Source of the DNA: an uncultured virus (IMG/VR IMGVR_UViG_3300025141_013938) | Taxonomy: Duplodnaviria > Heunggongvirae > Uroviricota > Caudoviricetes | DNA: 64,000 bases | Direction: 5' to 3' (one strand) | IMG/VR virus record: IMGVR_UViG_3300025141_013938 | Part shown: positions 1 to 64,000 of the stretch, piece by piece | Layout: each line of letters opens with the position of its first letter | Position numbering within the stretch: the stretch's first letter is position 1 | Notes under the pieces: model-generated | Database searches by the model: none | What the model was told of the DNA's origin: nothing | What the model saw: the letters and a program-made list of their open reading frames with translations, nothing else | Position numbers and translations under genes: made by a program

Positions 1-1
1 T

Positions 2-3000
2 GCTGGATCTGATGTAGCAACATATATCAGCGGATCAGCTGGATCCAAAAATATAGCAAACACCAAGGGCACGACACTGGTCACTGGAGATCTTGTTATA
101 TCTGGCGGCATGGCATTACTCGGCGCCGGTGGGGGCACACTTGAGTTAACTGCTTCAATGATGGATCTCGGCTGGAAACCATCAGATCCAAGTGCTCGAG
201 TCTCTCCGATATTTAGGCTATCTAGTCATAATGATGAGCAGAAACTGGACGTGCCTCCTGTAGACGTTGGCACCATTGAATTCTGGGGTGGAGATAGTAC
301 ATATAAAAATGTCGGAGCAAAAATAATAGCTACACCCGGTGCTTCGTGGATCGCCTCAGATAGATCACCAACAAATATTGAATTCTGGACAAATGATGAT
401 ACCACGGGTCCCATTAAGCGAAGTATGGAGATCCACTATGGTGGAGGAGTCGGAATAGGAGTTGAGGGATCAGGCCCGTCAGAAGTTCTCCATATCAGCG
501 GTACAGCTGCTGGACAAAATGCAGCACTCAGGGTAGACAGTCCATTTGGAGAAAGTGGAAGAACTGCTTCAAGCAAATATTATGCATATTCTGATAAGTC
601 AACAAATTCTAATAACTACTATGCTTATAAATCTACTGGAGCTGTAACTGCCTCAGATATTTCACAATTCAAAAAGTTTGCATTTGATAGAGGTGCTGAT
701 GGCAATAACGGATTAGCTACACTCTCCTGGGATGCACCGTATAAGTCAGAAGGAACTAGCAACTTCGAGCATCTTGATCATCATATCACTTACATCGGTC
801 AGCGAGGAGCTAGCATAGCATTTCTCTCAGCTTTAGCAGTTGTATCTTCATCATATGGTCTGGGGTATAACTACCCCACAGTAGATCCCGGTGCACAGGT
901 ATTAATACTATCTGGAACAACAGATTCTGGAACTGACATAGTTGATCCTAGAAGATTCACAGATACAAACTTCTTCGTATCTGGATCTCGAGGGACAAGA
1001 AATAGCACACTAAGAGGAACATCAGTATTTGGTGGAGACCTAGTGGTATCTGGAAACACAGAGCTTAAAAGCAGCGTTACTATTAATGAGTCTGCTGCTG
1101 ATTTTGACTTCCGCGCTGAATCTCAGAATATCCCTGGAGCCATTGTCATAGATTCCGGTACTGATCAGCTCCTCCTTCACGCTTCAGGTACGATAGCTGC
1201 CACCGCAGGCGGTGCTATCGAGGGAGCGGCTGGCTCCGACGTAGCCACATATATCAGTGGAACAACAGAGTCCCGTGGAATTAGTCGCAGTAAGGGAACT
1301 ACACTCATCACAGGCGACATGGCACTGAGTGGAACAATGCATCTACTGTCAGGTGCAATATTCACAGTAAGTGAGGCACTATCGTGGAACACTGCAGAGA
1401 ATGTATCTATATTCGGGACTGCTAATTCACTAAATCTAAATTCAGATGCATTTCTATATGTCAATGCATCATCAGAAACTAATTTTCAGACAGGCGATGT
1501 TAATCTAAATACAACAAATGGTGACTATGACTTTACTGTTAGGTCAGGTGAGTCAGGATTAGATGGAATGATCGTCGTAGACGGCGGCACAGATCAGCTT
1601 ATTCTACATGCATCACAAAGTGTGGCAATATGGGCCGGCGGCCCAGGAATTCCTGCAGGCACAGATGTTGGCATCTACCTGAGCGGTGCTATCGGTTCAG
1701 CAGGTGCGGCAAATAGTAAGGGAGCTGCCTTATTCACAGGTGATGTCGTCGTGTCTGGATCTCTGTACGGAGGCTACGTCGCCCAGTACGATCAGGAGGT
1801 TTTAAAGATTGGCTCTATCCTTCAGATTCAAGGTTCTAGTTTTTACTTTGATGGAGGGGCAACCGACACCGACACCTCACCTGAAGGAGAAGACATCGTC
1901 TTCTCCGTGTCCGGAAGCATCGGTAATAAGGATCAGCCCTCCTTCGAGGCTAGTGGAGGAACAGCGGTATTCGGCGGTGATCTCGTCGTCTCTGGAAACA
2001 CATACCTTGCACTACGACAGATAGAAGGCCATGGTTCTGACCTCGCTAATGTCGGAATAGATGTCAACTTCTTCGTATCCGGATCTGACGGAGGAAAGAT
2101 AAGCGGTGAGGGCGTCGCAGTCTTCGGAGGAGATCTCCAAGTATCGGGTGGTATCTATATAGGTGATCCTGCTGGTTCAGCAAATGCTTCACTTATAGAG
2201 ACAGATGGCACCGGAAAATTAACAATAGACGGAGAAAATTACGTTCAGCTCTCTGCTGACTCCGAGGTCATGCTCTTCGCTGGCTACAAGGAGGTATTAA
2301 CTGCTTATGGCACCGGTGTGGTAGTAAATGAGCTCGCCCAGGCTGCTGTGGACTTCAGGGTTGAGACTGCCACTAAGGATCACGCTCTCTTCGTTGATGC
2401 TGCTCATGATCGTATTTACTTTCTCTCAAGTAGCTCTGGAGCAGCTGTAGACATACGAGAAGAGGCCATACTGATACTGTCAGGAGGTAGTCATAATGAT
2501 CCCATAGGAGATGCACAGAAATACACAGACACAAACTTCTTCGTCTCTGGGTCGATCGGTTCAGTAGTTAATGGCTTTGGCGCTGAGCAGGTTGGCAATG
2601 GAGATCTGGGCGCAGCAGTCTTTGGCGGAGATGTGGTTATCTCTGGCACTTTGTTTACCCCGGCATCGACCATTTACGTGGGGGGAGCAAAGCTAGGTTC
2701 GACGCCCACCGGTGAGTTTCTCTTCCTCTCAGGCGGTGCAGCAACAGATCCAGATCCAGCAAATGCTAGTGATGCAAACTTCTTTGTCTCCGGCGCTATT
2801 AACTCGATAGGAGGCGAAAATGCTGGAACTGCTGTCTTTGGTGGTGACATGTTAGTTAGCGGTAACTTGCAGATTCCGGCCGGGCAGAGTATCGTATTCG
2901 ACAACAAAAACTTCAGAATGGGAAGCAGTAACGGAAGTGACCTGATGATAACTGCCGGTGGCGAGTTCAGCCTAGAGGCAGATAATTCTAAGATGGCATT

Positions 3001-3460
3001 TGATGCCGGCTCTGGCCAAGGATTCGATTTTAGAGGATCATCACAAAACTTCCTAGAGCTCGCTCCTAGTGGTGCACTTAGCTACACATCAGCTGTTGGA
3101 ACTTTGATGGTCCTATCGGGATCGCAGTCAGGTGCAACCTCTCCAGATGAGTCAACATATACAGACACATGCTTCTTCGTATCTGGTGCAGTTGGATCGT
3201 ACGGAACTGGTAATAGAGGAACCGCACTCTTCGGCGGAGACGTGGTTGTGAGCGGATCATTTTTTCCCGGAGAAGATACTGCATCTAATCTTGGAAGTGA
3301 AGATAATCGCTGGGCAAACGTCTACACGGGTGACCTTCATCTCAGAAATGAGAAGGGAAGCTGGACAATACAAGAGGATGTTGACAGATTGATAGTTATA
3401 AATAACATGACCGGAAAGAGGTACAAGATGGCGCTCGAGCCACTGGGAGATGAAGAGTAA
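2..3460 (+). CDS. Large repeat-rich tail-fibre-like virion protein, 5'-truncated
   Basis: The frame of ORF 110..3460 is open back to position 2 (AGSDVATYISGSAGSKNIANTKGTTLVTGDLVISGG, itself a repeat unit), so the true start is upstream of the window. It has nine FFVSGS..FGGD.VVSG-type repeats. The C-terminus LGSEDNRWANVYTGDLHL..GSWTIQE..NNMTGKRYK resembles C-termini of aquatic phage tail fibres. Confidence 0.7.
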   Translation, partial: AGSDVATYISGSAGSKNIANTKGTTLVTGDLVISGGMALLGAGGGTLELTASMMDLGWKPSDPSARVSPIFRLSSHNDEQKLDVPPVDVGTIEFWGGDSTYKNVGAKIIATPGASWIASDRSPTNIEFWTNDDTTGPIKRSMEIHYGGGVGIGVEGSGPSEVLHISGTAAGQNAALRVDSPFGESGRTASSKYYAYSDKSTNSNNYYAYKSTGAVTASDISQFKKFAFDRGADGNNGLATLSWDAPYKSEGTSNFEHLDHHITYIGQRGASIAFLSALAVVSSSYGLGYNYPTVDPGAQVLILSGTTDSGTDIVDPRRFTDTNFFVSGSRGTRNSTLRGTSVFGGDLVVSGNTELKSSVTINESAADFDFRAESQNIPGAIVIDSGTDQLLLHASGTIAATAGGAIEGAAGSDVATYISGTTESRGISRSKGTTLITGDMALSGTMHLLSGAIFTVSEALSWNTAENVSIFGTANSLNLNSDAFLYVNASSETNFQTGDVNLNTTNGDYDFTVRSGESGLDGMIVVDGGTDQLILHASQSVAIWAGGPGIPAGTDVGIYLSGAIGSAGAANSKGAALFTGDVVVSGSLYGGYVAQYDQEVLKIGSILQIQGSSFYFDGGATDTDTSPEGEDIVFSVSGSIGNKDQPSFEASGGTAVFGGDLVVSGNTYLALRQIEGHGSDLANVGIDVNFFVSGSDGGKISGEGVAVFGGDLQVSGGIYIGDPAGSANASLIETDGTGKLTIDGENYVQLSADSEVMLFAGYKEVLTAYGTGVVVNELAQAAVDFRVETATKDHALFVDAAHDRIYFLSSSSGAAVDIREEAILILSGGSHNDPIGDAQKYTDTNFFVSGSIGSVVNGFGAEQVGNGDLGAAVFGGDVVISGTLFTPASTIYVGGAKLGSTPTGEFLFLSGGAATDPDPANASDANFFVSGAINSIGGENAGTAVFGGDMLVSGNLQIPAGQSIVFDNKNFRMGSSNGSDLMITAGGEFSLEADNSKMAFDAGSGQGFDFRGSSQNFLELAPSGALSYTSAVGTLMVLSGSQSGATSPDESTYTDTCFFVSGAVGSYGTGNRGTALFGGDVVVSGSFFPGEDTASNLGSEDNRWANVYTGDLHLRNEKGSWTIQEDVDRLIVINNMTGKRYKMALEPLGDEE

Positions 3461-5593
3461 TGGCATTTATAGGTCAATCATTATCGGGCTCTATCGGCCC
3501 GCTGTTAATTCAGTCCGGTAGCGGCACAGGCGGCCAGGTCCTAATACTTTCTGGAGGCGGCGGCGAATCTTATGATGAGTCTACATATACAGACATTAAC
3601 TTCTTCGTCTCGGGGAGTGTTGGAAAAAAAGACTCACAGATAATGGGAGTATCTCTCTTCGGCGGAGACCTCCACATATCAGGCAACCTAACAGTAGACG
3701 GCACGTCGCCGGAGCCGCCACCGCCGCCGCCGCCACCAGACGTGGGATGGTTCGGCATTGCCGATGGTATAATCTTCACAACTGGATCTCTCAATATAGG
3801 CACTGCTGGTGATGGAACAAATCCAGATATCAAATTTTTCGACGGAGGCTCTGCTACTTTCAATAAGCAGGGCACAGTCGGTGCTTTCGTCGTCACATCA
3901 CCAGATATACCAGGCTCGATACTGGTAGATGGCTCAACTAATCAGCTTTTTCTACACTCATCTGGAACAACAGCTACAGAGGCAGGTGGGCAAGATCATC
4001 CTGCTGGAACAGATGTAGCAACCTACATAAGTGGCACAGTTGGATCTGTCGGTGTATCAATGAGCAAGGGAGCAACTCTTATCACAGGAGATACAGTCCT
4101 CAGCGGAACTGTCCAGATGCAAGATGGAAAGTCTCTTGTCTTTAACGGTAGCACGAATACAGCTAAGATAACAAATAACGGATCCAATCTTGATATAAAC
4201 GCTCCTAGTCTCCTTAATCTTAATGTTGGCTCATCAGTAGCTATTGGGGAGCATTCAATAGGAACAGATATCATTCTGTCAGTATCCGGTGCCCTCGGAG
4301 GAAAGGCATCACGCAGGGGGGTTTCACTCTTCGCAGGTGACACATTTATCTCTGGAACACTCATAGTCTCTGGCGCTCAGAGACCAGGAAACGGATATTC
4401 TGGTGGGTCCATATCAGGATCAATCCATCACACATCACTCGGCTTATCTTATCTAGCTGCTGGTTCTAATGTAACGATCACATCTGCATCTAATGGACAG
4501 GTCACGATCGACTCATCAGGAGGGGGAGGAGGAATATCATGGGACGGCTCCACAGCTAACGGTGTCGCAACATTTAAGGACGCAGATGAGGCAACCGTAG
4601 AAGCAAATCTAACATTCGACGGAACAAACCTTCTGATCAAAGACCAGGGTCAGATCCAATTTCTTAATGGCGACCAGAGCATCAGTAATGCCGGAACTGA
4701 TCTATCTATTTTATCTAGTGAAGGTGTGGCCATAGCAGCAGACGGCGGTGTTCTCAATCTGCAGGGTTCTAATCAAATAAAACTGACAACATCAGGTGGA
4801 CCAGTTCTGATACTGACAGGTGTGGGTGCATCTACAGCGATGTCACCGGACGAGTCAAATTACTCCGATCTAATCTTCTTCGTATCCGGTTCTGCTGGGT
4901 CTAAGGACACAGCTAACCCAGGAGTTTCGCTATTTGGCGGTGACCTCGTGGTCTCCGGTAACACTTACCTTGCGATGAAGAAATCAGGTCCCGGATCTGA
5001 TCTCGTAGGTGTCGGAACAGACACAAACTTCTTTGTATCTGGCACAGTTGGATCGTACGGAACTAGCAATAAAGGAACCGCACTCTTCGGCGGAGATGTG
5101 GTCATGTCTGGAAGTCTATACGGCGGTGATTATTCTCAGCATCCGCAGAAGCCGGGAACACGGCTGACAATAAAGTCATCTGTCACCATTAATGCAGCAT
5201 TATTTGAGTTCACAGGTAATGAAGATGAGGGTCCAGACGCTGGGAGAGACGCAAGCTTCCTTATCTCTGGTACAATGGATGGTAAGCAGAGTGGTGGCGG
5301 AGTAGCAGTTTTCGGAGGTGACACTGTTATCTCTGGAACCCTGTATGGCGGTGTAATAGATTACGGCGAGGGCGAAATAGAAGAGAAGCTCACAATTGGT
5401 ACAGCTCTTGAGATTGCAGGTTCTAGATTCTTCTTTGACGGAGACGATCATGAAAATGAAGAAGCTGCCGCGCCTGACGGCGATGATATTGTATTCTCGG
5501 TCTCAGGAAGCATCGGTGGTAAGGGACAAGACGCATTCGAGGGAGATGGCGGAGTAGCAGCCTTCGGCGGTGACATGGTGGTATCAGGAAGCA
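2..5593 (+). repeat. Dispersed 30-40 aa repeat, 16 copies across the two fibre genes
   Basis: Consensus D(T/V/I)xF(F/S)VSG(S/T/A)xG-x(5-15)-GxxxF(G/T)GDxV(V/I)SG(S/T/N). Nine copies in gene 1 and seven in gene 2 by hand count. Copies at 3161-3246 and 5017-5102 differ at only 9 of 86 nt. Confidence 0.85.
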
Positions 5594-5712
5594 TCTATGT
5601 CTCACCAGAGGACACAGGTGAGGGTTTTGTCCTAATCTCTCCAAGCGGAAAATTGTTCAGGATAAATGTAGCTGACAACGGAGATCTCAGCACAACGGAT
5701 ATAACACCATAA
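3460..5712 (+). CDS. Repeat-rich tail-fibre-like virion protein, paralogue of the upstream gene
   Basis: 750 aa with seven copies of the same repeat, Gly linkers and a Pro8 run. The C-terminus LISPSGKLFRINVADNGDLST is typical of fibre ends. Coupled to the upstream gene by a TAATG overlap. Confidence 0.7.
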   Translation: MAFIGQSLSGSIGPLLIQSGSGTGGQVLILSGGGGESYDESTYTDINFFVSGSVGKKDSQIMGVSLFGGDLHISGNLTVDGTSPEPPPPPPPPDVGWFGIADGIIFTTGSLNIGTAGDGTNPDIKFFDGGSATFNKQGTVGAFVVTSPDIPGSILVDGSTNQLFLHSSGTTATEAGGQDHPAGTDVATYISGTVGSVGVSMSKGATLITGDTVLSGTVQMQDGKSLVFNGSTNTAKITNNGSNLDINAPSLLNLNVGSSVAIGEHSIGTDIILSVSGALGGKASRRGVSLFAGDTFISGTLIVSGAQRPGNGYSGGSISGSIHHTSLGLSYLAAGSNVTITSASNGQVTIDSSGGGGGISWDGSTANGVATFKDADEATVEANLTFDGTNLLIKDQGQIQFLNGDQSISNAGTDLSILSSEGVAIAADGGVLNLQGSNQIKLTTSGGPVLILTGVGASTAMSPDESNYSDLIFFVSGSAGSKDTANPGVSLFGGDLVVSGNTYLAMKKSGPGSDLVGVGTDTNFFVSGTVGSYGTSNKGTALFGGDVVMSGSLYGGDYSQHPQKPGTRLTIKSSVTINAALFEFTGNEDEGPDAGRDASFLISGTMDGKQSGGGVAVFGGDTVISGTLYGGVIDYGEGEIEEKLTIGTALEIAGSRFFFDGDDHENEEAAAPDGDDIVFSVSGSIGGKGQDAFEGDGGVAAFGGDMVVSGSIYVSPEDTGEGFVLISPSGKLFRINVADNGDLSTTDITP

Positions 5713-5721
5713 AATAAGAGG

Positions 5722-5750
5722 TGTACAGATATAGTCCTCCAGGGTAATAT
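5722..5750 (+). promoter_or_regulatory. Sigma70-like promoter at the start of the glycan island
   Basis: TGTACA-N17-TAATAT in the intergenic gap, followed by a GGAG RBS and the GTG start at 5778. Confidence 0.5.
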
Positions 5751-5777
5751 ACATAAAGATTATTCGGAGAAATTGTC

Positions 5778-7700
5778 GTGTTCACTAGTCCATTTAACAC
5801 TAATGAGGTCTCTATTCCAGAGAACACTCAGATAGTTTTTGTATCTGACCTTTTTGTCGAGGATCTCCTCGGCGGAGCTGAGATGACCACTGAGGCCATC
5901 GTCAGTAGCTCACCATATAATGTCTTTAAATTGAGATCTAAGGATGTCAACATGAATACGCTTTCACAGGGACAGGGCTGCTACTGGATTTTTGGAAATT
6001 TTTCTGGAATGGACCAACGTCTGATTCCCACCGTCGTGGCTAACATGAAGTACTCTATAGTAGAGTATGACTATAAGTACTGTCAGCATAGGTCTACAGA
6101 AAAACATCTAGCAGTAGAAGGAGAGGCATGTAACTGTCACAATGAGAATCACGGAAAGATGATATCTGCATTTTATCACGCAGCTGACTCACTCTGGTGG
6201 ATGTCTGAGGGCCAGATGAAGAAGTATCACAGTGTTTTTCCGTTTCTAGCAAGAAATAAAAATACAGTTCTCTCATCTGTTTTTGACAATAGTTTTTTTG
6301 AAAAAATTGCATCGCTTTTTAGTAAAAATAATGAAAATAAAAATGATAAGTGGACAGTCATCGGGTCCACATCCTGGATAAAGGGAACAGATGATGCAGA
6401 GGCATACTGCAAGGAAAATGAGTTAGAATATGATGTCGTATGGAACTTACCCTATGACGATCTACTTGAGAGACTTTCCCTTTCAAAGGGTCTTGTATTT
6501 TTACCTAAGGGAGGTGACACGTGTCCTAGGACTGTCATCGAGGCAAAGCTCTTAGGGTGCGACCTAATTCTTAATGAAAATGTTCAACACTCAAAAGAGA
6601 CATGGTTCAACACACCTGACATAAAGGGGACACTTGATTATCTAATCAGCGCTAGAAAACGATTTTGGACGGGTGTGAGTGATGTCATAAATAAAGCACC
6701 AACAATAAGTGGGTACACAACTACAAAGGACTGCATAGATCAAAAGTATCCATTTGTATCATCTATAAGATCCCTGATAGGGTTCTGTGACCAAGTCGTC
6801 GTCGTAGATGGTGGTTCAACAGATGGAACGTGGGAACGCCTTCTAGAGCTGCGAGAGACCTATCCAGAGCTGATTATACATCAACAGGGCAGGGACTGGG
6901 AGGAAAAAAGATTCGCAGTATTCGATGGGCTTCAAAAGGCTCTAGCAAGGACACTTTGCACAGGCGAGCTCTGCTGGCAACAGGACTCTGATGAAGTGGT
7001 TCATGAGGAAGACTATAAAAAAATTAAAAATTTAGCGAAGACTCTGACAAAAAATATAGATCTCGTTGCACTTCCAGTTATTGAATTCTGGGGCGGTCCT
7101 GAAAAAATTAGAGTGGACATAAATCCCTGGAAGTGGAGGCTCAGTAGAAATAGACCTCACATAACACACGGTATTCCTGCAGAGCTAAGAAAGTTTGATG
7201 ATGAAGGAAGGCTTTACTCTAGCCCAGGATCAGATGGATGTGATTACATAAGAAGTGACACCTTTGAAAGAATTCCATTTGCAGGATTTTATACAGAGGA
7301 TGCACATAAGAATAGAGAGCTAGCACTCGCAGGTGACAATGATGCTCTAGAGAGATATAAGGCATGGTTCGAAGAAATTGCAAATAATCTCCCATCTGTT
7401 TATCACTATTCATGGTTTGATATAGATAGAAAGATAAAGACATATAAGAACTATTGGTCAAGACACTGGCAGAGCCTATATGATATAGAGCAAGAAGACA
7501 CAGCTGAAAATAATATGTTCTTTAATAAGCCGTGGAAGGATGTCACAGAACTAGATATAGAGAGCTTGTCTAAAAGATTATCAGATGATATGGGTGGATG
7601 GATTTTTCACCAAAAGATAGACTTTGACAAAAAAACACCCTATATAAGATGCGCTACTAAAAACCACCCAGAGATAATAAAAGAGTGGATCAAAAAGTGA
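5778..7700 (+). CDS. Two-domain glycosyltransferase (GT-B/GT4-like N-terminus fused to GT2-like C-terminus)
   Basis: N-terminal half has GGAEMT and DTCPRTVIEAKLLGC (GT4-like E-x7-E region). C-terminal half has VVVVDGGSTDGT and QQDSDE (GT2 DxD). Confidence 0.8.
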   Translation: MFTSPFNTNEVSIPENTQIVFVSDLFVEDLLGGAEMTTEAIVSSSPYNVFKLRSKDVNMNTLSQGQGCYWIFGNFSGMDQRLIPTVVANMKYSIVEYDYKYCQHRSTEKHLAVEGEACNCHNENHGKMISAFYHAADSLWWMSEGQMKKYHSVFPFLARNKNTVLSSVFDNSFFEKIASLFSKNNENKNDKWTVIGSTSWIKGTDDAEAYCKENELEYDVVWNLPYDDLLERLSLSKGLVFLPKGGDTCPRTVIEAKLLGCDLILNENVQHSKETWFNTPDIKGTLDYLISARKRFWTGVSDVINKAPTISGYTTTKDCIDQKYPFVSSIRSLIGFCDQVVVVDGGSTDGTWERLLELRETYPELIIHQQGRDWEEKRFAVFDGLQKALARTLCTGELCWQQDSDEVVHEEDYKKIKNLAKTLTKNIDLVALPVIEFWGGPEKIRVDINPWKWRLSRNRPHITHGIPAELRKFDDEGRLYSSPGSDGCDYIRSDTFERIPFAGFYTEDAHKNRELALAGDNDALERYKAWFEEIANNLPSVYHYSWFDIDRKIKTYKNYWSRHWQSLYDIEQEDTAENNMFFNKPWKDVTELDIESLSKRLSDDMGGWIFHQKIDFDKKTPYIRCATKNHPEIIKEWIKK

Positions 7701-8401
7701 AAGTGATTTTTATAGTTCCTTGCTTCAATGCTGAGAAAAATCTAGATAACTTATTTAAGTCCTTAATCTCTCAAGATGAAGAGGACTGGGTGTGTATTCT
7801 TATAGATGATATGTCAGAGGATCACACGGCCAAAAAAATAATAGAGCTCTCTAGAAATGATAAAAGGTTTCACTGTCACATAAATAGAAGTAAAAAATTT
7901 GCATTAAGAAATATTGTTGAAACATCAAGGCTGTTTCAAGGTATGAGTGATGTTATAATTGCTGTCATCGATGGCGATGATCAACTTTGTAATAATAAGA
8001 CAATCAGCTTATTAAAGACCGAATATGAAAATGGTAAAGACGTCGTATGGACAGCCCACAGATGGGATATTAATGAATTAAATATATCAAAAGAGATGCC
8101 TATGAATGTAGATCCATATTCGTGGCCGTGGTGTTCATCACACCTAAGAACATTTTCTTCGACATTGCTTTCTCGCATATCTGATATAAACTTTAAAGAT
8201 ACACTTGGTAATTGGTTTAAAAGAGGGTATGATCAAGCACTTATGCTTCCCATTTTAAGCCTGACAAAAAATAGAGCGTATATAGATGAGGTTTGTTACA
8301 GGTATAATATAAACTCTGTCTCAATTAAAGATAGATCATGGGAAGAGAAGGGACAGATTTCTACGATCAATACAGTTAGAGCTAGAGGATTTTTAGAATA
8401 G
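7685..8401 (+). CDS. Family 2 glycosyltransferase
   Basis: FIVPCFNAE, LIDDMSED and IDGDD motifs. The real start may be GTG 7697 (GTGA overlap). Confidence 0.85.
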   Translation: MDQKVKVIFIVPCFNAEKNLDNLFKSLISQDEEDWVCILIDDMSEDHTAKKIIELSRNDKRFHCHINRSKKFALRNIVETSRLFQGMSDVIIAVIDGDDQLCNNKTISLLKTEYENGKDVVWTAHRWDINELNISKEMPMNVDPYSWPWCSSHLRTFSSTLLSRISDINFKDTLGNWFKRGYDQALMLPILSLTKNRAYIDEVCYRYNINSVSIKDRSWEEKGQISTINTVRARGFLE

Positions 8402-8417
8402 ATGGCCAGGAGTTCAA

Positions 8418-9332
8418 GTGAGAATATTTCTTGATAATGTAAACCTAGAGTCAACCTCAGGGCCTAATAGCTTTGCAAAGAAGATATCAGGTGAATTAAG
8501 AAAAGAACATGAGGTGTACACTTCAATTAATGACCTAATAGATGAAAAGAAAAGACCCGAGGTTCAACTGTCTTTTATATCTTCTAACTATCAATTAGCA
8601 CCCATTGTTCAAAGGCTAGACGGAATATACTTTAACTCTGAGCAAGCCTTCAATGAATTAAACCTCCCAATCGAGGCAACATATCAGACAGCTAGTGCAG
8701 TAATCTTTCAGTCAGATTTCAATAAAAAATTAACTGAAAAATATTTTGGAAAGAAAGAAAATTCTTTTGTAATCAGAAATGGTACATCATTAAAAAAAAT
8801 ATCTGATGCTCCAGAGATAAATCATCCCGTAATTGATGATTTTGAAGATGTTTGGATGTGTGCATCATCTTGGCGTCCCCACAAGCGACTACAAGAAAAT
8901 ATTAACTATTTTTTGGAATATTCCAAAAAAAAAGACTGTCTAATCATTGCAGGAGAAAATCCAGACGTCAGAGTTGCTGATCCCAGAGTTTTCTATGCTG
9001 GACATCTTTCTTGGATTGACATGATATCATTAATGAAGAGATCATCCTATTTTTTACATTTAGCGTGGCTTGATCATTGTCCAAATGTTGTAGTAGATGC
9101 AAGAGCAGCAGGATGTCACATCATCTGTTCTTCAACAGGGGGAACTAAAGAGATAGCTGGATTAAGGTCTACTATAATTCTTGAAGATGACTGGGATTAT
9201 TCACCAGTAAGACTATATGAGCCACCCAAGATGAACTTTAATCAAAAAATAGAAAATACTTTTGAGTCTGATATCGAAATTAAAAATGTTACACAAGAAT
9301 ATATCAGCGTATTTGAGAGTGTTAAGCTATGA
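8418..9332 (+). CDS. Family 4 (GT-B) glycosyltransferase
   Basis: N-terminal SGPNSF, WRPHKR, and DHCPNVVVDARAAGCHIICSSTGGTKE. Confidence 0.8.
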   Translation: MRIFLDNVNLESTSGPNSFAKKISGELRKEHEVYTSINDLIDEKKRPEVQLSFISSNYQLAPIVQRLDGIYFNSEQAFNELNLPIEATYQTASAVIFQSDFNKKLTEKYFGKKENSFVIRNGTSLKKISDAPEINHPVIDDFEDVWMCASSWRPHKRLQENINYFLEYSKKKDCLIIAGENPDVRVADPRVFYAGHLSWIDMISLMKRSSYFLHLAWLDHCPNVVVDARAAGCHIICSSTGGTKEIAGLRSTIILEDDWDYSPVRLYEPPKMNFNQKIENTFESDIEIKNVTQEYISVFESVKL

Positions 9333-10372
9333 GATTTTTAATCACTGGAGCTGGTGGACTTATCGGAAGTGAAGCAGCTAGATATTTTTTAAAAAATAAT
9401 CTTGTCTGGGGAATTGATAATAATATGAGGGCCCAATTTTTTGGACCACAAGGAGATGTTACACCAGCAATAGACTCTCTAAATAATCTAGATGGATACA
9501 CTCATTTCTGGGCAGACATAACAAAAGAGGATCAGATAGAAGATATTTTTAGAAAGATCATGCCAGATGTCATTATTCATTGCGCAGCCCAGCCCTCACA
9601 TGATAAAGCTGCATCAATTCCACTATTAGATTTTGATGTGAATGCCAGAGGAACAATTCTTTTATTAGAGTCATTTAGAAAATATTGCAAAGAAGACTCA
9701 GTCTTTATACACATGAGTACAAATAAGGTTTATGGAGATGGACCAAATCATCTTTCTCTAGTAGAGCTAGAAAATAGATGGGAATATACTGATCCAGAGC
9801 TATTTGGTATCGGAATATCAGAAACATTTTCAATTGATAGGTGCTTACATTCCTTATTTGGAGCTTCAAAGGTGTCTGCAGATATTATTGCACAAGAATA
9901 TGGTAGATATTTTGGATTAAATGTAGGGATATTTAGAGGAGGATGTCTTACAGGTCCGCAGCACGCTGGCGTAGAGCTACACGGATTTTTGTCCTATATC
10001 ATCAAGTGTGCATTAAACAAAAAACATTATACAATATTTGGATATGGTGGAAAACAGGTGAGAGATCAAATTCACTCATTTGATGTGATAAGGGCTTTTG
10101 AATCTTTTATTCAGCACCCTAAAAAGGGAGAAGTCTATAATATCGGCGGAGGATATGAAAATAGTGCATCAGTTATTGAGATTATAGAGATTCTAAGAGA
10201 GAGATATGGGCTAGTTTTAAATTATTCACTTGATGATAAAAATAGAATAGGGGATCATATTTGCTATTACACTGATTTATCAAAATTTAAAAAAGATTTC
10301 ACTTCTTGGAATATATCTAGATCCCTAGATGATATAATTAATGAAATTATATCTAATGAAAGTCAAGGATAA
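9329..10372 (+). CDS. NAD-dependent sugar epimerase, CDP-paratose 2-epimerase (RfbE/tyvelose epimerase)-like
   Basis: GAGGLIG, HCAAQPS, STNKVYG, SLFGASK, QEYGRYFG and GKQVRD motifs of this extended-SDR subfamily. Confidence 0.75.
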   Translation: MRFLITGAGGLIGSEAARYFLKNNLVWGIDNNMRAQFFGPQGDVTPAIDSLNNLDGYTHFWADITKEDQIEDIFRKIMPDVIIHCAAQPSHDKAASIPLLDFDVNARGTILLLESFRKYCKEDSVFIHMSTNKVYGDGPNHLSLVELENRWEYTDPELFGIGISETFSIDRCLHSLFGASKVSADIIAQEYGRYFGLNVGIFRGGCLTGPQHAGVELHGFLSYIIKCALNKKHYTIFGYGGKQVRDQIHSFDVIRAFESFIQHPKKGEVYNIGGGYENSASVIEIIEILRERYGLVLNYSLDDKNRIGDHICYYTDLSKFKKDFTSWNISRSLDDIINEIISNESQG

Positions 10373-10377
10373 CACTA

Positions 10378-11298
10378 ATGGGAATAGAAGATATTAACAA
10401 AAATATTAATGAATTTCCTATTATTTTTAAAGATCAAGAACTTTACATCAAAGATACACGCGTCACTTCTGTCATTAATCAAATAATTTGTAGTGGGCAA
10501 CGACTAGATACTTCGACACTAAGTGATAACCAGCTAAAATTAATACGATCAGTTGAGAACTCTGTAAATAATGCTGAAATATTTAGGTCCAAATTGAATG
10601 ATGATATTTTAAATATGAGAGGAGTGACTTCAACATCTCGTAAGATTAGACATTTTTTAAATAATATCTGCGAACTATCTCCAGATTATTTAGAAGTTGG
10701 ATGTGCATCAGGATCTACATATATTTCTTCACACTATTTAAATAATATGAATTCCTCCTATGTGTGTGATTTATTTGCTGAATCTAAAAATGGAGAAAAT
10801 GGAAAGGATACTTTTTTAAATAATTGTCAAAAATATCTTGAAAAGGATCCAGAAAATTTATTTTCTGAAGATTGTTTTTCCCTTGATTTGTCAAAAATAT
10901 CCAATAAAATAAATCTCTATTTATATGACGCTAGACACAATGTAGATGATCAAGAAAAAGCTTTGACATATTTTGAAGAAGTTTTTGATGATGACGTTAT
11001 CTTTATAGTTGATGACTGGAATGATAGCAGGGTCAAGATAGGAACAGTCTTGGGACTGGCAAAGATAGGTTATGATATCATATGGTGGAATAGCCCTCCA
11101 GCTCATAGTCAAATTACATATCTATTTAAAAATATATTTGCACAAAGGGGACAAGTGAAATTTAGTAAGGATGATCCCTTTGGAGATGAATTTAGGTGGC
11201 ACAACGGATTGATGATAATGATTCTATCCAAGAGGAAAAAAAATAAGGATGGTCTTGAAGATAATGAACAATATATTGATGAATGGCTGGAGGGCTAG
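10378..11298 (+). CDS. Class I SAM-dependent methyltransferase (Methyltransf_24-like)
   Basis: YLEVGCASGST, YLYDARH, FIVDDWN. Confidence 0.7.
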   Translation: MGIEDINKNINEFPIIFKDQELYIKDTRVTSVINQIICSGQRLDTSTLSDNQLKLIRSVENSVNNAEIFRSKLNDDILNMRGVTSTSRKIRHFLNNICELSPDYLEVGCASGSTYISSHYLNNMNSSYVCDLFAESKNGENGKDTFLNNCQKYLEKDPENLFSEDCFSLDLSKISNKINLYLYDARHNVDDQEKALTYFEEVFDDDVIFIVDDWNDSRVKIGTVLGLAKIGYDIIWWNSPPAHSQITYLFKNIFAQRGQVKFSKDDPFGDEFRWHNGLMIMILSKRKKNKDGLEDNEQYIDEWLEG

Positions 11299-11300
11299 CA

Positions 11301-12326
11301 GTGAGTAATTTACCTAAAGTCACATTTGGAATAGTAAACTGTAATAGACTGTATTATTTAAAGAGCTGCTTAGAATCTCTAATTTTTTGTACGAAGAGCT
11401 ACGAAAACAAAGAGCTAATAGTTGTCGATAATGCGTCAATAGAAGAAGGAACCTCTGAATACCTAGATGAAATAGAAAAAAATGGAATAATCGTCGTACG
11501 GCAAAAGAAGAGAGATCCTAGTAATGAATTTGCAAAGGCACTTAACATAATATCAGAGATAGCAACAGGAGAGTATATCTGCCCACTACAGGGGGATATG
11601 CAATTTATAGTTAGAGGACCGTGGCTTGAAGAATATGTCAGATATTTTCAAAAACATGGAAATAATATAGGATGTATTTCTCTAGATGCTCAAAGAAAAA
11701 TCACAATTCGTAGGCGTTCACCATATGGAGTTTTTGACAAAGATGAGCTAGATAACCACTTTAGATTTTTTATAGAGCCAAAAAGACCCCCAATAAGCGG
11801 CGCAGCTGATGTGATGTATAGTAAAGAAATAATAAAGAAAATATATCCGTGGAATGTTAACAATTCAAGCCATGAGGGCGGTGATGATTCAGAAACTGCT
11901 ATGCTTAAAAAAATTGAAGACTTAGTTAGATCCAGTGACTTAAAGGATGTTTTCTTCATATCTCCACAAATTCCTGTTTCAGTTGCAATTCAAACTGACA
12001 GCCGAGGAACTAATGCAAGAGTTAGAGGGACTAAAAGATATGGAGACTATTGGCCAGCAAAAAAAGACTTTAGGTATTATGAGATATTTGAAATAGAAGA
12101 TCTCATTTCTAGCTGTGATAAAAATAGTCCTCCACTGGCAATAGACGATCTTGCCAAGGGGGTCGAGTGGAATGTTCCTAAAGACGAACTTGGAAATTGG
12201 CTAAAAAATCCAATTCAACCAGAAAGTGCATCTATTAATGACTATGTTGACTTAGAAATATCTAATAAGCCCCCAGAAGATTCTTTGTCTCCAGACTACT
12301 TGTCTGAATGGTTAGATGATGAGTAA
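11301..12326 (+). CDS. Family 2 glycosyltransferase
   Basis: PKVTFGIVNCNRL..LKSCLESL and ELIVVDNAS. Start moved to the in-frame GTG 11301, which has GGAGG 7 nt upstream. Confidence 0.75.
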   Translation: MSNLPKVTFGIVNCNRLYYLKSCLESLIFCTKSYENKELIVVDNASIEEGTSEYLDEIEKNGIIVVRQKKRDPSNEFAKALNIISEIATGEYICPLQGDMQFIVRGPWLEEYVRYFQKHGNNIGCISLDAQRKITIRRRSPYGVFDKDELDNHFRFFIEPKRPPISGAADVMYSKEIIKKIYPWNVNNSSHEGGDDSETAMLKKIEDLVRSSDLKDVFFISPQIPVSVAIQTDSRGTNARVRGTKRYGDYWPAKKDFRYYEIFEIEDLISSCDKNSPPLAIDDLAKGVEWNVPKDELGNWLKNPIQPESASINDYVDLEISNKPPEDSLSPDYLSEWLDDE

Positions 12327-13236
12327 GATTTTTGTACTGCCTCCTAGAGAAAGCTGGATATGTGATAGAATTTCAGCTGAGTGGTATGAAAATTGTCAAG
12401 ATATTTCAACAAAAAATATCATAGATGCAGACATAATATGGCTATTAGCAGGCTGGTGCTGGAAGCAAGTTAATTTAGAGCTTTTAAAGACAAAAAGAGT
12501 TGTTGTCACAATTCATCATATTGTTCCAGAAAAGTTTACGCAAGAAAAATTTAATGACTTTATGTTAAGAGATAAGTTTGTTGATCTTTATCACGTGCCC
12601 AATGATAAAGCCTACAAGGCTGTCTCTAGATTAACACAAAAACCAATTAAGGTAGTAGGCTACTGGTTTGATAAAAAAAAGTGGTTTCATGAAGAAAGGA
12701 GCACTTGTAGGGATAGGCTTGGGTTATCAAATAATGATTTCATAGTTGGATCATTTCAAAGAGATACAGAGGGATCTGACCTAATAACACCAAAGCTTGA
12801 AAAAGGTCCAGATCAGTTTTGTGATTATGTTGGAAACATGCAAAGAGATAATTTACATGTTCTCCTCGGCGGATGGCGACGACAATATGTGATATCTAGA
12901 CTAGAAAAAATGAAAATACCCTACACCTATTTTGAACTTGCAAACCTTGAAACTTTGCGTTTAATGTACTGTTCTCTAGACTTATATGCAATATCATCTA
13001 GATACGAGGGAGGCCCACAGTCAGCTCTAGAGGCCTCTGGAATGCACATCCCTATAGTATCTACAGATGTGGGTATGGTACCAGATATACTTCACAAAGA
13101 TTGTATATTTGAAAAATTAGATTCTAATTTCTATCCAAGTAAAAATCATGTAGAGTTCAACTTTGAACAAGCAATGAAATTTGAGATATTATTACATAAA
13201 GAAAGATATATTGAAATGTTTAAGGGAATATTGTGA
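12316..13236 (+). CDS. Family 4 (GT-B) glycosyltransferase
   Basis: EKGPD and SSRYEGGPQSALEAS..PIVSTDVG. Confidence 0.8.
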   Translation: MMSKIFVLPPRESWICDRISAEWYENCQDISTKNIIDADIIWLLAGWCWKQVNLELLKTKRVVVTIHHIVPEKFTQEKFNDFMLRDKFVDLYHVPNDKAYKAVSRLTQKPIKVVGYWFDKKKWFHEERSTCRDRLGLSNNDFIVGSFQRDTEGSDLITPKLEKGPDQFCDYVGNMQRDNLHVLLGGWRRQYVISRLEKMKIPYTYFELANLETLRLMYCSLDLYAISSRYEGGPQSALEASGMHIPIVSTDVGMVPDILHKDCIFEKLDSNFYPSKNHVEFNFEQAMKFEILLHKERYIEMFKGIL

Positions 13237-14216
13237 AAAAAAAGGTAGCTTTGATAACAGGAATAAACGGGATGGACGGTAGCCATCTAGCAGACTTTCT
13301 TCTTGATAGAGACTATGAGATTTTCGGTGTTGAAAGAAGGTCTTCTGTTAAAAATAGAACAAATACAAAACATCTAGAAGGAAAGGTAACTTTTCTCACA
13401 GGCGATCTAACAGACCAAAATTCACTCTTTAGGTGTCTAAAGCAGAGCAATCCTGATGAGGTTTATAATTTAGCTGCGCAGTCTTTTGTAGGAGAAAGTT
13501 GGAATACACCAGAGCAAACATCTGATGTCACAGGTCTAGGGGCACTAAGAATGCTAGAGGCCCTCAGAGAATATAAAGAGACACGTAGTGATTTACGGTA
13601 TTATCAAGCCAGTTCATCAGAAATGTTTGGTAGAATGGTTGAAAATCCAGCAAGTGAAACTACACCGTTTTATCCTAGAAGTCCATATGGTGTCTCTAAA
13701 CTATATGCACACTGGATCACTAAAAACTATAGAGAGTCATACGGTATGTTTAACTGCTCTGGTATACTCTTTAATCATGAGTCTGAAAGGAGAGGATTAG
13801 AATTTGTGACTAGAAAAATATCTAATGGTGTTGCAAAAATAAGTCTAGGAATAGCAGACCATATATCTTTAGGAAATCTTGATGCTAAGCGAGACTGGGG
13901 CTATGCACCTGACTATGTTGAATCAATGTGGCTAATGCTTCAACAAGATGAACCTGATGATTATGTAGTTGCTACTGGAAAGTGTCACTCTATACGAGAC
14001 TTTTTAAGTGAAGCATTCTCCTTAGTGGGAATCGAAGACTGGAAAGATTATATTATTCAAGATCCAAGATTTATGAGACCTGCTGAAGTAGATGTTCTCG
14101 TTGGAGATAGCTCAAGGGCGAAGAATAATTTGGGGTGGGAGCCTAAGACATCTTTTAAGGAATTAGTAAGCATCATGGTTAATAGTGATATTGAAATATT
14201 AAAAAAGAGCTTATAG
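13233..14216 (+). CDS. gmd: GDP-mannose 4,6-dehydratase
   Basis: ALITGINGMDGSHLA, NLAAQSFV, YQASSSEMFG, PRSPYGVSK, LFNHES, GNLDAKRDWG, RPAEV. Confidence 0.95.
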   Translation: MKKKVALITGINGMDGSHLADFLLDRDYEIFGVERRSSVKNRTNTKHLEGKVTFLTGDLTDQNSLFRCLKQSNPDEVYNLAAQSFVGESWNTPEQTSDVTGLGALRMLEALREYKETRSDLRYYQASSSEMFGRMVENPASETTPFYPRSPYGVSKLYAHWITKNYRESYGMFNCSGILFNHESERRGLEFVTRKISNGVAKISLGIADHISLGNLDAKRDWGYAPDYVESMWLMLQQDEPDDYVVATGKCHSIRDFLSEAFSLVGIEDWKDYIIQDPRFMRPAEVDVLVGDSSRAKNNLGWEPKTSFKELVSIMVNSDIEILKKSL

Positions 14217-14260
14217 TCACTTTATTTAAATGTGTGATATGAAATACGAGGGAGTTTTTA

Positions 14261-15901
14261 ATGGTTTCTGAAAAAATGATAGCAGGCGTATGGTCAGGCC
14301 ATGATTCATCTTATTGTATTCTAGATGGTGGACGACCTATCATACACGATGAATATGAGAGATTTATAAGAGAAAAAGAGCCAGCCGGTGACTCTGTAAG
14401 ATTTCTTTTAGATAACTTTAAAGACCACGGATCATTAAAGTATGTAGCAACATGTACACCAACTAATAAGCTAACAGAGCACAAAGAGTCTCTTATAGAG
14501 ATAAATTCAATAATTTCTAAAAACGGTGGAGGCATATATTCAGTTGGACATCATCAAGCACATGCTGCAAATACATTCTTTTCTAGCAATTTCAAAGAAT
14601 CACTAATCTTGACAATCGACGGCGGCGGAGTCGAGGATGATGGATTTGAGACAGCATTCACTGTGTGGACAGGCAAAGAAAATGAAATTAACTGTAAGTA
14701 CAGACTTCCAATGAATGTCTTAAACATAGGTGGGCTCTGGACACGGGCCACAAGGTATATTTTTGAACTACAGTCAGGGTGGCCACGGGGTCACCAGGCA
14801 GGATCTGTGATGGCCATGGCAGCCTTGGGAGATAGGGAAAAATATGTAAAAGATTTTCATAAAATGCTTACAGAAGACATACAGATAGCTTCTTTTAAGC
14901 CTCCAAATCAGCCAAAGGGAGCTTTAATCTTAGGTAATGATCCAAAGCATCCCTATCTAGACAAATGGAATAAGATAGCAAGAAAAAGTGAGCAAGATAA
15001 GTTTGATCTAGCAGCAGGCCTACAATATGCCACAGAGATCTTCTTTAAAGCTCTTATGACACAAATTATAGGAGAAGTTCCTCAAAAAAATCTTTGTTTA
15101 GCTGGCGGCGTATCTCTAAATTGTGTTCTCATAGGAAAGATAAAAGAATGGTTTCCGCAGATAGAAAATATATTTGCAACAACAGTTCCACATGACGGCG
15201 GCATAGCTATAGGGGCAGCTCAGTATGTCTGGCATCAAGTCTTAAGAAACGAAAGAATTAAGTGGAAGGATAATTTCACTCCATATCTAGGCAAAACATA
15301 CTCAGAGCAAGAAGTGATGAAGTCGATATCAGATAAAGATAGCGTCGAAATAAAAAAAGTTTCAGACAGCGATGTTATTGATCTTCTCGATCACCAGAAA
15401 ATTATCTCGGTATTTGGACAAGGTTCAGAATCAGGTCGTCGTGCACTAGGAAATAGAAGCATATTAGCAGATCCCCGCTCATCTAAAATGAAAGAAATAA
15501 TAAATGATAAGGTGAAGCACAGGCAGTGGTATAGACCATTTGCTCCCTCAATCTTAGAGGAAGAGGGGAAAAATTGGTTTGAAAACTATCAAGAGAGTCC
15601 ATATATGAGCTTTGCACTACACTTCAAAGAGGAAAAGAAGGAACTAGTTCCAGCTGTTGTTCACGTAGATGGAACAGCTAGATTGCAGACAGTTACAAGT
15701 AATGATAATAATTGGTATCATAATTTTTTAAAGATGTGGCACAAAAAATCTGGTGTTCCTATTTTACTTAATACGAGCTTTAATGATAGAGAGCCAATAT
15801 GTGAAACACCAGACCATGCAATTAATTGTTTTTTAGGTACAGATATTGACTATCTATACTTTTATGATTATGGATTTTTGCTTTCAAAGGTAGACAAATG
15901 A
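14261..15901 (+). CDS. Carbamoyltransferase (NodU/CmcH/NovN family)
   Basis: HDSS, ERFIREK, HHQAHAA, DGGG, AGGVSLN, GRRALGNRSILADP, RPFAPS, HVDGTARLQTV, LLNTSFN. Confidence 0.92.
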   Translation: MVSEKMIAGVWSGHDSSYCILDGGRPIIHDEYERFIREKEPAGDSVRFLLDNFKDHGSLKYVATCTPTNKLTEHKESLIEINSIISKNGGGIYSVGHHQAHAANTFFSSNFKESLILTIDGGGVEDDGFETAFTVWTGKENEINCKYRLPMNVLNIGGLWTRATRYIFELQSGWPRGHQAGSVMAMAALGDREKYVKDFHKMLTEDIQIASFKPPNQPKGALILGNDPKHPYLDKWNKIARKSEQDKFDLAAGLQYATEIFFKALMTQIIGEVPQKNLCLAGGVSLNCVLIGKIKEWFPQIENIFATTVPHDGGIAIGAAQYVWHQVLRNERIKWKDNFTPYLGKTYSEQEVMKSISDKDSVEIKKVSDSDVIDLLDHQKIISVFGQGSESGRRALGNRSILADPRSSKMKEIINDKVKHRQWYRPFAPSILEEEGKNWFENYQESPYMSFALHFKEEKKELVPAVVHVDGTARLQTVTSNDNNWYHNFLKMWHKKSGVPILLNTSFNDREPICETPDHAINCFLGTDIDYLYFYDYGFLLSKVDK

Positions 15902-16491
15902 AAGTATGCATAGTTGGAAATTCACCTAATCTTTTAGATAAAGACTTAGGTGATAAAATAGACATGTGTGACCATGTCATTAGAATTAATGATTTTGTAA
16001 TAGAGGGATTTGAAAAACAGATAGGCTCTAAAACAACTATTATTGCAGCAGGTTTTAGTTCTATTTCTAAGATGCTAAAGGGTGATTACACAACAAGTCA
16101 TCTTATGAATACGTGTGATATATGGGTTCTTCATCCAGAACCAGGAAGGATTAGCAGTGTTGTCAACTATGGAGTGAGTAAAGATAGAATATTTGTAATA
16201 GATGGAGATGCTTATAGCTTTTTAAAAAATGTCATTTATGAAAATTTTTGGAGAAAGATACCTTCTTGTGGAATAGCAACTATTCAAATGTCACTTAATC
16301 ACTTTAAAAGTGATGAAATATTTATCGTGGGATTTGATGAAAATACTGGAAAAGAAGGAAAAGGTCACTATTATGAAAAAGACTTTCTTGATATAGACCT
16401 TCCAGGTGACCCAGTAGGTCATGATTTCGCATCCGAAAATTCTTACATACAGAGACTTGTCGATAAAGAAAGAATTAAAAGGCTTGAATAA
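15898..16491 (+). CDS. GT29-like sialyltransferase
   Basis: Sialylmotif L (CIVGNSPNL..GDKID..DHVIRIN..GFEKQIGSKTT), motif S (PSCG..EIFIVGFD), motif III (HYYE) and VS (HDFASE). Confidence 0.82.
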   Translation: MKVCIVGNSPNLLDKDLGDKIDMCDHVIRINDFVIEGFEKQIGSKTTIIAAGFSSISKMLKGDYTTSHLMNTCDIWVLHPEPGRISSVVNYGVSKDRIFVIDGDAYSFLKNVIYENFWRKIPSCGIATIQMSLNHFKSDEIFIVGFDENTGKEGKGHYYEKDFLDIDLPGDPVGHDFASENSYIQRLVDKERIKRLE

Positions 16492-16503
16492 AAGAGCTTT
16501 GTA

Positions 16504-16533
16504 TTGAAAATCTTTATTAATTTTAAATATAAT
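16504..16533 (+). promoter_or_regulatory. Sigma70-like promoter upstream of the NeuA fusion
   Basis: TTGAAA-N18-TATAAT, then a GGAGG RBS. Confidence 0.55.
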
Positions 16534-16553
16534 TCTATTGTTCGGAGGCTTGA

Positions 16554-17792
16554 ATGAATACGTGGTATGTCATACCTGCACGCAAGGGTTCTAAGGGGCT
16601 CAAGTTTAAAAATAGAAGACTGTTGCCAATAACAGTAAATCAGATACCTGATCATGAAAAAGATAATATCATAGTATCTACTGATGACGAAGCTCTAATT
16701 GATTTCTGTAAAGAGAAAAATATTTTATTTAGAGATAGGCCTCGCCATCTATCTAGTGATGAAGCATCTTTAAAGGATGTGATTTTAGATACTGTACAGT
16801 ATTTTAAAATGGATTCAGATGATATAGTTGTAATTCTTTTTCCAACATTTCCACAAAGAACATTTGATGATATCAGAGAAGCCTTAGCTTTTCTAGATAA
16901 AAATAACTTAAAGTCTTGCACAGGAAAAAGAGTCATAGAAGATAATCATCCGTATCTGTGCTTTGAAAAGTCTGGGAGCATACTGGGAAAAAAGGTCGTA
17001 GATCATCCACACTATAGAAGACAAGACTATCCAGACTGTTTTGGACTTTGTCATCTTGTATGTGTTGCAAAGGCATCAGAGGTATCAAGGCTTGATGATC
17101 TTTTGGTAAATTCTGAAACAGGCTACATGTGGTGTAGAGATGATCTCATAGATGTTGATTATGAAGAAGATTTTTTAAAGTATTCTGAAAAAATGACATC
17201 TGGAATTGAAAGATTTAATCCTAGGGCTTTTGAAATAGAATTTTCTCCATTTATAAGACACTTTGATAGATACTTTGATGCAATAAAGCTTTTGGGAAAA
17301 ACAGGAGATAGAGAGTCTTGGCTAGACTGTGCCTGTGGCAGTGGATATGGAACATCTTTTTTAACAAATTTTACTAGTAATGTATGGGGGTATGATAGAG
17401 ATAAAGAGGCTATCATGCATGCTAACTGCTTCTATAAGAATAGATTTTGCAATTTTACTTCTAGTATAAATGACCTTAGTGATAAAAGATTTGATATAAT
17501 TTTTTCAATTGAAACCATAGAGCACATGCCTATAGAGGAAGCAAAAGTCTTTTTAAGGCAGTGCAATGATATGCTTGTAGATGATGGGCACCTATTAATC
17601 ACAACACCAATTGTTGAAAAAACAAATTTAAATCCTACTAATGAATTTCATTTTTTTGAATGTTCACTGAGTGATTTTGTTAGTCTCTTAGCTGATGGTG
17701 GATTTAATGTGGTCGATACATTATTAAAAGAAACAACTTTTACAGATGGTGAAACAAAAGACCAGGGATATTTTAAGTGTCAAAAATCGTAG
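16554..17792 (+). CDS. CMP-nonulosonate synthetase (NeuA-like cytidylyltransferase) fused to a class I SAM methyltransferase
   Basis: N-terminal IPARKGSKGLKFKN, VSTDD, RRQD, IDVD. C-terminal WLDCACGSGYG, SIETIEH, LITTP. Confidence 0.85.
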   Translation: MNTWYVIPARKGSKGLKFKNRRLLPITVNQIPDHEKDNIIVSTDDEALIDFCKEKNILFRDRPRHLSSDEASLKDVILDTVQYFKMDSDDIVVILFPTFPQRTFDDIREALAFLDKNNLKSCTGKRVIEDNHPYLCFEKSGSILGKKVVDHPHYRRQDYPDCFGLCHLVCVAKASEVSRLDDLLVNSETGYMWCRDDLIDVDYEEDFLKYSEKMTSGIERFNPRAFEIEFSPFIRHFDRYFDAIKLLGKTGDRESWLDCACGSGYGTSFLTNFTSNVWGYDRDKEAIMHANCFYKNRFCNFTSSINDLSDKRFDIIFSIETIEHMPIEEAKVFLRQCNDMLVDDGHLLITTPIVEKTNLNPTNEFHFFECSLSDFVSLLADGGFNVVDTLLKETTFTDGETKDQGYFKCQKS

Positions 17793-17849
17793 TAAATTTT
17801 TATAAATCTTAAAGCTTATAACTTATAATTCATATAGTAGGAGACAAAA

Positions 17850-18719
17850 GTGAAAAGCAATAGAAAAAATGTGTTTGTTATCGCAGAAATTGGTATCAAT
17901 CACAATGGTGATCTCGAAATAGCAAAGCGATTAATAGATGAAGCTAATAAGGCAGGATTCAATGCTGTAAAATTTCAAAAGAGAACAGTAGAAGATGTGT
18001 ATGCTCCTGAAGAGCTTGACAGACTACGAGAAAGTCCATTTGGAACAACAAATAGAGAACAAAAAAACGGACTAGAGTTTAGAGAAGCAGACTATGATGA
18101 AATTGATAGATACTGTAAGACTCTATGTATTGAATGGTTTGCATCTTCTTGGGATATTAAGAGTCAAGAATTTATTAGGAAGTATGACTTAAAGTACAAT
18201 AAAGTTGCTTCTGCAATGTTAACCGTAACACCTCTTCTTCATAAGATCGCTGAAGAAAGAAAGCACACATTTATATCTACTGGAATGAGTACTCTTAGAG
18301 AAATTGATGAAGCTGTAAGAGTTTTTAGAAAATATGACTGTCCATTTGAATTGATGCACTGTAACTCATCTTATCCCATGAAGGATGAAGAAGCAAATCT
18401 TTTAGTTATTAAAACTCTAAGAAACAGATACAGTTGTGATGTTGGGTATAGCGGACATGAAAGGGGTGTTAGTGTGACTCTAGCTGCAACAGCAATTGGA
18501 GCTACTAGCATTGAAAGACATATAACTCTAGATAGAACGATGTATGGGTCTGATCAAGCTGCATCTCTTGGACTTCCAGCAGTAAGAAAGCTTGTGAGAG
18601 ATATTAGGGTTATTGAATCTGCTATGGGTGATGGTGAAAAAAGAATATATGAGAGCGAGAAATCTTGTAGAGAGAAGCTATCAAATCCTTACTGGTTGAA
18701 GAAAATGCGAGGTGAATAG
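17850..18719 (+). CDS. neuB: N-acetylneuraminate/nonulosonate synthase (short form without the C-terminal AFPL/SAF domain)
   Basis: IAEIGINHNGD, AVKFQ, ISTGMS, HCNSSYP, GYSGHE, IERHITLD; 289 aa. Confidence 0.9.
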   Translation: MKSNRKNVFVIAEIGINHNGDLEIAKRLIDEANKAGFNAVKFQKRTVEDVYAPEELDRLRESPFGTTNREQKNGLEFREADYDEIDRYCKTLCIEWFASSWDIKSQEFIRKYDLKYNKVASAMLTVTPLLHKIAEERKHTFISTGMSTLREIDEAVRVFRKYDCPFELMHCNSSYPMKDEEANLLVIKTLRNRYSCDVGYSGHERGVSVTLAATAIGATSIERHITLDRTMYGSDQAASLGLPAVRKLVRDIRVIESAMGDGEKRIYESEKSCREKLSNPYWLKKMRGE

Positions 18720-19900
18720 TGATGGGTGATCCGAAGTGGACCTCGGGAAATGAATTAAAGTATTTAAAAGAAGTTCTTAGTAATGAGCACAAGTCAAATC
18801 CATTTACTGACAGGCTTGAATCATCTTTTTGTGAGCTTTATAGCACAAAGTATGCCATAGCGATGAACTCTGCAACTAGTGCAATTCATACAGCCCTGGT
18901 TGCAGCAGGTGTTGGTCCCGGTGATGAAGTTATTACAACTCCATACACTGTTCTTGTAGATAGTAGCATGGCGATGATAGTTGGAGCAACTCCTGTTTTT
19001 GCAGATATTGACTATAACACTCATAATATTTGCCCAAAGTCTATTTCTGAAAGAATTACTGATAAGACAAAGGCAATTATTGCTGTTTCTTATCATGGTC
19101 TTCCCACTGATATTGATCCAATTATGGACCTAGTAAAGGGAACAGATATAGTTGTAATTGAAGACAATGCTCAAACACAATGTGCACTATATAAGAATAG
19201 AAATATTGGAAATACTGCTCATTTTTCTCTTTGGTCTTTTGAGAGAACAAAACATCTTTCAACCGGCGAGGGAGGAATTCTGTGTACAAATGATGAAAAT
19301 CTGGCCACAGAAGCAAGAAAGTTTGCAGGAATGGGATTTAAGAATCTAACAGCTGGAAAAAGTAAAATGGTAGCAATCACACCAAAAGATTTTCAGAGAC
19401 CAGATTATACACGTCATGATCGAATTGGATTAAACTATCGCTACAATGAATTTTGTGCAGCAGTAGCACTTGCACAATTTGAAAGGCTAGAAGAGATTGT
19501 CAGGCTAAGGCAAGATGTAGCAAAGCTTTATGATGATGCATTTGCTGACACAGACTTCGAACCTCAGCTTGTTCCTGAAGGGTATACTAGTGCATACTTT
19601 ACATATTGTGCTAAGTCTCCATTTAATAATACACGAGAGTGGTTAGCATTTTATAACTATCATCATAATAATTGTGGAGATGATTTTTATGGGATGATGC
19701 AGCCTTCTTATTTTGAACCGATCATGGTTGAAAAAGGTTTCGCTGAAAAGTATGGGGGTACCTGTCCTGTAGCAGAAGAAGTTCAAAGAAGAAGTATGTT
19801 ATTTAAGACAAATTATAGAAGTCTTGAAGAGGCAAATCGATATATTGATATTCTTAAACTGACCCTCTGTGCACATATGGAGGGAAAAATAAGAGCATGA
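18719..19900 (+). CDS. DegT/DnrJ/EryC1/StrS PLP-dependent sugar aminotransferase
   Basis: NSATSAIH, GPGDEVI, IEDNAQ, SFERTKHLSTGEGG, GLNYR. Confidence 0.9.
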   Translation: MMGDPKWTSGNELKYLKEVLSNEHKSNPFTDRLESSFCELYSTKYAIAMNSATSAIHTALVAAGVGPGDEVITTPYTVLVDSSMAMIVGATPVFADIDYNTHNICPKSISERITDKTKAIIAVSYHGLPTDIDPIMDLVKGTDIVVIEDNAQTQCALYKNRNIGNTAHFSLWSFERTKHLSTGEGGILCTNDENLATEARKFAGMGFKNLTAGKSKMVAITPKDFQRPDYTRHDRIGLNYRYNEFCAAVALAQFERLEEIVRLRQDVAKLYDDAFADTDFEPQLVPEGYTSAYFTYCAKSPFNNTREWLAFYNYHHNNCGDDFYGMMQPSYFEPIMVEKGFAEKYGGTCPVAEEVQRRSMLFKTNYRSLEEANRYIDILKLTLCAHMEGKIRA

Positions 19901-20718
19901 AATTATTTGATCTATCAGGCAAAAAATGTTTAATTACAGGAGCTGGGGGACTTCTAGGAAGGTATCATGCAGAAGCTATTATTGAGGCTGGAGGGTCTGT
20001 TATTTTAACTGATATTGATCGTAATAGTGTAGTATCATTAGCAGAAGATCTAAAAGAAGGATATGAAAAAGAGTGTGCATCCTGGGCAGTTATGGATGTG
20101 ACAGATCACAAGTCAATTTCTGGGGTATTAAATCGTATGGGACCTATTGATATTTTAATTAATAATGCTGCCAAAGATCCAAAAGTAGATAGCACTGGAT
20201 TAAATGATTCAATTCCACAGTCAAGATTTGAAGTCATGTCTCTTAAATCATGGAAGGAAGGATTAGATGTATCTTTAAATGGTACATTTTTGGTGACACA
20301 AGCTGTTATTAATAAAATGATAAAGAATAATACAGCTGGAGTTATACTGAATATCTCGTCAGATCTTAGTGTTATAGCACCTGATCAAAGAATATATAAG
20401 AATTTATCTGAATCATTTTCTGAACAAAATGTTAAGCCTATATTTTATTCTGCTTCAAAGTGGGCTATTGTTGGGATGACTAAATATCTTGCCACATATT
20501 TTGCATCAAAAAATATAAGAGTTAACTCTATAAGCCCTGGCGGAGTATTCAATGATCACCCAAAAGGTTTTGTAGAAAAAATATCTAATTTGATACCTAT
20601 GTCACGAATGGCAAATGTTGATGAGTATAAGGGAGCAGTTATCTTTGCTTGTTCTGACGCTAGTTCGTATATGACTGGCCATAATCTTATTTTAGATGGT
20701 GGAAGAAGCCTATGGTAG
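19897..20718 (+). CDS. Short-chain dehydrogenase/reductase (PtmA-like)
   Basis: TGAGGLLG, INNAA, YSASK, IRVNSISPGG, TGHNLILDGG. Resembles SDRs found in nonulosonate loci. Confidence 0.8.
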   Translation: MKLFDLSGKKCLITGAGGLLGRYHAEAIIEAGGSVILTDIDRNSVVSLAEDLKEGYEKECASWAVMDVTDHKSISGVLNRMGPIDILINNAAKDPKVDSTGLNDSIPQSRFEVMSLKSWKEGLDVSLNGTFLVTQAVINKMIKNNTAGVILNISSDLSVIAPDQRIYKNLSESFSEQNVKPIFYSASKWAIVGMTKYLATYFASKNIRVNSISPGGVFNDHPKGFVEKISNLIPMSRMANVDEYKGAVIFACSDASSYMTGHNLILDGGRSLW

Positions 20719-21044
20719 TCTATGTAGACATTGATGAAACAATTTGTAGATATGCTGGAGAGAGAGTCTATCATCTTGCAATTCCAATTTTAGAAAGAAT
20801 AGAAAAGATTAATTTTTTATATGATGAGGGTAACACTATTGTTTATTGGACAGCTCGCGGCGCCACCACAAAAATTGATTGGACAGAGCTGACAAAAAAA
20901 CAGCTTAGTGAGTGGGGTGCAAAGTACACTGATCTCAAAATGAATCATAAGCCACACTATGATCTTTTAATATGTGATAAAGCAATAAATTCTACCGTTT
21001 TTTTTAGTGATGTTGAGGAGGTAAAAAATGAAATCTCTTCCTAA
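20712..21044 (+). CDS. Small capless HAD-superfamily phosphatase
   Basis: VDIDETIC (motif I), WTARG (motif II), KP..D..ICDKA (motifs III/IV). Confidence 0.75.
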   Translation: MVVYVDIDETICRYAGERVYHLAIPILERIEKINFLYDEGNTIVYWTARGATTKIDWTELTKKQLSEWGAKYTDLKMNHKPHYDLLICDKAINSTVFFSDVEEVKNEISS

Positions 21045-21402
21045 AAAAATTGATTTAGAAATGAAGTTTGTACCCAAGGGATGGGGTTTTGAAAAGTGGA
21101 TTGTCAATTGTGAGGAATACTGTGGAAAATTACTTTACTTTGTTAAGGGAAAAAGATGTTCCTGGCATTACCACAAATTAAAAGACGAAGTATTCTACAT
21201 TCAGTCTGGAAAGATATTAGTAAAGTATTCTGACAGAGATGACCTCAATTGTTCAAGTGAAAAAACATTGTCAAGAGGCGATAGCTTTCATGTGTATAGG
21301 GGTTTACGTCATCAGATGATAGCACTAGAAGATACAGAGCTATTTGAGTTTTCTACAACTCACTATGATTCAGATAGTCATAGGATCAAAAAAGGAGATT
21401 AG
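21028..21402 (+). CDS. Cupin sugar isomerase (mannose-6-phosphate isomerase-like)
   Basis: PKGWGFE, CSWHYHKLKDEVFY, GLRHQM. Confidence 0.75.
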   Translation: MKSLPKKIDLEMKFVPKGWGFEKWIVNCEEYCGKLLYFVKGKRCSWHYHKLKDEVFYIQSGKILVKYSDRDDLNCSSEKTLSRGDSFHVYRGLRHQMIALEDTELFEFSTTHYDSDSHRIKKGD

Positions 21403-21405
21403 TTT

Positions 21406-22311
21406 TTGAAAGCTTTGGTCAATAGAGAACCCTTAAGAGATAGACCGTGGGGCGGCGGAAATCTATTTCTTATCGCTCTATGCGATAGTCTTTTAAAGAA
21501 TAACATAGAAGTAACACACAGGCTAGATGAGGATATAGACATAATTTTTATGCAAGATCCAAGATACAGTGATCTACAAATATCAGTAAATGAAATAGCA
21601 TCATATAAAACTTTTAAGCCTGATACCAAGATAATACATCGAGTAAATGAATGTGATGCGAGAAAGAATACAGATGATATGGATAATCTCTTAAGAGAGT
21701 GTAGCAGAATAACTGACCATACAGTTTTTGTTTCTGACTGGATGAGAGAGTATCACATCGCACGAGGGTGGAATTGTCTAAGAACTAGTGTGATACATAA
21801 TGGAGTAGACCTGAACCATTTCTCTCCGCGTGACAAGATTGATAATGGAAAAATTAATATTGTCACACATCACTGGTCTAATAATAGGATGAAGGGTTTT
21901 GATATCTATGAAAAACTAGATAGATTTGTTAAAGACAGTGAGTTATTTACTTTTACTTATATTGGACGTCACAATAACACGTTTAAGAACACAAAGACTA
22001 TAGATCCGCTATGTGGAATTGATCTTGGTAAAGAGCTATCTAAGTACAGTGTTTATATAAGCGGATCTGTATATGATCCCGGCCCTAATCATATTTTAGA
22101 AAGTATCGCTTGCAAAATTCCAACATATGTTATTTCTACAGGCGGCGGTGCTGTTGAGTTTGCAGGCCAAGATCACACCTACGATACTTTTGAAGAGTTG
22201 ATAGAGATTTTAAAATCTAGAGTGTATAAAGCAAATGATTATAATGCTAGATCATGGAGTGAATGCATAGATGACTACATGTCGATTATAGAACAGTGTA
22301 GAGGAAAATAA
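21406..22311 (+). CDS. Family 4 (GT-B) glycosyltransferase
   Basis: PWGGGNLF, FVSDW, IHNGVD, KGFD, DPGPNHILESIAC; TTG start with a GGAG RBS. Confidence 0.8.
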   Translation: MKALVNREPLRDRPWGGGNLFLIALCDSLLKNNIEVTHRLDEDIDIIFMQDPRYSDLQISVNEIASYKTFKPDTKIIHRVNECDARKNTDDMDNLLRECSRITDHTVFVSDWMREYHIARGWNCLRTSVIHNGVDLNHFSPRDKIDNGKINIVTHHWSNNRMKGFDIYEKLDRFVKDSELFTFTYIGRHNNTFKNTKTIDPLCGIDLGKELSKYSVYISGSVYDPGPNHILESIACKIPTYVISTGGGAVEFAGQDHTYDTFEELIEILKSRVYKANDYNARSWSECIDDYMSIIEQCRGK

Positions 22312-23492
22312 TGGCAAAAATAAATTTTTTAGATCTGGGAATGCAGCCCATAGCAAATAACTTCTTATCAGATAAGTCTGAAATAGATGATGAATATAAG
22401 TTCCACTTAACTGTTGTATTTGATGACGAGAGCAAGCTAGTATCATTGTCAGACTTTGTCCCCCCTGATCTAATGTTCAATGATTCTTATGTGTATCACT
22501 CTTCTCTCTCTAAAACGATGAGAGATCATTTCAAAGAGATAGCTACTAGTCTAACTAAAGAATTTTCACCCAAAAAGATTCTTGAGATAGGCAGCAATGA
22601 TGGCGTGTTTTTGAAAAATTTTAATAAAAATGATGCAATATCAGTTGAACCATGTGGAAATTTTGCTAAGATGACATGTGCTATGGGATATAGCACATAT
22701 CAAAAATTTTGGAATGCACAGCTAGCAGAAGATATAGTGGAAAATCATGGAAAGCAAGATCTCATTTTTTCAGCAAATTGTATATGTCATATTCACAATT
22801 TAGAAGAGGCATTTGAATCAATATCCAGGGTGATGTCAGAAAGAGGAACTTTTATATTTGAAGATCCCTCTCTTTTAAAGATGATGAGTAGAAGATCTTA
22901 TGATCAGATATATGATGAACATGCACATATTTTTTCTGTACTAGCATTAAAGAACCTTCTTTTAAAGCACAGTCTTGAAATATTTAGAGTAGAAAATTTA
23001 AATGTTCACGGTGGATCAAATAGAATATTTGTATGTCACTCTAATTCTAGATCTATCGAATATAGTGTTCAAGAAAATTTATTTAGAGAGAGAGAAGCAG
23101 GTCTTGATACGATAGATGCATATAAAAGATTTTCATATGATGTTGAAAAATCAAAAAATCAGCTAGTTGATCTATTAAATGAGCTAAAAAGAAAAGATTA
23201 TAAAATTATAAGCTACGGTGCGACCTCTAAGTCGACAACTGTATTTAATTATTGTGAAATAGACACTAGTATTATTGATTATATTGTAGATACAACACCT
23301 GCAAAACAAGGAAAGCTATCTCCTGGCATGCATATTCCTGTTAAGTCACCCGAGCCAGGGTTTGATGAAACTGTCGACTATGCTTTTTTAGGAGCATGGA
23401 ACTATGAAAAAGAAATAGCAGATAAAGAAAAAGAATTTTTAAAAAATAAAAGGTTTATAACTCATGTGCCCTACGTCAGATTTATCAAGTAA
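22311..23492 (+). CDS. NDP-sugar C-methyltransferase (NovU/TylC3/EryBIII-like)
   Basis: LDLGMQPIANNF, LEIGSNDG, YDQIYDEH, HGGSNR, YGATSK, KQGKLSPGMHIP, AWNY. Confidence 0.88.
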   Translation: MAKINFLDLGMQPIANNFLSDKSEIDDEYKFHLTVVFDDESKLVSLSDFVPPDLMFNDSYVYHSSLSKTMRDHFKEIATSLTKEFSPKKILEIGSNDGVFLKNFNKNDAISVEPCGNFAKMTCAMGYSTYQKFWNAQLAEDIVENHGKQDLIFSANCICHIHNLEEAFESISRVMSERGTFIFEDPSLLKMMSRRSYDQIYDEHAHIFSVLALKNLLLKHSLEIFRVENLNVHGGSNRIFVCHSNSRSIEYSVQENLFREREAGLDTIDAYKRFSYDVEKSKNQLVDLLNELKRKDYKIISYGATSKSTTVFNYCEIDTSIIDYIVDTTPAKQGKLSPGMHIPVKSPEPGFDETVDYAFLGAWNYEKEIADKEKEFLKNKRFITHVPYVRFIK

Positions 23493-23904
23493 AGTAGAGC
23501 AACTCAGTGTTGATTATCACGAAGATGACAGGGCTCAAAGAATATTTGACCTATTCAATCTAGAAAATGGTCAAATAAACATATCTCATGTAAATTCTAC
23601 ATCTCACATAGTAGCGTGGCACGTTCATAAAATACAGACAGACTATTGGTTTTGTCCAAAGGGTTCATTTAAGGTGGGTCTAGCCGAGCCCCAGCCAGAC
23701 GGAGGTCACAAAGTTAGGTGGGAATATCTCTCAGATAAGAACTTAAAAGCGCTAAGAATACCTCCGGGAACATATCATGGCTATAGGGCGTTACAGCCTG
23801 AATCCATAATGCTATATTTTTTAACTGAGAAATATGATCCAGAAGATGAAGAGAAAGTGTCTCCAGGAACGTTTGGTGAATCGTGGGAGATAGAAGATAA
23901 ATGA
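23464..23904 (+). CDS. RmlC-like cupin (dTDP-4-dehydrorhamnose 3,5-epimerase family)
   Basis: HEDDR, AWHVHKIQTD, IPPGTYHGY. Confidence 0.75.
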   Translation: MCPTSDLSSKVEQLSVDYHEDDRAQRIFDLFNLENGQINISHVNSTSHIVAWHVHKIQTDYWFCPKGSFKVGLAEPQPDGGHKVRWEYLSDKNLKALRIPPGTYHGYRALQPESIMLYFLTEKYDPEDEEKVSPGTFGESWEIEDK

Positions 23905-24314
23905 ATACGACAGTTGAGGATTTAAAGATTATAAATCTATTGAGACACTGTGACAGTAGTGGAGACCTTGTAGCAATTGAGTCATTAAAAGATATTCCGA
24001 TCAATATATCTAGAATTTTTTATGTGTTTGGATCTGATGGAGAAAATAGAGGAAACCATGCGCACTTTAAAACAAGACAAGTTTTAATATGTGTAAATGG
24101 ATCTGTTATTGTGACTTGTAAAGATGGCACCAATACAATATCATTTAATCTAGACAGTAAAGATAAAGCTCTCTTTATACCGGAAATGATATGGGACTCA
24201 GTAAGCTATACTGGAAAGAATACAATTTTACTAGTTCTTTCTGATTCACAGTATGATAGAGATGACTATATAGAAGACTTTGATATATTCAAGAATATAA
24301 AGTCTCAGCTTTGA
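23901..24314 (+). CDS. FdtA/QdtA/WxcM-like sugar 3,4-ketoisomerase
   Basis: GDLVAIE, RIFYVF, RGNHAH, LVLSD..YDRDDYI. Confidence 0.85.
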   Translation: MNTTVEDLKIINLLRHCDSSGDLVAIESLKDIPINISRIFYVFGSDGENRGNHAHFKTRQVLICVNGSVIVTCKDGTNTISFNLDSKDKALFIPEMIWDSVSYTGKNTILLVLSDSQYDRDDYIEDFDIFKNIKSQL

Positions 24315-24349
24315 CAGTATAATATAAAGTAGAATAGTGAGATAGCATT

Positions 24350-25237
24350 ATGAAAATCATGATAACTGGAGGTCTTGGACACATAGGCTCAGCTCTTGTA
24401 GAAAGCATTAAAAAAGATCTTGATCTAACAGTTGTCGATGACATGCACTCTCAAAGATACTGTTCATTATTTAATAGAGATAGAAAATTTAATTTTTGGG
24501 AGAGAGATTTTTCAACAATATCAGTTGATGAATTAAAAAAGTTTGATGTGATTGTTCACCTAGCAGCGATAACTGATGCGGCAAAAAGCATGAGTGAAAA
24601 AGAAAAAGTTTTTGACGTGAATGTGACAAAAACTACATCTTTTATCAAGGCTGCAAAGCTAGCAGGCATTAGTCTTTTTATTTTTCCATCTTCAACTAGT
24701 GTATACGGAAAGGGTCAAGATGTCATGTATGAAAAAGATGACAACGTGCTTCCCCAAAGCCCATATGCAGAATCTAAGGCAATTATTGAAAACAAACTCA
24801 GAGAATTATCAGTTCCTCACGTAATATTAAGATTTGGAACAATCTTCGGTTGTAGCAAAGGAATGAGATTTCACACAGCTATTAATAAGTTTAGTTTTCA
24901 ATCTTCGGTGGGCCAAAGTATAACTGTATGGAAGCAAAACTATGAATATTTTCGCCCATACTTGGGAATAAATGATGCAATTCTTTCAATTAATTTAGCC
25001 ATATCTAATCTGCTAAAAATCAATGAGACATACAATGTATTAACAGATAACTTTCGTCTCTCTGAAATTGTAAAAATGATTCAGAATATAAAAGAGACAA
25101 AAGTTAGATTTGTTGACACGCCGCTTCTAAATCAGAACACATACTTTGTAAACGACGAAAAAATCAAATCAATGGGCTTTTCACCATCAGACTCTTTAGA
25201 GTCAGAAATTTTAAAAACAATGGAGATGTTAGGATGA
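24350..25237 (+). CDS. NAD-dependent epimerase/dehydratase
   Basis: GGLGHIG, HLAA, SSTSVYG, SPYAESK, LRFGTIFG. Confidence 0.85.
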   Translation: MKIMITGGLGHIGSALVESIKKDLDLTVVDDMHSQRYCSLFNRDRKFNFWERDFSTISVDELKKFDVIVHLAAITDAAKSMSEKEKVFDVNVTKTTSFIKAAKLAGISLFIFPSSTSVYGKGQDVMYEKDDNVLPQSPYAESKAIIENKLRELSVPHVILRFGTIFGCSKGMRFHTAINKFSFQSSVGQSITVWKQNYEYFRPYLGINDAILSINLAISNLLKINETYNVLTDNFRLSEIVKMIQNIKETKVRFVDTPLLNQNTYFVNDEKIKSMGFSPSDSLESEILKTMEMLG

Positions 25238-25893
25238 AAATAACAAGGATACATTCACCATTCCCAGCAATATCAATAGATGATTTCACACCATCAGTAG
25301 CAATTGTGAGAGCAGCTGCTGAAAGCTTTAATGATGTCAACGATTGGGTAAGCTATTCTGCAGAAAATAATCAAATACAGCATTGCTCAAAATTAGGAAG
25401 AGAAAATATTCCCCCACCGGCATTAATTCTCTTAGATTACATAGCTACTCACTTTGATCCGAATAGTGCATTTAATGGACTAACTGACAATGCTTTTCCA
25501 GATACTTCTCACTATGGTGGTGGGATGATGGTTACACCCAATTCTAGCGGTGAAGGTGGATATCTTGGAATGCATGTTGACGCAACATCACACGGATTAA
25601 ATCACAGATGGAGAAGAGAGTATAGTGCAATTTTATGTCTGTCTGAAGAGTATGATTCATCTTTTGATCTTTTGATACATGACGGAAATGATTCTCATGC
25701 CAGAATTCCATATAAGTTTAATAGACTTAATGTGTTTAAGTGCTCAGATAGTTCTTGGCACGGCTTTCCTGAAATCACAAAGGGAATGGATAGAAAAACT
25801 TTAGGTGTAATGTATTGGTCAATTATGTCAGAAGAGGAACAAAAAGTTGCAAGAGTTAAAGCAAAATTTAATAATTCATTAGAATTTTTATAA
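25234..25893 (+). CDS. 2OG-Fe(II) oxygenase
   Basis: GGYLGMHVD (HxD), FNRL..F, SWHG and a distal R (RKTL). Confidence 0.78.
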   Translation: MKITRIHSPFPAISIDDFTPSVAIVRAAAESFNDVNDWVSYSAENNQIQHCSKLGRENIPPPALILLDYIATHFDPNSAFNGLTDNAFPDTSHYGGGMMVTPNSSGEGGYLGMHVDATSHGLNHRWRREYSAILCLSEEYDSSFDLLIHDGNDSHARIPYKFNRLNVFKCSDSSWHGFPEITKGMDRKTLGVMYWSIMSEEEQKVARVKAKFNNSLEFL

Positions 25894-25896
25894 AGT

Positions 25897-26616
25897 ATGA
25901 GTATTAAAAAAATATTAATTTCTGGAGGGGAAGGAGATTTTGCAAATCAACTCTGTGATTTAAATGATAGCAAATTTATAATTTTTTCCATTAAAAAAGA
26001 TGAAATGGACGTCACAGATATTTCTCAAATTGATAAAGTGATAGAAAAGATAAATCCTGACTATTTTATTCATGCAGCTGCTCTAACAAGACCGATGGAA
26101 ATTCATGAAAGTCATCCAGATAAAAGTATTCTTAATAATATTATTGGAACAGCAAATGTTGTTCTCTCGTGTATGAAAAAGAACATAAAGCTTATTTATC
26201 TTTCAACTGATCATGTCTATCCAGGGACAAATGGAAATTATTCTGAAGAAGATCCAGTCATGCCTATTAATAACTATGCATGGTCAAAGCTAGGGGGAGA
26301 ATGCTCTGTGACACTCTATAAGAATTCTTGTATTCTTCGTCTTGCAATGATAAAGTATCCATTTCCTCACAAGTCAGCAATTGTAGACTCTTATAAGAGC
26401 TCTATTTTTATTAATGATGTTGCAAAAATAACATTTAAATTTCTTGATATGACTGGAACATATAATGTAGGGGGAGACAAGATGTCAATCTATGATTTTG
26501 TAAAGAAGATAAATCCAGACATTAAAAAAATATTCTTAAAAGAAATTAAAGATGTCAAAATGCCAGCTGATGTCAGCATGAATTTAGAAAAAATGAAAAG
26601 AGTTGTGAGCAAGTGA
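25897..26616 (+). CDS. RmlD-like NDP-sugar reductase
   Basis: IHAAALT, YLSTDHVY, PINNYAWSKLGGE. Confidence 0.8.
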   Translation: MSIKKILISGGEGDFANQLCDLNDSKFIIFSIKKDEMDVTDISQIDKVIEKINPDYFIHAAALTRPMEIHESHPDKSILNNIIGTANVVLSCMKKNIKLIYLSTDHVYPGTNGNYSEEDPVMPINNYAWSKLGGECSVTLYKNSCILRLAMIKYPFPHKSAIVDSYKSSIFINDVAKITFKFLDMTGTYNVGGDKMSIYDFVKKINPDIKKIFLKEIKDVKMPADVSMNLEKMKRVVSK

Positions 26617-27527
26617 TTAATCTATTTAATATTAATCATTATACACTAAATACAGCGACATTTGATAATGTTTTAAACGGTGCTGTAGTTAAAGAATTTG
26701 AGAAAGATTTTGCAGAATATGTAGGAGCAAATCATGCATGCGGAGTTAATAGTGCAACTAATGCAATTTTTTTATCACTTTTAGGCAAGAATGTAGACGT
26801 CACCGTTCCTAGCATTATACCGCCAGTTGTTTTAAATGCAATAATACTGTCAGGAAATAGAATATTGTTTAAAGATGACACAGATTGGGTGGGAGGATCT
26901 TATACCCTTCACAACTTTAAAAGCTACAAGATCATAGATTCTGCACAAAAAGTAGAGAGAGATCAGTTTAGAAGAGAAGCAAATCCAGAAGATTTGATGA
27001 TATTTAGCTTTTATCCCACAAAACCAATAGGCTCTATCGATGGTGGAATGATTGTGTCTAATGATCTAGAAAAAATAGAGTGGTTCCAAAAAGCAGTTTT
27101 AAATGGTACTAGTATGTCTCAAGAAAGCTGGAAAAGAGAAATTCATTTTCCTGGATGGAAGTCTTATCTTAGTTCATGTCAAGCACAAATAGCTTCAAAA
27201 AATTTAAAGAAGCTAGATTTTAAAAATAGACGACTAGATGAAATAAGAAAGTATTATAATGAGTCACTTAATTATCGTAATACAAGCGGCCACTTATATA
27301 GAATATCTGTAGGGGAGAGACCCACTTTTATTTCTGAGATGAAAAAAAGAAAGATATCTTGTGGAATTCACTATAGAGCGACCCACCTACATAGGGTGTA
27401 TAAACAAAATATTTCTCTTCCTAATTCTGAAAAGATAGATAGGGAAACAGTCAGTCTCCCCTTTCATGAAATGTTAACTGATGATCAAGTCGAGTATATA
27501 GTTGAGTGTTGCAAGGAGCTCAATTGA
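26613..27527 (+). CDS. DegT/DnrJ family sugar aminotransferase (compact)
   Basis: FEKDFAEYVG, NSATNA, IDSAQ, FSFYPTKPIGSIDGG, GIHY, SLP. Confidence 0.85.
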   Translation: MINLFNINHYTLNTATFDNVLNGAVVKEFEKDFAEYVGANHACGVNSATNAIFLSLLGKNVDVTVPSIIPPVVLNAIILSGNRILFKDDTDWVGGSYTLHNFKSYKIIDSAQKVERDQFRREANPEDLMIFSFYPTKPIGSIDGGMIVSNDLEKIEWFQKAVLNGTSMSQESWKREIHFPGWKSYLSSCQAQIASKNLKKLDFKNRRLDEIRKYYNESLNYRNTSGHLYRISVGERPTFISEMKKRKISCGIHYRATHLHRVYKQNISLPNSEKIDRETVSLPFHEMLTDDQVEYIVECCKELN

Positions 27528-28441
27528 ATATTTTGGTAACAGGTTGCGCAGGATTTATTGGAAGTCATGCCGTTGACTTATTTCTAAGTATGGGATATTC
27601 TGTTACGGGTGTAGATTGTTTGACATATGCTGGATCAATTAAAAATATTGAAAAAGCGATATCTCATAAAAATTTTAGGTGGTATAAAAATGATATATGT
27701 GACACTAAAAGTGTTATAGATCACTGTCTGAAACATGAAGTTGAATGGATTATTAATTTTGCAGCCGAGACACATGTTGATAATTCCATTGAGTCATGTG
27801 AAAGATTTATTCACTCTAATATAGTCGGAGTTCAGTCTCTTTTAGAGTGCTGCAGAAGACTCAATATAAGTCTTTTTCATGTATCAACTGATGAAGTCTA
27901 TGGCTCTATACTAGAGGGGTCATTTTGTGAGACATCTAAGCTAAATCCCAAAAATCCATATTCGGCGACCAAGGCTGCTGCAGAGCATCTTATAACTGCT
28001 TATTCTAATACATACGGAGTAAATTATATCATTGTGAGACCAAGCAATAATTTTGGACCGAGACAGCACGTTGAAAAATTGTTACCTACAGTCCTAAGAA
28101 GCCTTAGAGCCGGGGAAAAAATTCCTGTGTATGGAGATGGAAAAAATATAAGAGACTGGCTATATGTTAAAAATAATGTAAAAATGATGGAAATAATTCT
28201 TAGGAAAAGTGACGTAAATCAGGTTTATAATATTACAAATGGCAATGAATTTGAAAATATCGAAATAATTCGTAAAATTATAGATATTCTTAAAATAGAC
28301 TTCGAATCAAGTGTGAAGTTTACAAAAGATAGACTTGGGCATGATTTTAGATATTCTATTTCTGATAGAAAAATAAAAGGTTTAAATTTTCAGGTGAATT
28401 CAAATTTTAATGATGATTTAAAAGAAACAATAAGAGGGTAA
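27524..28441 (+). CDS. rfbB: dTDP-glucose 4,6-dehydratase
   Basis: GCAGFIGS, LTYAG, NFAAETHVDNSI, STDEVYG, PYSATK, RDWLYV, DRLGHD. Start placed at TTG 27524 (AGGAG RBS, TTGA overlap). Confidence 0.93.
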   Translation: MNILVTGCAGFIGSHAVDLFLSMGYSVTGVDCLTYAGSIKNIEKAISHKNFRWYKNDICDTKSVIDHCLKHEVEWIINFAAETHVDNSIESCERFIHSNIVGVQSLLECCRRLNISLFHVSTDEVYGSILEGSFCETSKLNPKNPYSATKAAAEHLITAYSNTYGVNYIIVRPSNNFGPRQHVEKLLPTVLRSLRAGEKIPVYGDGKNIRDWLYVKNNVKMMEIILRKSDVNQVYNITNGNEFENIEIIRKIIDILKIDFESSVKFTKDRLGHDFRYSISDRKIKGLNFQVNSNFNDDLKETIRG

Positions 28442-28442
28442 A

Positions 28443-29276
28443 GTGGATAAATTGTGTATAGGACTTTTAACTTATTGCAACAGTGATACACATCCAGAAA
28501 GATATGAGATATTTAAAATGTGCTTATCTAGTCTTAGGAATATAGCGTGTGAAAATGTTTATATCTATGCTTTAGATAATGGCTCGTCACAGAATGTGAT
28601 TGATGACTTAAATAGTTCTTCATATATAGATGCTGTATATTTGTCAAGAAATAATTTATATGATTTTCTAGCGGTAAACTTTTTAGTGAAAAAAGCAAAC
28701 AGCATAGATGCCAAGTATGTAATGCATCTAGAAGATGATTTTTTATTTTATAAAGGTGATTTTTTAGATAGCTGCATTAATTTTTTGAAAAAAAATAATG
28801 ACTGTGGGTATCTAAGAATACTAAAATATGACTTTAATAATAAGCTAGTATATGACAAGATAGGAAATCATAAGAATAAGGACATGCAGAATTGTCAACG
28901 ACACTATAATAATATTTCTAAAGATCCACTAATGTGGTCAGAAAAGCAGCGAATAGCTTCGTTTGATTTTTATAAAACTAACTGGCACTGGTATAATTTT
29001 GCAAATATATGCAGACTGTCTGTATTTGAAAAGATAGTACCACAATATGACTGTTATCCGCTTCAGCTGCTTGAATTAGAAATGATGAAAAATTATCATC
29101 GCTTAAGTCTATTATCTGGTGTAATGGATGTGGGTGTAGTAAGTCATATGGGAAGATTCAATAAAAAAACTTCAACAAGGTTGTCTTTTAGGAATGAGTC
29201 ACCTCATGAACCTAAAAAAGAATTTCCGCTTTTAAAGATACAGGATATACTAGATGAAATAGAGTATCTCTTATGA
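28443..29276 (+). CDS. GT-A fold (family 2-like) glycosyltransferase
   Basis: LLTYCN, ALDNGS, MHLEDDF, VSHMG. Confidence 0.65.
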   Translation: MDKLCIGLLTYCNSDTHPERYEIFKMCLSSLRNIACENVYIYALDNGSSQNVIDDLNSSSYIDAVYLSRNNLYDFLAVNFLVKKANSIDAKYVMHLEDDFLFYKGDFLDSCINFLKKNNDCGYLRILKYDFNNKLVYDKIGNHKNKDMQNCQRHYNNISKDPLMWSEKQRIASFDFYKTNWHWYNFANICRLSVFEKIVPQYDCYPLQLLELEMMKNYHRLSLLSGVMDVGVVSHMGRFNKKTSTRLSFRNESPHEPKKEFPLLKIQDILDEIEYLL

Positions 29277-31345
29277 AAATATGGATGGCAGACTTAACGT
29301 ATACTCAGCAAACACTTTCTTCAGATGTGTTTCCAGCTGCAGTTGCAGGAATGATTGAGTATGTGAAAAACTCACTTATTTTTGAAATAGATGCAAAAGT
29401 TTTTAAATTTCCAGAAAATTTATCTAAAGCATTAGATACTGATACACCAGATATAATTGGATTTTCAAACTATATCTGGAATTGTAATCTGGGCTTAAGT
29501 TTTGCAAAGATAATTAAGCAAACATATCCTGATATTCCAATTGTGATGGGCGGTCCTAATTTTCCAGTGACAGCTGATCGCCAAGAAAGATTTTTAAAAG
29601 ATAATCCCCAGATAGACTTTTATGTCTATAAGGAGGGAGAAGATGGCTGGCTCAAGATAATAGAATTACTTAATGAAAATATTAAAAGAGAAGATAGGAT
29701 TTTAAAAATTCAAGAAAGGTCTTCTGAGCTAATAAATACATTATTTATTGACAAAGAAGATAATTTTGTTATCTCTCAAACAACTTCTAGGCTATCTAGT
29801 CTGGCACAAATGACATCACCCTATGTTAATGGCCGCTTAGATAAGTTCTTTGGAGGAAGATTATTACCGATCATTCAGACTAATAGGGGTTGTCCATTTA
29901 CTTGTACATTTTGTACAGAGGGACAGTCATATTGGAGCAAAGTAAGAAAAAAATCTCAAGATGTCATTAACTCTGAAATTGAATATATTTCAAAAAAAAT
30001 TAGTGAATTTCCTGATGATCAAAAAAGATATGAACTTTATATTTCTGATTCTAATTTTGGAATGTTTAAAGAGGACTTAAGCACTTGCTTATTTATTTCT
30101 CAAATGCAAGAAAAGTATAGCTATCCAAAGTATATTAATGTTACAACAGGTAAGAATAATAAGGAAAGAGTATTAGATGCTGCAAAACTAGTCAATGGTG
30201 CAATGCGAGTAAATGGATCTGTTCAAAGTCTAGATGAAGAAGTTTTAATTAATATAAAAAGAAATAATATCTCTACAGATAAGCTACTTGATGTGGCAAA
30301 GCAAGCACAAAAGGTTAATTCTAATGTGACATCAGAGGTAATACTGGGATTACCCACAGACTCTAGAGAGAAGCATTTTGAAACATTAAGGAAATTAGTT
30401 GATAGTAGATTTAATACAATAGCAATGTATCAGTTGATGATGCTCCCCGGAACAGAAATGAATATTCTAGAATCTAGAGAAAAATTCAAGCTTGAGACAA
30501 AGTTTAGAGTTCTTCCAAGATGTTTTGGATATTTTAATGTGCTAGGGGAGGAAATAGTTTCAGCAGAAATAGAAGAGATAGCAGTTCAAAATTCCACTCT
30601 AAGCTTTCAGCATTACTTAGAATGCAGAAGGATGAATCTTATAATTAATATTTTTTATAATGAAGGAATTTTTGAGGAAGTAGTCAAGCTTTTAGAAAAT
30701 CTAAATATTTCACCCTTTTTGTGGCTTGAGAAAATATATGAAAATAGACAGATTGAGAGATTCAATGGGCTAATAGAACAATTTACTGATGAATCAGTAA
30801 GTGAATTATGGGAATCTAGGAAAGATCTTTCACTATTTACCCATGATAAGGAAAATATCCAAAAATATATCTCAGGAGATTATGGTAATAATCTATTAGC
30901 AAAGTACAAAGTATTATCTCTAACACATTATTTAGATGTTATCTGTAAAGTAGCTGTGATGTCAATTAAAGATATAATAAGTGAAAGAGATGAAATAGAC
31001 AGTGAAATAATTGATTTGATGTCTGAAATTATAAGATTTAAATCGCTTCGTATTTCTAACATATTTGATTTGAGCTTTGATGAGTGCAGGGATGAATTTA
31101 AATATGATATAATGAATGATTCATTAAAGATATCAGAAGATGCAGATGAGAAGTTTAATGTCAAAAATATAAAATATGATAATGCTGTATTGTTTTCTTT
31201 TACACTAAATAAAGAGCAGAAGTCAATGATTAAAAGCTATGTTGATCTATTTGGAAATGATCTTGCTGGACTTTCAAAGATACTTTCTCGCGTGTATCTC
31301 AGACAATTTTTTAGAGATGTAAGCATACTATCGAGGGATACATGA
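29273..31345 (+). CDS. Cobalamin-binding radical SAM protein (class B methyltransferase-like)
   Basis: B12-binding domain (PDIIGFSNYIWN, MGGPN, EGE) and QTNRGCPFTCTFC (CxxxCxxC), DSNFG, ILGLP. Confidence 0.88.
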   Translation: MKIWMADLTYTQQTLSSDVFPAAVAGMIEYVKNSLIFEIDAKVFKFPENLSKALDTDTPDIIGFSNYIWNCNLGLSFAKIIKQTYPDIPIVMGGPNFPVTADRQERFLKDNPQIDFYVYKEGEDGWLKIIELLNENIKREDRILKIQERSSELINTLFIDKEDNFVISQTTSRLSSLAQMTSPYVNGRLDKFFGGRLLPIIQTNRGCPFTCTFCTEGQSYWSKVRKKSQDVINSEIEYISKKISEFPDDQKRYELYISDSNFGMFKEDLSTCLFISQMQEKYSYPKYINVTTGKNNKERVLDAAKLVNGAMRVNGSVQSLDEEVLINIKRNNISTDKLLDVAKQAQKVNSNVTSEVILGLPTDSREKHFETLRKLVDSRFNTIAMYQLMMLPGTEMNILESREKFKLETKFRVLPRCFGYFNVLGEEIVSAEIEEIAVQNSTLSFQHYLECRRMNLIINIFYNEGIFEEVVKLLENLNISPFLWLEKIYENRQIERFNGLIEQFTDESVSELWESRKDLSLFTHDKENIQKYISGDYGNNLLAKYKVLSLTHYLDVICKVAVMSIKDIISERDEIDSEIIDLMSEIIRFKSLRISNIFDLSFDECRDEFKYDIMNDSLKISEDADEKFNVKNIKYDNAVLFSFTLNKEQKSMIKSYVDLFGNDLAGLSKILSRVYLRQFFRDVSILSRDT

Positions 31346-31929
31346 ACTCACTAGAGATAATCAATAATCTATATAAGGGAGTAAAGTCTTCATACTCAGA
31401 AAATGACTTGGGTATTTCAATATACAACTATGTCATAAGCACAAAGCCAGAAATAGTAGTAGAGTTAGGAACACTTCACGGATATTCAGCTATTTGTATA
31501 GGCCTAGCCCTTAGAGACAACGGCTTCGGAAAATTAACCTGTTATGATCTGTGGGAGGATTATGAATTCACACATACAACTATGAATAGCACAATGGAAA
31601 CTATAAGAAGACATGGCTTAGATGACATTATATCATTAAATAAGAGCAGTGCATTTAGATGGTGTGAAAAGGTTGAAAAATTTGATCTTCTTCATGTAGA
31701 CATATCAAATGATGGAGAAAAGATTAAAAAAATATTTAACCTTTTATCTTCTAGGGTAAGGGAGGGATCAGAGATATTATTTGAAGGAGGGACAAGAGAG
31801 AGAGATGAAAATAGCTGGATTAATACTTTTGGTTTCATGCCTATAGAATCTGTTAGGGAAGAGACAGGATATCATGTTTTAGATGAGAGGTGGCCCGGTC
31901 TTTCATTAATTTCAATAAGGAATAAATAA
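31342..31929 (+). CDS. Class I SAM-dependent methyltransferase (Methyltransf_24-like)
   Basis: VVELGTLHGYSA, CYDLW, DLLHVD. Confidence 0.75.
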   Translation: MNSLEIINNLYKGVKSSYSENDLGISIYNYVISTKPEIVVELGTLHGYSAICIGLALRDNGFGKLTCYDLWEDYEFTHTTMNSTMETIRRHGLDDIISLNKSSAFRWCEKVEKFDLLHVDISNDGEKIKKIFNLLSSRVREGSEILFEGGTRERDENSWINTFGFMPIESVREETGYHVLDERWPGLSLISIRNK

Positions 31930-32843
31930 TGAAAGGAATAATACTTGCTGCCGGGTCCGGATCACGACTTTTTCCCATAACACATTCTTCCTCAAAGGCA
32001 TTATTGCCAGTGTATAATAAGCCAATGATTTACTATCCGTTGTCTACACTAATGCTAGCAGGAATTACTGATATATTGATTATTTGCTCTGATAGATTTT
32101 TAGAACTATATAAAAATCTTTTAGGCGACGGCACTAGTTTTGGGATATCAATAAAATATGATGTACAAGAAAAGCCAGACGGAATTGCTCAGGCACTTCA
32201 GATCGGAAAAGACTTTATAGGAGATGATAGTGTATGCTTGATTCTTGGTGATAATTTATTTTATGGTCATGCATTACCTGAGCTCCTGGTGGGTGCGAAA
32301 AGAAAAATTGAAATATCTGGTGGAGCCATGGTTTTTGGCTATTACGTTTCTGATCCTACAAAATATGGTGTTGCAGAAATAGTTAAAGAAAATATAGTTG
32401 GATTAGTTGAAAAACCAAGCATTCCAAAGTCTAACTGGGCTGTGACTGGCCTCTATATGTATGATAATTTAGCTGTAGATATCGTAAATTCTATAAAGCC
32501 CTCTAAACGGGGAGAGCTAGAGATCACAGATGTAAACATCGTATACTTGAATAATGATAGTTTATCAATAACAACTATGGGAAGAGGCTTTACGTGGTTT
32601 GACACAGGAAATTCAGAGGATCTTTTTTGCGCGTCATCATTTGTTAGAATGGTTGAAAATAGACAGAGCTTAAAGATCGCATGTCTAGAAGAGATAGCAT
32701 ACTATATGGGATATATTGACAGAAAAGAGCTTGCCATACTAGCAAAAGGCTTATCTAATACTTCTTATGGGCAATATTTACAACAATTAGTTGAGTATGA
32801 AAATAAAACAAAAGAGGATATTTTTAGATATGAGCAAAGATAA
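31929..32843 (+). CDS. rfbA: Glucose-1-phosphate thymidylyltransferase
   Basis: KGIILAAGSGSRLFPIT, KPMIYYPL, LILGDN, EKP, RGELEITD, GFTWFDTG. Confidence 0.95.
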   Translation: MKGIILAAGSGSRLFPITHSSSKALLPVYNKPMIYYPLSTLMLAGITDILIICSDRFLELYKNLLGDGTSFGISIKYDVQEKPDGIAQALQIGKDFIGDDSVCLILGDNLFYGHALPELLVGAKRKIEISGGAMVFGYYVSDPTKYGVAEIVKENIVGLVEKPSIPKSNWAVTGLYMYDNLAVDIVNSIKPSKRGELEITDVNIVYLNNDSLSITTMGRGFTWFDTGNSEDLFCASSFVRMVENRQSLKIACLEEIAYYMGYIDRKELAILAKGLSNTSYGQYLQQLVEYENKTKEDIFRYEQR

Positions 32844-33678
32844 ACTTACAGTTGGTATAATAGGCCAGGGCTTTGTAGGCTCATCAATCTATGAAGGGTT
32901 GAAGAATTTTTATGAGATTCTGACTTATGACATCGATAAAACAAAGTGCAATAGTTCCCACGCAGAAGTGTGTAAAGAGTCAGATATAATTTTTGTATGC
33001 ATACCCACACCCATGAGGCTATCCGGTGAGTGTGATACCAGACTACTTGAGAGCGTTGTAGACAAACTTCAGAAAGAATGTATCTCTTCGGGAGCATTTC
33101 CAACGATAGTAATAAAATCGACAGTTCCTCCTGGTACAACAACAAGAATACATAATAAGGGGCATCTTGACGTGTGTTTCAGCCCAGAATTTTTGACAGA
33201 AGCAAATTCATTTGAAGACTTTAGGAATCAAGATCGTATTATTATCGGTGGTACTGGAGCTAAGAAAGTCAAAAGGATGTTCCGTAAACCATTTCCCGGG
33301 ATACCGATTGTTGTAACTAAGTCTGAGACAGCTGAGATGATTAAGTACTTTACAAATTGCTTTCTTGCAACCAAGGTAACATTTGCAAATGAACTATATG
33401 ATATATGTCAGTCTTCAGGTGTCGATTATGATAAGGTATGTGAATATGCTCTTTATGATATGAGAATAGGAAAAAGTCATCTTGCAGTACCGGGACCAGA
33501 CGGAGATAGAGGGTTTGGCGGTCACTGCTTTCCAAAAGATCTAGCAGCAATGATTTATTTTTCAGAAACAAATGATTGTGAAGCTTCACTATTAAGGGAG
33601 GTTTTTGATAAAAATAATAAGATAAGAGAAAACAGAGACTGGGAAAGAATGAAAGGCAGGGCTGTAAGTGATGATTAA
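32830..33678 (+). CDS. UDP-glucose/GDP-mannose dehydrogenase family protein (short form)
   Basis: GQGFVG, CIPTP, KSTVPPGTT, PEFL, AEMIKY..N, GFGGHCFPKD. Start moved to ATG 32830 (GAGGA upstream). Confidence 0.85.
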   Translation: MSKDKLTVGIIGQGFVGSSIYEGLKNFYEILTYDIDKTKCNSSHAEVCKESDIIFVCIPTPMRLSGECDTRLLESVVDKLQKECISSGAFPTIVIKSTVPPGTTTRIHNKGHLDVCFSPEFLTEANSFEDFRNQDRIIIGGTGAKKVKRMFRKPFPGIPIVVTKSETAEMIKYFTNCFLATKVTFANELYDICQSSGVDYDKVCEYALYDMRIGKSHLAVPGPDGDRGFGGHCFPKDLAAMIYFSETNDCEASLLREVFDKNNKIRENRDWERMKGRAVSDD

Positions 33679-34513
33679 AGATATTTCTGAAAAAACTAAA
33701 CAAAAGCTTAGAAAGAGCTATATTGATCGTTATATAGAAGAATTCAATAATGATAATTGGGCCGGGTATAGAGATAAAGGAGGTAAAAGAAAAAGATTTC
33801 AAATTCAAGAAAAGTTAATACAGTTTATTGGAAATAAGAAGGTTTTTATCCCAATAGAAAGTGAATATTACCTAAACTTACAAGAGTCTCGGGGAATTGG
33901 CATAACCAAAGATACAACCATTGACAAGATAATAGATGAATCTATGAAATCGATAAATGAACTCATCGAGAGTGATATAGTAAGATTAGATGAATTAGAT
34001 AAGCTCATAAGAGAATTATCCGCCAGTCAGCCCAGAAAGAATTTTTTAGAAATAGGCTTTAGAATACCAAAAATTCAATCTTACTATAAGAATACATTTG
34101 AAATGGAAGCATATGGAGTCGATATAAACACTTTTAATGTAGATCTTTTTTCAGAGATGGGCTTTAATTGTTTTTCACTTGACCTAATGAAAAATGAAAG
34201 CATTAGTGAGAAGCTTAATAAAAAATTTGATGTAGTCGTCTGTTACCATGTTTTAGAGCACATCACAAATCCAGATGAGGCTGTTAAAAATATTTTTGAT
34301 AGTATGAACTCTAATGGAATTTTTCATGTAGAGGTTCCAATTGAACCAGGGCAGCCAAGACTAGAATATGGTCATCTCATCTCATATGATCCCTATGATA
34401 TGTCTAATCTATTGTCAGGAGTTGGATTCAAGATAGTTCATGCAACTAATAAGACACACTCCGATGGACCATGGATAGAAAGATATATTGCTATAAAGCC
34501 TTTTGGATTGTAA
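33668..34513 (+). CDS. Class I SAM-dependent methyltransferase
   Basis: FLEIG, GVDIN, FDVVVCYHVLEH, VEVP. Confidence 0.75.
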   Translation: MMIKDISEKTKQKLRKSYIDRYIEEFNNDNWAGYRDKGGKRKRFQIQEKLIQFIGNKKVFIPIESEYYLNLQESRGIGITKDTTIDKIIDESMKSINELIESDIVRLDELDKLIRELSASQPRKNFLEIGFRIPKIQSYYKNTFEMEAYGVDINTFNVDLFSEMGFNCFSLDLMKNESISEKLNKKFDVVVCYHVLEHITNPDEAVKNIFDSMNSNGIFHVEVPIEPGQPRLEYGHLISYDPYDMSNLLSGVGFKIVHATNKTHSDGPWIERYIAIKPFGL

Positions 34514-34537
34514 TGTATGCGCTGTATTTGATATAAT
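34509..34537 (+). promoter_or_regulatory. Sigma70-like promoter (extended -10)
   Basis: TGTAAT-N17-TATAAT with TGn before the -10 element. Confidence 0.55.
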
Positions 34538-34564
34538 TAATATATTCATATTTAAGACCTTAAA

Positions 34565-35587
34565 ATGACTCATTCACCTATTAAAAATTCCAAAATTCTT
34601 ATATTTGGGGGAACCGGCTCTCTTGGAAAGGTTCTCATCAAGAAATATATTGATAATAATTCTGTATGTGTGTATTCTAGAGATGAGTCTAAGCATTGGA
34701 CCATAAGAAATGAGATGTCGCATGATAATCTATCATTTATCATAGGTGACATAAGAGATAAACAGAGATGTAAAGATGCGATACTTCAATTTAAGCCAAA
34801 ACACATAATATTGGCTTCTGCTCTCAAACATGTTGATGTTTGTGAGATATCTCCTGAAGAGAGTATAAAGACAAATATCGAAGGGATATCTAATGTTATA
34901 AGTGTTATCAAAGATAATTTTAGAATTTTAGAGAATTTAAAAACTGTCTTGATGGTGAGCACAGACAAGGCATGCTCTCCTATTAATGTATATGGAATGT
35001 GTAAATCAATTGCAGAAAGAGTTGTGACATCTGCTGCTGAGCTGTCTATTCCAGTAAAATTTATCGCAGTAAGATACGGAAATGTTCTAGAGTCTAGAGG
35101 GAGCATAATACCACTGTTTAAGTATCAATCAGAAAATTGTAACGAAATTACTGTTACAGATAGAAGAATGACACGATTCGTTATGACACTTGATGAGAGT
35201 GCTAGACTAATTGATGCAACGATACAAAATGGAGATTCGGGACAGACATGGGTGCCAAGGCTTCCTGCAATGAAAGTATTAGATCTAGCAGAAATATATT
35301 CAGAAATGTCAGGTAAGCCCATAAAGATAATTGGAATGCGCCCTGGTGAAAAGCTTCATGAAGACCTAATCAATATTTCTGAGTCGATGAGAACAAGACA
35401 GATTGAAAAATACTTTGCAATTAGCTCTTCTTTTACGACGCCTTTTCAAAGTGATGACTATGTTATGAAAAGTAATATGAACCTAATGACAAAAGAAGGG
35501 CTAAGAAATCACTTAGAGTCACTAGATATCTTGCACAAGCCTCTTTCACAATTTTTAGGAAAGTCTATTGAGGAGTTAAAAAAATAA
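34565..35587 (+). CDS. UDP-GlcNAc 4,6-dehydratase family (PseB/FnlA/CapD-like)
   Basis: GGTGSLG, SRDE, GDIRD, ALKHV, STDKA, YGMCK, RYGNVLESRGS, MTRF, RPGEKLHE. Confidence 0.9.
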   Translation: MTHSPIKNSKILIFGGTGSLGKVLIKKYIDNNSVCVYSRDESKHWTIRNEMSHDNLSFIIGDIRDKQRCKDAILQFKPKHIILASALKHVDVCEISPEESIKTNIEGISNVISVIKDNFRILENLKTVLMVSTDKACSPINVYGMCKSIAERVVTSAAELSIPVKFIAVRYGNVLESRGSIIPLFKYQSENCNEITVTDRRMTRFVMTLDESARLIDATIQNGDSGQTWVPRLPAMKVLDLAEIYSEMSGKPIKIIGMRPGEKLHEDLINISESMRTRQIEKYFAISSSFTTPFQSDDYVMKSNMNLMTKEGLRNHLESLDILHKPLSQFLGKSIEELKK

Positions 35588-35608
35588 AGCGGAAGTTATG
35601 GAATAATT

Positions 35609-36421
35609 GTGATGAAAATAATGATTGTTGGAAGCACGGGAATGCTTGGAAATGCCGTTGGTAGTTACTTTTTAAATAATTGTTTTGACGTAACACTAAC
35701 ATATAGAAAAGAAAATCTCAAATACGGTAAAAATAATATCAAATTTGATATTTTATATGATGACATCGAAAATCTATTTAGTGAACCGCATGATTATTAT
35801 ATTAATTGTGCAGGATCGATTAAGCAAAAAATCATCAAAGAGAACAAGGAAGACATATTAATTAACGCCATATTTCCGTGGAAGCTTTCAGAGATGTGTG
35901 AAAAATTTGGAAGCAGATTAATACACATAACAACTGACTGTGTTTTTTCAGGTCAAAATGGAAAATATATAGAAGAAGATATTCATGACTGTTTAGATTT
36001 TTATGGAAGGACTAAATCATTAGGAGAGCCAACAAACGCTATGGTGCTTAGGACAAGCATCATTGGTGAAGAGCTCGAGGGCAGTTCTAGCCTTATAGAA
36101 TGGGCAAAATCAAATTCTAGACAGAAGGTAAGGGGATTCACAAATCACATGTGGAATGGTATAACTACATCACAATATGCTAAAATTTGTCGAACTATCA
36201 TAGAAGACGATAGCTATCAAAAAAATAAGTTTCATATTTTTTCTCCAGGAGATGTTTCTAAGTATAGTTTATTGAAGATGATAAATAATAAATTTAATCT
36301 AGACTTAGATATTCAGCCCTTTAGAGCACAAACAAGTGTAGATAGAACACTTAGGTCAAATAAGAGTCTTGTTGAAAAATTAAAAATAGATCCAATAGAC
36401 ATTCAGTTAAGGGATTTTTAA
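35609..36421 (+). CDS. RmlD-like NDP-sugar reductase
   Basis: GSTGMLG, INCAG, HITTDCVFSG, YGRTKSLGE, RTSIIG. Confidence 0.85.
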   Translation: MMKIMIVGSTGMLGNAVGSYFLNNCFDVTLTYRKENLKYGKNNIKFDILYDDIENLFSEPHDYYINCAGSIKQKIIKENKEDILINAIFPWKLSEMCEKFGSRLIHITTDCVFSGQNGKYIEEDIHDCLDFYGRTKSLGEPTNAMVLRTSIIGEELEGSSSLIEWAKSNSRQKVRGFTNHMWNGITTSQYAKICRTIIEDDSYQKNKFHIFSPGDVSKYSLLKMINNKFNLDLDIQPFRAQTSVDRTLRSNKSLVEKLKIDPIDIQLRDF

Positions 36422-36472
36422 TAATGGCTAGAGGAAAGACGATAAATTGAATTTTTTATTGTGTGTGCATAA

Positions 36473-37108
36473 ATGATTAACAAGATTATAATTTCTCCTC
36501 ATGTAGATGATGAAGTTTTGGGCTGCGGGGGAGTAATTGATGATAAAACACTAGTTCTTCATTGCGGTCTAGCGAAGTTGCAGAATCATGGAAATAGTAT
36601 TTTTTCTAAAGAGGCGAGATTAAAAGAGTTTGAAAAAATTAAGATAGAGACTGGATGTAGTTCTATTCTTTTAGATAATGCTGTTAATCAATATTGTGCA
36701 GCTGACTTGATTTCTGACATAGAGAAAGTACTTAATGAGTATAAGCCTAGGACTGTGTTTATTCCAACACCATCATATAATCAAGACCACAAGGAGGTAT
36801 ACAAAGCGTCAATCATTGCATTAAGACCGCATGACATCAATTACTTTGTGTCGAGAGTATTGATGTATGAGCAACCTCAAGATTTGTGGGCAGGAGTGGA
36901 TGATCAATTCAATCCTAGCTTTTTTGTCAGGATTGATATTGATAGAAAGCTGAGACTCTATTCACTTCTTGAGTCTCAAGTTCGGGATCATAGAAGCATA
37001 GACCTCTTAAGGAATATTGCTGCTATAAGAGGAAGTCAATCATGCTGTGAATATGCAGAGGCATTTCAAGTAATAAGGTGGGTAGCATATTCAGGTGATG
37101 AGATATAA
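36473..37108 (+). CDS. PIG-L family deacetylase
   Basis: SPHVDDEVLGCGG, NQDH, YAEAF. Confidence 0.85.
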   Translation: MINKIIISPHVDDEVLGCGGVIDDKTLVLHCGLAKLQNHGNSIFSKEARLKEFEKIKIETGCSSILLDNAVNQYCAADLISDIEKVLNEYKPRTVFIPTPSYNQDHKEVYKASIIALRPHDINYFVSRVLMYEQPQDLWAGVDDQFNPSFFVRIDIDRKLRLYSLLESQVRDHRSIDLLRNIAAIRGSQSCCEYAEAFQVIRWVAYSGDEI

Positions 37109-37138
37109 ACATCAAAATAAGTAAGAATATAATAGAGC

Positions 37139-37924
37139 ATGAGATACAATAAAAGTATGAGGGGATGTATAGTAATTCCCGTTTTTTTTGGGTACAGATC
37201 AAGACGACCTGATAATCATTTTAAAAATATCGATAGCGTGGTAGAGCTGACAAAATATCTCATAGCGCATTATCGTCAATTAGATACAGGAATTCACACA
37301 GATATTATTTTTGTCAATAACTCACCCGATGAACCAATTGCAAATTCGTTATTTGCATCAATCAATAACACTCCTGTTATAAATGGCATATTTAAAGTGA
37401 TCGATGGTGACAATATTGGAATGTCATTTGGAGCCTATAACAAGGCATTCCAGGCATTTCAAAACGATTATGACATCTGGTGTTTTACAGAAGATGATAC
37501 AATTTATAGCTTGCCAAATTTTCTTAATGGTGTAATCAAACAGTTTGAAAGTGATTCATCTCTAGGCTTTGCAGCTCTAATTGGTGTCGGAAGTGAGAAT
37601 AATCTAAATTCGGCTCATTCTCATGGAGGCTGCGGCGTGACAACACGAGAAAAATTATCAGAGGTGTTCGATAAGCTGGGTGAGCTACCTCACGGTCATG
37701 AGATTCCCACTTTAGAGGCAGATAAATATGACCATGCACACTTTAAAAAAATTCACATGATCGGTGGTGAGGTTGCTTTTACTAATTGTTATTGTCAGCT
37801 AGGATATAAAATAGCCAAAATGAACTGTCCAGATAAGCCCTATACAAGATGGCATCACGATTATCAGGAATTAGACATCGAATCATGGGGCTCTTATAGC
37901 TATATAAAAAAGGTAATTTCATGA
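37139..37924 (+). CDS. Putative GT-A fold glycosyltransferase
   Basis: IVIPVF, IIFVNN, N.GMSFGAY, CFTEDD; located in the glycan cluster. Confidence 0.5.
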   Translation: MRYNKSMRGCIVIPVFFGYRSRRPDNHFKNIDSVVELTKYLIAHYRQLDTGIHTDIIFVNNSPDEPIANSLFASINNTPVINGIFKVIDGDNIGMSFGAYNKAFQAFQNDYDIWCFTEDDTIYSLPNFLNGVIKQFESDSSLGFAALIGVGSENNLNSAHSHGGCGVTTREKLSEVFDKLGELPHGHEIPTLEADKYDHAHFKKIHMIGGEVAFTNCYCQLGYKIAKMNCPDKPYTRWHHDYQELDIESWGSYSYIKKVIS

Positions 37925-38676
37925 AAAAGAAACATATATTTATTGGAGGACACCATAATAGTTGTACCACAATAGTACGTAAGCTCATTCTTTGCAAAGA
38001 TTACATGGAAGCCGATAGATATCCTGACTATATGGGAAAATATTTTCATAGTGAATTTTTTAAACGATGGCATGCTAAGAAAGATAATTTTGAATTTTTT
38101 GAAAATAAAGTTCGAAGAGACACAGGTGGCCTCGAATACTGGGTTATCAAGCACAACCACTTGATGTTGATGATACCTGAGCTTAAAAAGGCATTTCCAG
38201 GCTCAGTATTTATAATGTGTATCAGAAATCCAATTGATCAATTACGAAAACCACAAATGAATTATGAGTGGTACGGAAATGCTAGAAGTTGGGATCCACC
38301 GCTTGTAGAAAAATTTGGACTCTATGGGGAGTGGGTAGATGAGGGAATAAAAAATGCTGACCATATTATTCGACTTGAAGATCTCTTATTTGATACAAAA
38401 GATACAATTAAAAAGCTATATCAATTTTTAAAATGTGATGATAGAGTAGATGATGATATTTTACAAATGATTCTTCCTCCATCCTCAACTGTTTTAGATG
38501 GGCATAGACCCGCTAAGAGCACTGGGAGTGACCCATTAAGCATCCTAAAGGTCACTGAGGCAGAATTAGATAATTACATTATAGATTCGTCTGGGACAAT
38601 ACTGCGTGATGCACTCAAAGAGTATTGTATCCGTTTAGGCTATGATATGCCCGAATACTTGAAAAGAAAAAAATAA
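37921..38676 (+). CDS. Sulfotransferase-like P-loop protein
   Basis: IFIGGHHNSCTT (5'-PSB-like), IMCIRNPID (3'-PB-like), IRLEDLL..LYQFL. Confidence 0.6.
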   Translation: MKKKHIFIGGHHNSCTTIVRKLILCKDYMEADRYPDYMGKYFHSEFFKRWHAKKDNFEFFENKVRRDTGGLEYWVIKHNHLMLMIPELKKAFPGSVFIMCIRNPIDQLRKPQMNYEWYGNARSWDPPLVEKFGLYGEWVDEGIKNADHIIRLEDLLFDTKDTIKKLYQFLKCDDRVDDDILQMILPPSSTVLDGHRPAKSTGSDPLSILKVTEAELDNYIIDSSGTILRDALKEYCIRLGYDMPEYLKRKK

Positions 38677-38679
38677 ATG

Positions 38680-38707
38680 AAAGCATGTGTAATTCTATGC
38701 TTTTTTT
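38680..38707 (+). terminator. Possible weak intrinsic terminator
   Basis: AAAGCAT-N10-ATGCTTT inverted repeat running into a T tract right after the 38676 stop. The stem is AT-rich. Confidence 0.35.
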
Positions 38708-38716
38708 GTTTATAAT
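38688..38716 (+). promoter_or_regulatory. Sigma70-like promoter for the nuclease gene
   Basis: TGTAAT-N17-TATAAT, with the ATG only 6 nt after the -10 element. Confidence 0.55.
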
Positions 38717-38722
38717 AGAGGT

Positions 38723-39562
38723 ATGAGTAAAATAGAAAAAACTTTCCCAACAGGAAAGCAACATGTATCATTTTCTGAGATCAAATGCTGGAAAGAGTGC
38801 ACATGGCGACATAAGCTAGTTCATATAGACAAAGTTGATATTTTTGAGCCCTCTCCTTACTTAGATTTTGGAACTGCCGTTCACTCTGGATGTGAGGTCC
38901 TTTTAGAAAAGAATGATCTTGATTATGATAGCCTCTTAAAAGATATTGTGGATGCTTGGGATAAGCATGGGTTTGGAAAGCCAGAGTGGTATGAAAAAAT
39001 GCCTGGCTGGTACAAGCATGTTCCTGTAGAAGAGTGGTGTACATGGGCATCTAATATGTGGAGCGAGATTCCAAAATTTTTAGATGAGACGTTTCCAGGC
39101 TGGGAGTTTGTATCTGCTGAGGAAATGTTATATGAGCCTGTTGAAAATAAGGATATTAACTTCAAAGGATACATAGACGGGATTATAAGAGTTCCTAATA
39201 AAGCTGGCAATGGGTACAAGTACTGGATCATTGACTGGAAAACAGCGCAGTCTTATGGGTGGAGAAGGTCTAAAAAGCAAGATATTTTAATGACTGCACA
39301 GTTAATGCTATATAAGCACTTTTGGTCTAAGAAGCACTCTGTTGAACTTAAAGACATAAGATGTGGTTTTATATTATTAAAGCGCGGCGGTAAGCCAGGC
39401 AAGGTCTGTGAGCTTGTGACAGTATCTGTGGGACCTAAGTCTCTAGAAAAAGCCCTAAAGATAATGAATAATATGATAACATCTGTTAGAAGAAAAATGT
39501 TTCTAAAGAATAGAGATTCTTGCAGGTACTGTCAGTTTAAAGACACAGAACACTGTACGTAA
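38723..39562 (+). CDS. PD-(D/E)XK nuclease (RecB/Cas4-like exonuclease)
   Basis: SFSEIKCWKEC, FGTAVH, GYID, IIDWKT, QLMLY and C-terminal CRYC..C (Fe-S staple-type cysteines). Confidence 0.85.
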   Translation: MSKIEKTFPTGKQHVSFSEIKCWKECTWRHKLVHIDKVDIFEPSPYLDFGTAVHSGCEVLLEKNDLDYDSLLKDIVDAWDKHGFGKPEWYEKMPGWYKHVPVEEWCTWASNMWSEIPKFLDETFPGWEFVSAEEMLYEPVENKDINFKGYIDGIIRVPNKAGNGYKYWIIDWKTAQSYGWRRSKKQDILMTAQLMLYKHFWSKKHSVELKDIRCGFILLKRGGKPGKVCELVTVSVGPKSLEKALKIMNNMITSVRRKMFLKNRDSCRYCQFKDTEHCT

Positions 39563-39591
39563 TTTACTAGTTTTTTTTACCACAGTAATAT
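39563..39591 (+). promoter_or_regulatory. Sigma70-like promoter for the GT4 pair
   Basis: TTTACT-N17-TAATAT. Confidence 0.45.
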
Positions 39592-39608
39592 TTTAGAGAA
39601 GGCAATCT

Positions 39609-40859
39609 ATGACCCAAAAGAAAAAAATTCTTGTTCTATCTGATCATGCACTATCAACTTCTGGAGTTGGCTGTCAGACAAGACACTTAATTAACGGACT
39701 GTTAAATAAAGATGGACACTGGACATTTCGACAGTTTGGTGCGGCTCTCAAGCACATAGATTATGAAACTGTTGTTGTCAATGAAGATTTTATCATCAAG
39801 CCCATTGATGGATTTGGAGATAGAAATCTTATAAGGATCACTTTAGCAGCTGAGAAGCCTGACATACTATTAATCTTCACTGATCCTAGATTTTTTATAT
39901 GGTTGTTTGAGATGGAAGACGAAATACACCAGATTTGTCCAATTGTTTGGTGGCATGTGTGGGATAACTATCCTTATCCAAAATTTAATGAATCTCTCTA
40001 TGAGGCAACTGACTCAATTAACTGTCACTCTCACCTGACATATGAAATGGTTAGCAACGTTTTTCCAGAAAAGACAAACTTCATACCTCACACACTGCCC
40101 GACGAGATCTTTCACCCCATCAGTGAAAAAGAGAAGAGAGAATTTAAGGGTAATGTTCTAGGTGAATCTAGAAAAGATCACTTCATTGCGTTTTGGGTTA
40201 ATAGAAATGCAAAGAGAAAAAGACCAAATGATGTACTTTTTTCGTGGAAGCTATTTTTAGACATGCTAGAAGAAAATCATGGGCATAGAAATGCAACACT
40301 TATAATGCACACTGATCCCTATGATCAAGAGGGCCCAAATCTAATCACAACAGCTGAGATGTTTAAAATACATGAAAATGTATTTTTCTCAACAGATAGA
40401 CTAGAATTTGAGAAAATGAATATACTTTACAATATATCAGATGTGACATTAAATGTGAGTTATGCTGAAGGATTTGGTCTTTCTACACTAGAATCAATGC
40501 AGTCTGGGACACCTATAATTGCTGTTAAAACAGGTGGGCTAACTAGGCAGGTCGTTGATCACAGAGACGGAACAGAAAACGGTGTAGCCCTAGATGTCGA
40601 GTGTAAGACACTTGTGGGTTCACAACAGGTGCCTTACATATATGAGGACTACTCACGTCCAGAAAGTATAGCAGGTGCTATTTTAAAGATCTATAATCTT
40701 TCTCCCGAAGAATCAATAAGTCTATCTAACAAAGTAAGAGAATATGCATTAAGTGAATTCTCTCACCAAGACATGATAGATAAGTGGCATGATACACTTT
40801 TAGATGTGTCTGATAATTGGGAGAAGAGATATAAAAGATGGGAATATTTTTCTCTATAA
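39609..40859 (+). CDS. Family 4 glycosyltransferase
   Basis: SGVG, NRNAKRK, EGFGLSTLESMQSGTPII. Confidence 0.88.
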   Translation: MTQKKKILVLSDHALSTSGVGCQTRHLINGLLNKDGHWTFRQFGAALKHIDYETVVVNEDFIIKPIDGFGDRNLIRITLAAEKPDILLIFTDPRFFIWLFEMEDEIHQICPIVWWHVWDNYPYPKFNESLYEATDSINCHSHLTYEMVSNVFPEKTNFIPHTLPDEIFHPISEKEKREFKGNVLGESRKDHFIAFWVNRNAKRKRPNDVLFSWKLFLDMLEENHGHRNATLIMHTDPYDQEGPNLITTAEMFKIHENVFFSTDRLEFEKMNILYNISDVTLNVSYAEGFGLSTLESMQSGTPIIAVKTGGLTRQVVDHRDGTENGVALDVECKTLVGSQQVPYIYEDYSRPESIAGAILKIYNLSPEESISLSNKVREYALSEFSHQDMIDKWHDTLLDVSDNWEKRYKRWEYFSL

Positions 40860-40877
40860 GAAGGGAGTTTTAAAAGA

Positions 40878-42065
40878 ATGATTGAAAATTCTTTTGTAGT
40901 AAAGAAAAAGGTAATAATCAGAGCTCCGCTGCTATCAATAAGTGGCTATGGAGTTCATTCAAGACAGATATTCAAGTGGCTTGAAACAAGAGATGACCTT
41001 GATGTTCGAACACAGATAGTCCAGTGGGGAAATACAAGCTGGATGATTAATTCAGAATTTGAATCAGGAGCCGTTGGTAAGATAATGAGCTTATCATCAA
41101 ATCATGATTCTCAGCCTGACATATCATTTCAGGTTCAGTTGCCTGACGAGTGGGATACTGAACTAGCAAAGCTCAATATAGGAATTTCTGCTGTTGTTGA
41201 AACTGATAGGTGTAACCCTGCATGGATAGAAAATATAAATAAGATGGATCACGTCATTGTTCCGTCTGAGCACATAAAAAATACTATTTTATCGACAGGA
41301 ACCGTCACAACACCGTTACACGTGATACCAGAGTGGTACATAGAAGAAATAGATAAAGACAGTGTAGCCGAATTAGACATAGAGGTTAGTACATCATTTA
41401 ACTTTATATCAATTGCTCAATTTACTGGAAATGATCCTGAAAATGATAGAAAAAATCTCTTCTATACAGTTAAGTGGTTTTGTGAGGCATTTAAAGGTGA
41501 CGAGGATGTGGGACTCATACTAAAAATAAATCACGGAAGAGGAACCACAATTGATAGACACATAACAAGAAATAAAATGAGACAGCTTGTGTCTGAGGTG
41601 AGGGATGGAGAATTTCCAAAGATTCATATAATCCACGGAAATTTATCATCTGAAGAGATGTCATCACTATACAGATTGCCAACTATCAAAGGCTTGATAA
41701 GTCTAACAAGAGGTGAGGGATTTGGCCTCCCTCTTCTTGAGGCAGCAGCGTCTGGAATTCCTGTCATCGCAACTAATTGGTCAGCTCATCTTGATTTTCT
41801 AAATCTTGGAAAATTTATACCTATTGACTATAGCATGGTAGAAATACCAGAGTCTCGAATTGATAATAGAATATTTTTAAAGGGCATGTGCTGGGCTGAG
41901 CCAATTGAGGCTGATTTTAAAAAGAAGATTATTAAGCTGAGACATAAGCATGACATACCAAAGCGCTGGGCACTAGATCTGTCTAGTCGAGTGAGAGATA
42001 TTTTTTGTTCAAAGTCTATAATTTCACAATATGACAGCATGATAAATGCCATCTTAGAAGATTAA
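40878..42065 (+). CDS. Family 4 glycosyltransferase
   Basis: SGYG, VPSEH, RKN, RGEGFGLPLLEAAASGIPVIATNWS. Confidence 0.88.
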   Translation: MIENSFVVKKKVIIRAPLLSISGYGVHSRQIFKWLETRDDLDVRTQIVQWGNTSWMINSEFESGAVGKIMSLSSNHDSQPDISFQVQLPDEWDTELAKLNIGISAVVETDRCNPAWIENINKMDHVIVPSEHIKNTILSTGTVTTPLHVIPEWYIEEIDKDSVAELDIEVSTSFNFISIAQFTGNDPENDRKNLFYTVKWFCEAFKGDEDVGLILKINHGRGTTIDRHITRNKMRQLVSEVRDGEFPKIHIIHGNLSSEEMSSLYRLPTIKGLISLTRGEGFGLPLLEAAASGIPVIATNWSAHLDFLNLGKFIPIDYSMVEIPESRIDNRIFLKGMCWAEPIEADFKKKIIKLRHKHDIPKRWALDLSSRVRDIFCSKSIISQYDSMINAILED

Positions 42066-42398
42066 ATGCTTTCTCTTTCTGTCTTGACCTCTAGCTTATG
42101 CGTTTTTTTAACACTTATTCTATCTGCGTCTATTTATTTTAACATTAAGCATGCATTGTTGATAATAAAAATGCAAGAAGCAATAGAGGAATCTCTGGAC
42201 ATATTAGATAAAAAATATGAGAAAATAGATGCAATTCTTAAAACTCCTGTTTTTTTTGATTCTATTGAAATAAGACAGGTCATAACTGAAATTAGATCAT
42301 CTCGAGACTCTATACTCTATCTTGCTAATATTCTTGCTGCTGTTACACAGGATGAAAATTATGATGAACAGCCGGAGAAAGAAATTAATGAGAGGTAA
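42066..42398 (+). CDS. Small protein with an N-terminal transmembrane helix and coiled coil
   Basis: Hydrophobic residues about 2-25, followed by a charged helical region. Confidence 0.6.
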   Translation: MLSLSVLTSSLCVFLTLILSASIYFNIKHALLIIKMQEAIEESLDILDKKYEKIDAILKTPVFFDSIEIRQVITEIRSSRDSILYLANILAAVTQDENYDEQPEKEINER

Positions 42399-43116
42399 AA
42401 GAGTTAAGAGAGTTGGTAGAAAAAAGGGAAGCAAGAATCTTTATTTTAATAAAGATACACATGACGCAATAGTTCGATACCAGATAGAGACCGACACATC
42501 AGCTAGAGAAAAAATATATGTAAGTGAAATCTTGCCAGCATTTGATAAGTTGGCAGAAAATCTTATCTTTATTCATGGTTTTGCAAAAAATGCTGACTCT
42601 TATGAGTCACTAAAGAGTGACTGTGTCGCATTTCTATATGAAACTTTAGAAAAGTTTGACCCATCAAGGGGAACAAAAGCATTCTCTTATTTCAATGTAG
42701 TTGCAAAAAACTGGCTAATTATACAGAGTAAAAAGAGGACTAAGAGCAATCAGCGTCTCGTAAGTATTGATGATTCAACTCGCCTTAGTAGTCATGACGT
42801 AGAGAAAATTGAAAACTTTTCGGTATCTCCCCCTCAAGATTTTTTTATGATCAAGAAAGAATCTATAGCAGAGTTATTTTCTCTAATGGAGATAATAAGG
42901 CTAAGGCTTAAAAGTGAAAATGAGATAGCATGCATGGATGCTATAATTACGCTATTTAAGAAAATAGATGATCTTGATCTTTTAAATAAGCGCGCAGTGT
43001 TTGTTTATATGAGAAGTCTTTCTAATTTAAATCCAAAACAATTATCAGTTGCAATGTCAACAATCAGAAAACACTACAGAGACCTAATTAAAGATGGGGA
43101 GTTTGATATATTTTAA
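42388..43116 (+). CDS. Phage sigma-factor-like protein (T4 gp55-like late sigma)
   Basis: Region-2-like KFDPSRGTKAFSYFNVVAKN. Start placed at ATG 42388. Confidence 0.65.
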   Translation: MRGKRVKRVGRKKGSKNLYFNKDTHDAIVRYQIETDTSAREKIYVSEILPAFDKLAENLIFIHGFAKNADSYESLKSDCVAFLYETLEKFDPSRGTKAFSYFNVVAKNWLIIQSKKRTKSNQRLVSIDDSTRLSSHDVEKIENFSVSPPQDFFMIKKESIAELFSLMEIIRLRLKSENEIACMDAIITLFKKIDDLDLLNKRAVFVYMRSLSNLNPKQLSVAMSTIRKHYRDLIKDGEFDIF

Positions 43117-43125
43117 GGAGGGATC

Positions 43126-43497
43126 ATGTCAAAGGTAGTTGAAAAACTTATAGACAGAGCTGCAGCTAAAGAGATAAAAATAGAAAAATTTTCTGATCTA
43201 TTAGAGTCTTTAGAGAACACAGAAGATAAAAAGAAGATGCTATGGAAAGAGATATATGAAAACTCTCTTAATGATAGAGAGAGTGCTGGAATATTATTCA
43301 CTGACCTCTTAGCACAGTCAAAAGGAAATGCAGCTAATCACGCAATGTTTGGCCAGATTATGTCTAAATATCTGGAGAGAATGTGTAAGTCAAATGATCA
43401 AATATTAAAGCTAGCAGAGCTAATAGCTAAAGAAGACACTAATAGCGATGTTCTCACGCCCGATGACATATTTAATCAGATAGACAAGAAAGAATAA
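43126..43497 (+). CDS. Hypothetical helical protein
   Basis: 123 aa ORF with an AGGAGG RBS, coupled to the next gene. Confidence 0.6.
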   Translation: MSKVVEKLIDRAAAKEIKIEKFSDLLESLENTEDKKKMLWKEIYENSLNDRESAGILFTDLLAQSKGNAANHAMFGQIMSKYLERMCKSNDQILKLAELIAKEDTNSDVLTPDDIFNQIDKKE

Positions 43498-45215
43498 TGG
43501 GAATAACAGGCCTAGGACAGCTATATACTCCTGGAGGATTGGGTGATAACACTCACGGTGTAAATGTTGGAAAAAGACCTGCTAATTTTTTCTATACAGC
43601 TGTTGTTATAAACTATATATCAAATCCAGTACTAGATCTAGAGCAAGTGGCACCCAATCAAGAGCCTAATTCAGAAACAGGAGAGTTTGCAACCTATAGG
43701 TCATCCCTGAAGAATGGCAAAAATAGAGTCTTGAATGTGAGTCGTGTAGATAAGATGCCGAGAAATAGCATCATTGCACAGATCGTCACCGGCGGTGAGG
43801 GAAGATATGGGATGGCTGAGATATTTTATCCCTTCTTCTCTCCTCACCTCTCTCTTCCCCTCAAGGCAGGAGAGCAAGTCTGGGTTTTTTATGAGGAAGT
43901 TGGACGAGGTACAAGAAGATCTGATACAGTTGGGTACTGGATAAGCAGAAAGTCATCAGATATACAGGTAGATGACATAAACTATACTCACCAAGATAGA
44001 GTTACACTAGGCTTGCCAAACCAGGGAGCGTCCTCTTCAGCTAGATCAAATCAAGAAGGAGAGTCTACATCTGGTGTTGATGCATATGGCTTTCCTCTTG
44101 GCGGGCGAAGAGATAGTGGGTCTAATACACTAGGTGGGACAGCCCCCTATGATTCCATAATAGATAATTCGTATTCTTACGTGGGAGACTTCACACCTGA
44201 GCCAGTTCCCAGGTATAGTAAGCGTTCGTCTGAGCTAGCTATCCAGGGGTCTAATAATACGCTCATATCTCTGGGAGAGGATCTTGGATTCAATGAAGAT
44301 AGGCTTCTCGTAGGAGATAGGCTAGTAAGTCAGGATGGAGCTGGAAAGTTAATATTTAGCCAGCCTGTCATGGGCCGCGGCACCATTGATATGGTCGTCG
44401 GACGTGGAGTTACTCTGTCTGACGGGACTACTATATTTGATAAGGACCCAGAGGAGTCCAAGTCAGATGCACTAGATCCGTCTACAGGTAGCTCTGGAGA
44501 CCCACCGGGAGTTCCTATAGGAATTGCCAAAAATACAAGAGAGTATATAGAGGTTGATAAGACACCAGATATAAGTGAGGTCGCTCAAAAAAGTAATTAT
44601 TATGAGGGAACTCCAGACTTTATCAACGACTTATCTAGAGCATACATTTCTATGAAAACGAGTGGAGATGAGAACTTTGCGATAGACAGCATAACAAATG
44701 TCGGATCCTCTACTGAAAATTCATCTGTTGACACCGATCCGCGTTCAGAGGAGCCCTACATCATATTAAAGTCAACAAATCCTAGGATCATAGCAAGAGA
44801 TGACGGAAGCATCAAGATAGTCCATGAGGCTGGATCATCTATCGTGATGGATGACAGCGGAAGGATACAGATACAGGGTGGCAGCATATGTATAGGTTCA
44901 GATACTGCAGATCAGCCCTACATCAGATATGATGAGTGGAAGCAGGTGATGAAGAATGTCATAGAGGACATAAATGAGCTTGCCCTAGCTGTGATGCAGA
45001 TCAACTTAATGCTATATACTTGCTCACAGGTCGGAGGCGCCAATTCATTTTCTGGAATGGCTGCGTGGAAAGCACTTAATGGAATGATATCAGCTCTTCA
45101 GGATACCACTGCTAGCGATATGTATATATACGAACTATTTGCAAATACAATAGGTGAACAAGTCCGAGAATATGACATAAAGAATGTTCAGTCCGAAATA
45201 ATATCAGGAGAATAA
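43497..45215 (+). CDS. Baseplate hub/spike protein (gp5/VgrG-like)
   Basis: OB-fold-like YPFFSPHLSLPLKAGEQVWV and C-terminal beta repeats (GSSIVMDDSGRIQI); upstream of gp25- and gp6-like genes. Confidence 0.55.
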   Translation: MGITGLGQLYTPGGLGDNTHGVNVGKRPANFFYTAVVINYISNPVLDLEQVAPNQEPNSETGEFATYRSSLKNGKNRVLNVSRVDKMPRNSIIAQIVTGGEGRYGMAEIFYPFFSPHLSLPLKAGEQVWVFYEEVGRGTRRSDTVGYWISRKSSDIQVDDINYTHQDRVTLGLPNQGASSSARSNQEGESTSGVDAYGFPLGGRRDSGSNTLGGTAPYDSIIDNSYSYVGDFTPEPVPRYSKRSSELAIQGSNNTLISLGEDLGFNEDRLLVGDRLVSQDGAGKLIFSQPVMGRGTIDMVVGRGVTLSDGTTIFDKDPEESKSDALDPSTGSSGDPPGVPIGIAKNTREYIEVDKTPDISEVAQKSNYYEGTPDFINDLSRAYISMKTSGDENFAIDSITNVGSSTENSSVDTDPRSEEPYIILKSTNPRIIARDDGSIKIVHEAGSSIVMDDSGRIQIQGGSICIGSDTADQPYIRYDEWKQVMKNVIEDINELALAVMQINLMLYTCSQVGGANSFSGMAAWKALNGMISALQDTTASDMYIYELFANTIGEQVREYDIKNVQSEIISGE

Positions 45216-45216
45216 C

Positions 45217-45447
45217 ATGGTAGTAGAGACAGAAACATCAGGAACAAACGAGGATCTTGAGCCAGAAGAGCAGCTTTATAATGACATAAAAATAGCATTT
45301 GGATATCCCGAAACAAGTGATATGCCAACAACAGTTGAAGGAACAGATGATAATCCCAAGCAACAGGCACGAGATAGCATCGAAGATATCTCAGAAAAAC
45401 TAAGAGATGCTATAGTTGCGTATGTAGAGACACAGTTAGACGAATAA
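45217..45447 (+). CDS. Small acidic hypothetical protein in the baseplate module
   Basis: 76 aa ORF with an AGGAG RBS. Confidence 0.55.
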   Translation: MVVETETSGTNEDLEPEEQLYNDIKIAFGYPETSDMPTTVEGTDDNPKQQARDSIEDISEKLRDAIVAYVETQLDE

Positions 45448-45510
45448 TTATGTCCCGTGTGAGATAATTAATATAATATCACCTTACAGCTCTCGTTTTT
45501 GATATAATTA
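45444..45510 (+). promoter_or_regulatory. Candidate late-promoter motifs (ATAATTA x3)
   Basis: ATAATTA at 45444, 45464 and 45504, upstream of the gp25-like gene. The same motif lies at 59774, before the gene at 59786. Confidence 0.4.
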
Positions 45511-45523
45511 ATCTTAGGAGTGT

Positions 45524-46015
45524 GTGATGTCAGAAGAGCTCAGCTTTAAAAGTGTTGGAATCAAGTCTAACGATCCTGATCTATTTAGAGCAGTACAGAT
45601 AAAGCCTGTCGGGATTAAGACACCGCTAGAGGTGGGCACTGGAAGATCAGGGATTTTTCAGATGCACTTTGATGTTGCTAATCAATTGATGGATAATCTT
45701 AGAAACCTAATACTAACAAATCATGGCGAGAGGCTTGGTGTCTATGACTACGGTGCAAATCTTCGACCTCTAACATTTGACGTGACAGCAAAAGATGACT
45801 GGGATGCAGAGGCGATGCTAAGGATTAATACAGCTGTGTCTAAGTTTATGCCACAAATGGATCTAGAGACATTTTCGTCGTCACTTTCTTCGAGAAGCGA
45901 ATCAAACATAATTGGCGAGTGGCTAGCACATGTTAGACTAGTCTTAAAATTTAATATACCCATGCTTGGTGTCACAAATAGAACGATGGCAGTTGACCTG
46001 TGGTGCGTAGGATAA
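45524..46015 (+). CDS. Baseplate wedge protein, gp25/GPW-like
   Basis: NLRNLILTNHGERLGVYDYGANLRPL..INTAVSKFMP. Confidence 0.8.
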   Translation: MMSEELSFKSVGIKSNDPDLFRAVQIKPVGIKTPLEVGTGRSGIFQMHFDVANQLMDNLRNLILTNHGERLGVYDYGANLRPLTFDVTAKDDWDAEAMLRINTAVSKFMPQMDLETFSSSLSSRSESNIIGEWLAHVRLVLKFNIPMLGVTNRTMAVDLWCVG

Positions 46016-46019
46016 CAAT

Positions 46020-47879
46020 ATGGCACAATCAAAAAAAATAAAAAATGTGAGATCTAACCAGAGAACATACCTTGCAAGAGATTTTGACTCTTTAAGGGCT
46101 GAGCTAACTCAATACGCAAAGATATATTTCAGTGATCAGATGACAGACTTTTCTGAAAACGGTGTAGGGGGACTGCTCATTGAGATGGCAGCGTTTGTGG
46201 GTGATACACTATCTTATTACCTAGATCATCAATTTAATGAGTTAGACATACAGACTGCTGTTGAAAGTCAAAACATAGAGAAACTCATAAGAGCATCAGG
46301 TGTGAAAATAACTGGAGCATCTCCCGCAACTGCAACTATAAATTTTTATCTAGAGGCTCCAGCAGCCTATTCAAATAATGAGTATGTTCCGGATGTAATA
46401 GCTCTTCCCATAGTCAAGGCGGGCACACTTTTAACATCGACATCTGGTGTGCTTTTTGAGCTTGGAAAAGATATTAACTTTGCTGAAACTGATGCAGCTG
46501 GAAAGACTGTTGCAACATATCAGCAGATGAAGACCTCAACTGATTCGTCTGGAAATATAGTACCAGTAACTTTTTCTGTCATGCTATCTGGAGAGTGTAA
46601 GTCTGGAATATTAAAGACTCAGTCATTTATAATTCCAGACACATTTTCTCCGTTCATGACAGTCATGCTCAATGATGTTGATGTGACCGAAATCATCTCA
46701 GTCAGAGACTCAGATGGAAATACTTATCACGAGGTTAGTGCTCTGACACAGGATGTAGTCTATAAGCGAGTATTAAATGTTGCTTCAGACAGTGATCTAG
46801 CACCTGAGAATCTAGAGCTTGTGCCTGCACCGTATAGGTTTATTTCGACTATGAGTAGAAGATCAGGAAAAACAACAATTAGATTTGGTGGGGGCAGTGC
46901 TAGCTCTACAGATGATGATATCATTCCTGATCCTAGTGAAGTTGCTATCTCACTTTTTGGAGAGAGAAAGACATTTTCAAGATTCACAATAGATCCAAAC
47001 TCACTTCTAGAGACAAGAACACTTGGAATTGCTCCCAGAAATACAACAATAACAGTAAAGTATAGGGCTGGCGGAGGTCTATCACATAATGTCCCAGCAG
47101 GATCAATTAATACTATTTCTACACTCTTTACACGGTTTTCATCAGGTGCTCCATCTAGCACGATTTCTTCAGTTAGATCCTCCATTGAGTGTTCAAATAT
47201 AAACCCCTCAGCTGGAGGTGAGGCTCCATTGACGCTAAATGAGATGAGATCTACAGCACTAGCTTACAGAAATTCTCAAGCAAGAATTGTGACTAGAGAA
47301 GATCTTATTGCAAGAGTCTATGCAATGCCATCTAACTTTGGAAGAGTTTTTAGAGTAGGAGTTCATACAAACCCAAATAATCCTCAAGCAGTGACAATGT
47401 GCATTATAAGCAGAAACTCAAGTGGAAATCTAGTCACCTCACCAGATGCTTTAAAACAAAGTCTGAGGCTATATATCAATCAATACAGGCTGATATCAGA
47501 TGCAATTGATATATGTGAGGCACGAGTAATTAATGTGGGAATAGATTACGGTGTTGTAATAGACGAAGTATCTAACAAAAATCTAACAATACAAAATATC
47601 AATAAGTCATTACAAGACTATATGGTAATTGAAAATTTTCAAATTGATCAACCAATAATCACATCTGATCTTGTATCTTTAATAATAAACACTGTAGGTG
47701 TTGTGTCACTGGTGAACTTTAAAGTTAAAAACACATCTGGAGTAGTTGACGGCAGAAGGTATAGTCAGGAATTATTTTCTATTCCGTACAATACAGACAG
47801 GGGTATTATCATGCCCACTCCAGGTTCAATTTTTGAGTTAAAATATCCTAAAGATGATATTGTTGGTTTTGCGAGATAA
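46020..47879 (+). CDS. Baseplate wedge protein, gp6/baseplate-J-like
   Basis: YLARDFDSLRAEL, DFSE..G..LIEMAAFVGDTLSYYLD, YRAGGG, GGE, QARIVTRED. Confidence 0.85.
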   Translation: MAQSKKIKNVRSNQRTYLARDFDSLRAELTQYAKIYFSDQMTDFSENGVGGLLIEMAAFVGDTLSYYLDHQFNELDIQTAVESQNIEKLIRASGVKITGASPATATINFYLEAPAAYSNNEYVPDVIALPIVKAGTLLTSTSGVLFELGKDINFAETDAAGKTVATYQQMKTSTDSSGNIVPVTFSVMLSGECKSGILKTQSFIIPDTFSPFMTVMLNDVDVTEIISVRDSDGNTYHEVSALTQDVVYKRVLNVASDSDLAPENLELVPAPYRFISTMSRRSGKTTIRFGGGSASSTDDDIIPDPSEVAISLFGERKTFSRFTIDPNSLLETRTLGIAPRNTTITVKYRAGGGLSHNVPAGSINTISTLFTRFSSGAPSSTISSVRSSIECSNINPSAGGEAPLTLNEMRSTALAYRNSQARIVTREDLIARVYAMPSNFGRVFRVGVHTNPNNPQAVTMCIISRNSSGNLVTSPDALKQSLRLYINQYRLISDAIDICEARVINVGIDYGVVIDEVSNKNLTIQNINKSLQDYMVIENFQIDQPIITSDLVSLIINTVGVVSLVNFKVKNTSGVVDGRRYSQELFSIPYNTDRGIIMPTPGSIFELKYPKDDIVGFAR

Positions 47880-47881
47880 AG

Positions 47882-49462
47882 ATGTATAGAATATTAACTG
47901 CTAGTAAAGATACATACATTACAGATAAAATCATTGACAACAGTTTCAGAGCAACTGATGCAAATGTAGGGCAAGCTGCAACTCTAGATTTATTTAAGCT
48001 CTACGCTGAATCAACATCAGGATCAGTCACATCTCCTATGGAGATAAGTCGGGCACTGATAAAATTCGACCTGGATCCTCTGAGAAGATTGACAGGCTCT
48101 TTTCTAGACATCAGCCACTCTTCTTTTAGGTGCACATTAAATCTGTCTGATGTGTATGGTGGCCAAACTTGTCCTTCAAATTTTAAACTAATTGTTTTCC
48201 CACTTTCCCAGTCATTTGATGAGGGAATGGGTAGAGATATTGTTAGCTTTTCTGATTTAGATTCTTGCAACTTCATAACAGCTTCTACTAATGGCGGAAC
48301 AGCAGTTCCGTGGTTTGTTTCAGGAGCTAATAAACAGGGCCTTCTACATTCAGACAATATTGATATTATATCTAGCGGAAATCTTCTTGATGGAAATGGA
48401 GTTGTTAACTTGTGGAGACAAAAAACTTTTTCAACAGGGGAGGAAAATCTATCTGTTGATGTCACAACAATTATTTCTGCAACTCTTGCAAATAGAATGC
48501 CAGACCATGGATTCAGAATCTCATATTCAGGATCTCAAGAAACTGACACTATCACTAGATTTGTTAAGAGATTTGGTTCTCGAAATAATACATCATTTTT
48601 TAATAGACCTCAGCTTATTGTTAAATTTAATGATTCAATTCAGGACAATCATAGCTCATTTCTTTTTAATGTATCTGGATCACTTTTCTTAAATAATTTT
48701 CACAGAGGCAGGTACGCAAATATTTTAACAGGAACCCGAGGAAAGATGCATGGTGTTTCTGGAAGTAATTCTCTACTTCTCAGGCTCACATCAGGGTCAA
48801 TTGGAGCTTCAGGGACATTTTTTCAAAAGATAATAACAGCATCCCAGCATCAGATAGGACAAAACTATATTACAGGAATTTATTCTGCATCTTTTTGTGT
48901 ATCACAATTCACAGGAACAAATCCGCCAAATCGAGGAGAAATTAGATTCAATAGTGCCCTAGCTAATGAGATTAAAAATGCAGGATCTGCAACATTCACA
49001 CAGATCTGGTCATCTTTAGATCAAACTGTTGCATTTTTAACAGGAAGCTTAGTTATTAATACTGTCAATAGAAACTCATTTAGCAATCGAGCAAAGAGGC
49101 TTTTAACATCTATAACAAATATGAAAGATGAGTTTGGAATAGATGATAAATACAGATTTAGAGTTTTTGTAGAAGATATAGACAGGCCAGTCAGATATAA
49201 AAAAGTACCATTTGAAACTAAAAGCTCAATCTTTGATAGAATGTTTTATCAGATAAAAGACTTCAAGTCAGGAAAAATTGTTATTCCATTTGATACAACA
49301 TATAACTCTACACTTCTTTCAACTGATAAGGATGGAATGTATTTTGATATTTATATGGACACGCTTTTTAAGGGAACCGTGTTCACTGTAGATTTTCTTA
49401 TCAAGGCAGAGGGGTCAGATCTAATTTTTACTGATGTTGCAGCAAAGTTTAGAGTTGTCTGA
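47882..49462 (+). CDS. Virion structural protein (baseplate-associated, beta-rich)
   Basis: KDTYI..SRALIKFDL..RPQLIV pattern reminiscent of DNRLRE-type domains; follows the gp6-like gene. Confidence 0.55.
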   Translation: MYRILTASKDTYITDKIIDNSFRATDANVGQAATLDLFKLYAESTSGSVTSPMEISRALIKFDLDPLRRLTGSFLDISHSSFRCTLNLSDVYGGQTCPSNFKLIVFPLSQSFDEGMGRDIVSFSDLDSCNFITASTNGGTAVPWFVSGANKQGLLHSDNIDIISSGNLLDGNGVVNLWRQKTFSTGEENLSVDVTTIISATLANRMPDHGFRISYSGSQETDTITRFVKRFGSRNNTSFFNRPQLIVKFNDSIQDNHSSFLFNVSGSLFLNNFHRGRYANILTGTRGKMHGVSGSNSLLLRLTSGSIGASGTFFQKIITASQHQIGQNYITGIYSASFCVSQFTGTNPPNRGEIRFNSALANEIKNAGSATFTQIWSSLDQTVAFLTGSLVINTVNRNSFSNRAKRLLTSITNMKDEFGIDDKYRFRVFVEDIDRPVRYKKVPFETKSSIFDRMFYQIKDFKSGKIVIPFDTTYNSTLLSTDKDGMYFDIYMDTLFKGTVFTVDFLIKAEGSDLIFTDVAAKFRVV

Positions 49463-49470
49463 GGTGGTCG

Positions 49471-52400
49471 GTGTCGAATTTTAAAATAAACTCAAGACCT
49501 AGACTATTCAACCCATCAGTTGTCCGTGGTCAGTTCAAAGTTGCTAAGCCTTCAAAAATATCTCTATCTCAGCTAGGAGATACAAATTTTCAAAGCACAT
49601 CATCTTTTAGATATGACACTGCTCGCTCACCCCTCAAGTCTACGCAAGAGATCTCGCTAGACTGGTCAAGATTTGAAAATCACACATTTTTTAACTCAGC
49701 AGAATCAAAAGTCAACATAGCTTTTCAGAGAATTATAAATGAATATCCCTTTGATGGAACTTTGAAAGAGGTAGAGGCATTTGAAGACTCTCTCACCGGA
49801 TATGAAAAATATATCTTGGATATATTTCCTAAGTCTGCTGGATTTCTAAATTTTTCTGGAACATCAGAAAGTGAAAATCCAGCATCTGGATATGGTGAAA
49901 AATTAGGAACATACATATCAGTTCAAGACAGAGCGGGAGTTCTATTTCCAGATTTTTCTAAGAATAGAACAGCAGAATCAATTCTTGATTTCGGAAAAGA
50001 TAGCTTTTCTATCGAGCTAGAGCTATATCCGGCCCCCAGAGAAAATGAAAATCAAATAATCTGTCAAAAGAGATCAAATTCTAATGACTCAATAACTGTT
50101 GCGCTATCAGAATCTTCTTCGACATCTAAGTGTGATCTCATATTTTCAGTGACATCAGGATCTGCAACATTATTTGCAAGCTCTTCAATAGAAAAGGGAA
50201 GATTCAATCATATCTGTACAACATTTGACAGATCTCCCGGTCAAGGTATCTTAAAGATATTTGTAAGTGAATCTCTCAGGGTGACATCTTCAATGGCTTT
50301 TGAAATGGGAAGTCTTTCTTTTGGCAGAGCAAATTTTATAATAGGCTCTGGTTCTTCTGTAAAGACCCCAGAGTGGAGCACTCCCCACGGAGAAAAAGAA
50401 TTTATTCCCAAGGTAACATTTTCTGGATCGATGGATGAGGTTCGAGTTTTTCACTCTACTAGAAGTGATATTGATCAAAAAAGAGATTCACGCCGTGGAA
50501 TATATGCCAGCAATGACCTCAAGCTATATTTTAAATTTAATGAACCCACTGGATCTTTTAATCTGAAGTCTGTTGTCCTAGATAGTTCTGGAAACTCTCT
50601 TCATAGTGAGATTAAAAATTTTGAGATAGGGCTAAGAATTTCAGGATCTATTTCTAACCCTCTGTCTTCTGAAAATCTAAAGAGAAATCCTATTCTCTTT
50701 CCCTCCTACTATAAAATTTCTAACCTCAATAGAAAACTTTTAGTATCTGCTAGCTTATATGATAGAGAAAATCCAAATTTAATCACTAGTTTGATTCCTA
50801 TGCACTTCTTACTAGAGGGACAGTATAATCAAGGATTAGATAGTGAGAAGGGTGACATAGGCTCACCTATTTCTGGAAAATCTATTCCTGGATCTGCTAG
50901 GATCGGGTCAGCTCAATACCTAACAGCATTTCTTCTCATATGGGCTAAGTTTTATGATGAGATGAAGATATTTGTTGATCATTTTTCACGAGTGCTCTCA
51001 GTTGACTATGATGATAATCTTTCAATCACTGATAAATTTTTACCGTTTGTTGCGGATTATTATGGATTTACGTTGCCGTCACTTTTTTCAAATGTTGATC
51101 CAGTACAGTTTATTAACGGTGATGACATACAAAAGACATATTCTCAATCAACTAATTCTATAAAGTATGTTCAAAGTCAAATCTGGAAAAGAATTCTAAT
51201 AAACCTTAATGATATAACTACGTCGAAAGGAACAACTTACAGCATACGGTCTCTTTTAAGATCAGCAGGAATTAATCCAGATAATATATTCAATATTCGA
51301 GAATATGGTGGTCCAACTAAAAGATCTCTAGCGGGTCGTAGGCAGACCAAGTCTGAAACTGCAACAAGCCTTGATTTCTCAGGTAGCCTTAACCCATCTT
51401 CTTTCACTCCAGATACCCAGGGATTTTCTAGTGATATTCCACACCTGGTGTCACCATTTCTATCTGCCTCTAGGGTAGAGGTGGGATATCCAGAACAGGT
51501 TGGTACGATGGTCTCTAAAGTTAGATATCCGCCACATGGAATATCTAGTGATCCCAGTGATGGGCTATTAACATCAGGATCATTTACATATGAGGCAATC
51601 TATCAGTTTGAAAAAAATAAGGATCATCCCGGAGAACAAAGTCTTGTACGATTCCATGTAACTGGTACTTCATCTCCGTCTAATGTAAACGGTGTCCTGG
51701 CAAACGTGACTGTTGTTTCTGGAGCTCAGAATTCAATGACATCTAGTGGTGATGATTTAAAACTATTTGTCAGGTCTGACTCTAATTCTTCAACTTCACC
51801 AACACTAGCACTTATATTGACCGGACTTAATATTTTTGATGGAAACCTGTGGAATGTATCTTTTGGACGAACACGGTCTGATGATAGACCCGAAACAGAT
51901 TCACAAACATATCTTACTAAGAGGTCATCAGCTGTTCAGTCTTCTTCTTATTTTTTAAGATGTGCAAGACAATCTTACGGAAGCGTGAGTCAAATATTTA
52001 TGACATCGTCATATTTTATGTCTGCACCAGTTGTAGCATCATCAGATGATTCATTTCAAAAGATCTCGACAGCATATAATGTTTCTGGTGCATTTATTGC
52101 AATAGGCTCTCAGTCACTAGGCGGAGCAGCTTCTGGTCGCTTTCTTAATTCTGTAGATGATTCTGGCCAATATAGAAATGCCCTATTTACTAAATTTTCA
52201 GGACAGGTGTCTCAAATAAGATTTTGGTCTAACGCCCTCAGTGAAAGATCATGGATAGAACATGTCCGAAGCTTCAAGTCACTCGGAGTAGAAAATCCTC
52301 TTATTAATTTTAACTTTAATGATTTCTCAACAGGTTCATTTGGGAGACTCCGTGTCAATGCATCAACAGATCAGAGAATTTTAACTGCAGGATCAGATAG

Positions 52401-53073
52401 AAAGATAAGAATATTTGATTTCTCACAAAACGGATATCACCTTAGCGGCTCTGGATTTGAAAAAAATACAGATGCAATAGGATCTGAAACATTTTATTTT
52501 AGTTATCTATCACCTGCATTTGACATCTCTCAGACAGACAATAAGGTCAGAGTGAGAAGTTACCAAGATCCAGAGCTGATATCTCTCAGTGAATATGCAA
52601 CATCTACACCTACATATGAGGTGAGAAAAAGTGAGGAACCTGATGACGATGCAAGATTTAGAATAGAGATGTCATCAGTTAGTGGCCTTAATGAGGATAT
52701 CATGAGAATATTTGGCTCGCTAGACTTTTTTGATGATGCTCTCGGAAGGCCTAATCTTTTATTTGATGAGTTCTACCCTGACCTCGACCAGATCAGAAAG
52801 ATCTACTTTAATAGACTCAAAGAGAAGCCTGACTTACAAATCTTTTTTGACATGTTTAAATGGTTCAGTTCAGCATATGGTGATCTTTTAGGCCAGCTTA
52901 TACCAAAGAGAACAAAATTTTTAGGCGTAAACTTTGTAATAGAGTCGCATGTAATAGAAAGAAGTAAGTTTAGATACTTATTTGATGAAATTTATCTAAA
53001 AGCACTCTTCAGAGACAATGATAGGGGAAATCTATTACTTTCTCAGATTGTTGGACACTTATGTAAATTTTAG
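49471..53073 (+). CDS. Large baseplate/tail protein with LamG-like domains
   Basis: FNHICTTFD..FSGSMDEVRVF..LYFKFNE (LamG-like); IWKRILINL..SKGTTYSIRSLL (gpI/gp7-like segment); FSGQVSQIRFWS. Confidence 0.6.
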   Translation: MSNFKINSRPRLFNPSVVRGQFKVAKPSKISLSQLGDTNFQSTSSFRYDTARSPLKSTQEISLDWSRFENHTFFNSAESKVNIAFQRIINEYPFDGTLKEVEAFEDSLTGYEKYILDIFPKSAGFLNFSGTSESENPASGYGEKLGTYISVQDRAGVLFPDFSKNRTAESILDFGKDSFSIELELYPAPRENENQIICQKRSNSNDSITVALSESSSTSKCDLIFSVTSGSATLFASSSIEKGRFNHICTTFDRSPGQGILKIFVSESLRVTSSMAFEMGSLSFGRANFIIGSGSSVKTPEWSTPHGEKEFIPKVTFSGSMDEVRVFHSTRSDIDQKRDSRRGIYASNDLKLYFKFNEPTGSFNLKSVVLDSSGNSLHSEIKNFEIGLRISGSISNPLSSENLKRNPILFPSYYKISNLNRKLLVSASLYDRENPNLITSLIPMHFLLEGQYNQGLDSEKGDIGSPISGKSIPGSARIGSAQYLTAFLLIWAKFYDEMKIFVDHFSRVLSVDYDDNLSITDKFLPFVADYYGFTLPSLFSNVDPVQFINGDDIQKTYSQSTNSIKYVQSQIWKRILINLNDITTSKGTTYSIRSLLRSAGINPDNIFNIREYGGPTKRSLAGRRQTKSETATSLDFSGSLNPSSFTPDTQGFSSDIPHLVSPFLSASRVEVGYPEQVGTMVSKVRYPPHGISSDPSDGLLTSGSFTYEAIYQFEKNKDHPGEQSLVRFHVTGTSSPSNVNGVLANVTVVSGAQNSMTSSGDDLKLFVRSDSNSSTSPTLALILTGLNIFDGNLWNVSFGRTRSDDRPETDSQTYLTKRSSAVQSSSYFLRCARQSYGSVSQIFMTSSYFMSAPVVASSDDSFQKISTAYNVSGAFIAIGSQSLGGAASGRFLNSVDDSGQYRNALFTKFSGQVSQIRFWSNALSERSWIEHVRSFKSLGVENPLINFNFNDFSTGSFGRLRVNASTDQRILTAGSDRKIRIFDFSQNGYHLSGSGFEKNTDAIGSETFYFSYLSPAFDISQTDNKVRVRSYQDPELISLSEYATSTPTYEVRKSEEPDDDARFRIEMSSVSGLNEDIMRIFGSLDFFDDALGRPNLLFDEFYPDLDQIRKIYFNRLKEKPDLQIFFDMFKWFSSAYGDLLGQLIPKRTKFLGVNFVIESHVIERSKFRYLFDEIYLKALFRDNDRGNLLLSQIVGHLCKF

Positions 53074-53081
53074 GATCAGAT

Positions 53082-54005
53082 ATGTCAATAAAACCATTTG
53101 TAGATAGACCAAAAGTTGATATAGGCCAGGATGTCACTATTCTGCCTGCCTCTGGCGGGATGAATACTAGTGAGATAGATAGATTTAGGCAGGGAGTCAG
53201 CATGCGGCACTGGCGTGACTTTAAGTGCTCTCTAGTTCCAATGATCACGTCTAAGGGGTTTATACACAATGCTAGTGCAAGGATGGATTTTTCGCTCAAC
53301 AAGTCAGACTACGGTCAGCCAAAACTATTTGAAGATCTAGGAAACAACGGTGTATTCAATGGAATCTTCTCTCCTTTTGATGACATAGTAGGTGTATTCA
53401 GCGGAAAAGACTTCATAGAGGATCCAGGGACTCAGATGTATCCTAATGTTATGGTCAGCCCAAATTGGCTAGATCCTGCTATGATGGACGGAGTATTAGA
53501 CCCACTTCAGATAAGACATCAGATGAGCAATACTAATGCTGAAGGACCGTTTTCAGCTCATGGCATAAGAGGTGCCCTGATGCCGAATATTGGAAATGAG
53601 ATACTTGGCAGGGGAACCTTTATATGGTCTGTTATTCCATTTGAACCAGAAGCTAAGAATCCACCGTATTATGACTCACAGGATGTACCTATGGAAATTA
53701 CGTCTCCGACAGGAGATAAATTTGTATTATCATTTCCTGGATTTGACTATCCTGAGGAGACACAAGTCGAGCCATTTGATGACACTGTTCTCTCTGAGAA
53801 GATAGAAAGTCAGCAATTTAATATACTTAACACACTATCTGGCTCTGTATTAGGAGCCGGCGAGTTCGGAATATATCAGAAGTCTGCAACAGTCGGGTTT
53901 ATCTATAGGGACGGAAACTATATCATAAAGAAAGGCCAGATAGAGACTGGTGTGAAACGAGTCATGGGAACTGACTCTATAGCATTTGGAGGGTTCCTTA
54001 AGTAA
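53082..54005 (+). CDS. Hypothetical virion protein
   Basis: 307 aa ORF inside the structural operon. Confidence 0.55.
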   Translation: MSIKPFVDRPKVDIGQDVTILPASGGMNTSEIDRFRQGVSMRHWRDFKCSLVPMITSKGFIHNASARMDFSLNKSDYGQPKLFEDLGNNGVFNGIFSPFDDIVGVFSGKDFIEDPGTQMYPNVMVSPNWLDPAMMDGVLDPLQIRHQMSNTNAEGPFSAHGIRGALMPNIGNEILGRGTFIWSVIPFEPEAKNPPYYDSQDVPMEITSPTGDKFVLSFPGFDYPEETQVEPFDDTVLSEKIESQQFNILNTLSGSVLGAGEFGIYQKSATVGFIYRDGNYIIKKGQIETGVKRVMGTDSIAFGGFLK

Positions 54006-57000
54006 TGCCACGATTACAATTAGCCTCATATGACCTAAGTGATACGTTTCAAGACTCGAGTGGAAATGTCTACTCATACCATAGCGGACAGGATCTAAAA
54101 GTCTGGATTCGTCCCGCTCCTGACGAACCAAAAGATCTGAGTAGAAATAATCTATCTTGCGAGTACGATGATGATCCGCCTATCTCTGATGCAACAATTG
54201 GTAGTAAGTCTTATCCTGTGATAGGTGATCAGGCCAGCAGCCCTGGTGTTATAGAAGTCTCGAACTCGACCGGAGACCTCTCATTTACCAGCCTGCCAAG
54301 CGCGGGAACGCCAACGACATCTTCAGATAGACCATTTTCAATAAGTATGTGGGTGAAAGTAGATTCGCCGCACGCTTCGGGCACAGGATATATAGCCTGG
54401 AAGCCAAGCTTATCATACGGAGAGTATGGGCTCATCATAGCCACCGACGACTCGCTGCGATTCCAGCTCTACGACGACGATAACGATGCCTCCCAGTTCG
54501 TGCTCACCACCGGGGAAATCCCATTAGGTCAGTGGAATCACATAGTTGTAACATATGACGGTCGAGGGGGAACCGGTGCAGCGACCGTCACCGCTGCCCT
54601 GGGCCTGAAAATCTATATGAATGGATCAGACTACTCTGGGTCCCGGACCTACGCCGGCAGCTACAAAGGAATGCAGCCTAATTGGGGTGCTGATCTAGTC
54701 ATACGAAATTTCGCGCCCGCGAACTCGGCTGTTTTTAAGGGTGAGATTGCAGAGATCGCTCTGTGGAATAGAGAGCTACCTGAAGTAGATATTCTCACAA
54801 TATATAACGCAACACGAAACGGTGCCTATGATCTATTTACCGGATATCTCAATAATCCAGTTAGAACAATCGTAAGAAGCAGAGACAATGCGACAGGATC
54901 ATACCCATCAGTTCTAAGAACCACTGGATTTAAGCAGAGCACACCAGATCCATTTGATGATAACAGGACAGTTGTATTTCACACGATAAAAAAGTTTAGA
55001 AAGTTGGGCGCTAATAGGCAGGCGGTCTTCACAGATCCGCTCATGGATGTCCACTATCCGGTCATGCTCACAAAGGTAGATCACGACAAGTACTATAGGA
55101 ACTGGGTATCAACACCTAACACATCTGGGTCAATCATCGCATCAGGTAGTGTGGGACCATTCATATCTCTACAGGGACTAGAGCCATCAATAAATCAGCA
55201 CAGAGACTTCACACCGTTTAATGAGAGCAGGGTCTACATAGACCCAGGAAGCACATTTTACATGACAGGAACGAAGAGGACAACCTATCCTGGCTTCACA
55301 TCTCCACTAGAGGACAAGGTCCAGATAGTGATACCCCTTCCAAATGTAAGTGATAAGATCTGTAGCAGGTGGAATAGTGACTTCGGCGGTGATGTAGGGG
55401 TAGGCACAAACTTTATTGAGCCAGGTGTGACAGATTCAACAGATGTAGAGGTCACACCGACATCACAGTATAGTGGATTTAGCTACTACAACTGGATTAA
55501 TGGAAGATGGGAGGACATAGGCCTCTATGATCCTGCGACTGGGATAGCACGCAAGACACACATGTTCTATCTAGCTGCTGAGAAAAGACAGGGCAGCACT
55601 TATCTATATCCAGAGTTTCTTCCATATGCGAGTGATGGGAAGCACAAGCAGCCGTGGCACATCCAGCCACCGTCTTATCAGTTTAAGATGTCACATCACA
55701 CAATGTACATGACAAGGACATATAATGACTTAATCATGACAGGTGCCTATGGAAAGATAGGCGCGCCCACAATTGCAGCCGCCGCTCCGCAGCATCCTAG
55801 GTATCACGCAACTTCATCACAAGCCCTGTCTCTCTCTAGTTACATAAAGCATCCATTCCTGCTTGAGAAGGCAGTTATTGAGATACCGGTCATCGTCAGA
55901 AGAAAGAATGGTGCGTCATACCCACCTGGGGGTTCATATAAGGTCGACGGCGGTGACAGAGACATAGATAATTACACATTTTTCATGTACAGACAGCAGA
56001 GAAGACCGTCATTTAAGATCAATATGCCGACTAGTCCCTCTGATCAGCAGAACTATATAGAAAGAGATAGCGCAGCAGATGTAAGCGGTAGCACAAGGTT
56101 TCTAGTCATGAGTGCTTCAGCTGCTTTTTATAATAGCCCCTCGATAAGATCGTCAGCCCTACAAAGTGAAATATCATCTCTAGGGCTACCACACACACCA
56201 TCCTTTGAATATGACTTTAACCTAGAGGTAGACAGTGACAGCATCCCGAGCGAAGGTGCTGAAGCAGCATTCACAGGATCTATTCGTCTAGAGTTTATTC
56301 CAGCAGTTGCAAATAGAGGAGACTGGGGAGGATCCCGATTCGCAATCAGGAGCGGTACAGTTCCGGGTGAAGCCACCAAATTCCCCAGCACGTCGTGGCA
56401 GCCGATCTCAGCATATACCTCAGCGGTCATACAAGATTTCTGGCCAGGCGGCACCACAGACACCTCCCAGATGCAATTACACTCGAGCTCCTGGGCATAC
56501 ATGCAAGCTGCAGGAGAATGGCGAGTAGCAGGGCCCATCCCGACAACGAATGATGCCGGGCCTTATTCTCTATCTCCCTTCGAGGCTAGGTGGGGGAATC
56601 TAATTCAGGTGACCCAGCACTCGACAGAGAATACAGACCCTGAAATTATTATCTCAGAACCGGGTGCTAACAGACCGTTCACGGGTCGTGCAGGCTTCAG
56701 CACTGATGAGCGGTCCACAGGCTCATTGGGCTATTACCCCGAGACTGGGGCTGGTGCTGGCGACAACTTCCCGAGGACAGGGTACATATGCCGAGGAATC
56801 AAGGTTGATCAGATATCTCCAAATACACCCTCTCCATACCTGCTACTTCCTGAGGATGAGATAGTCATTGGGATCGATGCAAGCATATCATCTACGATGG
56901 TGTCTGGGACACAGGACCAGCTTGGATTTGATAAGAGTAACCATGACATGACCCACGCGGCCGGAAAGACCAGGTGCAATGCTCTTAACATCATGTCTGG

Positions 57001-58354
57001 ATCATTCATGAAGATCATGGCTGGAGAGGCAAAGCTCACGCTCTTTGGCTCGCTCATAAAGGAGGACAAGGAGCACATGTCGAGCCTCGACCAGAACCTC
57101 ACGTCAGATGCCATTCACCATGACATCCATCAGGTCGGTCCGCTTGATCAGTACATGATAGGGTCAGCTAAAGACTATCGAGGTACTTACATCGATAGAT
57201 ACATAACTGGATCAATGAGCGTTCGAGGGAGACCTCTCGCTGACGGAAGAGCTGGAACACGTGGTGTCAGCATGCTTTTTTCGTCAGAGGATGATATCGT
57301 GCCCAATTTCAAGGGTCCCGTTTCAAGACTGTCAAGGGGAGGTCTCAATTACCTAACTTCACAAAATTTATCTGGAAGTCTTCTTCGAGGTGTCAAGCTA
57401 GTTGACAAGTCTGAGAGATTTTATGACACACTTCTTCCAGACTATGTTGAGTATGCTAGTCTTCACAACGTCGACAGCGACGGTGACAAGACCGCGCTCG
57501 GAGTCTTCTATGTATCTAATAATTTATCTAGAGGAGTAACTAAGGTAAACAGACAGGGACATACGGTAATATATGCGTTTAGTAGCATGTGGGAGGGACT
57601 CTGGGGTCCGCCAGTTATCGAAGACACCGGTCAAAATCCTTATACCACACAACCGACACTAAGATCATATAGTGATGGGAGGATCCTCCGGTACAGATCA
57701 GGCAGAGAGCTTCCATATGCCACCAACCCTACAAGAATGTCTTCAGATAGATTTATATCTATAGGTGCGAGATATGATGATGCGATCTGGGAGGCACCCA
57801 AATCGTCACACAGTGTATATATTTTTGCAGATTCAAGAAGAGACAACCGGCTTGTTAATGCATTATTTTATGAGGTAGGGTGGAAGTTTAGGTGGTTACA
57901 ACAGAATCATCCTGCCGCCGCGAAATCCAATCAGCTTGTAACTGGCTCTAAAGCATTTGGACAGTGTTCTTTGGGAGACTCAACATGCAGAGGCTACATG
58001 TATGGAATAATGTCAACCACTCCGCTAAATTCATCAGCAGTCTTTAGGCCAGATCATTTCGGTCAGTTCAGAGACATGCTAGAGCAGAGAAGAGATGGGA
58101 CATTTTGGAGATCTCCGTGGCGTCGGACTCCATCCGGACGCCTGACCAGAGTAAGAGGAAGAAAGTCAGATCCAGCTGTCGAGGTTCAATTTGTTAACAT
58201 GGAGGATGGAATGACACTAGTTGATCCCTACTCAACAAATTGTTCAAATCTCAGCCAAGCAGCAACATCATCAATTCCATATGTTGACGGAGAGATTAAA
58301 AATAGCATACCTGGAAGCGGAGGTGCAATAGTGTCCTTCGTGTTAGCGACATGA
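54005..58354 (+). CDS. Large virion protein with an N-terminal LamG/concanavalin-A-like domain
   Basis: FSISMWVK, GQWNHIVVTYDG, KIYMNG, FKGEIAEIALWNREL. Confidence 0.65.
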   Translation: MPRLQLASYDLSDTFQDSSGNVYSYHSGQDLKVWIRPAPDEPKDLSRNNLSCEYDDDPPISDATIGSKSYPVIGDQASSPGVIEVSNSTGDLSFTSLPSAGTPTTSSDRPFSISMWVKVDSPHASGTGYIAWKPSLSYGEYGLIIATDDSLRFQLYDDDNDASQFVLTTGEIPLGQWNHIVVTYDGRGGTGAATVTAALGLKIYMNGSDYSGSRTYAGSYKGMQPNWGADLVIRNFAPANSAVFKGEIAEIALWNRELPEVDILTIYNATRNGAYDLFTGYLNNPVRTIVRSRDNATGSYPSVLRTTGFKQSTPDPFDDNRTVVFHTIKKFRKLGANRQAVFTDPLMDVHYPVMLTKVDHDKYYRNWVSTPNTSGSIIASGSVGPFISLQGLEPSINQHRDFTPFNESRVYIDPGSTFYMTGTKRTTYPGFTSPLEDKVQIVIPLPNVSDKICSRWNSDFGGDVGVGTNFIEPGVTDSTDVEVTPTSQYSGFSYYNWINGRWEDIGLYDPATGIARKTHMFYLAAEKRQGSTYLYPEFLPYASDGKHKQPWHIQPPSYQFKMSHHTMYMTRTYNDLIMTGAYGKIGAPTIAAAAPQHPRYHATSSQALSLSSYIKHPFLLEKAVIEIPVIVRRKNGASYPPGGSYKVDGGDRDIDNYTFFMYRQQRRPSFKINMPTSPSDQQNYIERDSAADVSGSTRFLVMSASAAFYNSPSIRSSALQSEISSLGLPHTPSFEYDFNLEVDSDSIPSEGAEAAFTGSIRLEFIPAVANRGDWGGSRFAIRSGTVPGEATKFPSTSWQPISAYTSAVIQDFWPGGTTDTSQMQLHSSSWAYMQAAGEWRVAGPIPTTNDAGPYSLSPFEARWGNLIQVTQHSTENTDPEIIISEPGANRPFTGRAGFSTDERSTGSLGYYPETGAGAGDNFPRTGYICRGIKVDQISPNTPSPYLLLPEDEIVIGIDASISSTMVSGTQDQLGFDKSNHDMTHAAGKTRCNALNIMSGSFMKIMAGEAKLTLFGSLIKEDKEHMSSLDQNLTSDAIHHDIHQVGPLDQYMIGSAKDYRGTYIDRYITGSMSVRGRPLADGRAGTRGVSMLFSSEDDIVPNFKGPVSRLSRGGLNYLTSQNLSGSLLRGVKLVDKSERFYDTLLPDYVEYASLHNVDSDGDKTALGVFYVSNNLSRGVTKVNRQGHTVIYAFSSMWEGLWGPPVIEDTGQNPYTTQPTLRSYSDGRILRYRSGRELPYATNPTRMSSDRFISIGARYDDAIWEAPKSSHSVYIFADSRRDNRLVNALFYEVGWKFRWLQQNHPAAAKSNQLVTGSKAFGQCSLGDSTCRGYMYGIMSTTPLNSSAVFRPDHFGQFRDMLEQRRDGTFWRSPWRRTPSGRLTRVRGRKSDPAVEVQFVNMEDGMTLVDPYSTNCSNLSQAATSSIPYVDGEIKNSIPGSGGAIVSFVLAT

Positions 58355-58369
58355 GAGAGGCTGTGACAT

Positions 58370-59749
58370 ATGTCAATTAAAAAATTAAGTAATAACCGAA
58401 GCCTCATATCTAGAGCTAAGACAGCCTTTCCTACTGATGATGTTCAAAAGGCTGCTTATGTCGTAGTTACAGACTCAAAAACTAAAAAAGTTAACCTCGT
58501 CGTGTTTCCATCAGATGTGCGTGTCGGAGATAAAAGTAACCCTAGACTCCAAAGTAACGTCGATGTAGCAGGATCATTGAGCACAGTGGGCGACATCAGC
58601 TGTGAAAGTGACATGACAGTCACAGGCGACATAACAGTCACAGGTAAGATCATTTCTACTGGAGGTGAGCTCTCAGTTAAAGACGATGGATATGTAAACT
58701 TTGGTGATACAGACGGAGAGGATGGGCGCGGAATCAGAGACAACAGCGGAAAGATCGAGTTCAAGGTCACAGGAGGTGAGTGGACTGAAATGGGCTCATC
58801 TAGCGGAACAGTCACGTCTGTTGGGCTCTCTGACGGTGATCTCATAGACACAACTGGAACTAATCCGATAACAAAATCAGGAACTATCACGATCAATGTG
58901 GACCTGAGTGAGCTAACAGATGGAACAGCTGCAATAGATGGAGCAACAGATGAGATGGTCTATTTAGACGCCGGATCGCAGAAGAGAAAGCAAATAGATG
59001 AGATAGATCTGGGACAGTTTAATAATGATCAAGCGTGGACATCTAATGCAGGAACAGTGACATCAGTCGGAATCACTGACGGAAATCTTATAGACTCTTC
59101 CGGCGGTCCAATAACGAGTGCAGGGAATATAACGCTTGCTGTTGACTTGAGTGAGCTGAGCACATCAGTATCGAACACTGACGGTGACTTTTTTGTTGTG
59201 GTCTCTTCAGCTAATGCACAAAAAAAGTTAACCAAAGCCAACATCAACCTCAGCGGATTTAATAATGACACAGGATTTACAACAGGCGGCGCTCTTGACT
59301 CAAGATACATAGTTAAGGAGACTGCACTTGTAGACGGTGATGAGACCCTAGTCACAGCAACGTTTCCCGCTGCAGCAATCACAAATACAGATGTCGTCTC
59401 TAGTTATTCTGAGGGAGCATTCACAATAGCATCTACAGGTGACTATCGTGTCAGTGTACACATAGCATTAATTACAGCTCAAAATTCGAGAAATAATGTC
59501 TATCTCAACACTAAATTTACAAATGGTGGAAGCACATACGAGGAATACACAAGTGCTAAAGATAACATCGACAACGAAACCAGTGTGTTATTTGAAATTC
59601 CGACTGCATACTTCACATTTACAGATGATACGACAAGGACTGTAGAGATAATAGTTAATGCTGATGTGGGAACAGAGGGAGATAATATAGGGACATCAGA
59701 TAAGTTCGGAAACCCATCTGGAATGATAGAGATAACAAAGTTATCATAG
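58370..59749 (+). CDS. Tail fibre-like protein with a tandem 82-aa repeat
   Basis: Two GTVTSVG..VDLSEL..FNND units, GDITVTG beta repeats and a beta-rich C-terminal head. Confidence 0.65.
   Translation: MSIKKLSNNRSLISRAKTAFPTDDVQKAAYVVVTDSKTKKVNLVVFPSDVRVGDKSNPRLQSNVDVAGSLSTVGDISCESDMTVTGDITVTGKIISTGGELSVKDDGYVNFGDTDGEDGRGIRDNSGKIEFKVTGGEWTEMGSSSGTVTSVGLSDGDLIDTTGTNPITKSGTITINVDLSELTDGTAAIDGATDEMVYLDAGSQKRKQIDEIDLGQFNNDQAWTSNAGTVTSVGITDGNLIDSSGGPITSAGNITLAVDLSELSTSVSNTDGDFFVVVSSANAQKKLTKANINLSGFNNDTGFTTGGALDSRYIVKETALVDGDETLVTATFPAAAITNTDVVSSYSEGAFTIASTGDYRVSVHIALITAQNSRNNVYLNTKFTNGGSTYEEYTSAKDNIDNETSVLFEIPTAYFTFTDDTTRTVEIIVNADVGTEGDNIGTSDKFGNPSGMIEITKLS
58805..59285 (+). repeat. Two tandem repeats of about 246 nt in the fibre gene
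   Basis: GTVTSVG starts at 58805 and 59051; shared DG.LID, PIT, VDLSEL, QK and FNND. Confidence 0.8.
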
Positions 59750-59785
59750 GAGAATAGCACTCTATAGTGGTGTATAATTACTAAT

Positions 59786-61066
59786 ATGGCAGGAATCTTA
59801 GACAGCAAGACAAGAATACTCGATAATGTCGTCACTGAGGTCGGAAGGGCACAGATCTCAAGTGGCAAGTTACGAATCGAGTACGCATCTCTGACAGATG
59901 CGCAGACGTACTATGAGTTTGATGAGGTGAGTGGATCATCTGACGCAACCGCTAGATTTTACTTCGAAGCGTCAGGAAAGAAAAAGCAAGACCTGATAAC
60001 ATTCGAGACAGATGACTCAGGCAAGCTAATGGGATACCCAGATGATCTGTCTCTTACTCTGCGCGGAGATGAACTTTTTAAAAAGGCAGGGAGCACAAGC
60101 ACAGCATTCGAGTATGTATCAGGGACGACGGCATTTGCAAGCTTGTCTGCTGGACTAATAACAGGTTCCATTGATAACTTTAATCAGCTCTATATGCTTG
60201 GATCAGTTGGTAGTCCAGAAGATATAGCACTGCAGCGAGCATTTAAGCTAAGCAGGGAGGATGTGGAGTTTTTAGTGCTTAACACACATCCATTCATAGA
60301 TGGGCCAACTGATTCAGTTGCTAACATAGACAGTGTGGAACCCTTCTTTACTGACAAACGACTCTCGCACATACCTAATTTTAAATTTTTACCCCCTATG
60401 AAGAGAGAGCCAATGAATCCTAGAGGTCCTTTTTCCTATTCCGAAGAGGTGCAGAAATCAGCAAGTGAGCTGGGCTCAGATCATATCGAATTTGCTCAAG
60501 ATGCAGAATTAGAAGAAATTGAACGAACAACAGGTGTAGCAAATAGGGGGATTATTGATAGAGCAAAAGAAAATGTTTTTTTGGGAAACTACACGTCCCT
60601 CGGTGAGGCTGGTCTCGATGACGAAGGATACAGCTATCAGGCTCTGATGCTTGAGCTAAATGGCCCGCAGAGTCAAGGAGTTGATCCAGACTGGGCGACT
60701 GACATAGTCGGTCAGGCTGACCTAGTGCCTTACGGAGAGGGTGACGTGCGAGCGACATATCCGCTCGGAACTGTCTTTGGCCAGCAGAGGGGCGTCATGA
60801 ATCTTTCCACGATAGAGGTTGCAAGAGATAGAAGAAGCATATTCTTTTCTGAGACGTCTCCGCAAAACAATATTGTCATGCAGATGTTTGAGGTAAACGA
60901 CGGCAAGAAGACATTTAAAAAATTAGATGTAATTGACTTTGGAGAGTTTAATACAAGTAGTGATCCAATGAGACCGAATAAACACGTATTCTTTGCCGGA
61001 AAGATCTATCAAGATGGGTATGGTATTCCTACCTTTGTCAACCTATTCACAATAATTTTAGACTAA
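59786..61066 (+). CDS. Putative virion structural protein
   Basis: N-terminus MAGILD..ILD.VVT..GR resembles tail-collar/fibre-attachment N-termini; located in the structural operon. Confidence 0.5.
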   Translation: MAGILDSKTRILDNVVTEVGRAQISSGKLRIEYASLTDAQTYYEFDEVSGSSDATARFYFEASGKKKQDLITFETDDSGKLMGYPDDLSLTLRGDELFKKAGSTSTAFEYVSGTTAFASLSAGLITGSIDNFNQLYMLGSVGSPEDIALQRAFKLSREDVEFLVLNTHPFIDGPTDSVANIDSVEPFFTDKRLSHIPNFKFLPPMKREPMNPRGPFSYSEEVQKSASELGSDHIEFAQDAELEEIERTTGVANRGIIDRAKENVFLGNYTSLGEAGLDDEGYSYQALMLELNGPQSQGVDPDWATDIVGQADLVPYGEGDVRATYPLGTVFGQQRGVMNLSTIEVARDRRSIFFSETSPQNNIVMQMFEVNDGKKTFKKLDVIDFGEFNTSSDPMRPNKHVFFAGKIYQDGYGIPTFVNLFTIILD

Positions 61067-63813
61067 TGTATATTAAAGTACAGTCAAGATTAGGGATTCT
61101 ATCAAAGGTTAAGTTTGATGAATCTAGAATTGTTGATGCTTATAGATTAGGTGAGTTAGAAGCTGAAAGATCTAGCAATAACCACTCACAGACATCTCCT
61201 GTATCACCAGCTCTGGTATCTCATGATACAGTTTTTGTGTACGAGATTTTCTTTAGGGCAGACTTGAGAAAGGCCCTAGATGAAAATTATCTAAAATTAG
61301 AATTTAAGATAAAAAATGAACAAAAGAAAGTAAGTGCATCAATGTTTAGTAATGTCTCTAAGAATGCTGCTGCAGTGACTGCTGCGATATTTAAAGGTGA
61401 TATTGACAGCAGAGTAAAGATTACTGAAAATAGGAGAGCAGGTATCATCTATAATAGGATGATAGACCTATCATCTTTTATTAATAATTCTTTAAAGAAA
61501 AATTCGTCATTGTTGAATGATGAGACCCTTTTTGGAAAGATAAAAGATATAAAGATAATAGACGTGGAAACTGTGCTACAAGCAGGAGATAATGTTCTTC
61601 TTTCTCAGAGATCACTAGTGAAGAGACGTGCAAATATCAACAACATTGGATTTAAGAGAAATTATGAAAACGCTCTATTTCATGGAAAAGACTCAGCTGA
61701 GCTACTAGCTCCAGAAAAAGACATGACACCGGCATCACCATCTCTTCGAGGAACATTTGTCCTCACAGAGACAGATGATAATGGTGAACTAGAAAGTATA
61801 GGGATAAATTTAAAAAATACACTTGCATCACGTTCTCAATTTCTTCCCATTAACACAGATAGTCTTCCATCTGGTGTTGGAAAAATAGCACTCACATATG
61901 ACGGAACAGGAAGAAATAGGTTAATAAAAGTGACTGCACACGTCAGAAGTTCAAAAATTGGTGCACTGTCTTCACTAATAGTATCGGTTGATGCGATATC
62001 ACCATCAAGCGGAATAATTGGAGAAAATCTAACATTTTCAATTGATCATTCACAAAATGTATCTGACTTTTATGCTCCAAAAATTCTCCCAGAGATATCT
62101 GGAATGGTAGGCGCGCCCCCCAAAAATCGTCTCATGCTACTTATAAAAGCAAATGATCCAAATATTAGATCAGTGGACATTTATGTCAGAGACATAAAAG
62201 AGACAACTGATATCATCTCTAGTGGGTTCAAAAAATTAACAACAGTATACTTTTTACCAAATAGAAGACGTAAAAATGAAGTAATTTCTAGATCATTTAA
62301 TAGAAGACAAGAAGGAAAGCTCTCTATCTTTAGATGCGTGCCAAGATCAGTAAATGGAAGATCATATGGAAATTTTACAACATTTTCTCTCATTGATAGA
62401 AATTTTTTACCCTATAATGCAGCTATCTTAACAGAGACACAAGGTGATAAAATACATGTATCTGTTAAAAATATTGCTCCGGGCGTAGCTGGGATATCTC
62501 TAGTCAGAAGAGATGTGACAGCCAAGCAGAGAACTTTTGATAAACTAGACATCGATCAATCTGAACTGGGTAATACATCTCTGGCGCATCTAGCAAGAGC
62601 TATATATCCTAAGTCAACTAACTATGGATGTCTAGACACTACTGTTAAAAAAAATAGAACTTATGAATATAAGTGCATGCTTCATCATGCCAGTGGAGTA
62701 AATACTCTCTCTAGTTCATCATCTCATGCAAAAATAATAGATCCGATGAATCTCGTAAGCACCGAGGTGTCTAATATTGAAATACTCTCTAACGCAGCAA
62801 TTCCATCACAGAGCTATGGTGATATAAATTATTCACCTGTCAAGATATCATTTAATATCATATCAAGTATAATTGAGAAGGATGTAGACACTCTTCTTTC
62901 AATTTTACGTGATGTAGGGCTCGAAGACTTCTTTTCAGAGGATATATCTGAAATAAGAGATCAATTTCAAAATCTACTTGCATTAGAGATTAATAGAATT
63001 GATCTAGATACTGGAAATGTGGTTTCTCTAGGTGTATTGCCAGCATCTGGAAAAATAATAGATGATGGCATAGCTAGCAATGCTCCCCCACCTGCTTCTG
63101 GGAGAATGTATCAGTATAGAATAATGCCACTGCTTATTTCTCCTCAGGCTGTAAAAGAGGAGCTTTCTCTGGCATCTACAGATGCTGTCATAACATTTTC
63201 TAGCGTAATATCACTAAAAAATCCACAATTAATAACACGTGTGAGAAATAATTTTAGGTCGAAAGCAACTCTATCACTGGTTGATAATGAAGAATATAGA
63301 AGAGATATATTCATAACAAATAAGCTCAAAAAATCTATTTCATCTTATTCTTTAGGTAGAGGAACTCTAGTTCCCTCCGTCGCTAGTCTAGCAAGTCAAT
63401 CTTCAAAGTCTGTGTTGCTAGATTATCCGACAGGAGATAGTGTTAAATTCAGCGTAGATACGGGCTACGGAGGAGTCAGTGTAATACCGCAAATGGTGAC
63501 ATATGGCGGCCACGGAGGAGCGAACATCAGGTGGAAGATATCTTCTTCTACAGCCCAGGGGTCCCCACAAAACAATATTGATTATTTTGCTGTGATTGCA
63601 AAGAAGCAGGGTGTGGGCTCTTTGGTTGGCTGCTGTCACGGAATTACAAATACTGGGTCATCATTTTCATATCTTGATTTACAAAATACAGGGTTTATTG
63701 GAAGAATAACCTATAGCGTAATTCCGGTATTTCTTGATGGAAATCTTGGAGAAGAAGTTATTGTGGGATCAATAACTCAGCTTGAGTCAAATGCAGAAAA
63801 AGATAGGAGATAG
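61066..63813 (+). CDS. Large hypothetical virion protein (beta-sandwich rich)
   Basis: 915 aa with Fn3-like D..V..NRTYEYK and GRMYQYRIMP segments. Confidence 0.5.
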   Translation: MYIKVQSRLGILSKVKFDESRIVDAYRLGELEAERSSNNHSQTSPVSPALVSHDTVFVYEIFFRADLRKALDENYLKLEFKIKNEQKKVSASMFSNVSKNAAAVTAAIFKGDIDSRVKITENRRAGIIYNRMIDLSSFINNSLKKNSSLLNDETLFGKIKDIKIIDVETVLQAGDNVLLSQRSLVKRRANINNIGFKRNYENALFHGKDSAELLAPEKDMTPASPSLRGTFVLTETDDNGELESIGINLKNTLASRSQFLPINTDSLPSGVGKIALTYDGTGRNRLIKVTAHVRSSKIGALSSLIVSVDAISPSSGIIGENLTFSIDHSQNVSDFYAPKILPEISGMVGAPPKNRLMLLIKANDPNIRSVDIYVRDIKETTDIISSGFKKLTTVYFLPNRRRKNEVISRSFNRRQEGKLSIFRCVPRSVNGRSYGNFTTFSLIDRNFLPYNAAILTETQGDKIHVSVKNIAPGVAGISLVRRDVTAKQRTFDKLDIDQSELGNTSLAHLARAIYPKSTNYGCLDTTVKKNRTYEYKCMLHHASGVNTLSSSSSHAKIIDPMNLVSTEVSNIEILSNAAIPSQSYGDINYSPVKISFNIISSIIEKDVDTLLSILRDVGLEDFFSEDISEIRDQFQNLLALEINRIDLDTGNVVSLGVLPASGKIIDDGIASNAPPPASGRMYQYRIMPLLISPQAVKEELSLASTDAVITFSSVISLKNPQLITRVRNNFRSKATLSLVDNEEYRRDIFITNKLKKSISSYSLGRGTLVPSVASLASQSSKSVLLDYPTGDSVKFSVDTGYGGVSVIPQMVTYGGHGGANIRWKISSSTAQGSPQNNIDYFAVIAKKQGVGSLVGCCHGITNTGSSFSYLDLQNTGFIGRITYSVIPVFLDGNLGEEVIVGSITQLESNAEKDRR

Positions 63814-63818
63814 ATAAG

Positions 63819-64000
63819 GTGGCAATAAAGGCTAAAAATTCTCTGGGTAGTCGTTTTATGTACATCCAGCCTGTAAAAAAATCCTTGATTGCTCACGGCA
63901 CAGGTAACTCATCTGAGCTAGGGCTTCTTAACAATGCATCATTCGCTCCCAGTGAACTACTTGTAGGTGGAAATGATTTCTTAGACACAGGATACTCTTA
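63819..64000 (+). CDS. 3'-truncated hypothetical protein
   Basis: GTG at 63819, reading MAIKAKNSLGSRFMYIQPV..., open to the window end. Confidence 0.5.
   Translation, partial: MAIKAKNSLGSRFMYIQPVKKSLIAHGTGNSSELGLLNNASFAPSELLVGGNDFLDTGYS

Follow-up and report, generated by a model that had tools for sequence, protein, structure and literature searches.

A probable 36-kb glycan island with a conserved frame and an interchangeable centre in an uncultured marine T4-type jumbo myovirus

Results

Gene content of the island

We analyzed a 64,000-nucleotide stretch of DNA from an uncultured virus (IMG/VR record IMGVR_UViG_3300025141_013938), hereafter the window; all genes described below lie on its plus strand. 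According to the ORF listing, positions 5778-42065 (~36 kb) are filled by 39 plus-strand ORFs separated by short gaps or overlapping, and every minus-strand ORF in this region is nested within a plus-strand one. At a Pfam threshold of E <= 1e-3, 35 of the 39 ORFs were matched. Of these, 34 fall into nucleotide-sugar, glycosyltransferase (GT) or tailoring families, and the remaining one is a nuclease; the ORFs starting at 10378, 20712, 28443, and 37139 received no match. Nine ORFs matched GT families at E <= 1e-5 (5778, 7685, 8418, 11283, 12316, 15898, 21406, 39609, and 40878), and those at 28443 and 37139 gave weak GT2-like matches, for a total of 9-11 GT genes and 10-12 GT domains. These counts bear out a preliminary description of this DNA, which had claimed about 38 co-oriented sugar genes, with about 11 GT genes and 12 GT domains.

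The left end carries GT640, a two-domain glycosyltransferase of the lineage core (5778..7700; PF00535, E 6.6e-6), and a soluble, semi-core GT2 without a hydrophobic segment (7685..8401; PF00535, E 1.7e-14). They are followed by a GT1/GT4-type glycosyltransferase (8418..9332; PF13692, E 4e-6) with homologues in 36 of 80 related loci, an SDR-type NDP-sugar epimerase/dehydratase (9329..10372; PF01370, E 2.2e-36), a protein of unknown function (10378..11298; phrog_1458, E 1.8e-14; weakly methyltransferase-like, PF13578, E 0.0039), a further GT2 (11283..12326; PF00535, E 7.3e-15), and a second GT1/GT4-type enzyme (12316..13236; PF13692, E 2.5e-8).

The GDP route is represented by a GDP-mannose 4,6-dehydratase (Gmd, 13233..14216) scoring 426 bits against TIGR01472 (cut-off 415). 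A NodU/CmcH-type carbamoyltransferase (14261..15901; PF16861, E 3.3e-61) and a 197-aa GT29-type sialyltransferase-like protein (15898..16491; PF00777, E 6.8e-20; ST3Gal-I 2wnb, E 5.2e-9) precede the CMP route, which comprises a fusion of a CMP-sugar cytidylyltransferase with a SAM methyltransferase (16554..17792; PF02348, E 5.1e-8; PF13489, E 1.6e-11; PseF, E 1.8e-9) and a NeuB-family nonulosonic acid synthase (17850..18719; PF03102, E 2.1e-67; TIGR03569, 250 bits, below the cut-off of 400). Next come a DegT/PseC-type sugar aminotransferase (18719..19900; PF01041, E 5e-74), an SDR oxidoreductase (19897..20718; PF13561, E 1.3e-38), a small HAD-like protein (20712..21044), and a cupin (21028..21402; PF07883, E 4.3e-9) whose homologue in the related genome G002 matches PF01050; a phrog_1238 match (E 4.5e-25) falls among the last three ORFs. 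A GT4-like glycosyltransferase (21406..22311; PF13439, E 8.1e-6, below the Pfam cut-off) has homologues in 20/80 loci.

The dTDP route includes a glucose-1-phosphate thymidylyltransferase (RmlA, 31929..32843; TIGR01207, 395 bits, cut-off 361), which reached at most 58% identity against any of 185,579 species genomes, and an RmlB-like dTDP-glucose 4,6-dehydratase (27506..28441; TIGR01181, 339 bits, under its cut-off of 365). It is extended by an NDP-hexose C-methyltransferase (22311..23492; PF08484, E 8.4e-46), an FdtA-type 3,4-ketoisomerase (23901..24314; PF05523, E 1.5e-37), reductases, and aminotransferases; an RmlC/FdtA-like cupin (23464..23904; PF00908, E 4.9e-8) lies between the first two. 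The RmlB-like ORF is the last of five in 24350..28441, where it follows a Pfam-matched NDP-sugar epimerase/reductase (start 24350), a P4H-type 2OG-Fe(II) oxygenase (start 25234; PF13640), and, also by Pfam, a short RmlD-like reductase (start 25897) and a short DegT-family aminotransferase (start 26613). Further downstream are a protein of unknown function with a weak GT2-like match (28443..29276; PF00535, E 0.0025), a B12-binding radical-SAM methyltransferase (29273..31345; KedN5 family, E 1.4e-41), and a Methyltransf_24 protein (31342..31929; PF13578, E 4.4e-16).

For the UDP route, we found a UGDH-like NDP-sugar dehydrogenase without the C-terminal domain (32791..33678; PF00984 and PF03721 only; TIGR03026, E 1.3e-59) and a PseB/FnlA-like UDP-GlcNAc 4,6-dehydratase (start 34565). 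Between them lies a SAM methyltransferase (33668..34513), and the dehydratase is the first of five ORFs in 34565..38676, the others being an RmlD-like reductase (start 35609), a PIG-L deacetylase (start 36473), a protein of unknown function with a weak GT2_5 match (start 37139; E 0.016), and a sulfotransferase (37921..38676). The GDP, dTDP, UDP, and CMP routes of the preliminary description were thus recovered; its CDP route was not, as no island ORF gave an RfbF- or RfbH-level match. To judge from these family assignments, soluble phage enzymes can make GDP-6-deoxyhexoses, CMP-nonulosonic acid, uronic acid, and dTDP-amino-, keto- and C-methyl-6-deoxyhexoses, and about 11 predicted soluble GTs are encoded together with putative carbamoyl-, sulfo- and methyl-transferases and a deacetylase.

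Across the whole window, no protein had two or more hydrophobic segments in a 19-residue Kyte-Doolittle scan, a crude membrane-segment method as compared with TMHMM; this agrees with the earlier observation that the cluster holds no polytopic membrane protein. Likewise, no match to the Wzx, Wzy, PGT, ABC or OST Pfam families was found within the window.

Flanking genes and phage origin

Two large ORFs rich in Gly, Ser and Thr lie upstream of the island. The first encodes 1152 aa with five copies of FFVSGS...FGGD (2..3460; its 5' end is cut by the window), and the second 750 aa with four copies and a PEPPPPPPPPD run (3460..5712). Neither matched a Pfam or PHROG family, and for this reason the "fibre" label, already used in the preliminary description, is taken from synteny: 51 of 80 related loci have homologues of the first ahead of GT640 (32% identity over 296 aa to G002 g30255-33884), and 35/80 have homologues of the second.

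The right boundary is formed by a small protein whose N terminus carries a hydrophobic helix (42066..42398), a sigma-like protein (42322..43116; PF04542, E 0.085; assigned mainly by synteny), and a conserved 123-aa protein (43126..43497); these genes are syntenic in the cultured Flavobacterium phage immuto and Microcystis phage Mel-JY01, in LR756508, and in related loci. Beyond them are a 572-aa protein (43497..45215), a gp25-like ORF (45524..46015; PF04965, E 0.0011; mainly synteny), a gp6-like baseplate wedge protein (46020..47879; phrog_219, E 5.9e-12), and two further baseplate-module ORFs (47882..49462, and a 1200-aa ORF with Laminin_G_3 at 49471..53073). The 572-aa protein had previously been called gp5, a name we dropped as it matched no family; gp6 stood. 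In tblastn searches, the gp6-like protein was 31-33% identical (E 1e-77) to baseplate wedge genes of immuto, Mel-JY01, and a 484-kb uncultured phage, in all of which the stretch from the sigma-like gene through ORF 49471 is syntenic. The remainder is occupied by five large structural or fibre-like ORFs (53082..63813; phrog_8510, E 3e-9), including one of 1449 aa with Laminin_G_3 (54005..58354); three of the five (54005, 59786, and 61066) have G002 homologues in matching order.

G002 is a relative of 280,913 bp (CheckV, 92% complete) that repeats the order fibre-GT640-...-nuclease-GT4-GT4-sigma-baseplate and also encodes Terminase_6N, Portal_T4, Peptidase_S77, Gp23, and sheath. Together with the synteny to cultured myoviruses, these T4-type genes indicate that the contig is phage, as had been proposed, rather than chimeric. 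A scan of G002 that covered 252 proteins, all 100 aa or longer (12 crossing a boundary were left out), found no Wzx, Wzy, PGT, ABC or OST family, in line with the earlier remark that no such genes were recognized in the cluster. G002 does encode short membrane proteins of 2-4 helices, MgtC among them; none of these matches a glycan-export family. The region is best explained as the glycan island of a marine T4-type jumbo myovirus that is so far uncultured.

A fixed frame around a variable centre

Comparison with related genomes revealed that the lineage keeps a frame around an interchangeable centre: GT640 and the GT2 make up its left side, a nuclease and two GT4s its right side. The distance from GT640 to gp6 is 40.2 kb here, 15.7-35.2 kb on nine related contigs recovered in two separate scans, and ~12 kb in three minimal related loci, consistent with the hypervariable island that the preliminary description had proposed to look for at this position. 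On the left, the GT2 at 7685 follows GT640 in 57/80 loci. On the right stand a PD-(D/E)XK nuclease (38723..39562; PF12705, E 1.1e-19), a core GT4 (39609..40859; PF00534, E 1.9e-12), and a second core GT4 (40878..42065; PF00534, E 3.1e-8). Of the 35 related loci that extend 7 kb or more upstream of gp6, all carry the two GT4s ahead of the sigma-like gene, and 34 carry the nuclease. The same trio occurs in unchanged order in immuto and Mel-JY01, near replication genes (polymerase and clamp-loader); the core GT4 is 32% identical to immuto and 29-35% to Mel-JY01 (in two pieces), and the second GT4 33% to both.

The frame GTs are virus-specific and conserved in the lineage. In the Atlas, the named clusters closest to the core GT4 and to the GT-A domain of GT640 are 70-100% viral (87-100% for the core GT4). 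GT640 has 2470 homologues, of which the best 120 are 58-73% identical and mostly ~640 aa long; its G002 counterpart is 53% identical. By structure, GT640 (AF2 model, pLDDT 91.9) combines a GT-B domain (residues ~15-307; Z ~20 to GT4 enzymes) with a GT-A/GT2 domain (~305-612). Among 48,161 chains, the structure nearest to the latter was SunS (Z 15.2, rmsd 3.7, 216 residues aligned, 14% identity), with the next family at Z 12.5, a margin over generic GT2 enzymes of just 2.7 Z units. SunS is a peptide S-glycosyltransferase, and the modelled likeness hints at a peptide acceptor, although a common fold does not establish function.

Candidate acceptors of the glycan

We tentatively favour a phage-encoded acceptor other than DNA, most likely virion proteins, with remodelling of the host envelope as the next candidate. 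In the favoured reading, the frame GTs would attach the first sugars to an acceptor supplied by the phage, and the variable centre would build a strain-specific outer glycan on top of them. The acceptor would be a virion surface protein that is glycosylated in the cytoplasm, either ahead of assembly or while it proceeds, and the resulting glycan coat might alter adsorption or mask the particle. The most plausible acceptor would be the repeat-rich fibres encoded directly upstream, a choice made from adjacency alone. Of the preliminary virion-glycan reading, the phage origin, the lack of membrane assembly genes, and the hypervariable position all held, and the CDP route and "gp5" fell away.

Alternatively, and somewhat less probably, soluble phage GTs may extend an undecaprenyl-phosphate- or lipid-linked host primer at the membrane's inner face, with the host exporting the product through its own flippase, polymerase and ligase. 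During infection, the O-antigen, the capsule, or O-glycans on proteins would then change, which would block superinfection or prevent the adhesion of progeny to debris. Secreted glycans typically involve sulfo- and carbamoyl-transferases, and the presence of both in the island favours this explanation; the island also draws on the enzyme families of O-antigen and capsule loci, and a variable centre would suit the tracking of host serotypes. The GT2 encoded at 7685 gives a hit (E 9.5e-11) to phrog_841, annotated as "GtrB-like O-antigen conversion"; however, GtrB has membrane helices, and the GT2 lacks them in the Kyte-Doolittle scan. The window and the scanned G002 proteins likewise yielded no export machinery (in the window, neither enzymes for initiation, flipping, polymerization or ligation nor any polytopic protein), an absence that is compatible with use of the host's own machinery. 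Against a host acceptor, the virus-specific frame GTs are held (54-75% identity for the core GT4 across the 35 loci) in a lineage whose islands otherwise differ. Moreover, phages of Bacteroidota and of cyanobacterial hosts share the trio, which makes a host-specific acceptor, lipid-linked or otherwise, unlikely.

Sugar islands among fibre genes of marine myoviruses are already published, and only the size and architecture of the present one are therefore new. For the GT-rich host recognition cluster of pelagimyophages, the authors favour the host-envelope explanation (PMC7029224), and the 22 "cell wall" genes and 13 GTs of cyanomyovirus S-SCSM2R are likewise read as envelope remodelling (PMC12801897).

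An improbable option is another soluble or non-virion acceptor, namely an oligo- or polysaccharide, free or secreted, a small molecule that becomes glycosylated, or proteins of the phage or the host that are not structural. In sequence and structure, relatives of the GT4s include the small-acceptor enzymes BshA, MshA, sucrose-phosphate synthase and trehalose synthase, and structure searches with the whole GT640 model also retrieved the bifunctional polymerases K4CP, heparosan synthase and exostosins; such matches, however, are generic for GT-B and GT-A folds. A UGDH-like gene and sulfotransferases recur in relatives, which also speaks for this option, but a polymer product would have to be exported, and neither the window nor the scanned G002 proteins yielded an exporter. 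No result points to a particular small acceptor.

Still less probable is DNA hypermodification, in which the trio, perhaps with the whole island, would glycosylate modified phage bases against restriction while the nuclease attacks unmodified DNA. Phage GTs are reported to place mono- to tri-saccharides on 5hmC, with clusters sometimes beside structural genes (bioRxiv 10.1101/2023.12.21.572611). The conserved adjacency of the GT4 pair to the nuclease could indicate DNA, as could the proximity of the trio to replication genes in immuto and Mel-JY01 and weak PF20706 "GT4-conflict" matches in the island (E 1.7e-5, below cut-off). However, the island has no match to a thymidylate-synthase-like hydroxymethylase, a cytosine methyltransferase or TET/JBP, its sole oxygenase being the P4H-type PF13640 protein, and multiple sugar routes with about 11 GTs go far beyond the tri-saccharides known on DNA. 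A better candidate for DNA modification is a separate Thymidylat_synt-Glf-GT-epimerase-MT-A70 cluster in G002. LC-UV-MS/MS of immuto virion DNA is reported to have detected only dA, dC, dT and fdPreQ1, with no glycosylated nucleoside (bioRxiv 10.1101/2023.04.13.536721), in a relative only 32% identical and by an assay that rare or digestion-resistant modifications would escape.

Finally, an artefact, either a cellular contig or a chimeric one that joins phage DNA to a bacterial polysaccharide locus, is highly improbable. GC does fall, from 0.47 over the fibre genes to 0.30-0.39 over the island, but the fibre genes owe their high GC to codon positions 1 and 2, and the variable island and the baseplate genes are close in GC3 (0.26 vs 0.28). 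Each of the two junctions is also seen in independent records (51/80 loci have fibre homologues ahead of GT640, and in 35/35 the GT4 pair stands beside sigma and baseplate genes), sequence G001 is 100% identical over window bases 1-20000, the stretch compared, and G002 repeats the full layout.

Shared promoter-like motifs

The exact 12-mer GATATAATTAAT occurs three times, upstream of 10378 (at 10331), of 34565 (at 34530), and of the gp25-like gene. ATATTTAA lies upstream of 34565 (at 34548) and of 43497, and is the 8-mer most strongly enriched upstream of G002 genes, several of them in the structural region. Both are promoter-like motifs that island and structural genes appear to have in common.

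A fixed frame of glycosyltransferases around an interchangeable centre

In the protein database, 1932 relatives of the window's gp6-like protein (46020-47879) passed E <= 1e-10, and the contigs that carry them reach 253 kb. As a single query it recovered zero related viral loci, whereas an alignment of 27 gp6 relatives retrieved 520 related IMG/VR stretches, from which 80 loci were kept and compared with the window proteins by tblastn. Thirty-five of these loci extended at least 7 kb upstream of gp6. Both GT4 glycosyltransferase (GT) genes at the right end of the sugar island (39609-40859 and 40878-42065) were found in all 35, in the same order, with the first GT4 54-75% identical across loci. 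In every case the pair sat just upstream of a small hydrophobic protein and the sigma-like gene (starting at 42322). The nuclease gene preceding the pair (38723-39562) was present in 34 of the 35 loci; we refer to these three genes as the trio. Upstream of the nuclease, gene content varied by locus and included UGDH-like, Gmd, RmlB-like, epimerase, NeuB-like and RmlA genes.

At the left end, the first island GT gene, GT640 (5778-7700), had 2470 homologues at E <= 1e-5, and the best 120 of these were 58-73% identical and nearly all about 640 aa long. A scan with GT640 gave 347 related stretches, of which 80 loci were kept. In 57 of the 80, GT640 is followed by a GT2 gene resembling that at 7685, and in 51 it has a homologue of the first fibre-like ORF upstream. 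On the nine contigs common to both scans, the GT640 and gp6 starts were separated by 15.7, 17.9, 19.8, 21.1, 21.4, 22.6, 32.6, 34.3 and 35.2 kb. The preliminary description had proposed looking for a hypervariable island at this position in related genomes, and one was found there, with differing gene sets and GT640-to-gp6 distances of about 12 to 35.2 kb; the 40.2 kb of the window is the largest seen. A minimal island of ~8 kb, with GT640, the GT2, an epimerase, the nuclease, a UGDH-like gene and the two GT4s, occurs in three loci. From the recurrence of the frame genes and the differing upstream genes and spacing, the island consists of four GT genes as a fixed frame and of a centre that can be exchanged; the version in the window is an expanded one.

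The second GT4 is followed, ahead of the sigma-like gene, by a small conserved protein of 110 aa with one N-terminal hydrophobic helix (42066-42398); 41 of the 80 related loci have a homologue. The sigma-like ORF, as listed with a TTG start, overlaps this protein, and that start may have been placed too far upstream.

A probable lineage of T4-type jumbo myoviruses

Phage identity was addressed through relatives of the window. The nearest record (G001) is a 58-kb fragment, 17% complete, and this fragment contains no terminase. A second relative, G002 (280,913 bp, 92% complete; 280,000 bases examined), has the gene order of the window: fibre-like, GT640, GT2, sugar genes, nuclease, GT4, GT4, sigma-like and baseplate genes, with its GT640 53% identical to that of the window. 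Of the 264 proteins of 100 aa or more called in G002, 252 were scanned, and the 12 that crossed the edges of 20-kb pieces were left out. The structural genes recovered were Terminase_6N, Portal_T4, a gp21-type protease, the Gp23 capsid protein, a sheath protein and a T4 baseplate protein; RecA, a DnaB-like helicase and ribonucleotide reductase were also present. Because this syntenic relative carries terminase, portal, capsid, sheath and baseplate genes, the lineage is probably, judged by the T4-type gene complement of G002, one of T4-type jumbo myoviruses. The terminase and capsid genes of G002 also bear out the phage origin that the preliminary description had sought to confirm.

The flanks of the island are formed by fibre-like ORFs (2-5712) and a baseplate module from 43497 onwards. 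Megablast of this module against 50,697 phage records gave no match, and the island gave two short matches only against deposited phages. The gp6 label held: the protein matched phrog_219, ‘baseplate wedge’ (E 5.9e-12), and by tblastn it aligned over its full length, at 31-33% identity, with the annotated baseplate wedge gene of the cultured Flavobacterium phage immuto, with a gene of the cultured Microcystis phage Mel-JY01 and with a 484-kb uncultured phage. Homologues of the ORFs starting at 42322, 46020 and 49471 occur in the same order in all three, and those of 43126, 45524 and 47882 in some of them. Searching phages by tblastn gave nothing for the second fibre-like ORF (3460-5712), for which the low-complexity filter may hide matches, nor for GT640 or the 572-aa protein. 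The last of these, at 43497-45215, had been labelled ‘gp5’, a name that found no support: it matched nothing in Pfam, PHROG, solved structures or the phage tblastn, and it keeps its position across the lineage at only 26-42% identity. The ‘sigma’ label is weak, as a sequence search of solved structures left the sigma-like protein unmatched, like the 572-aa protein. For the gp25-like ORF that search gave only a contractile-injection baseplate protein at E 0.055.

The drop in GC at the island is no sign of a chimera. Third-position GC of the variable island (0.26) is close to that of the baseplate genes (0.28), and the high GC of the fibres is concentrated at codon positions 1 and 2, as expected of Gly/Ala-rich proteins. 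As a guide to the host, RmlA was uninformative, since its best matches do not exceed 58% identity and come from many phyla.

Enzymes encoded in the island

Nearly the whole window is filled by 54 ORFs on the + strand, and every ORF on the - strand is nested within one of them. Thirty-nine span 5778-42065, and 35 of these had a Pfam match at E <= 1e-3: 34 to sugar, GT or tailoring families, which confirms the sugar island seen at first reading, and one to a PD-(D/E)XK nuclease (38723-39562). The four ORFs with no Pfam match at this threshold start at 10378 (weakly methyltransferase-like, E 0.0039), 20712 (phrog_1238, E 4.5e-25), 28443 (weakly GT2-like, E 0.0025) and 37139 (weakly GT2_5-like, E 0.016). 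The earlier estimate of about 11 GT genes with 12 domains stands, with nine ORFs at E <= 1e-5, two weak ones and two domains in GT640.

Two enzymes exceeded their NCBIfam curated cut-offs, Gmd (426 bits against 415) and RmlA (395 against 361). Clear family matches below the equivalog cut-offs were obtained for an RmlB-like dehydratase, a PseB/FnlA-like dehydratase, PseC-like aminotransferases, a NeuB-family synthase, a cytidylyltransferase-methyltransferase fusion and a UGDH-like dehydrogenase. Tailoring genes comprise a NodU-type carbamoyltransferase, a sugar C-methyltransferase, an FdtA-type isomerase, a B12 radical-SAM methylase, other methyltransferases, a PIG-L deacetylase, a sulfotransferase and a P4H-type 2OG oxygenase. 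These NCBIfam and tailoring family matches support predicted GDP-, dTDP-, UDP- and CMP-sugar routes; the CDP-sugar route that had also been listed found no support.

For nonulosonic acids of the Pse/Leg/Neu type, the dehydratase, aminotransferase, synthase and cytidylyltransferase types are all in the island, each below its NCBIfam equivalog cut-off. The Maf-type transferase (PF01973) of flagellin-type nonulosonic-acid islands, which modifies the protein directly, had no match in the island. A 197-aa ORF at 15898-16491 resembles the animal-style GT29 sialyltransferases (PF00777, E 6.8e-20), and its best solved match is mammalian ST3Gal-I (2wnb, E 5.2e-9). It adjoins the CMP-nonulosonic acid genes and is a candidate transferase in place of the Maf type.

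The 690-aa B12-binding radical-SAM methyltransferase (29273-31345) belongs to the KedN5 family (E 1.4e-41), a match that implies a predicted cobalamin-dependent C-methylation of sugars. The UGDH-like ORF (32791-33678) consists of the N-terminal and central domains and lacks the C-terminal one. Related loci retain this short form, at 40-75% identity, in 16 of 80 cases in one scan and 13 of 80 in the other, minimal islands included. The 2OG-Fe(II) oxygenase of prolyl-4-hydroxylase type (PF13640) lies at 25234-25893. The second fibre-like ORF (3460-5712) contains a run of eight prolines (PEPPPPPPPPD), and it is pure speculation on our part that the two might be tied together through hydroxyproline glycosylation.

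Membrane and export machinery

A hydropathy scan of the whole window, a crude stand-in for TMHMM, found zero proteins with two or more membrane-like segments, and flippase, polymerase, chain-length regulator and ABC exporter families had no Pfam match in the window. The earlier observation that the cluster holds neither a polytopic membrane protein nor an export gene is thus upheld, by these scans, for the whole window. None of the 39 island ORFs matched an initiating phosphoglycosyl transferase of WbaP/WecA type (PF02397, PF00953) at E <= 1e-3. Glycan-export families were likewise without a match in the 252 scanned G002 proteins. The sole long polytopic protein of that genome, 1472 aa and without a family match, adjoins a T4-baseplate-like gene, and we infer only that it is tape-measure-like. 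Several short G002 proteins have two to four hydrophobic segments; one is of the MgtC family and none belongs to a glycan-export family.

The nucleotide-sugar genes and GTs of the island form a single co-oriented block, as in Wzx/Wzy- or ABC-dependent loci, and its GTs are soluble, phage-encoded and without an export route in the window, as expected of a phage virion glycosylation system. As for the base-activating enzymes of a phage DNA glycosylation cluster, either a dNMP hydroxymethylase or a C5-methyltransferase with TET/5mYOX, the island gave no match to PF00303, PF00145 or PF12851, and its sole oxygenase is PF13640.

The trio in cultured phages and the ancestry of the island genes

The trio occurs, with its order kept, in both immuto and Mel-JY01, whose hosts belong to two phyla; their GT4s are 29-35% identical to those of the window. 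In immuto (NC_055915.1, 48008-59988) it is followed by further GT, methyltransferase, aminotransferase and epimerase genes, and in Mel-JY01 (PP395634.1, 81375-89690) by further GT and methyltransferase genes. Both clusters lie away from the baseplate genes: that of Mel-JY01 is near polymerase and clamp-loader genes, and that of immuto a few kilobases beyond polymerase and lysis genes.

The nearest named ESM Atlas clusters to the core GT4 and to the GT-A domain of GT640 were 70-100% viral, and in none of 185,579 species genomes did the identity of the island RmlA exceed 58%. Judged by these comparisons, these are old viral genes and not recent captures of a host polysaccharide locus. Among the Atlas clusters listed close to the core GT4, two rows belong to Nucleocytoviricota, which is only a lead.

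The fold model of GT640 (pLDDT 91.9) comprises an N-terminal GT-B domain, with Z of about 20 to GT4 enzymes, and a C-terminal GT-A domain. Fold searches with the whole model returned lists filled by the GT-B domain and nothing on the acceptor, and the GT-A domain was folded alone (pLDDT 94.0). Among 48,161 representative chains it was closest to SunS (Z 15.2, rmsd 3.7, 216 residues aligned), followed by the SpsA family (Z 12.5); Foldseek also ranked SunS and ThuS top. SunS is a cytoplasmic peptide S-glycosyltransferase. Since SunS is the closest fold, the modelled likeness, at 14% identity, offers a lead that hints at a peptide acceptor for GT640.

What the glycan may be attached to

Four lines lean us towards an acceptor that is phage-supplied and not DNA. 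First, the frame GTs are conserved like structural genes and the trio crosses host phyla, with which a host-specific lipid-linked primer would fit poorly. Second, neither the window nor the scanned G002 proteins yielded a membrane step of the known glycan export routes. Third, the LC-UV-MS/MS digest of immuto virion DNA, in the available part of a paper on 7-deazaguanines, lists dA, dC, dT and fdPreQ1 replacing dG (bioRxiv 10.1101/2023.04.13.536721); because it lists these only, bulk DNA glycosylation is not seen in a trio-bearing phage. Fourth, the GT-A domain of GT640 is closest in fold to SunS, which is a lead and no more.

Glycosylation of virion proteins, the interpretation offered in the preliminary description, is partly supported, in that the lineage is phage and hypervariable at this position and no export genes were found in the window or among the scanned G002 proteins. 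We hold it tentatively as the leading reading. A more specific form is more tentative still: the lineage, a widespread one of marine jumbo phages, would run its own cytoplasmic protein glycosylation. Priming of a virion protein, probably of the repeat-rich fibres, would fall to the four frame GTs, which are virus-specific, and the interchangeable cassette, of up to about 30 genes, would add an outer glycan peculiar to each strain; in the window this glycan would include nonulosonic acid as well as C-methyl, carbamoyl and sulfo groups. The island would then be a ‘serotype’ locus of the virion itself and the phage counterpart of giant-virus fibril glycosylation, with a glycosylation core common to cultured Flavobacterium and Microcystis phages.

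The glycan may instead remodel the host envelope, where host Und-P, flippase and ligase could complete it without any phage membrane gene, and sulfation and carbamoylation are typical of secreted glycans. For the comparable host recognition cluster (HRC) of other marine phages, modification of the host O-chain is favoured in the available part of Zaragoza-Solas et al. 2020 (PMC7029224). For comparable genes of cyanomyovirus S-SCSM2R, the accessible portion of its description proposes roles at the host surface or on DNA (PMC12801897). The sharing of the trio by phages of two host phyla speaks against envelope remodelling, which we consider somewhat less likely than virion glycosylation. Some other soluble or non-virion acceptor seems improbable. 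DNA is a very improbable acceptor: the nuclease adjoins the GT4s and the trio is near replication genes in the cultured relatives, but the immuto digest, as far as the available text goes, shows no bulk glycosylated nucleoside (bioRxiv 10.1101/2023.04.13.536721), with the limits that immuto is a distant relative and that rare modifications would be missed. The chance that the island is an artefact is negligible.

Relation to known systems

Giant viruses encode bacterial-type rare-sugar pathways and GTs in clade-specific variable clusters, and their virion-fibril glycans are made in the cytoplasm; they are eukaryotic nucleocytoviruses, whereas the window is from a tailed phage. Among phages, Freeman et al. 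2023 reportedly showed that mycobacteriophage-encoded GTs put glycans on capsid and tail-tube proteins with no export machinery, and those phages are said to have few GTs and no sugar-synthesis pathways. Soluble phage-encoded GTs are common to them and the window; as far as that work is available, their glycans were shown by experiment, whereas here there are genes alone.

The HRC of pelagimyophages and cyanomyophages is described, in the available part of the account, as a hypervariable region with tail fibres, many GTs and LPS-like sugar genes (PMC7029224). Like the island, whose lineage is probably T4-type too, it is a large hypervariable region of marine T4-type myoviruses, with a mean of 44.6 kb in pelagimyophages, and its function is likewise unproven. 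The lineages differ: megablast of the baseplate module gave no match to deposited phages, and the gp6 relatives found by tblastn were Flavobacterium and Microcystis phages. The window also has one contiguous sugar block and a fixed four-GT frame with a GT-B+GT-A fusion, which the accessible text on the HRC does not mention (PMC7029224).

S-SCSM2R, a marine T4-type phage likewise with many GTs and nucleotide-sugar genes, has 22 ‘cell wall synthesis and modification’ genes with 13 GTs, possibly a marine phage record according to its authors, and among them GT10/GT11 genes and epimerases (PMC12801897). In the part of that paper available, the 22 genes are at scattered ORF numbers, whereas the 34 sugar and tailoring ORFs of the window form a single 36-kb block and, unlike those of S-SCSM2R, include routes to nonulosonic acid, dTDP-amino and C-methyl sugars and to carbamoyl and sulfo groups. 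According to the portion available of Pyle et al., phage DNA GTs are related to LPS and teichoic-acid enzymes, sometimes lie beside structural genes, and act in clusters that need a cytosine methyltransferase and 5mYOX/TET and add up to three sugars (bioRxiv 10.1101/2023.12.21.572611); neither enzyme was found in the island. A possible counterpart of this lineage is the ‘moraphages’, jumbo phages that infect Bacteroidota and share four core GT orthogroups. In the available part of their description they are placed outside the T4 group, with PolB (PMC12619734), whereas G002 has T4-type portal and capsid genes.

Sugar and GT genes in hypervariable tail-fibre regions of marine myoviruses are thus already known, as far as these partly available sources go. 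In the literature covered, with subscription journals mostly outside it, we found no description of this lineage's island and no glycoproteomics on immuto or Mel-JY01. New here are the size of the island, whose single 36-kb block takes in 34 sugar and tailoring ORFs; the layout of conserved frame and variable centre, which includes a GT-B+GT-A fusion; the link to the trio in cultured phages of two host phyla; and the way in which DNA mass spectrometry already in print is used to narrow down the acceptor.

If the glycan is on the virion, open-ocean tailed phages would carry a variable sugar coat that takes up to a tenth of the genome. In the sea, such a coat would affect adsorption, host range, grazing, aggregation and particle stickiness, and an abundant marine lineage would join mycobacteriophages and giant viruses as a case of virus-autonomous glycosylation. 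The layout is a handle for sorting such islands irrespective of the acceptor, and the island is a source of soluble rare-sugar enzymes, including the GT29-type transferase, the B12 radical-SAM methylase and the GT-B+GT-A fusion. The acceptor question can be approached by experiment now, as immuto and Mel-JY01 are cultured and carry the trio.

Promoter-like motifs and a second sugar cluster in a relative

The window has three exact copies of the 12-mer GATATAATTAAT, all on the + strand (10331-10342, 34530-34541 and 45501-45512) and 12-47 nt before a start codon, preceding the island genes at 10378 and 34565 and the gp25-like gene (45524). Allowing one mismatch gave seven matches against 1.63 expected, and TATAAT was found at 11 sites 8-60 nt upstream of starts, where 2.3 were expected. 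In G002, whose motif is ATA[TC]TTAA, ATATTTAA shows the strongest enrichment of any 8-mer upstream of genes, several of them in the structural region; in the window ATATTTAA precedes 34565 and 43497. This suggests putative promoters common to island and structural genes.

G002 has a second sugar cluster at ~162-168 kb, consisting of Thymidylat_synt, UDP-galactopyranose mutase, a GT, an epimerase and an MT-A70 methylase. The genome also encodes ThyX, for which reason this cluster may be a DNA-modification module. Elsewhere it carries APS kinase, four sulfotransferases and GT10 and GT11 fucosyltransferases.

Follow-up and report, generated by a model that had tools for sequence, protein, structure and literature searches.

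An [ST][GA][ST] tripeptide enriched in predicted outer virion proteins of marine myoviruses, a candidate O-glycosylation acceptor

We found that the tripeptide [ST][GA][ST] is over-represented in several predicted outer virion proteins of an uncultured tailed phage (IMG/VR IMGVR_UViG_3300025141_013938), of which one stretch of 64,000 nucleotides, here called the window, was analysed. The enrichment is real, and comparison with related sequences suggests that the motif is a selected feature of outward-facing virion proteins in a large clade of marine myoviruses. We tentatively regard it as a candidate acceptor for O-glycosylation, although a purely structural role is almost equally likely. The virion proteins of the window that bear on the question are as follows.

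110..3460, + strand: 1116-aa fibre-like repeat protein, paralogue of the next; 20 motifs against 9.5 expected
3460..5712, + strand: 750-aa fibre-like repeat protein; 20 motifs against 7.7 expected
46020..47879, + strand: gp6-like (Baseplate_J) inner baseplate protein (phrog_219, PF04865), internal negative control
47882..49462, + strand: 526-aa virion protein, directly after the gp6-like baseplate gene; 16 motifs
49471..53073, + strand: 1200-aa virion protein, Laminin_G_3 (ConA-like) at residues 173-332; 15 motifs
53082..54005, + strand: 307-aa protein between two large proteins, weak excess only
54005..58354, + strand: 1449-aa virion protein, Laminin_G_3 at residues 107-263; 16 motifs; G+C of the gene 47-48%, above its neighbours

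Motifs were counted as overlapping occurrences in the translated open reading frames, with the expectation taken from the composition of each protein. The hand counts of the sequence-only reading (16, about 15, about 16 and about 2 in the 526-, 1200-, 1449-aa and 619-aa gp6-like proteins) proved exact on recount, the corresponding expectations being 2.5, 5.3, 7.4 and 2.8; the 307-aa protein has 2 motifs against 0.7. Each protein was then compared with 2000 shuffles of the whole sequence, of 30-residue blocks and of 15-residue blocks. The respective z scores were 8.9, 8.2 and 8.8 for the 526-aa protein, 4.3, 3.4 and 3.2 for the 1200-aa protein, and 3.3, 3.4 and 3.1 for the 1449-aa protein; the gp6-like protein gave -0.5. 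Because the excess persists in the block shuffles, local composition does not explain it, and the disappearance under a composition-matched null that was to have refuted the sequon was not seen (z about 9, 3-4 and 3). A blind scan of reduced-alphabet tripeptides ranked the hydroxyl-small-hydroxyl class 1st of 186 in the 526-aa protein, 1st of 269 in the 1200-aa protein and 3rd of 294 in the 1449-aa protein. The enzymes of the neighbouring glycan cluster had been said to carry very few motifs, and the 39 proteins of the island, the nuclease and the glycosyltransferase (GT) pair described below are indeed at expectation, with 19 motifs against 18.5.

Much of the signal consists of Ser or Thr adjoining Gly or Ala on either side, and a first-order null that preserves dipeptide counts removes most of the excess (16 against 8.8, p 0.018, in the 526-aa protein; 15 against 11.4 and 16 against 10.8 in the 1200- and 1449-aa proteins; 20 against 17.6 and 20 against 13.2 in the two proteins with 20 motifs each). 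This null is conservative, since the motifs themselves feed the dipeptide counts, but an excess lying mostly at the dipeptide level favours a structural role. So does the arrangement in the fibre proteins, where the copies are not independent because they lie within internal repeats. The earlier description of these repeats holds in that each unit carries two SG[ST], spaced 22-27 residues apart and, in the 1116-aa protein, mostly preceded by three hydrophobic residues; the two genes, however, lie outside 47882..58354, where the motif had been placed. A sequence search with the 750-aa protein found no PDB or cultured-phage homologue. The enriched proteins are unrelated, as had been claimed, at the BLAST level, except that the two fibre proteins are paralogues and the 1200- and 1449-aa proteins have a weak Laminin_G_3 domain in common (E 0.003).

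The motif excess is a family property. Among 75 orthologues of the 526-aa protein, which has more than 2248 homologues in marine metagenomes, there are 968 motifs against 188 expected (5.15 fold); 47 orthologues of the 1200-aa protein hold 853 against 243 (3.5 fold), 20 of the 1449-aa protein 322 against 146, and 25 of the 307-aa protein 63 against 31 (median z 1.0). Positions are conserved as well. In the 526-aa protein, where 11 of the 16 motifs lie between residues 265 and 389, 12 of the 16 sites are each retained by 35 or more of 65 aligned sequences; in the 1200-aa protein 13 of 15 recur in 14 or more of 33 orthologues, three of them in 31-33. The gp6-like protein is equally rich in Ser and Thr, yet its 80 orthologues contain 120 motifs against 184.5 expected (0.65), and the ratios are 0.46 for the gp25-like family, 0.92 for the 572-aa protein, 0.58 and 1.0 for the two GTs (GT-A and GT-B) and 0.32 for the nuclease. 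Inner baseplate proteins and enzymes of the same phages thus show no excess, and for the Ser/Thr-rich inner baseplate proteins this speaks against a role in structure alone. A relative of 160 kb (G002) has an enriched sheath paralogue (15 against 5.0, p 2e-4), and its head protein has 8 motifs against 3.2; no enrichment was seen in its terminase, portal, DNA polymerase, RNR or SbcC. The excess is restricted to outer virion proteins, namely the outer baseplate, the fibres and, in that relative, one sheath paralogue.

The signal is also specific to hydroxyl residues. In the 526- and 1200-aa families [ST]G[ST] is enriched 5.3 and 4.6 fold, whereas [ND]G[ND], [ND]G[ST] and [ST]G[ND] reach only 0.9-1.4, and [ST]x[ST] with V, I, L, a charged residue, N or Q in the middle ranges from 0.66 to 1.16. 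Asn and Asp are the commonest partners of Gly in turns, and their inability to stand in for Ser and Thr speaks against a structural element alone. At the hydroxyl positions of the motif, 85% of homologue residues remain Ser or Thr, against 65% at other Ser/Thr positions, and where such a position has changed, the replacement is the other hydroxyl residue in 300 of 558 cases, against 471 of 2059 at the other Ser/Thr positions. The Ser codons within the motif are mixed, so the selection acts at the protein level. A hydrophobic residue precedes 53-73% of sites (background 29-35%), bearing out an earlier remark to that effect, and one follows 53-60% of sites; these flanks at -1 and +3 are common to four protein groups that are unlike by BLAST.

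Upstream of the baseplate genes lie the genes that could serve such a modification.

5778..38676, + strand: variable sugar synthesis and transfer island of about 33 kb (Pfam and NCBIfam matches)
38723..39562, + strand: PD-(D/E)XK nuclease (PF12705), syntenic in relatives and travelling with the GT pair
39609..40859, + strand: GT-A, 416-aa GT4-type (Glycos_transf_1; PF00534, E 1.9e-12, 47.5 bits)
40878..42065, + strand: GT-B, 395-aa second GT4-type (PF00534, E 3.1e-8, 33.8 bits)

GT-A, the first of the conserved pair and a candidate priming enzyme, is 61-71% identical and syntenic in all 31 relatives with enough flanking sequence, and in 31/31 the pair is directly upstream of baseplate genes; GT-B is likewise syntenic. 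E287 and E295 (E287..E295) are invariant in GT-A, as is E280 in GT-B, where E288 is nearly so. GT-A has homologues in phages immuto, Mel-JY01, LR756508 and RM378 and none in T4, and its sequence weakly matches that of chlorovirus B736L (3oy2, E 2e-4). GT-B adjoins GT-A in immuto, Mel-JY01 and, weakly, RM378; it was not found in LR756508, T4, Syn9 or HTVC008M. Immuto has the same order, nuclease-GT-GT, beside a different sugar island. The island of the window is not conserved in the upstream flanks of the relatives, except for a UDP-glucose dehydrogenase-like gene. By Pfam and NCBIfam matches it encodes GT2 and GT4 enzymes, a GT29-like sialyltransferase fragment, Pse/Leg-type nonulosonic-acid enzymes, dTDP- and GDP-sugar enzymes, a carbamoyltransferase, several methyltransferases, a sulfotransferase and a B12-radical SAM enzyme. 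Pfam revealed in it neither a flippase nor a polymerase, no initiating phosphoglycosyltransferase and no Wzx/Wzy family match. It also encodes no multi-pass membrane protein, each of its proteins having at most one hydrophobic segment.

We infer that protein is the substrate of the GTs, that the motif is where they act, and that the island feeds them. In this reading, soluble enzymes of the phage would O-glycosylate virion proteins in the cytoplasm, with hydrophobic-[ST]-G/A-[ST]-hydrophobic as the acceptor site or the recognised element; the GT4 pair (39609-42065) would place the first sugar or sugars on Ser/Thr hydroxyls, and the island (5778-38676) would supply and add further sugars, including a Pse/Leg-type nonulosonic acid. 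We count as support the excess itself with its conservation, its hydroxyl specificity and its restriction to outer proteins, together with the syntenic GT pair and the lack of export genes.

The comparison with other phages supports this reading in part. With the strict motif, 13 of 190 large ORFs are enriched at p<1e-3 in the window and three cultured GT-pair phages (ratios 2.4-3.8), against 0 of 208 in T4, Syn9, phiKZ and SPO1 (ratios 0.7-1.9). The three cultured GT-pair phages are distant relatives that carry both the pair and the same excess, and phages lacking the GTs do not generally show the enrichment that was to have told against the sequon. The separation is incomplete, however: the [ST]G[ST] baseline without the pair is 1.2-1.75 fold, a mild excess everywhere except T4, and a 626-aa fibre of the pelagiphage HTVC008M, which has no PF00534 match and only a below-cut-off PF00535 match, is enriched (17 motifs against 8.3; strict motif 9 against 2.0). 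LR756508, with GT-A and no detectable GT-B, has 0 of 103 ORFs enriched in its first 400 kb, although its 1400-aa post-gp6 protein has 7 motifs against 2.2; this contrast is ambiguous. Collagen-like and fibre repeats may inflate the counts, as in Mel-JY01, a GT-pair phage whose 805-aa Gly-Ser/Thr triplet protein has 114 motifs. All GT-pair phages, moreover, either have related gp6 proteins (31-33% identity) or fall within one wider lineage, and the association between motif and GT genes therefore comes near to a single evolutionary event.

It is almost as likely that the motif is an unmodified building element of the beta-rich domains and fibre repeats in this lineage, where it would make tight hairpins, end strands and supply side-chain-to-backbone hydrogen bonds. 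The nearby GTs would then be a coincidence of lineage. The relatedness of the GT-pair phages, the baseline and the HTVC008M fibre all fit this, as does the invariant or nearly invariant middle Gly at several sites (G266, G217, G305, G284 and G294), typical of backbone constraint; the absence of enrichment in Syn9 (0 of 51 ORFs) and across a T4 set of 22 structural and control proteins, gp7, gp10, gp12, gp34 and gp37 among them, does not. Structural context was judged on two AlphaFold models, that of the 526-aa protein (pLDDT 79), predicted from fold matches to be all-beta with a CBM-like jelly roll and FN3/Ig-like sandwiches, and a weak one of the 1200-aa protein (pLDDT 61). Gly-type sites often lie at strand ends or two-residue hairpins, such as S229-G230-S231 between strands 220-229 and 232-241 of the 1200-aa model (pLDDT 87-89). 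As regards the suspicion that the motifs are buried beta-turns, the sites are nevertheless not uniformly turns: they are spread over loops, tight hairpins, the ends and middles of strands, and two helices, and those of the 526-aa model lie no closer to the boundaries of strands than residues in general (0.50 against 0.53). Such mixed contexts, with several sites in mid-strand, also count against the O-glycosylation reading. The O-glycosylation reading is thus partly supported, three of four refutation tests (composition, turns, phages without GTs) having neither refuted nor proved it.

A third reading, which we consider unlikely, is that the GT pair and the island have another target, be it the DNA of the phage, a small molecule or a glycan of the host envelope, and that the motif serves unmodified as a functional surface, for instance through patches rich in hydroxyls to which polysaccharide of the host or the environment binds. 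DNA is a possible target, since the pair travels with the nuclease here and in immuto and lies between replication genes in RM378. Glycosylation of DNA by phage GTs has precedents (Pyle et al. 2024, cited in PMC12619734). Binding of polysaccharide would suit the N-terminal jelly roll of the 526-aa protein, which resembles polysaccharide-binding modules (8wab, 7vbo), and the lectin-like Laminin_G_3 domains of the 1200- and 1449-aa proteins. Sugar binding is usually based on aromatic residues, however, not on Ser-Gly-Ser, and the constant position of the pair directly upstream of baseplate genes tells against this reading. No DNA modification known to us is as rich as this island of some 33 kb, with its nonulosonic, amino, methylated, carbamoylated and sulfated sugars, and the missing export genes speak against a surface polysaccharide. 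Chance, a composition artefact or after-the-fact choice of motif is very improbable: the class was picked after looking and the 1449-aa protein shows a modest excess (z about 3), but the 526-aa protein reaches z 8-9 under three nulls, the class ranks first in the blind scan for two of the proteins, and the excess recurs in 75 and 47 orthologues at conserved positions.

O-glycosylation by the phage would have several parallels. Flagellins of Campylobacter, Helicobacter and Aeromonas are O-glycosylated with pseudaminic or legionaminic acid derivatives, and Caulobacter uses FlmG. As proposed here, that modification is cytoplasmic, needs no lipid carrier and covers many Ser/Thr that face outward on the assembled filament; to our knowledge, its sites follow no strict sequon. 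The island has PseB-, PseC-, PseI/NeuB-, PseF- and PtmA-like genes (all NCBIfam matches below equivalog cut-offs), but no Maf or FlmG-type transferase was detected with Pfam. Chlorovirus and giant virus capsids are glycosylated by virus-encoded soluble glycosyltransferases, mostly N-linked at atypical sequons. Those viruses likewise have their own sugar-nucleotide and transferase genes and decorate the particle without the host secretory route, but their hosts are eukaryotic and capsid, not tail, proteins are modified. Unlike collagen-like Gly-x-Thr glycoproteins, the motif here is isolated, hydrophobic-flanked and in globular beta domains; the window's proteins contain no runs of at least 8 Gly-x-y triplets.

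A phage precedent is virion O-glycosylation by phage-encoded glycosyltransferases in mycobacteriophages (Freeman et al. 2023, cited in PMC12619734), again tailed phages with their own transferases, virion proteins being the would-be acceptors here. As summarized in PMC12619734, those glycans are at the C-termini of capsid and tail-tube subunits, whereas our candidate sites are a short internal motif across outer baseplate, fibre and sheath proteins, in another host lineage and with a large sugar-synthesis island attached. A precedent for the cytoplasmic reading is TibC, reported in PMC4358343 as an iron-binding dodecameric heptosyltransferase, not a GT4 pair, that modifies Ser, not Thr, of a bacterial adhesin. 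According to the same source, TibC and AAH, acting on TibA and AIDA-I, are soluble cytoplasmic transferases that modify many Ser of a folded, beta-rich, repetitive surface protein. The TibA sites mapped there (PMC4358343), Ser-313 (N-S-G-G) and Ser-322 (T-S-A-A), are each followed by Gly or Ala, as in the phage motif.

The tripeptide [ST][GA][ST] is under selection, requires its hydroxyls and marks the outward-facing virion proteins of this lineage. The sequence-only reading had proposed it as an O-glycosylation acceptor sequon on the basis of hand counts, and these proved exact. On recounting, the motif occurs 16 times in the 526-aa protein (47882-49462), 15 times in the 1200-aa protein (49471-53073), 16 times in the 1449-aa protein (54005-58354) and twice in the 619-aa gp6-like protein (46020-47879) that serves as a negative control, where composition predicts 2.5, 5.3, 7.4 and 2.8. 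The phage is uncultured. All 54 large ORFs of the window are on the plus strand and are arranged as follows.

110-5712, plus strand: two paralogous fibre-like repeat proteins (sequence comparison)
5778-38676, plus strand: island of sugar-synthesis and glycosyltransferase genes (Pfam)
38723-42065, plus strand: PD-(D/E)XK nuclease and two GT4-type glycosyltransferases (Pfam)
43497 onward, plus strand: baseplate and tail genes, including the gp6-like protein at 46020 (PF04865, phrog_219)

The capsid and tail-tube genes fall outside the window.

Global shuffling (2000 shuffles per protein) gave z values of 8.9, 4.3 and 3.3 for the 526-, 1200- and 1449-aa proteins. The excess therefore persists in a composition-matched null, and z hardly changes when shuffling is confined to blocks of 30 or 15 residues, which rules out local composition as the cause. 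A blind scan of all tripeptides in a reduced alphabet put hydroxyl-small-hydroxyl at the top for the 526- and 1200-aa proteins and in third place for the 1449-aa protein. The two fibres (110-3460 and 3460-5712) carry 20 motifs each, with 9.5 and 7.7 expected. The 39 island, nuclease and glycosyltransferase proteins have 19 in total against 18.5 expected. A preference for a hydrophobic residue before the motif is seen in all four protein groups and applies also to the residue directly after it. The Ser codons inside the motif are mixed, so selection acts at the protein level and a DNA-level cause is ruled out. Collagen-like repeats are ruled out for the window as well, since none of its 30 ORFs of at least 300 aa has a run of at least eight consecutive Gly-x-y triplets. 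The general O-glycosylation sequon of the Bacteroidota is D-[ST]-[AILVMT]; it is not enriched in six virion proteins (z -1.1 to 0.8).

A conservative null that preserves dipeptides gave observed and expected counts of 16 and 8.8 for the 526-aa protein, 15 and 11.4 for the 1200-aa protein, 16 and 10.8 for the 1449-aa protein, and 20 and 17.6, and 20 and 13.2, for the two fibres. Because the excess shrinks under this null, a large share of the signal is Ser/Thr beside Gly/Ala, on either side.

The closest record to the window is a 58-kb sequence of the same stretch. A megablast query with 46020-49462 found no DNA-level match in the cultured-phage collection, in which the gp6-like protein matched only immuto (33%), Mel-JY01 (31%) and the 484-kb uncultured record LR756508 (31%). 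No cultured phage was matched in tblastn searches with the 526-aa protein or the 750-aa fibre. Against PDB, the best sequence match of this fibre was not significant (E 0.016) and the profile of the 526-aa family had none; a PHROGs search named just the gp6-like and 1449-aa proteins. The fibre genes (1-6000) and the 1449-aa gene (54000-58400) have a G+C content of 46-49%, above the 30-37% of the island and the 35-39% of the tail genes nearby; this suggests separate acquisition or exchange of these host-facing genes. Two genes kept in relatives overlap by 77 bases: that of a 110-aa protein with an N-terminal hydrophobic segment (42066-42398) and an ORF listed from a TTG start (42322-43116), whose real start is probably further downstream.

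Marine or aquatic metagenomes supplied all of the homologues of the 526-aa protein, which number more than 2248 among 8000 scored candidates. In a 65-sequence alignment of this family, 12 of the 16 sites retain the motif in at least 35 sequences, and the mean motif count is 13.6, compared with 2.65 expected. Orthologues drawn from 80 viral loci contained 968 motifs against 188 expected for the 526-aa protein (75 orthologues, 5.15 fold), 853 against 243 for the 1200-aa protein (47 orthologues, 3.5 fold) and 322 against 146 for the 1449-aa protein (20 orthologues, 2.2 fold). The ratios were 0.3-1.0 for the gp6-like, gp25-like and 572-aa proteins, both glycosyltransferases and the nuclease. Three Gly-type sites of the 1200-aa protein are kept in 31-33 of 33 orthologues.

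Ser/Thr is retained in 85% of homologue residues at motif hydroxyls and in 65% at other Ser/Thr positions, and 300 of the 558 changes at motif hydroxyls are to the other hydroxyl residue, compared with 471 of 2059 at other Ser/Thr positions. Enrichment of [ST]G[ST] is 5.3 fold in the 526-aa family and 4.6 fold in the 1200-aa family, [ST]A[ST] is enriched 5-fold in the 526-aa family only, and [ST]x[ST] stays at 0.66-1.16 in the two families when its middle residue is branched, charged or an amide. This hydroxyl specificity is also compatible with a hydrogen-bonding role, and it is a real possibility, though short of probable, that the motif is purely structural. Most of its excess lies at the dipeptide level, and Ser/Thr-Gly junctions are ordinary constituents of beta proteins. 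However, the turn-type tripeptides [ND]G[ND], [ND]G[ST] and [ST]G[ND] reach just 0.9-1.4 in the same two families, which rules out generic turn propensity as the sole cause.

The AlphaFold model of the 526-aa protein is all-beta (pLDDT 79), with a first domain like polysaccharide-binding jelly rolls (8wab, 7vbo) and a remainder like FN3/Ig sandwiches; its best viral fold matches are uncharacterised myovirus proteins. The model of the 1200-aa protein is weak (pLDDT 61) except for a lectin-like domain. The motif sites in these two models occupy the middle and either end of strands, loops, two helices and, in one clear case, a two-residue hairpin, the Ala-type sites tending towards regular structure and the Gly-type sites towards edges and loops. 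Sites in the 526-aa model are not nearer to strand boundaries than the average residue. Since the predicted contexts are mixed, the motif appears to have no single structural context. Hydrophobic residues at -1 and +3 would turn both hydroxyls to the opposite face of a strand.

Enrichment in G002, a 160-kb relative, is found in the orthologues of the 526-, 1200- and 1449-aa proteins, in three proteins without a name and in a tail-sheath protein, one of a pair of paralogues longer than 1000 aa (15 motifs against 5.0 expected). The 670-aa head protein has 8 motifs against 3.2 expected, and motif counts match expectation in the terminase, portal, DNA polymerase, ribonucleotide reductase and SbcC. 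The sheath paralogues are adjacent (locus L173, 10929-14153 and 14188-17313; 1074 and 1041 aa) and have long extra N-terminal parts. The match of the major head protein (4199-6211) to its family spans just residues 404-653.

Two soluble GT4 enzymes are present throughout the lineage, together with a sugar island that varies and has no export genes. GT-A (39609-40859) and GT-B (40878-42065) match Pfam Glycos_transf_1 at 47.5 and 33.8 bits (gathering cut-off 26.4), and the solved proteins closest to them in sequence are ordinary GT4 enzymes, one of which is chlorovirus B736L. The two genes lie upstream of the baseplate genes, in the same order, in each of the 31 relatives whose upstream flank extends for 8.5 kb or more, and the identity of GT-A among relatives (61-71%) exceeds the conservation of most virion proteins. 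Retaining GT4-type glycosyltransferases of the GT-B fold have a conserved Glu-x7-Glu motif in the C-terminal domain, and the known protein GtfB is a non-catalytic partner of GtfA. E287 and E295 are invariant in 30 GT-A sequences; in 33 GT-B sequences E280 is invariant and E288 nearly so. With the Glu pair kept in both, GT-A and GT-B both look catalytically active from their sequences, unlike GtfB, and it is unlikely that one of them is a dead partner as in a GtfA/GtfB-like pair.

GT-A homologues were found in immuto, Mel-JY01, LR756508 and RM378 and nowhere else among 50,697 phage records (E 1e-8). GT-B adjoins GT-A in immuto, Mel-JY01 and, weakly, RM378, and was not found in LR756508, T4, Syn9 or HTVC008M. 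The trio of nuclease (38723-39562) and two glycosyltransferases recurs in the same order in immuto (locus L178, 5965-9884), followed by a different sugar island; the genome neighbourhoods of the two trios differ. In RM378 the pair sits between a polymerase-like gene and ribonucleotide reductase. The GT-A homologue of Mel-JY01 (83444-84905; L088, L089) consists of two ORFs in different frames, of 198 and 313 aa and about 115 bases apart; either the gene carries a frameshift or the enzyme is made in two pieces.

We compared ORFs of at least 300 aa from whole or near-whole genomes, using a strict motif (a hydrophobic residue, [ST][GA][ST], then any residue but Gly) and a Poisson p<1e-3 for significance.

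Strict motif by genome: ratio of observed to expected; ORFs at p<1e-3
Window: 3.80; 4 of 30
immuto: 3.05; 4 of 54
RM378: 2.75; 3 of 51
Mel-JY01: 2.38; 2 of 55
HTVC008M: 2.11; 1 of 48
SPO1: 1.86; 0 of 38
P-SSM2: 1.65; 1 of 75
Syn9: 1.41; 0 of 51
LR756508 (first 400 kb): 1.39; 0 of 103
phiKZ: 0.88; 0 of 87
T4 (99 kb): 0.68; 0 of 32

Three cultured phages combine the pair with an excess of the motif: Flavobacterium phage immuto, Microcystis phage Mel-JY01 and Rhodothermus phage RM378. When plain [ST]G[ST] is counted and collagen-like proteins are excluded, the genomes with the pair (window, G002, immuto, Mel-JY01 and RM378) are the top five of 12, at 1.89-2.63, and the seven others range from 0.93 to 1.75; the Asn/Asp-Gly controls are 1.0-1.4 in all 12. 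The one significant P-SSM2 ORF and an 805-aa Mel-JY01 protein are collagen-like or His-repeat fibres. The latter (635-3052) is mostly Gly-Ser/Thr-Ser/Thr triplets, with a collagen-like run of about 450 residues and 114 motifs. The annotated tail spike of immuto (record 97614-100775; L081 35305-38466) has 56 motifs against 20 expected and repeats the strings V-S-G-S-L, I-T-A-S and F-T-G-S-F of the window fibres, to which it has no BLAST similarity.

PF00534 is absent from Syn9, HTVC008M, phiKZ and SPO1 and has one copy in P-SSM2. For PF00535, P-SSM2 has a match, HTVC008M has one below the cut-off, and Syn9, phiKZ and SPO1 have none. T4 was searched with GT-A, GT-B and the GT-B profile only. T4, Syn9, phiKZ and SPO1 have no enriched ORF, and none of 22 named T4 proteins, including gp7, gp10, gp12, gp34 and gp37, is enriched, but a milder excess persists in phages without the enzymes, and a fibre of HTVC008M is enriched (17 motifs against 8.3 expected). 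LR756508 has no significant ORF, yet it has 7 motifs against 2.2 expected in a protein positioned like the 1200-aa protein, and is ambiguous as a within-lineage contrast. The phages with the pair are one broad lineage, and the association of motif and enzymes is confounded by descent. This shared descent and the milder excess elsewhere both favour a purely structural motif.

The island (about 33 kb, some 37 sugar-chemistry genes) is, beyond the pair, without conservation in the upstream flanks of relatives, the UDP-glucose dehydrogenase-like gene being the one kept. Its NCBIfam matches, with equivalog cut-offs in brackets, include PseB-like at 270.9 bits (407.75), PseC-like at 201.6 (423.5), NeuB-like at 249.7 (399.65), PseI-like at 174.9 (340.25) and PseF-like at 37.6 (205.7) proteins, and a PtmA-like protein likewise below its cut-off. 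The gene at 16554-17792 joins the PseF-like domain to a methyltransferase. The island also encodes a GT29 (sialyltransferase)-like fragment of 197 aa (15898-16491), a NodU-like carbamoyltransferase, a sulfotransferase and a B12-radical SAM C-methyltransferase. A DegT-type aminotransferase matches mainly positions 161-358 of a 360-position profile, an RmlD-like protein has 239 aa only, and the UDP-glucose dehydrogenase-like protein (295 aa) is matched in its N-terminal and central domains, with its C-terminal domain unmatched; these apparently truncated enzymes (among 26613-27527, 25897-26616 and 32791-33678) may be decayed or split genes.

None of the 54 window proteins matched a Pfam family of flippases, polymerases, transporters or initiating phosphoglycosyltransferases, and none has more than one hydrophobic 19-residue segment. 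This lack of export and lipid-carrier genes and of multi-segment membrane proteins points to a soluble acceptor. It does not fit a lipid-carrier pathway for surface polysaccharide (Wzx/Wzy or ABC type); host enzymes could be used in place of the missing genes. The enzymes could also have another target, the motif being an unmodified functional surface, which we consider distinctly unlikely. Chance as the source of the motif excess is so improbable that we set it aside.

A selected hydroxyl motif, a GT4 pair and an island without export genes together resemble cytoplasmic O-glycosylation with a loose sequon. We regard the motif as a candidate O-glycosylation sequon, with a substantial but less than even chance of being one. 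That a clade of large marine myoviruses coats its tail exterior with phage-made glycans, by means of a sequon, a GT4 pair and a swappable island, is a broader proposal and somewhat unlikely. In such a system the coat would cover the outer baseplate, the fibres and the outer sheath domains, with glycans attached at a hydrophobic-[ST]-G-[ST]-hydrophobic sequon. The conserved pair would read this sequon, and the island, at most about 33 kb in size, would specify a glycan that differs between strains and contains nonulosonic acids. Relatives of the clade infect Flavobacterium, Rhodothermus and Microcystis.

A system of this kind, if real, would rank as the first example of sequon-directed glycosylation on phage tails and would give a bacterial virus a hypervariable sugar coat, one that could influence host recognition, resistance to proteases and grazers, and sticking to marine gels. 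If the pair reads the motif, sugar-coated tails would be common at sea, given the metagenome members of the 526-aa family alone, the large 'LPS-like' islands found in marine phages would acquire a role, and acceptor sites would be predictable from sequence. Should its role be structural alone, the motif remains a hydroxyl-specific and strongly conserved mark of the lineage's outer proteins and helps to annotate them.

To our knowledge, glycosylated phage particles are known only from mycobacteriophages. No Ser/Thr-Gly-Ser/Thr sequon on phage particles is described in the full-text literature covered, most subscription journals lying outside that coverage. Collagen-like Gly-x-y glycoproteins carry their Ser/Thr in triplet runs, which the window proteins do not have. 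In PMC12619734, Freeman et al. 2023 is given as the source for glycans that mycobacteriophages carry on the C-terminal tails of their capsid and tail-tube subunits, and Pyle et al. 2024 as the source for glycosylated DNA. According to PMC4358343, TibC heptosylates Ser-313 and Ser-322 of folded TibA, with Gly or Ala next in each case. TibC and TibA are a precedent, by analogy, for modification of Ser before Gly/Ala on a folded protein, as the window motif would be modified.
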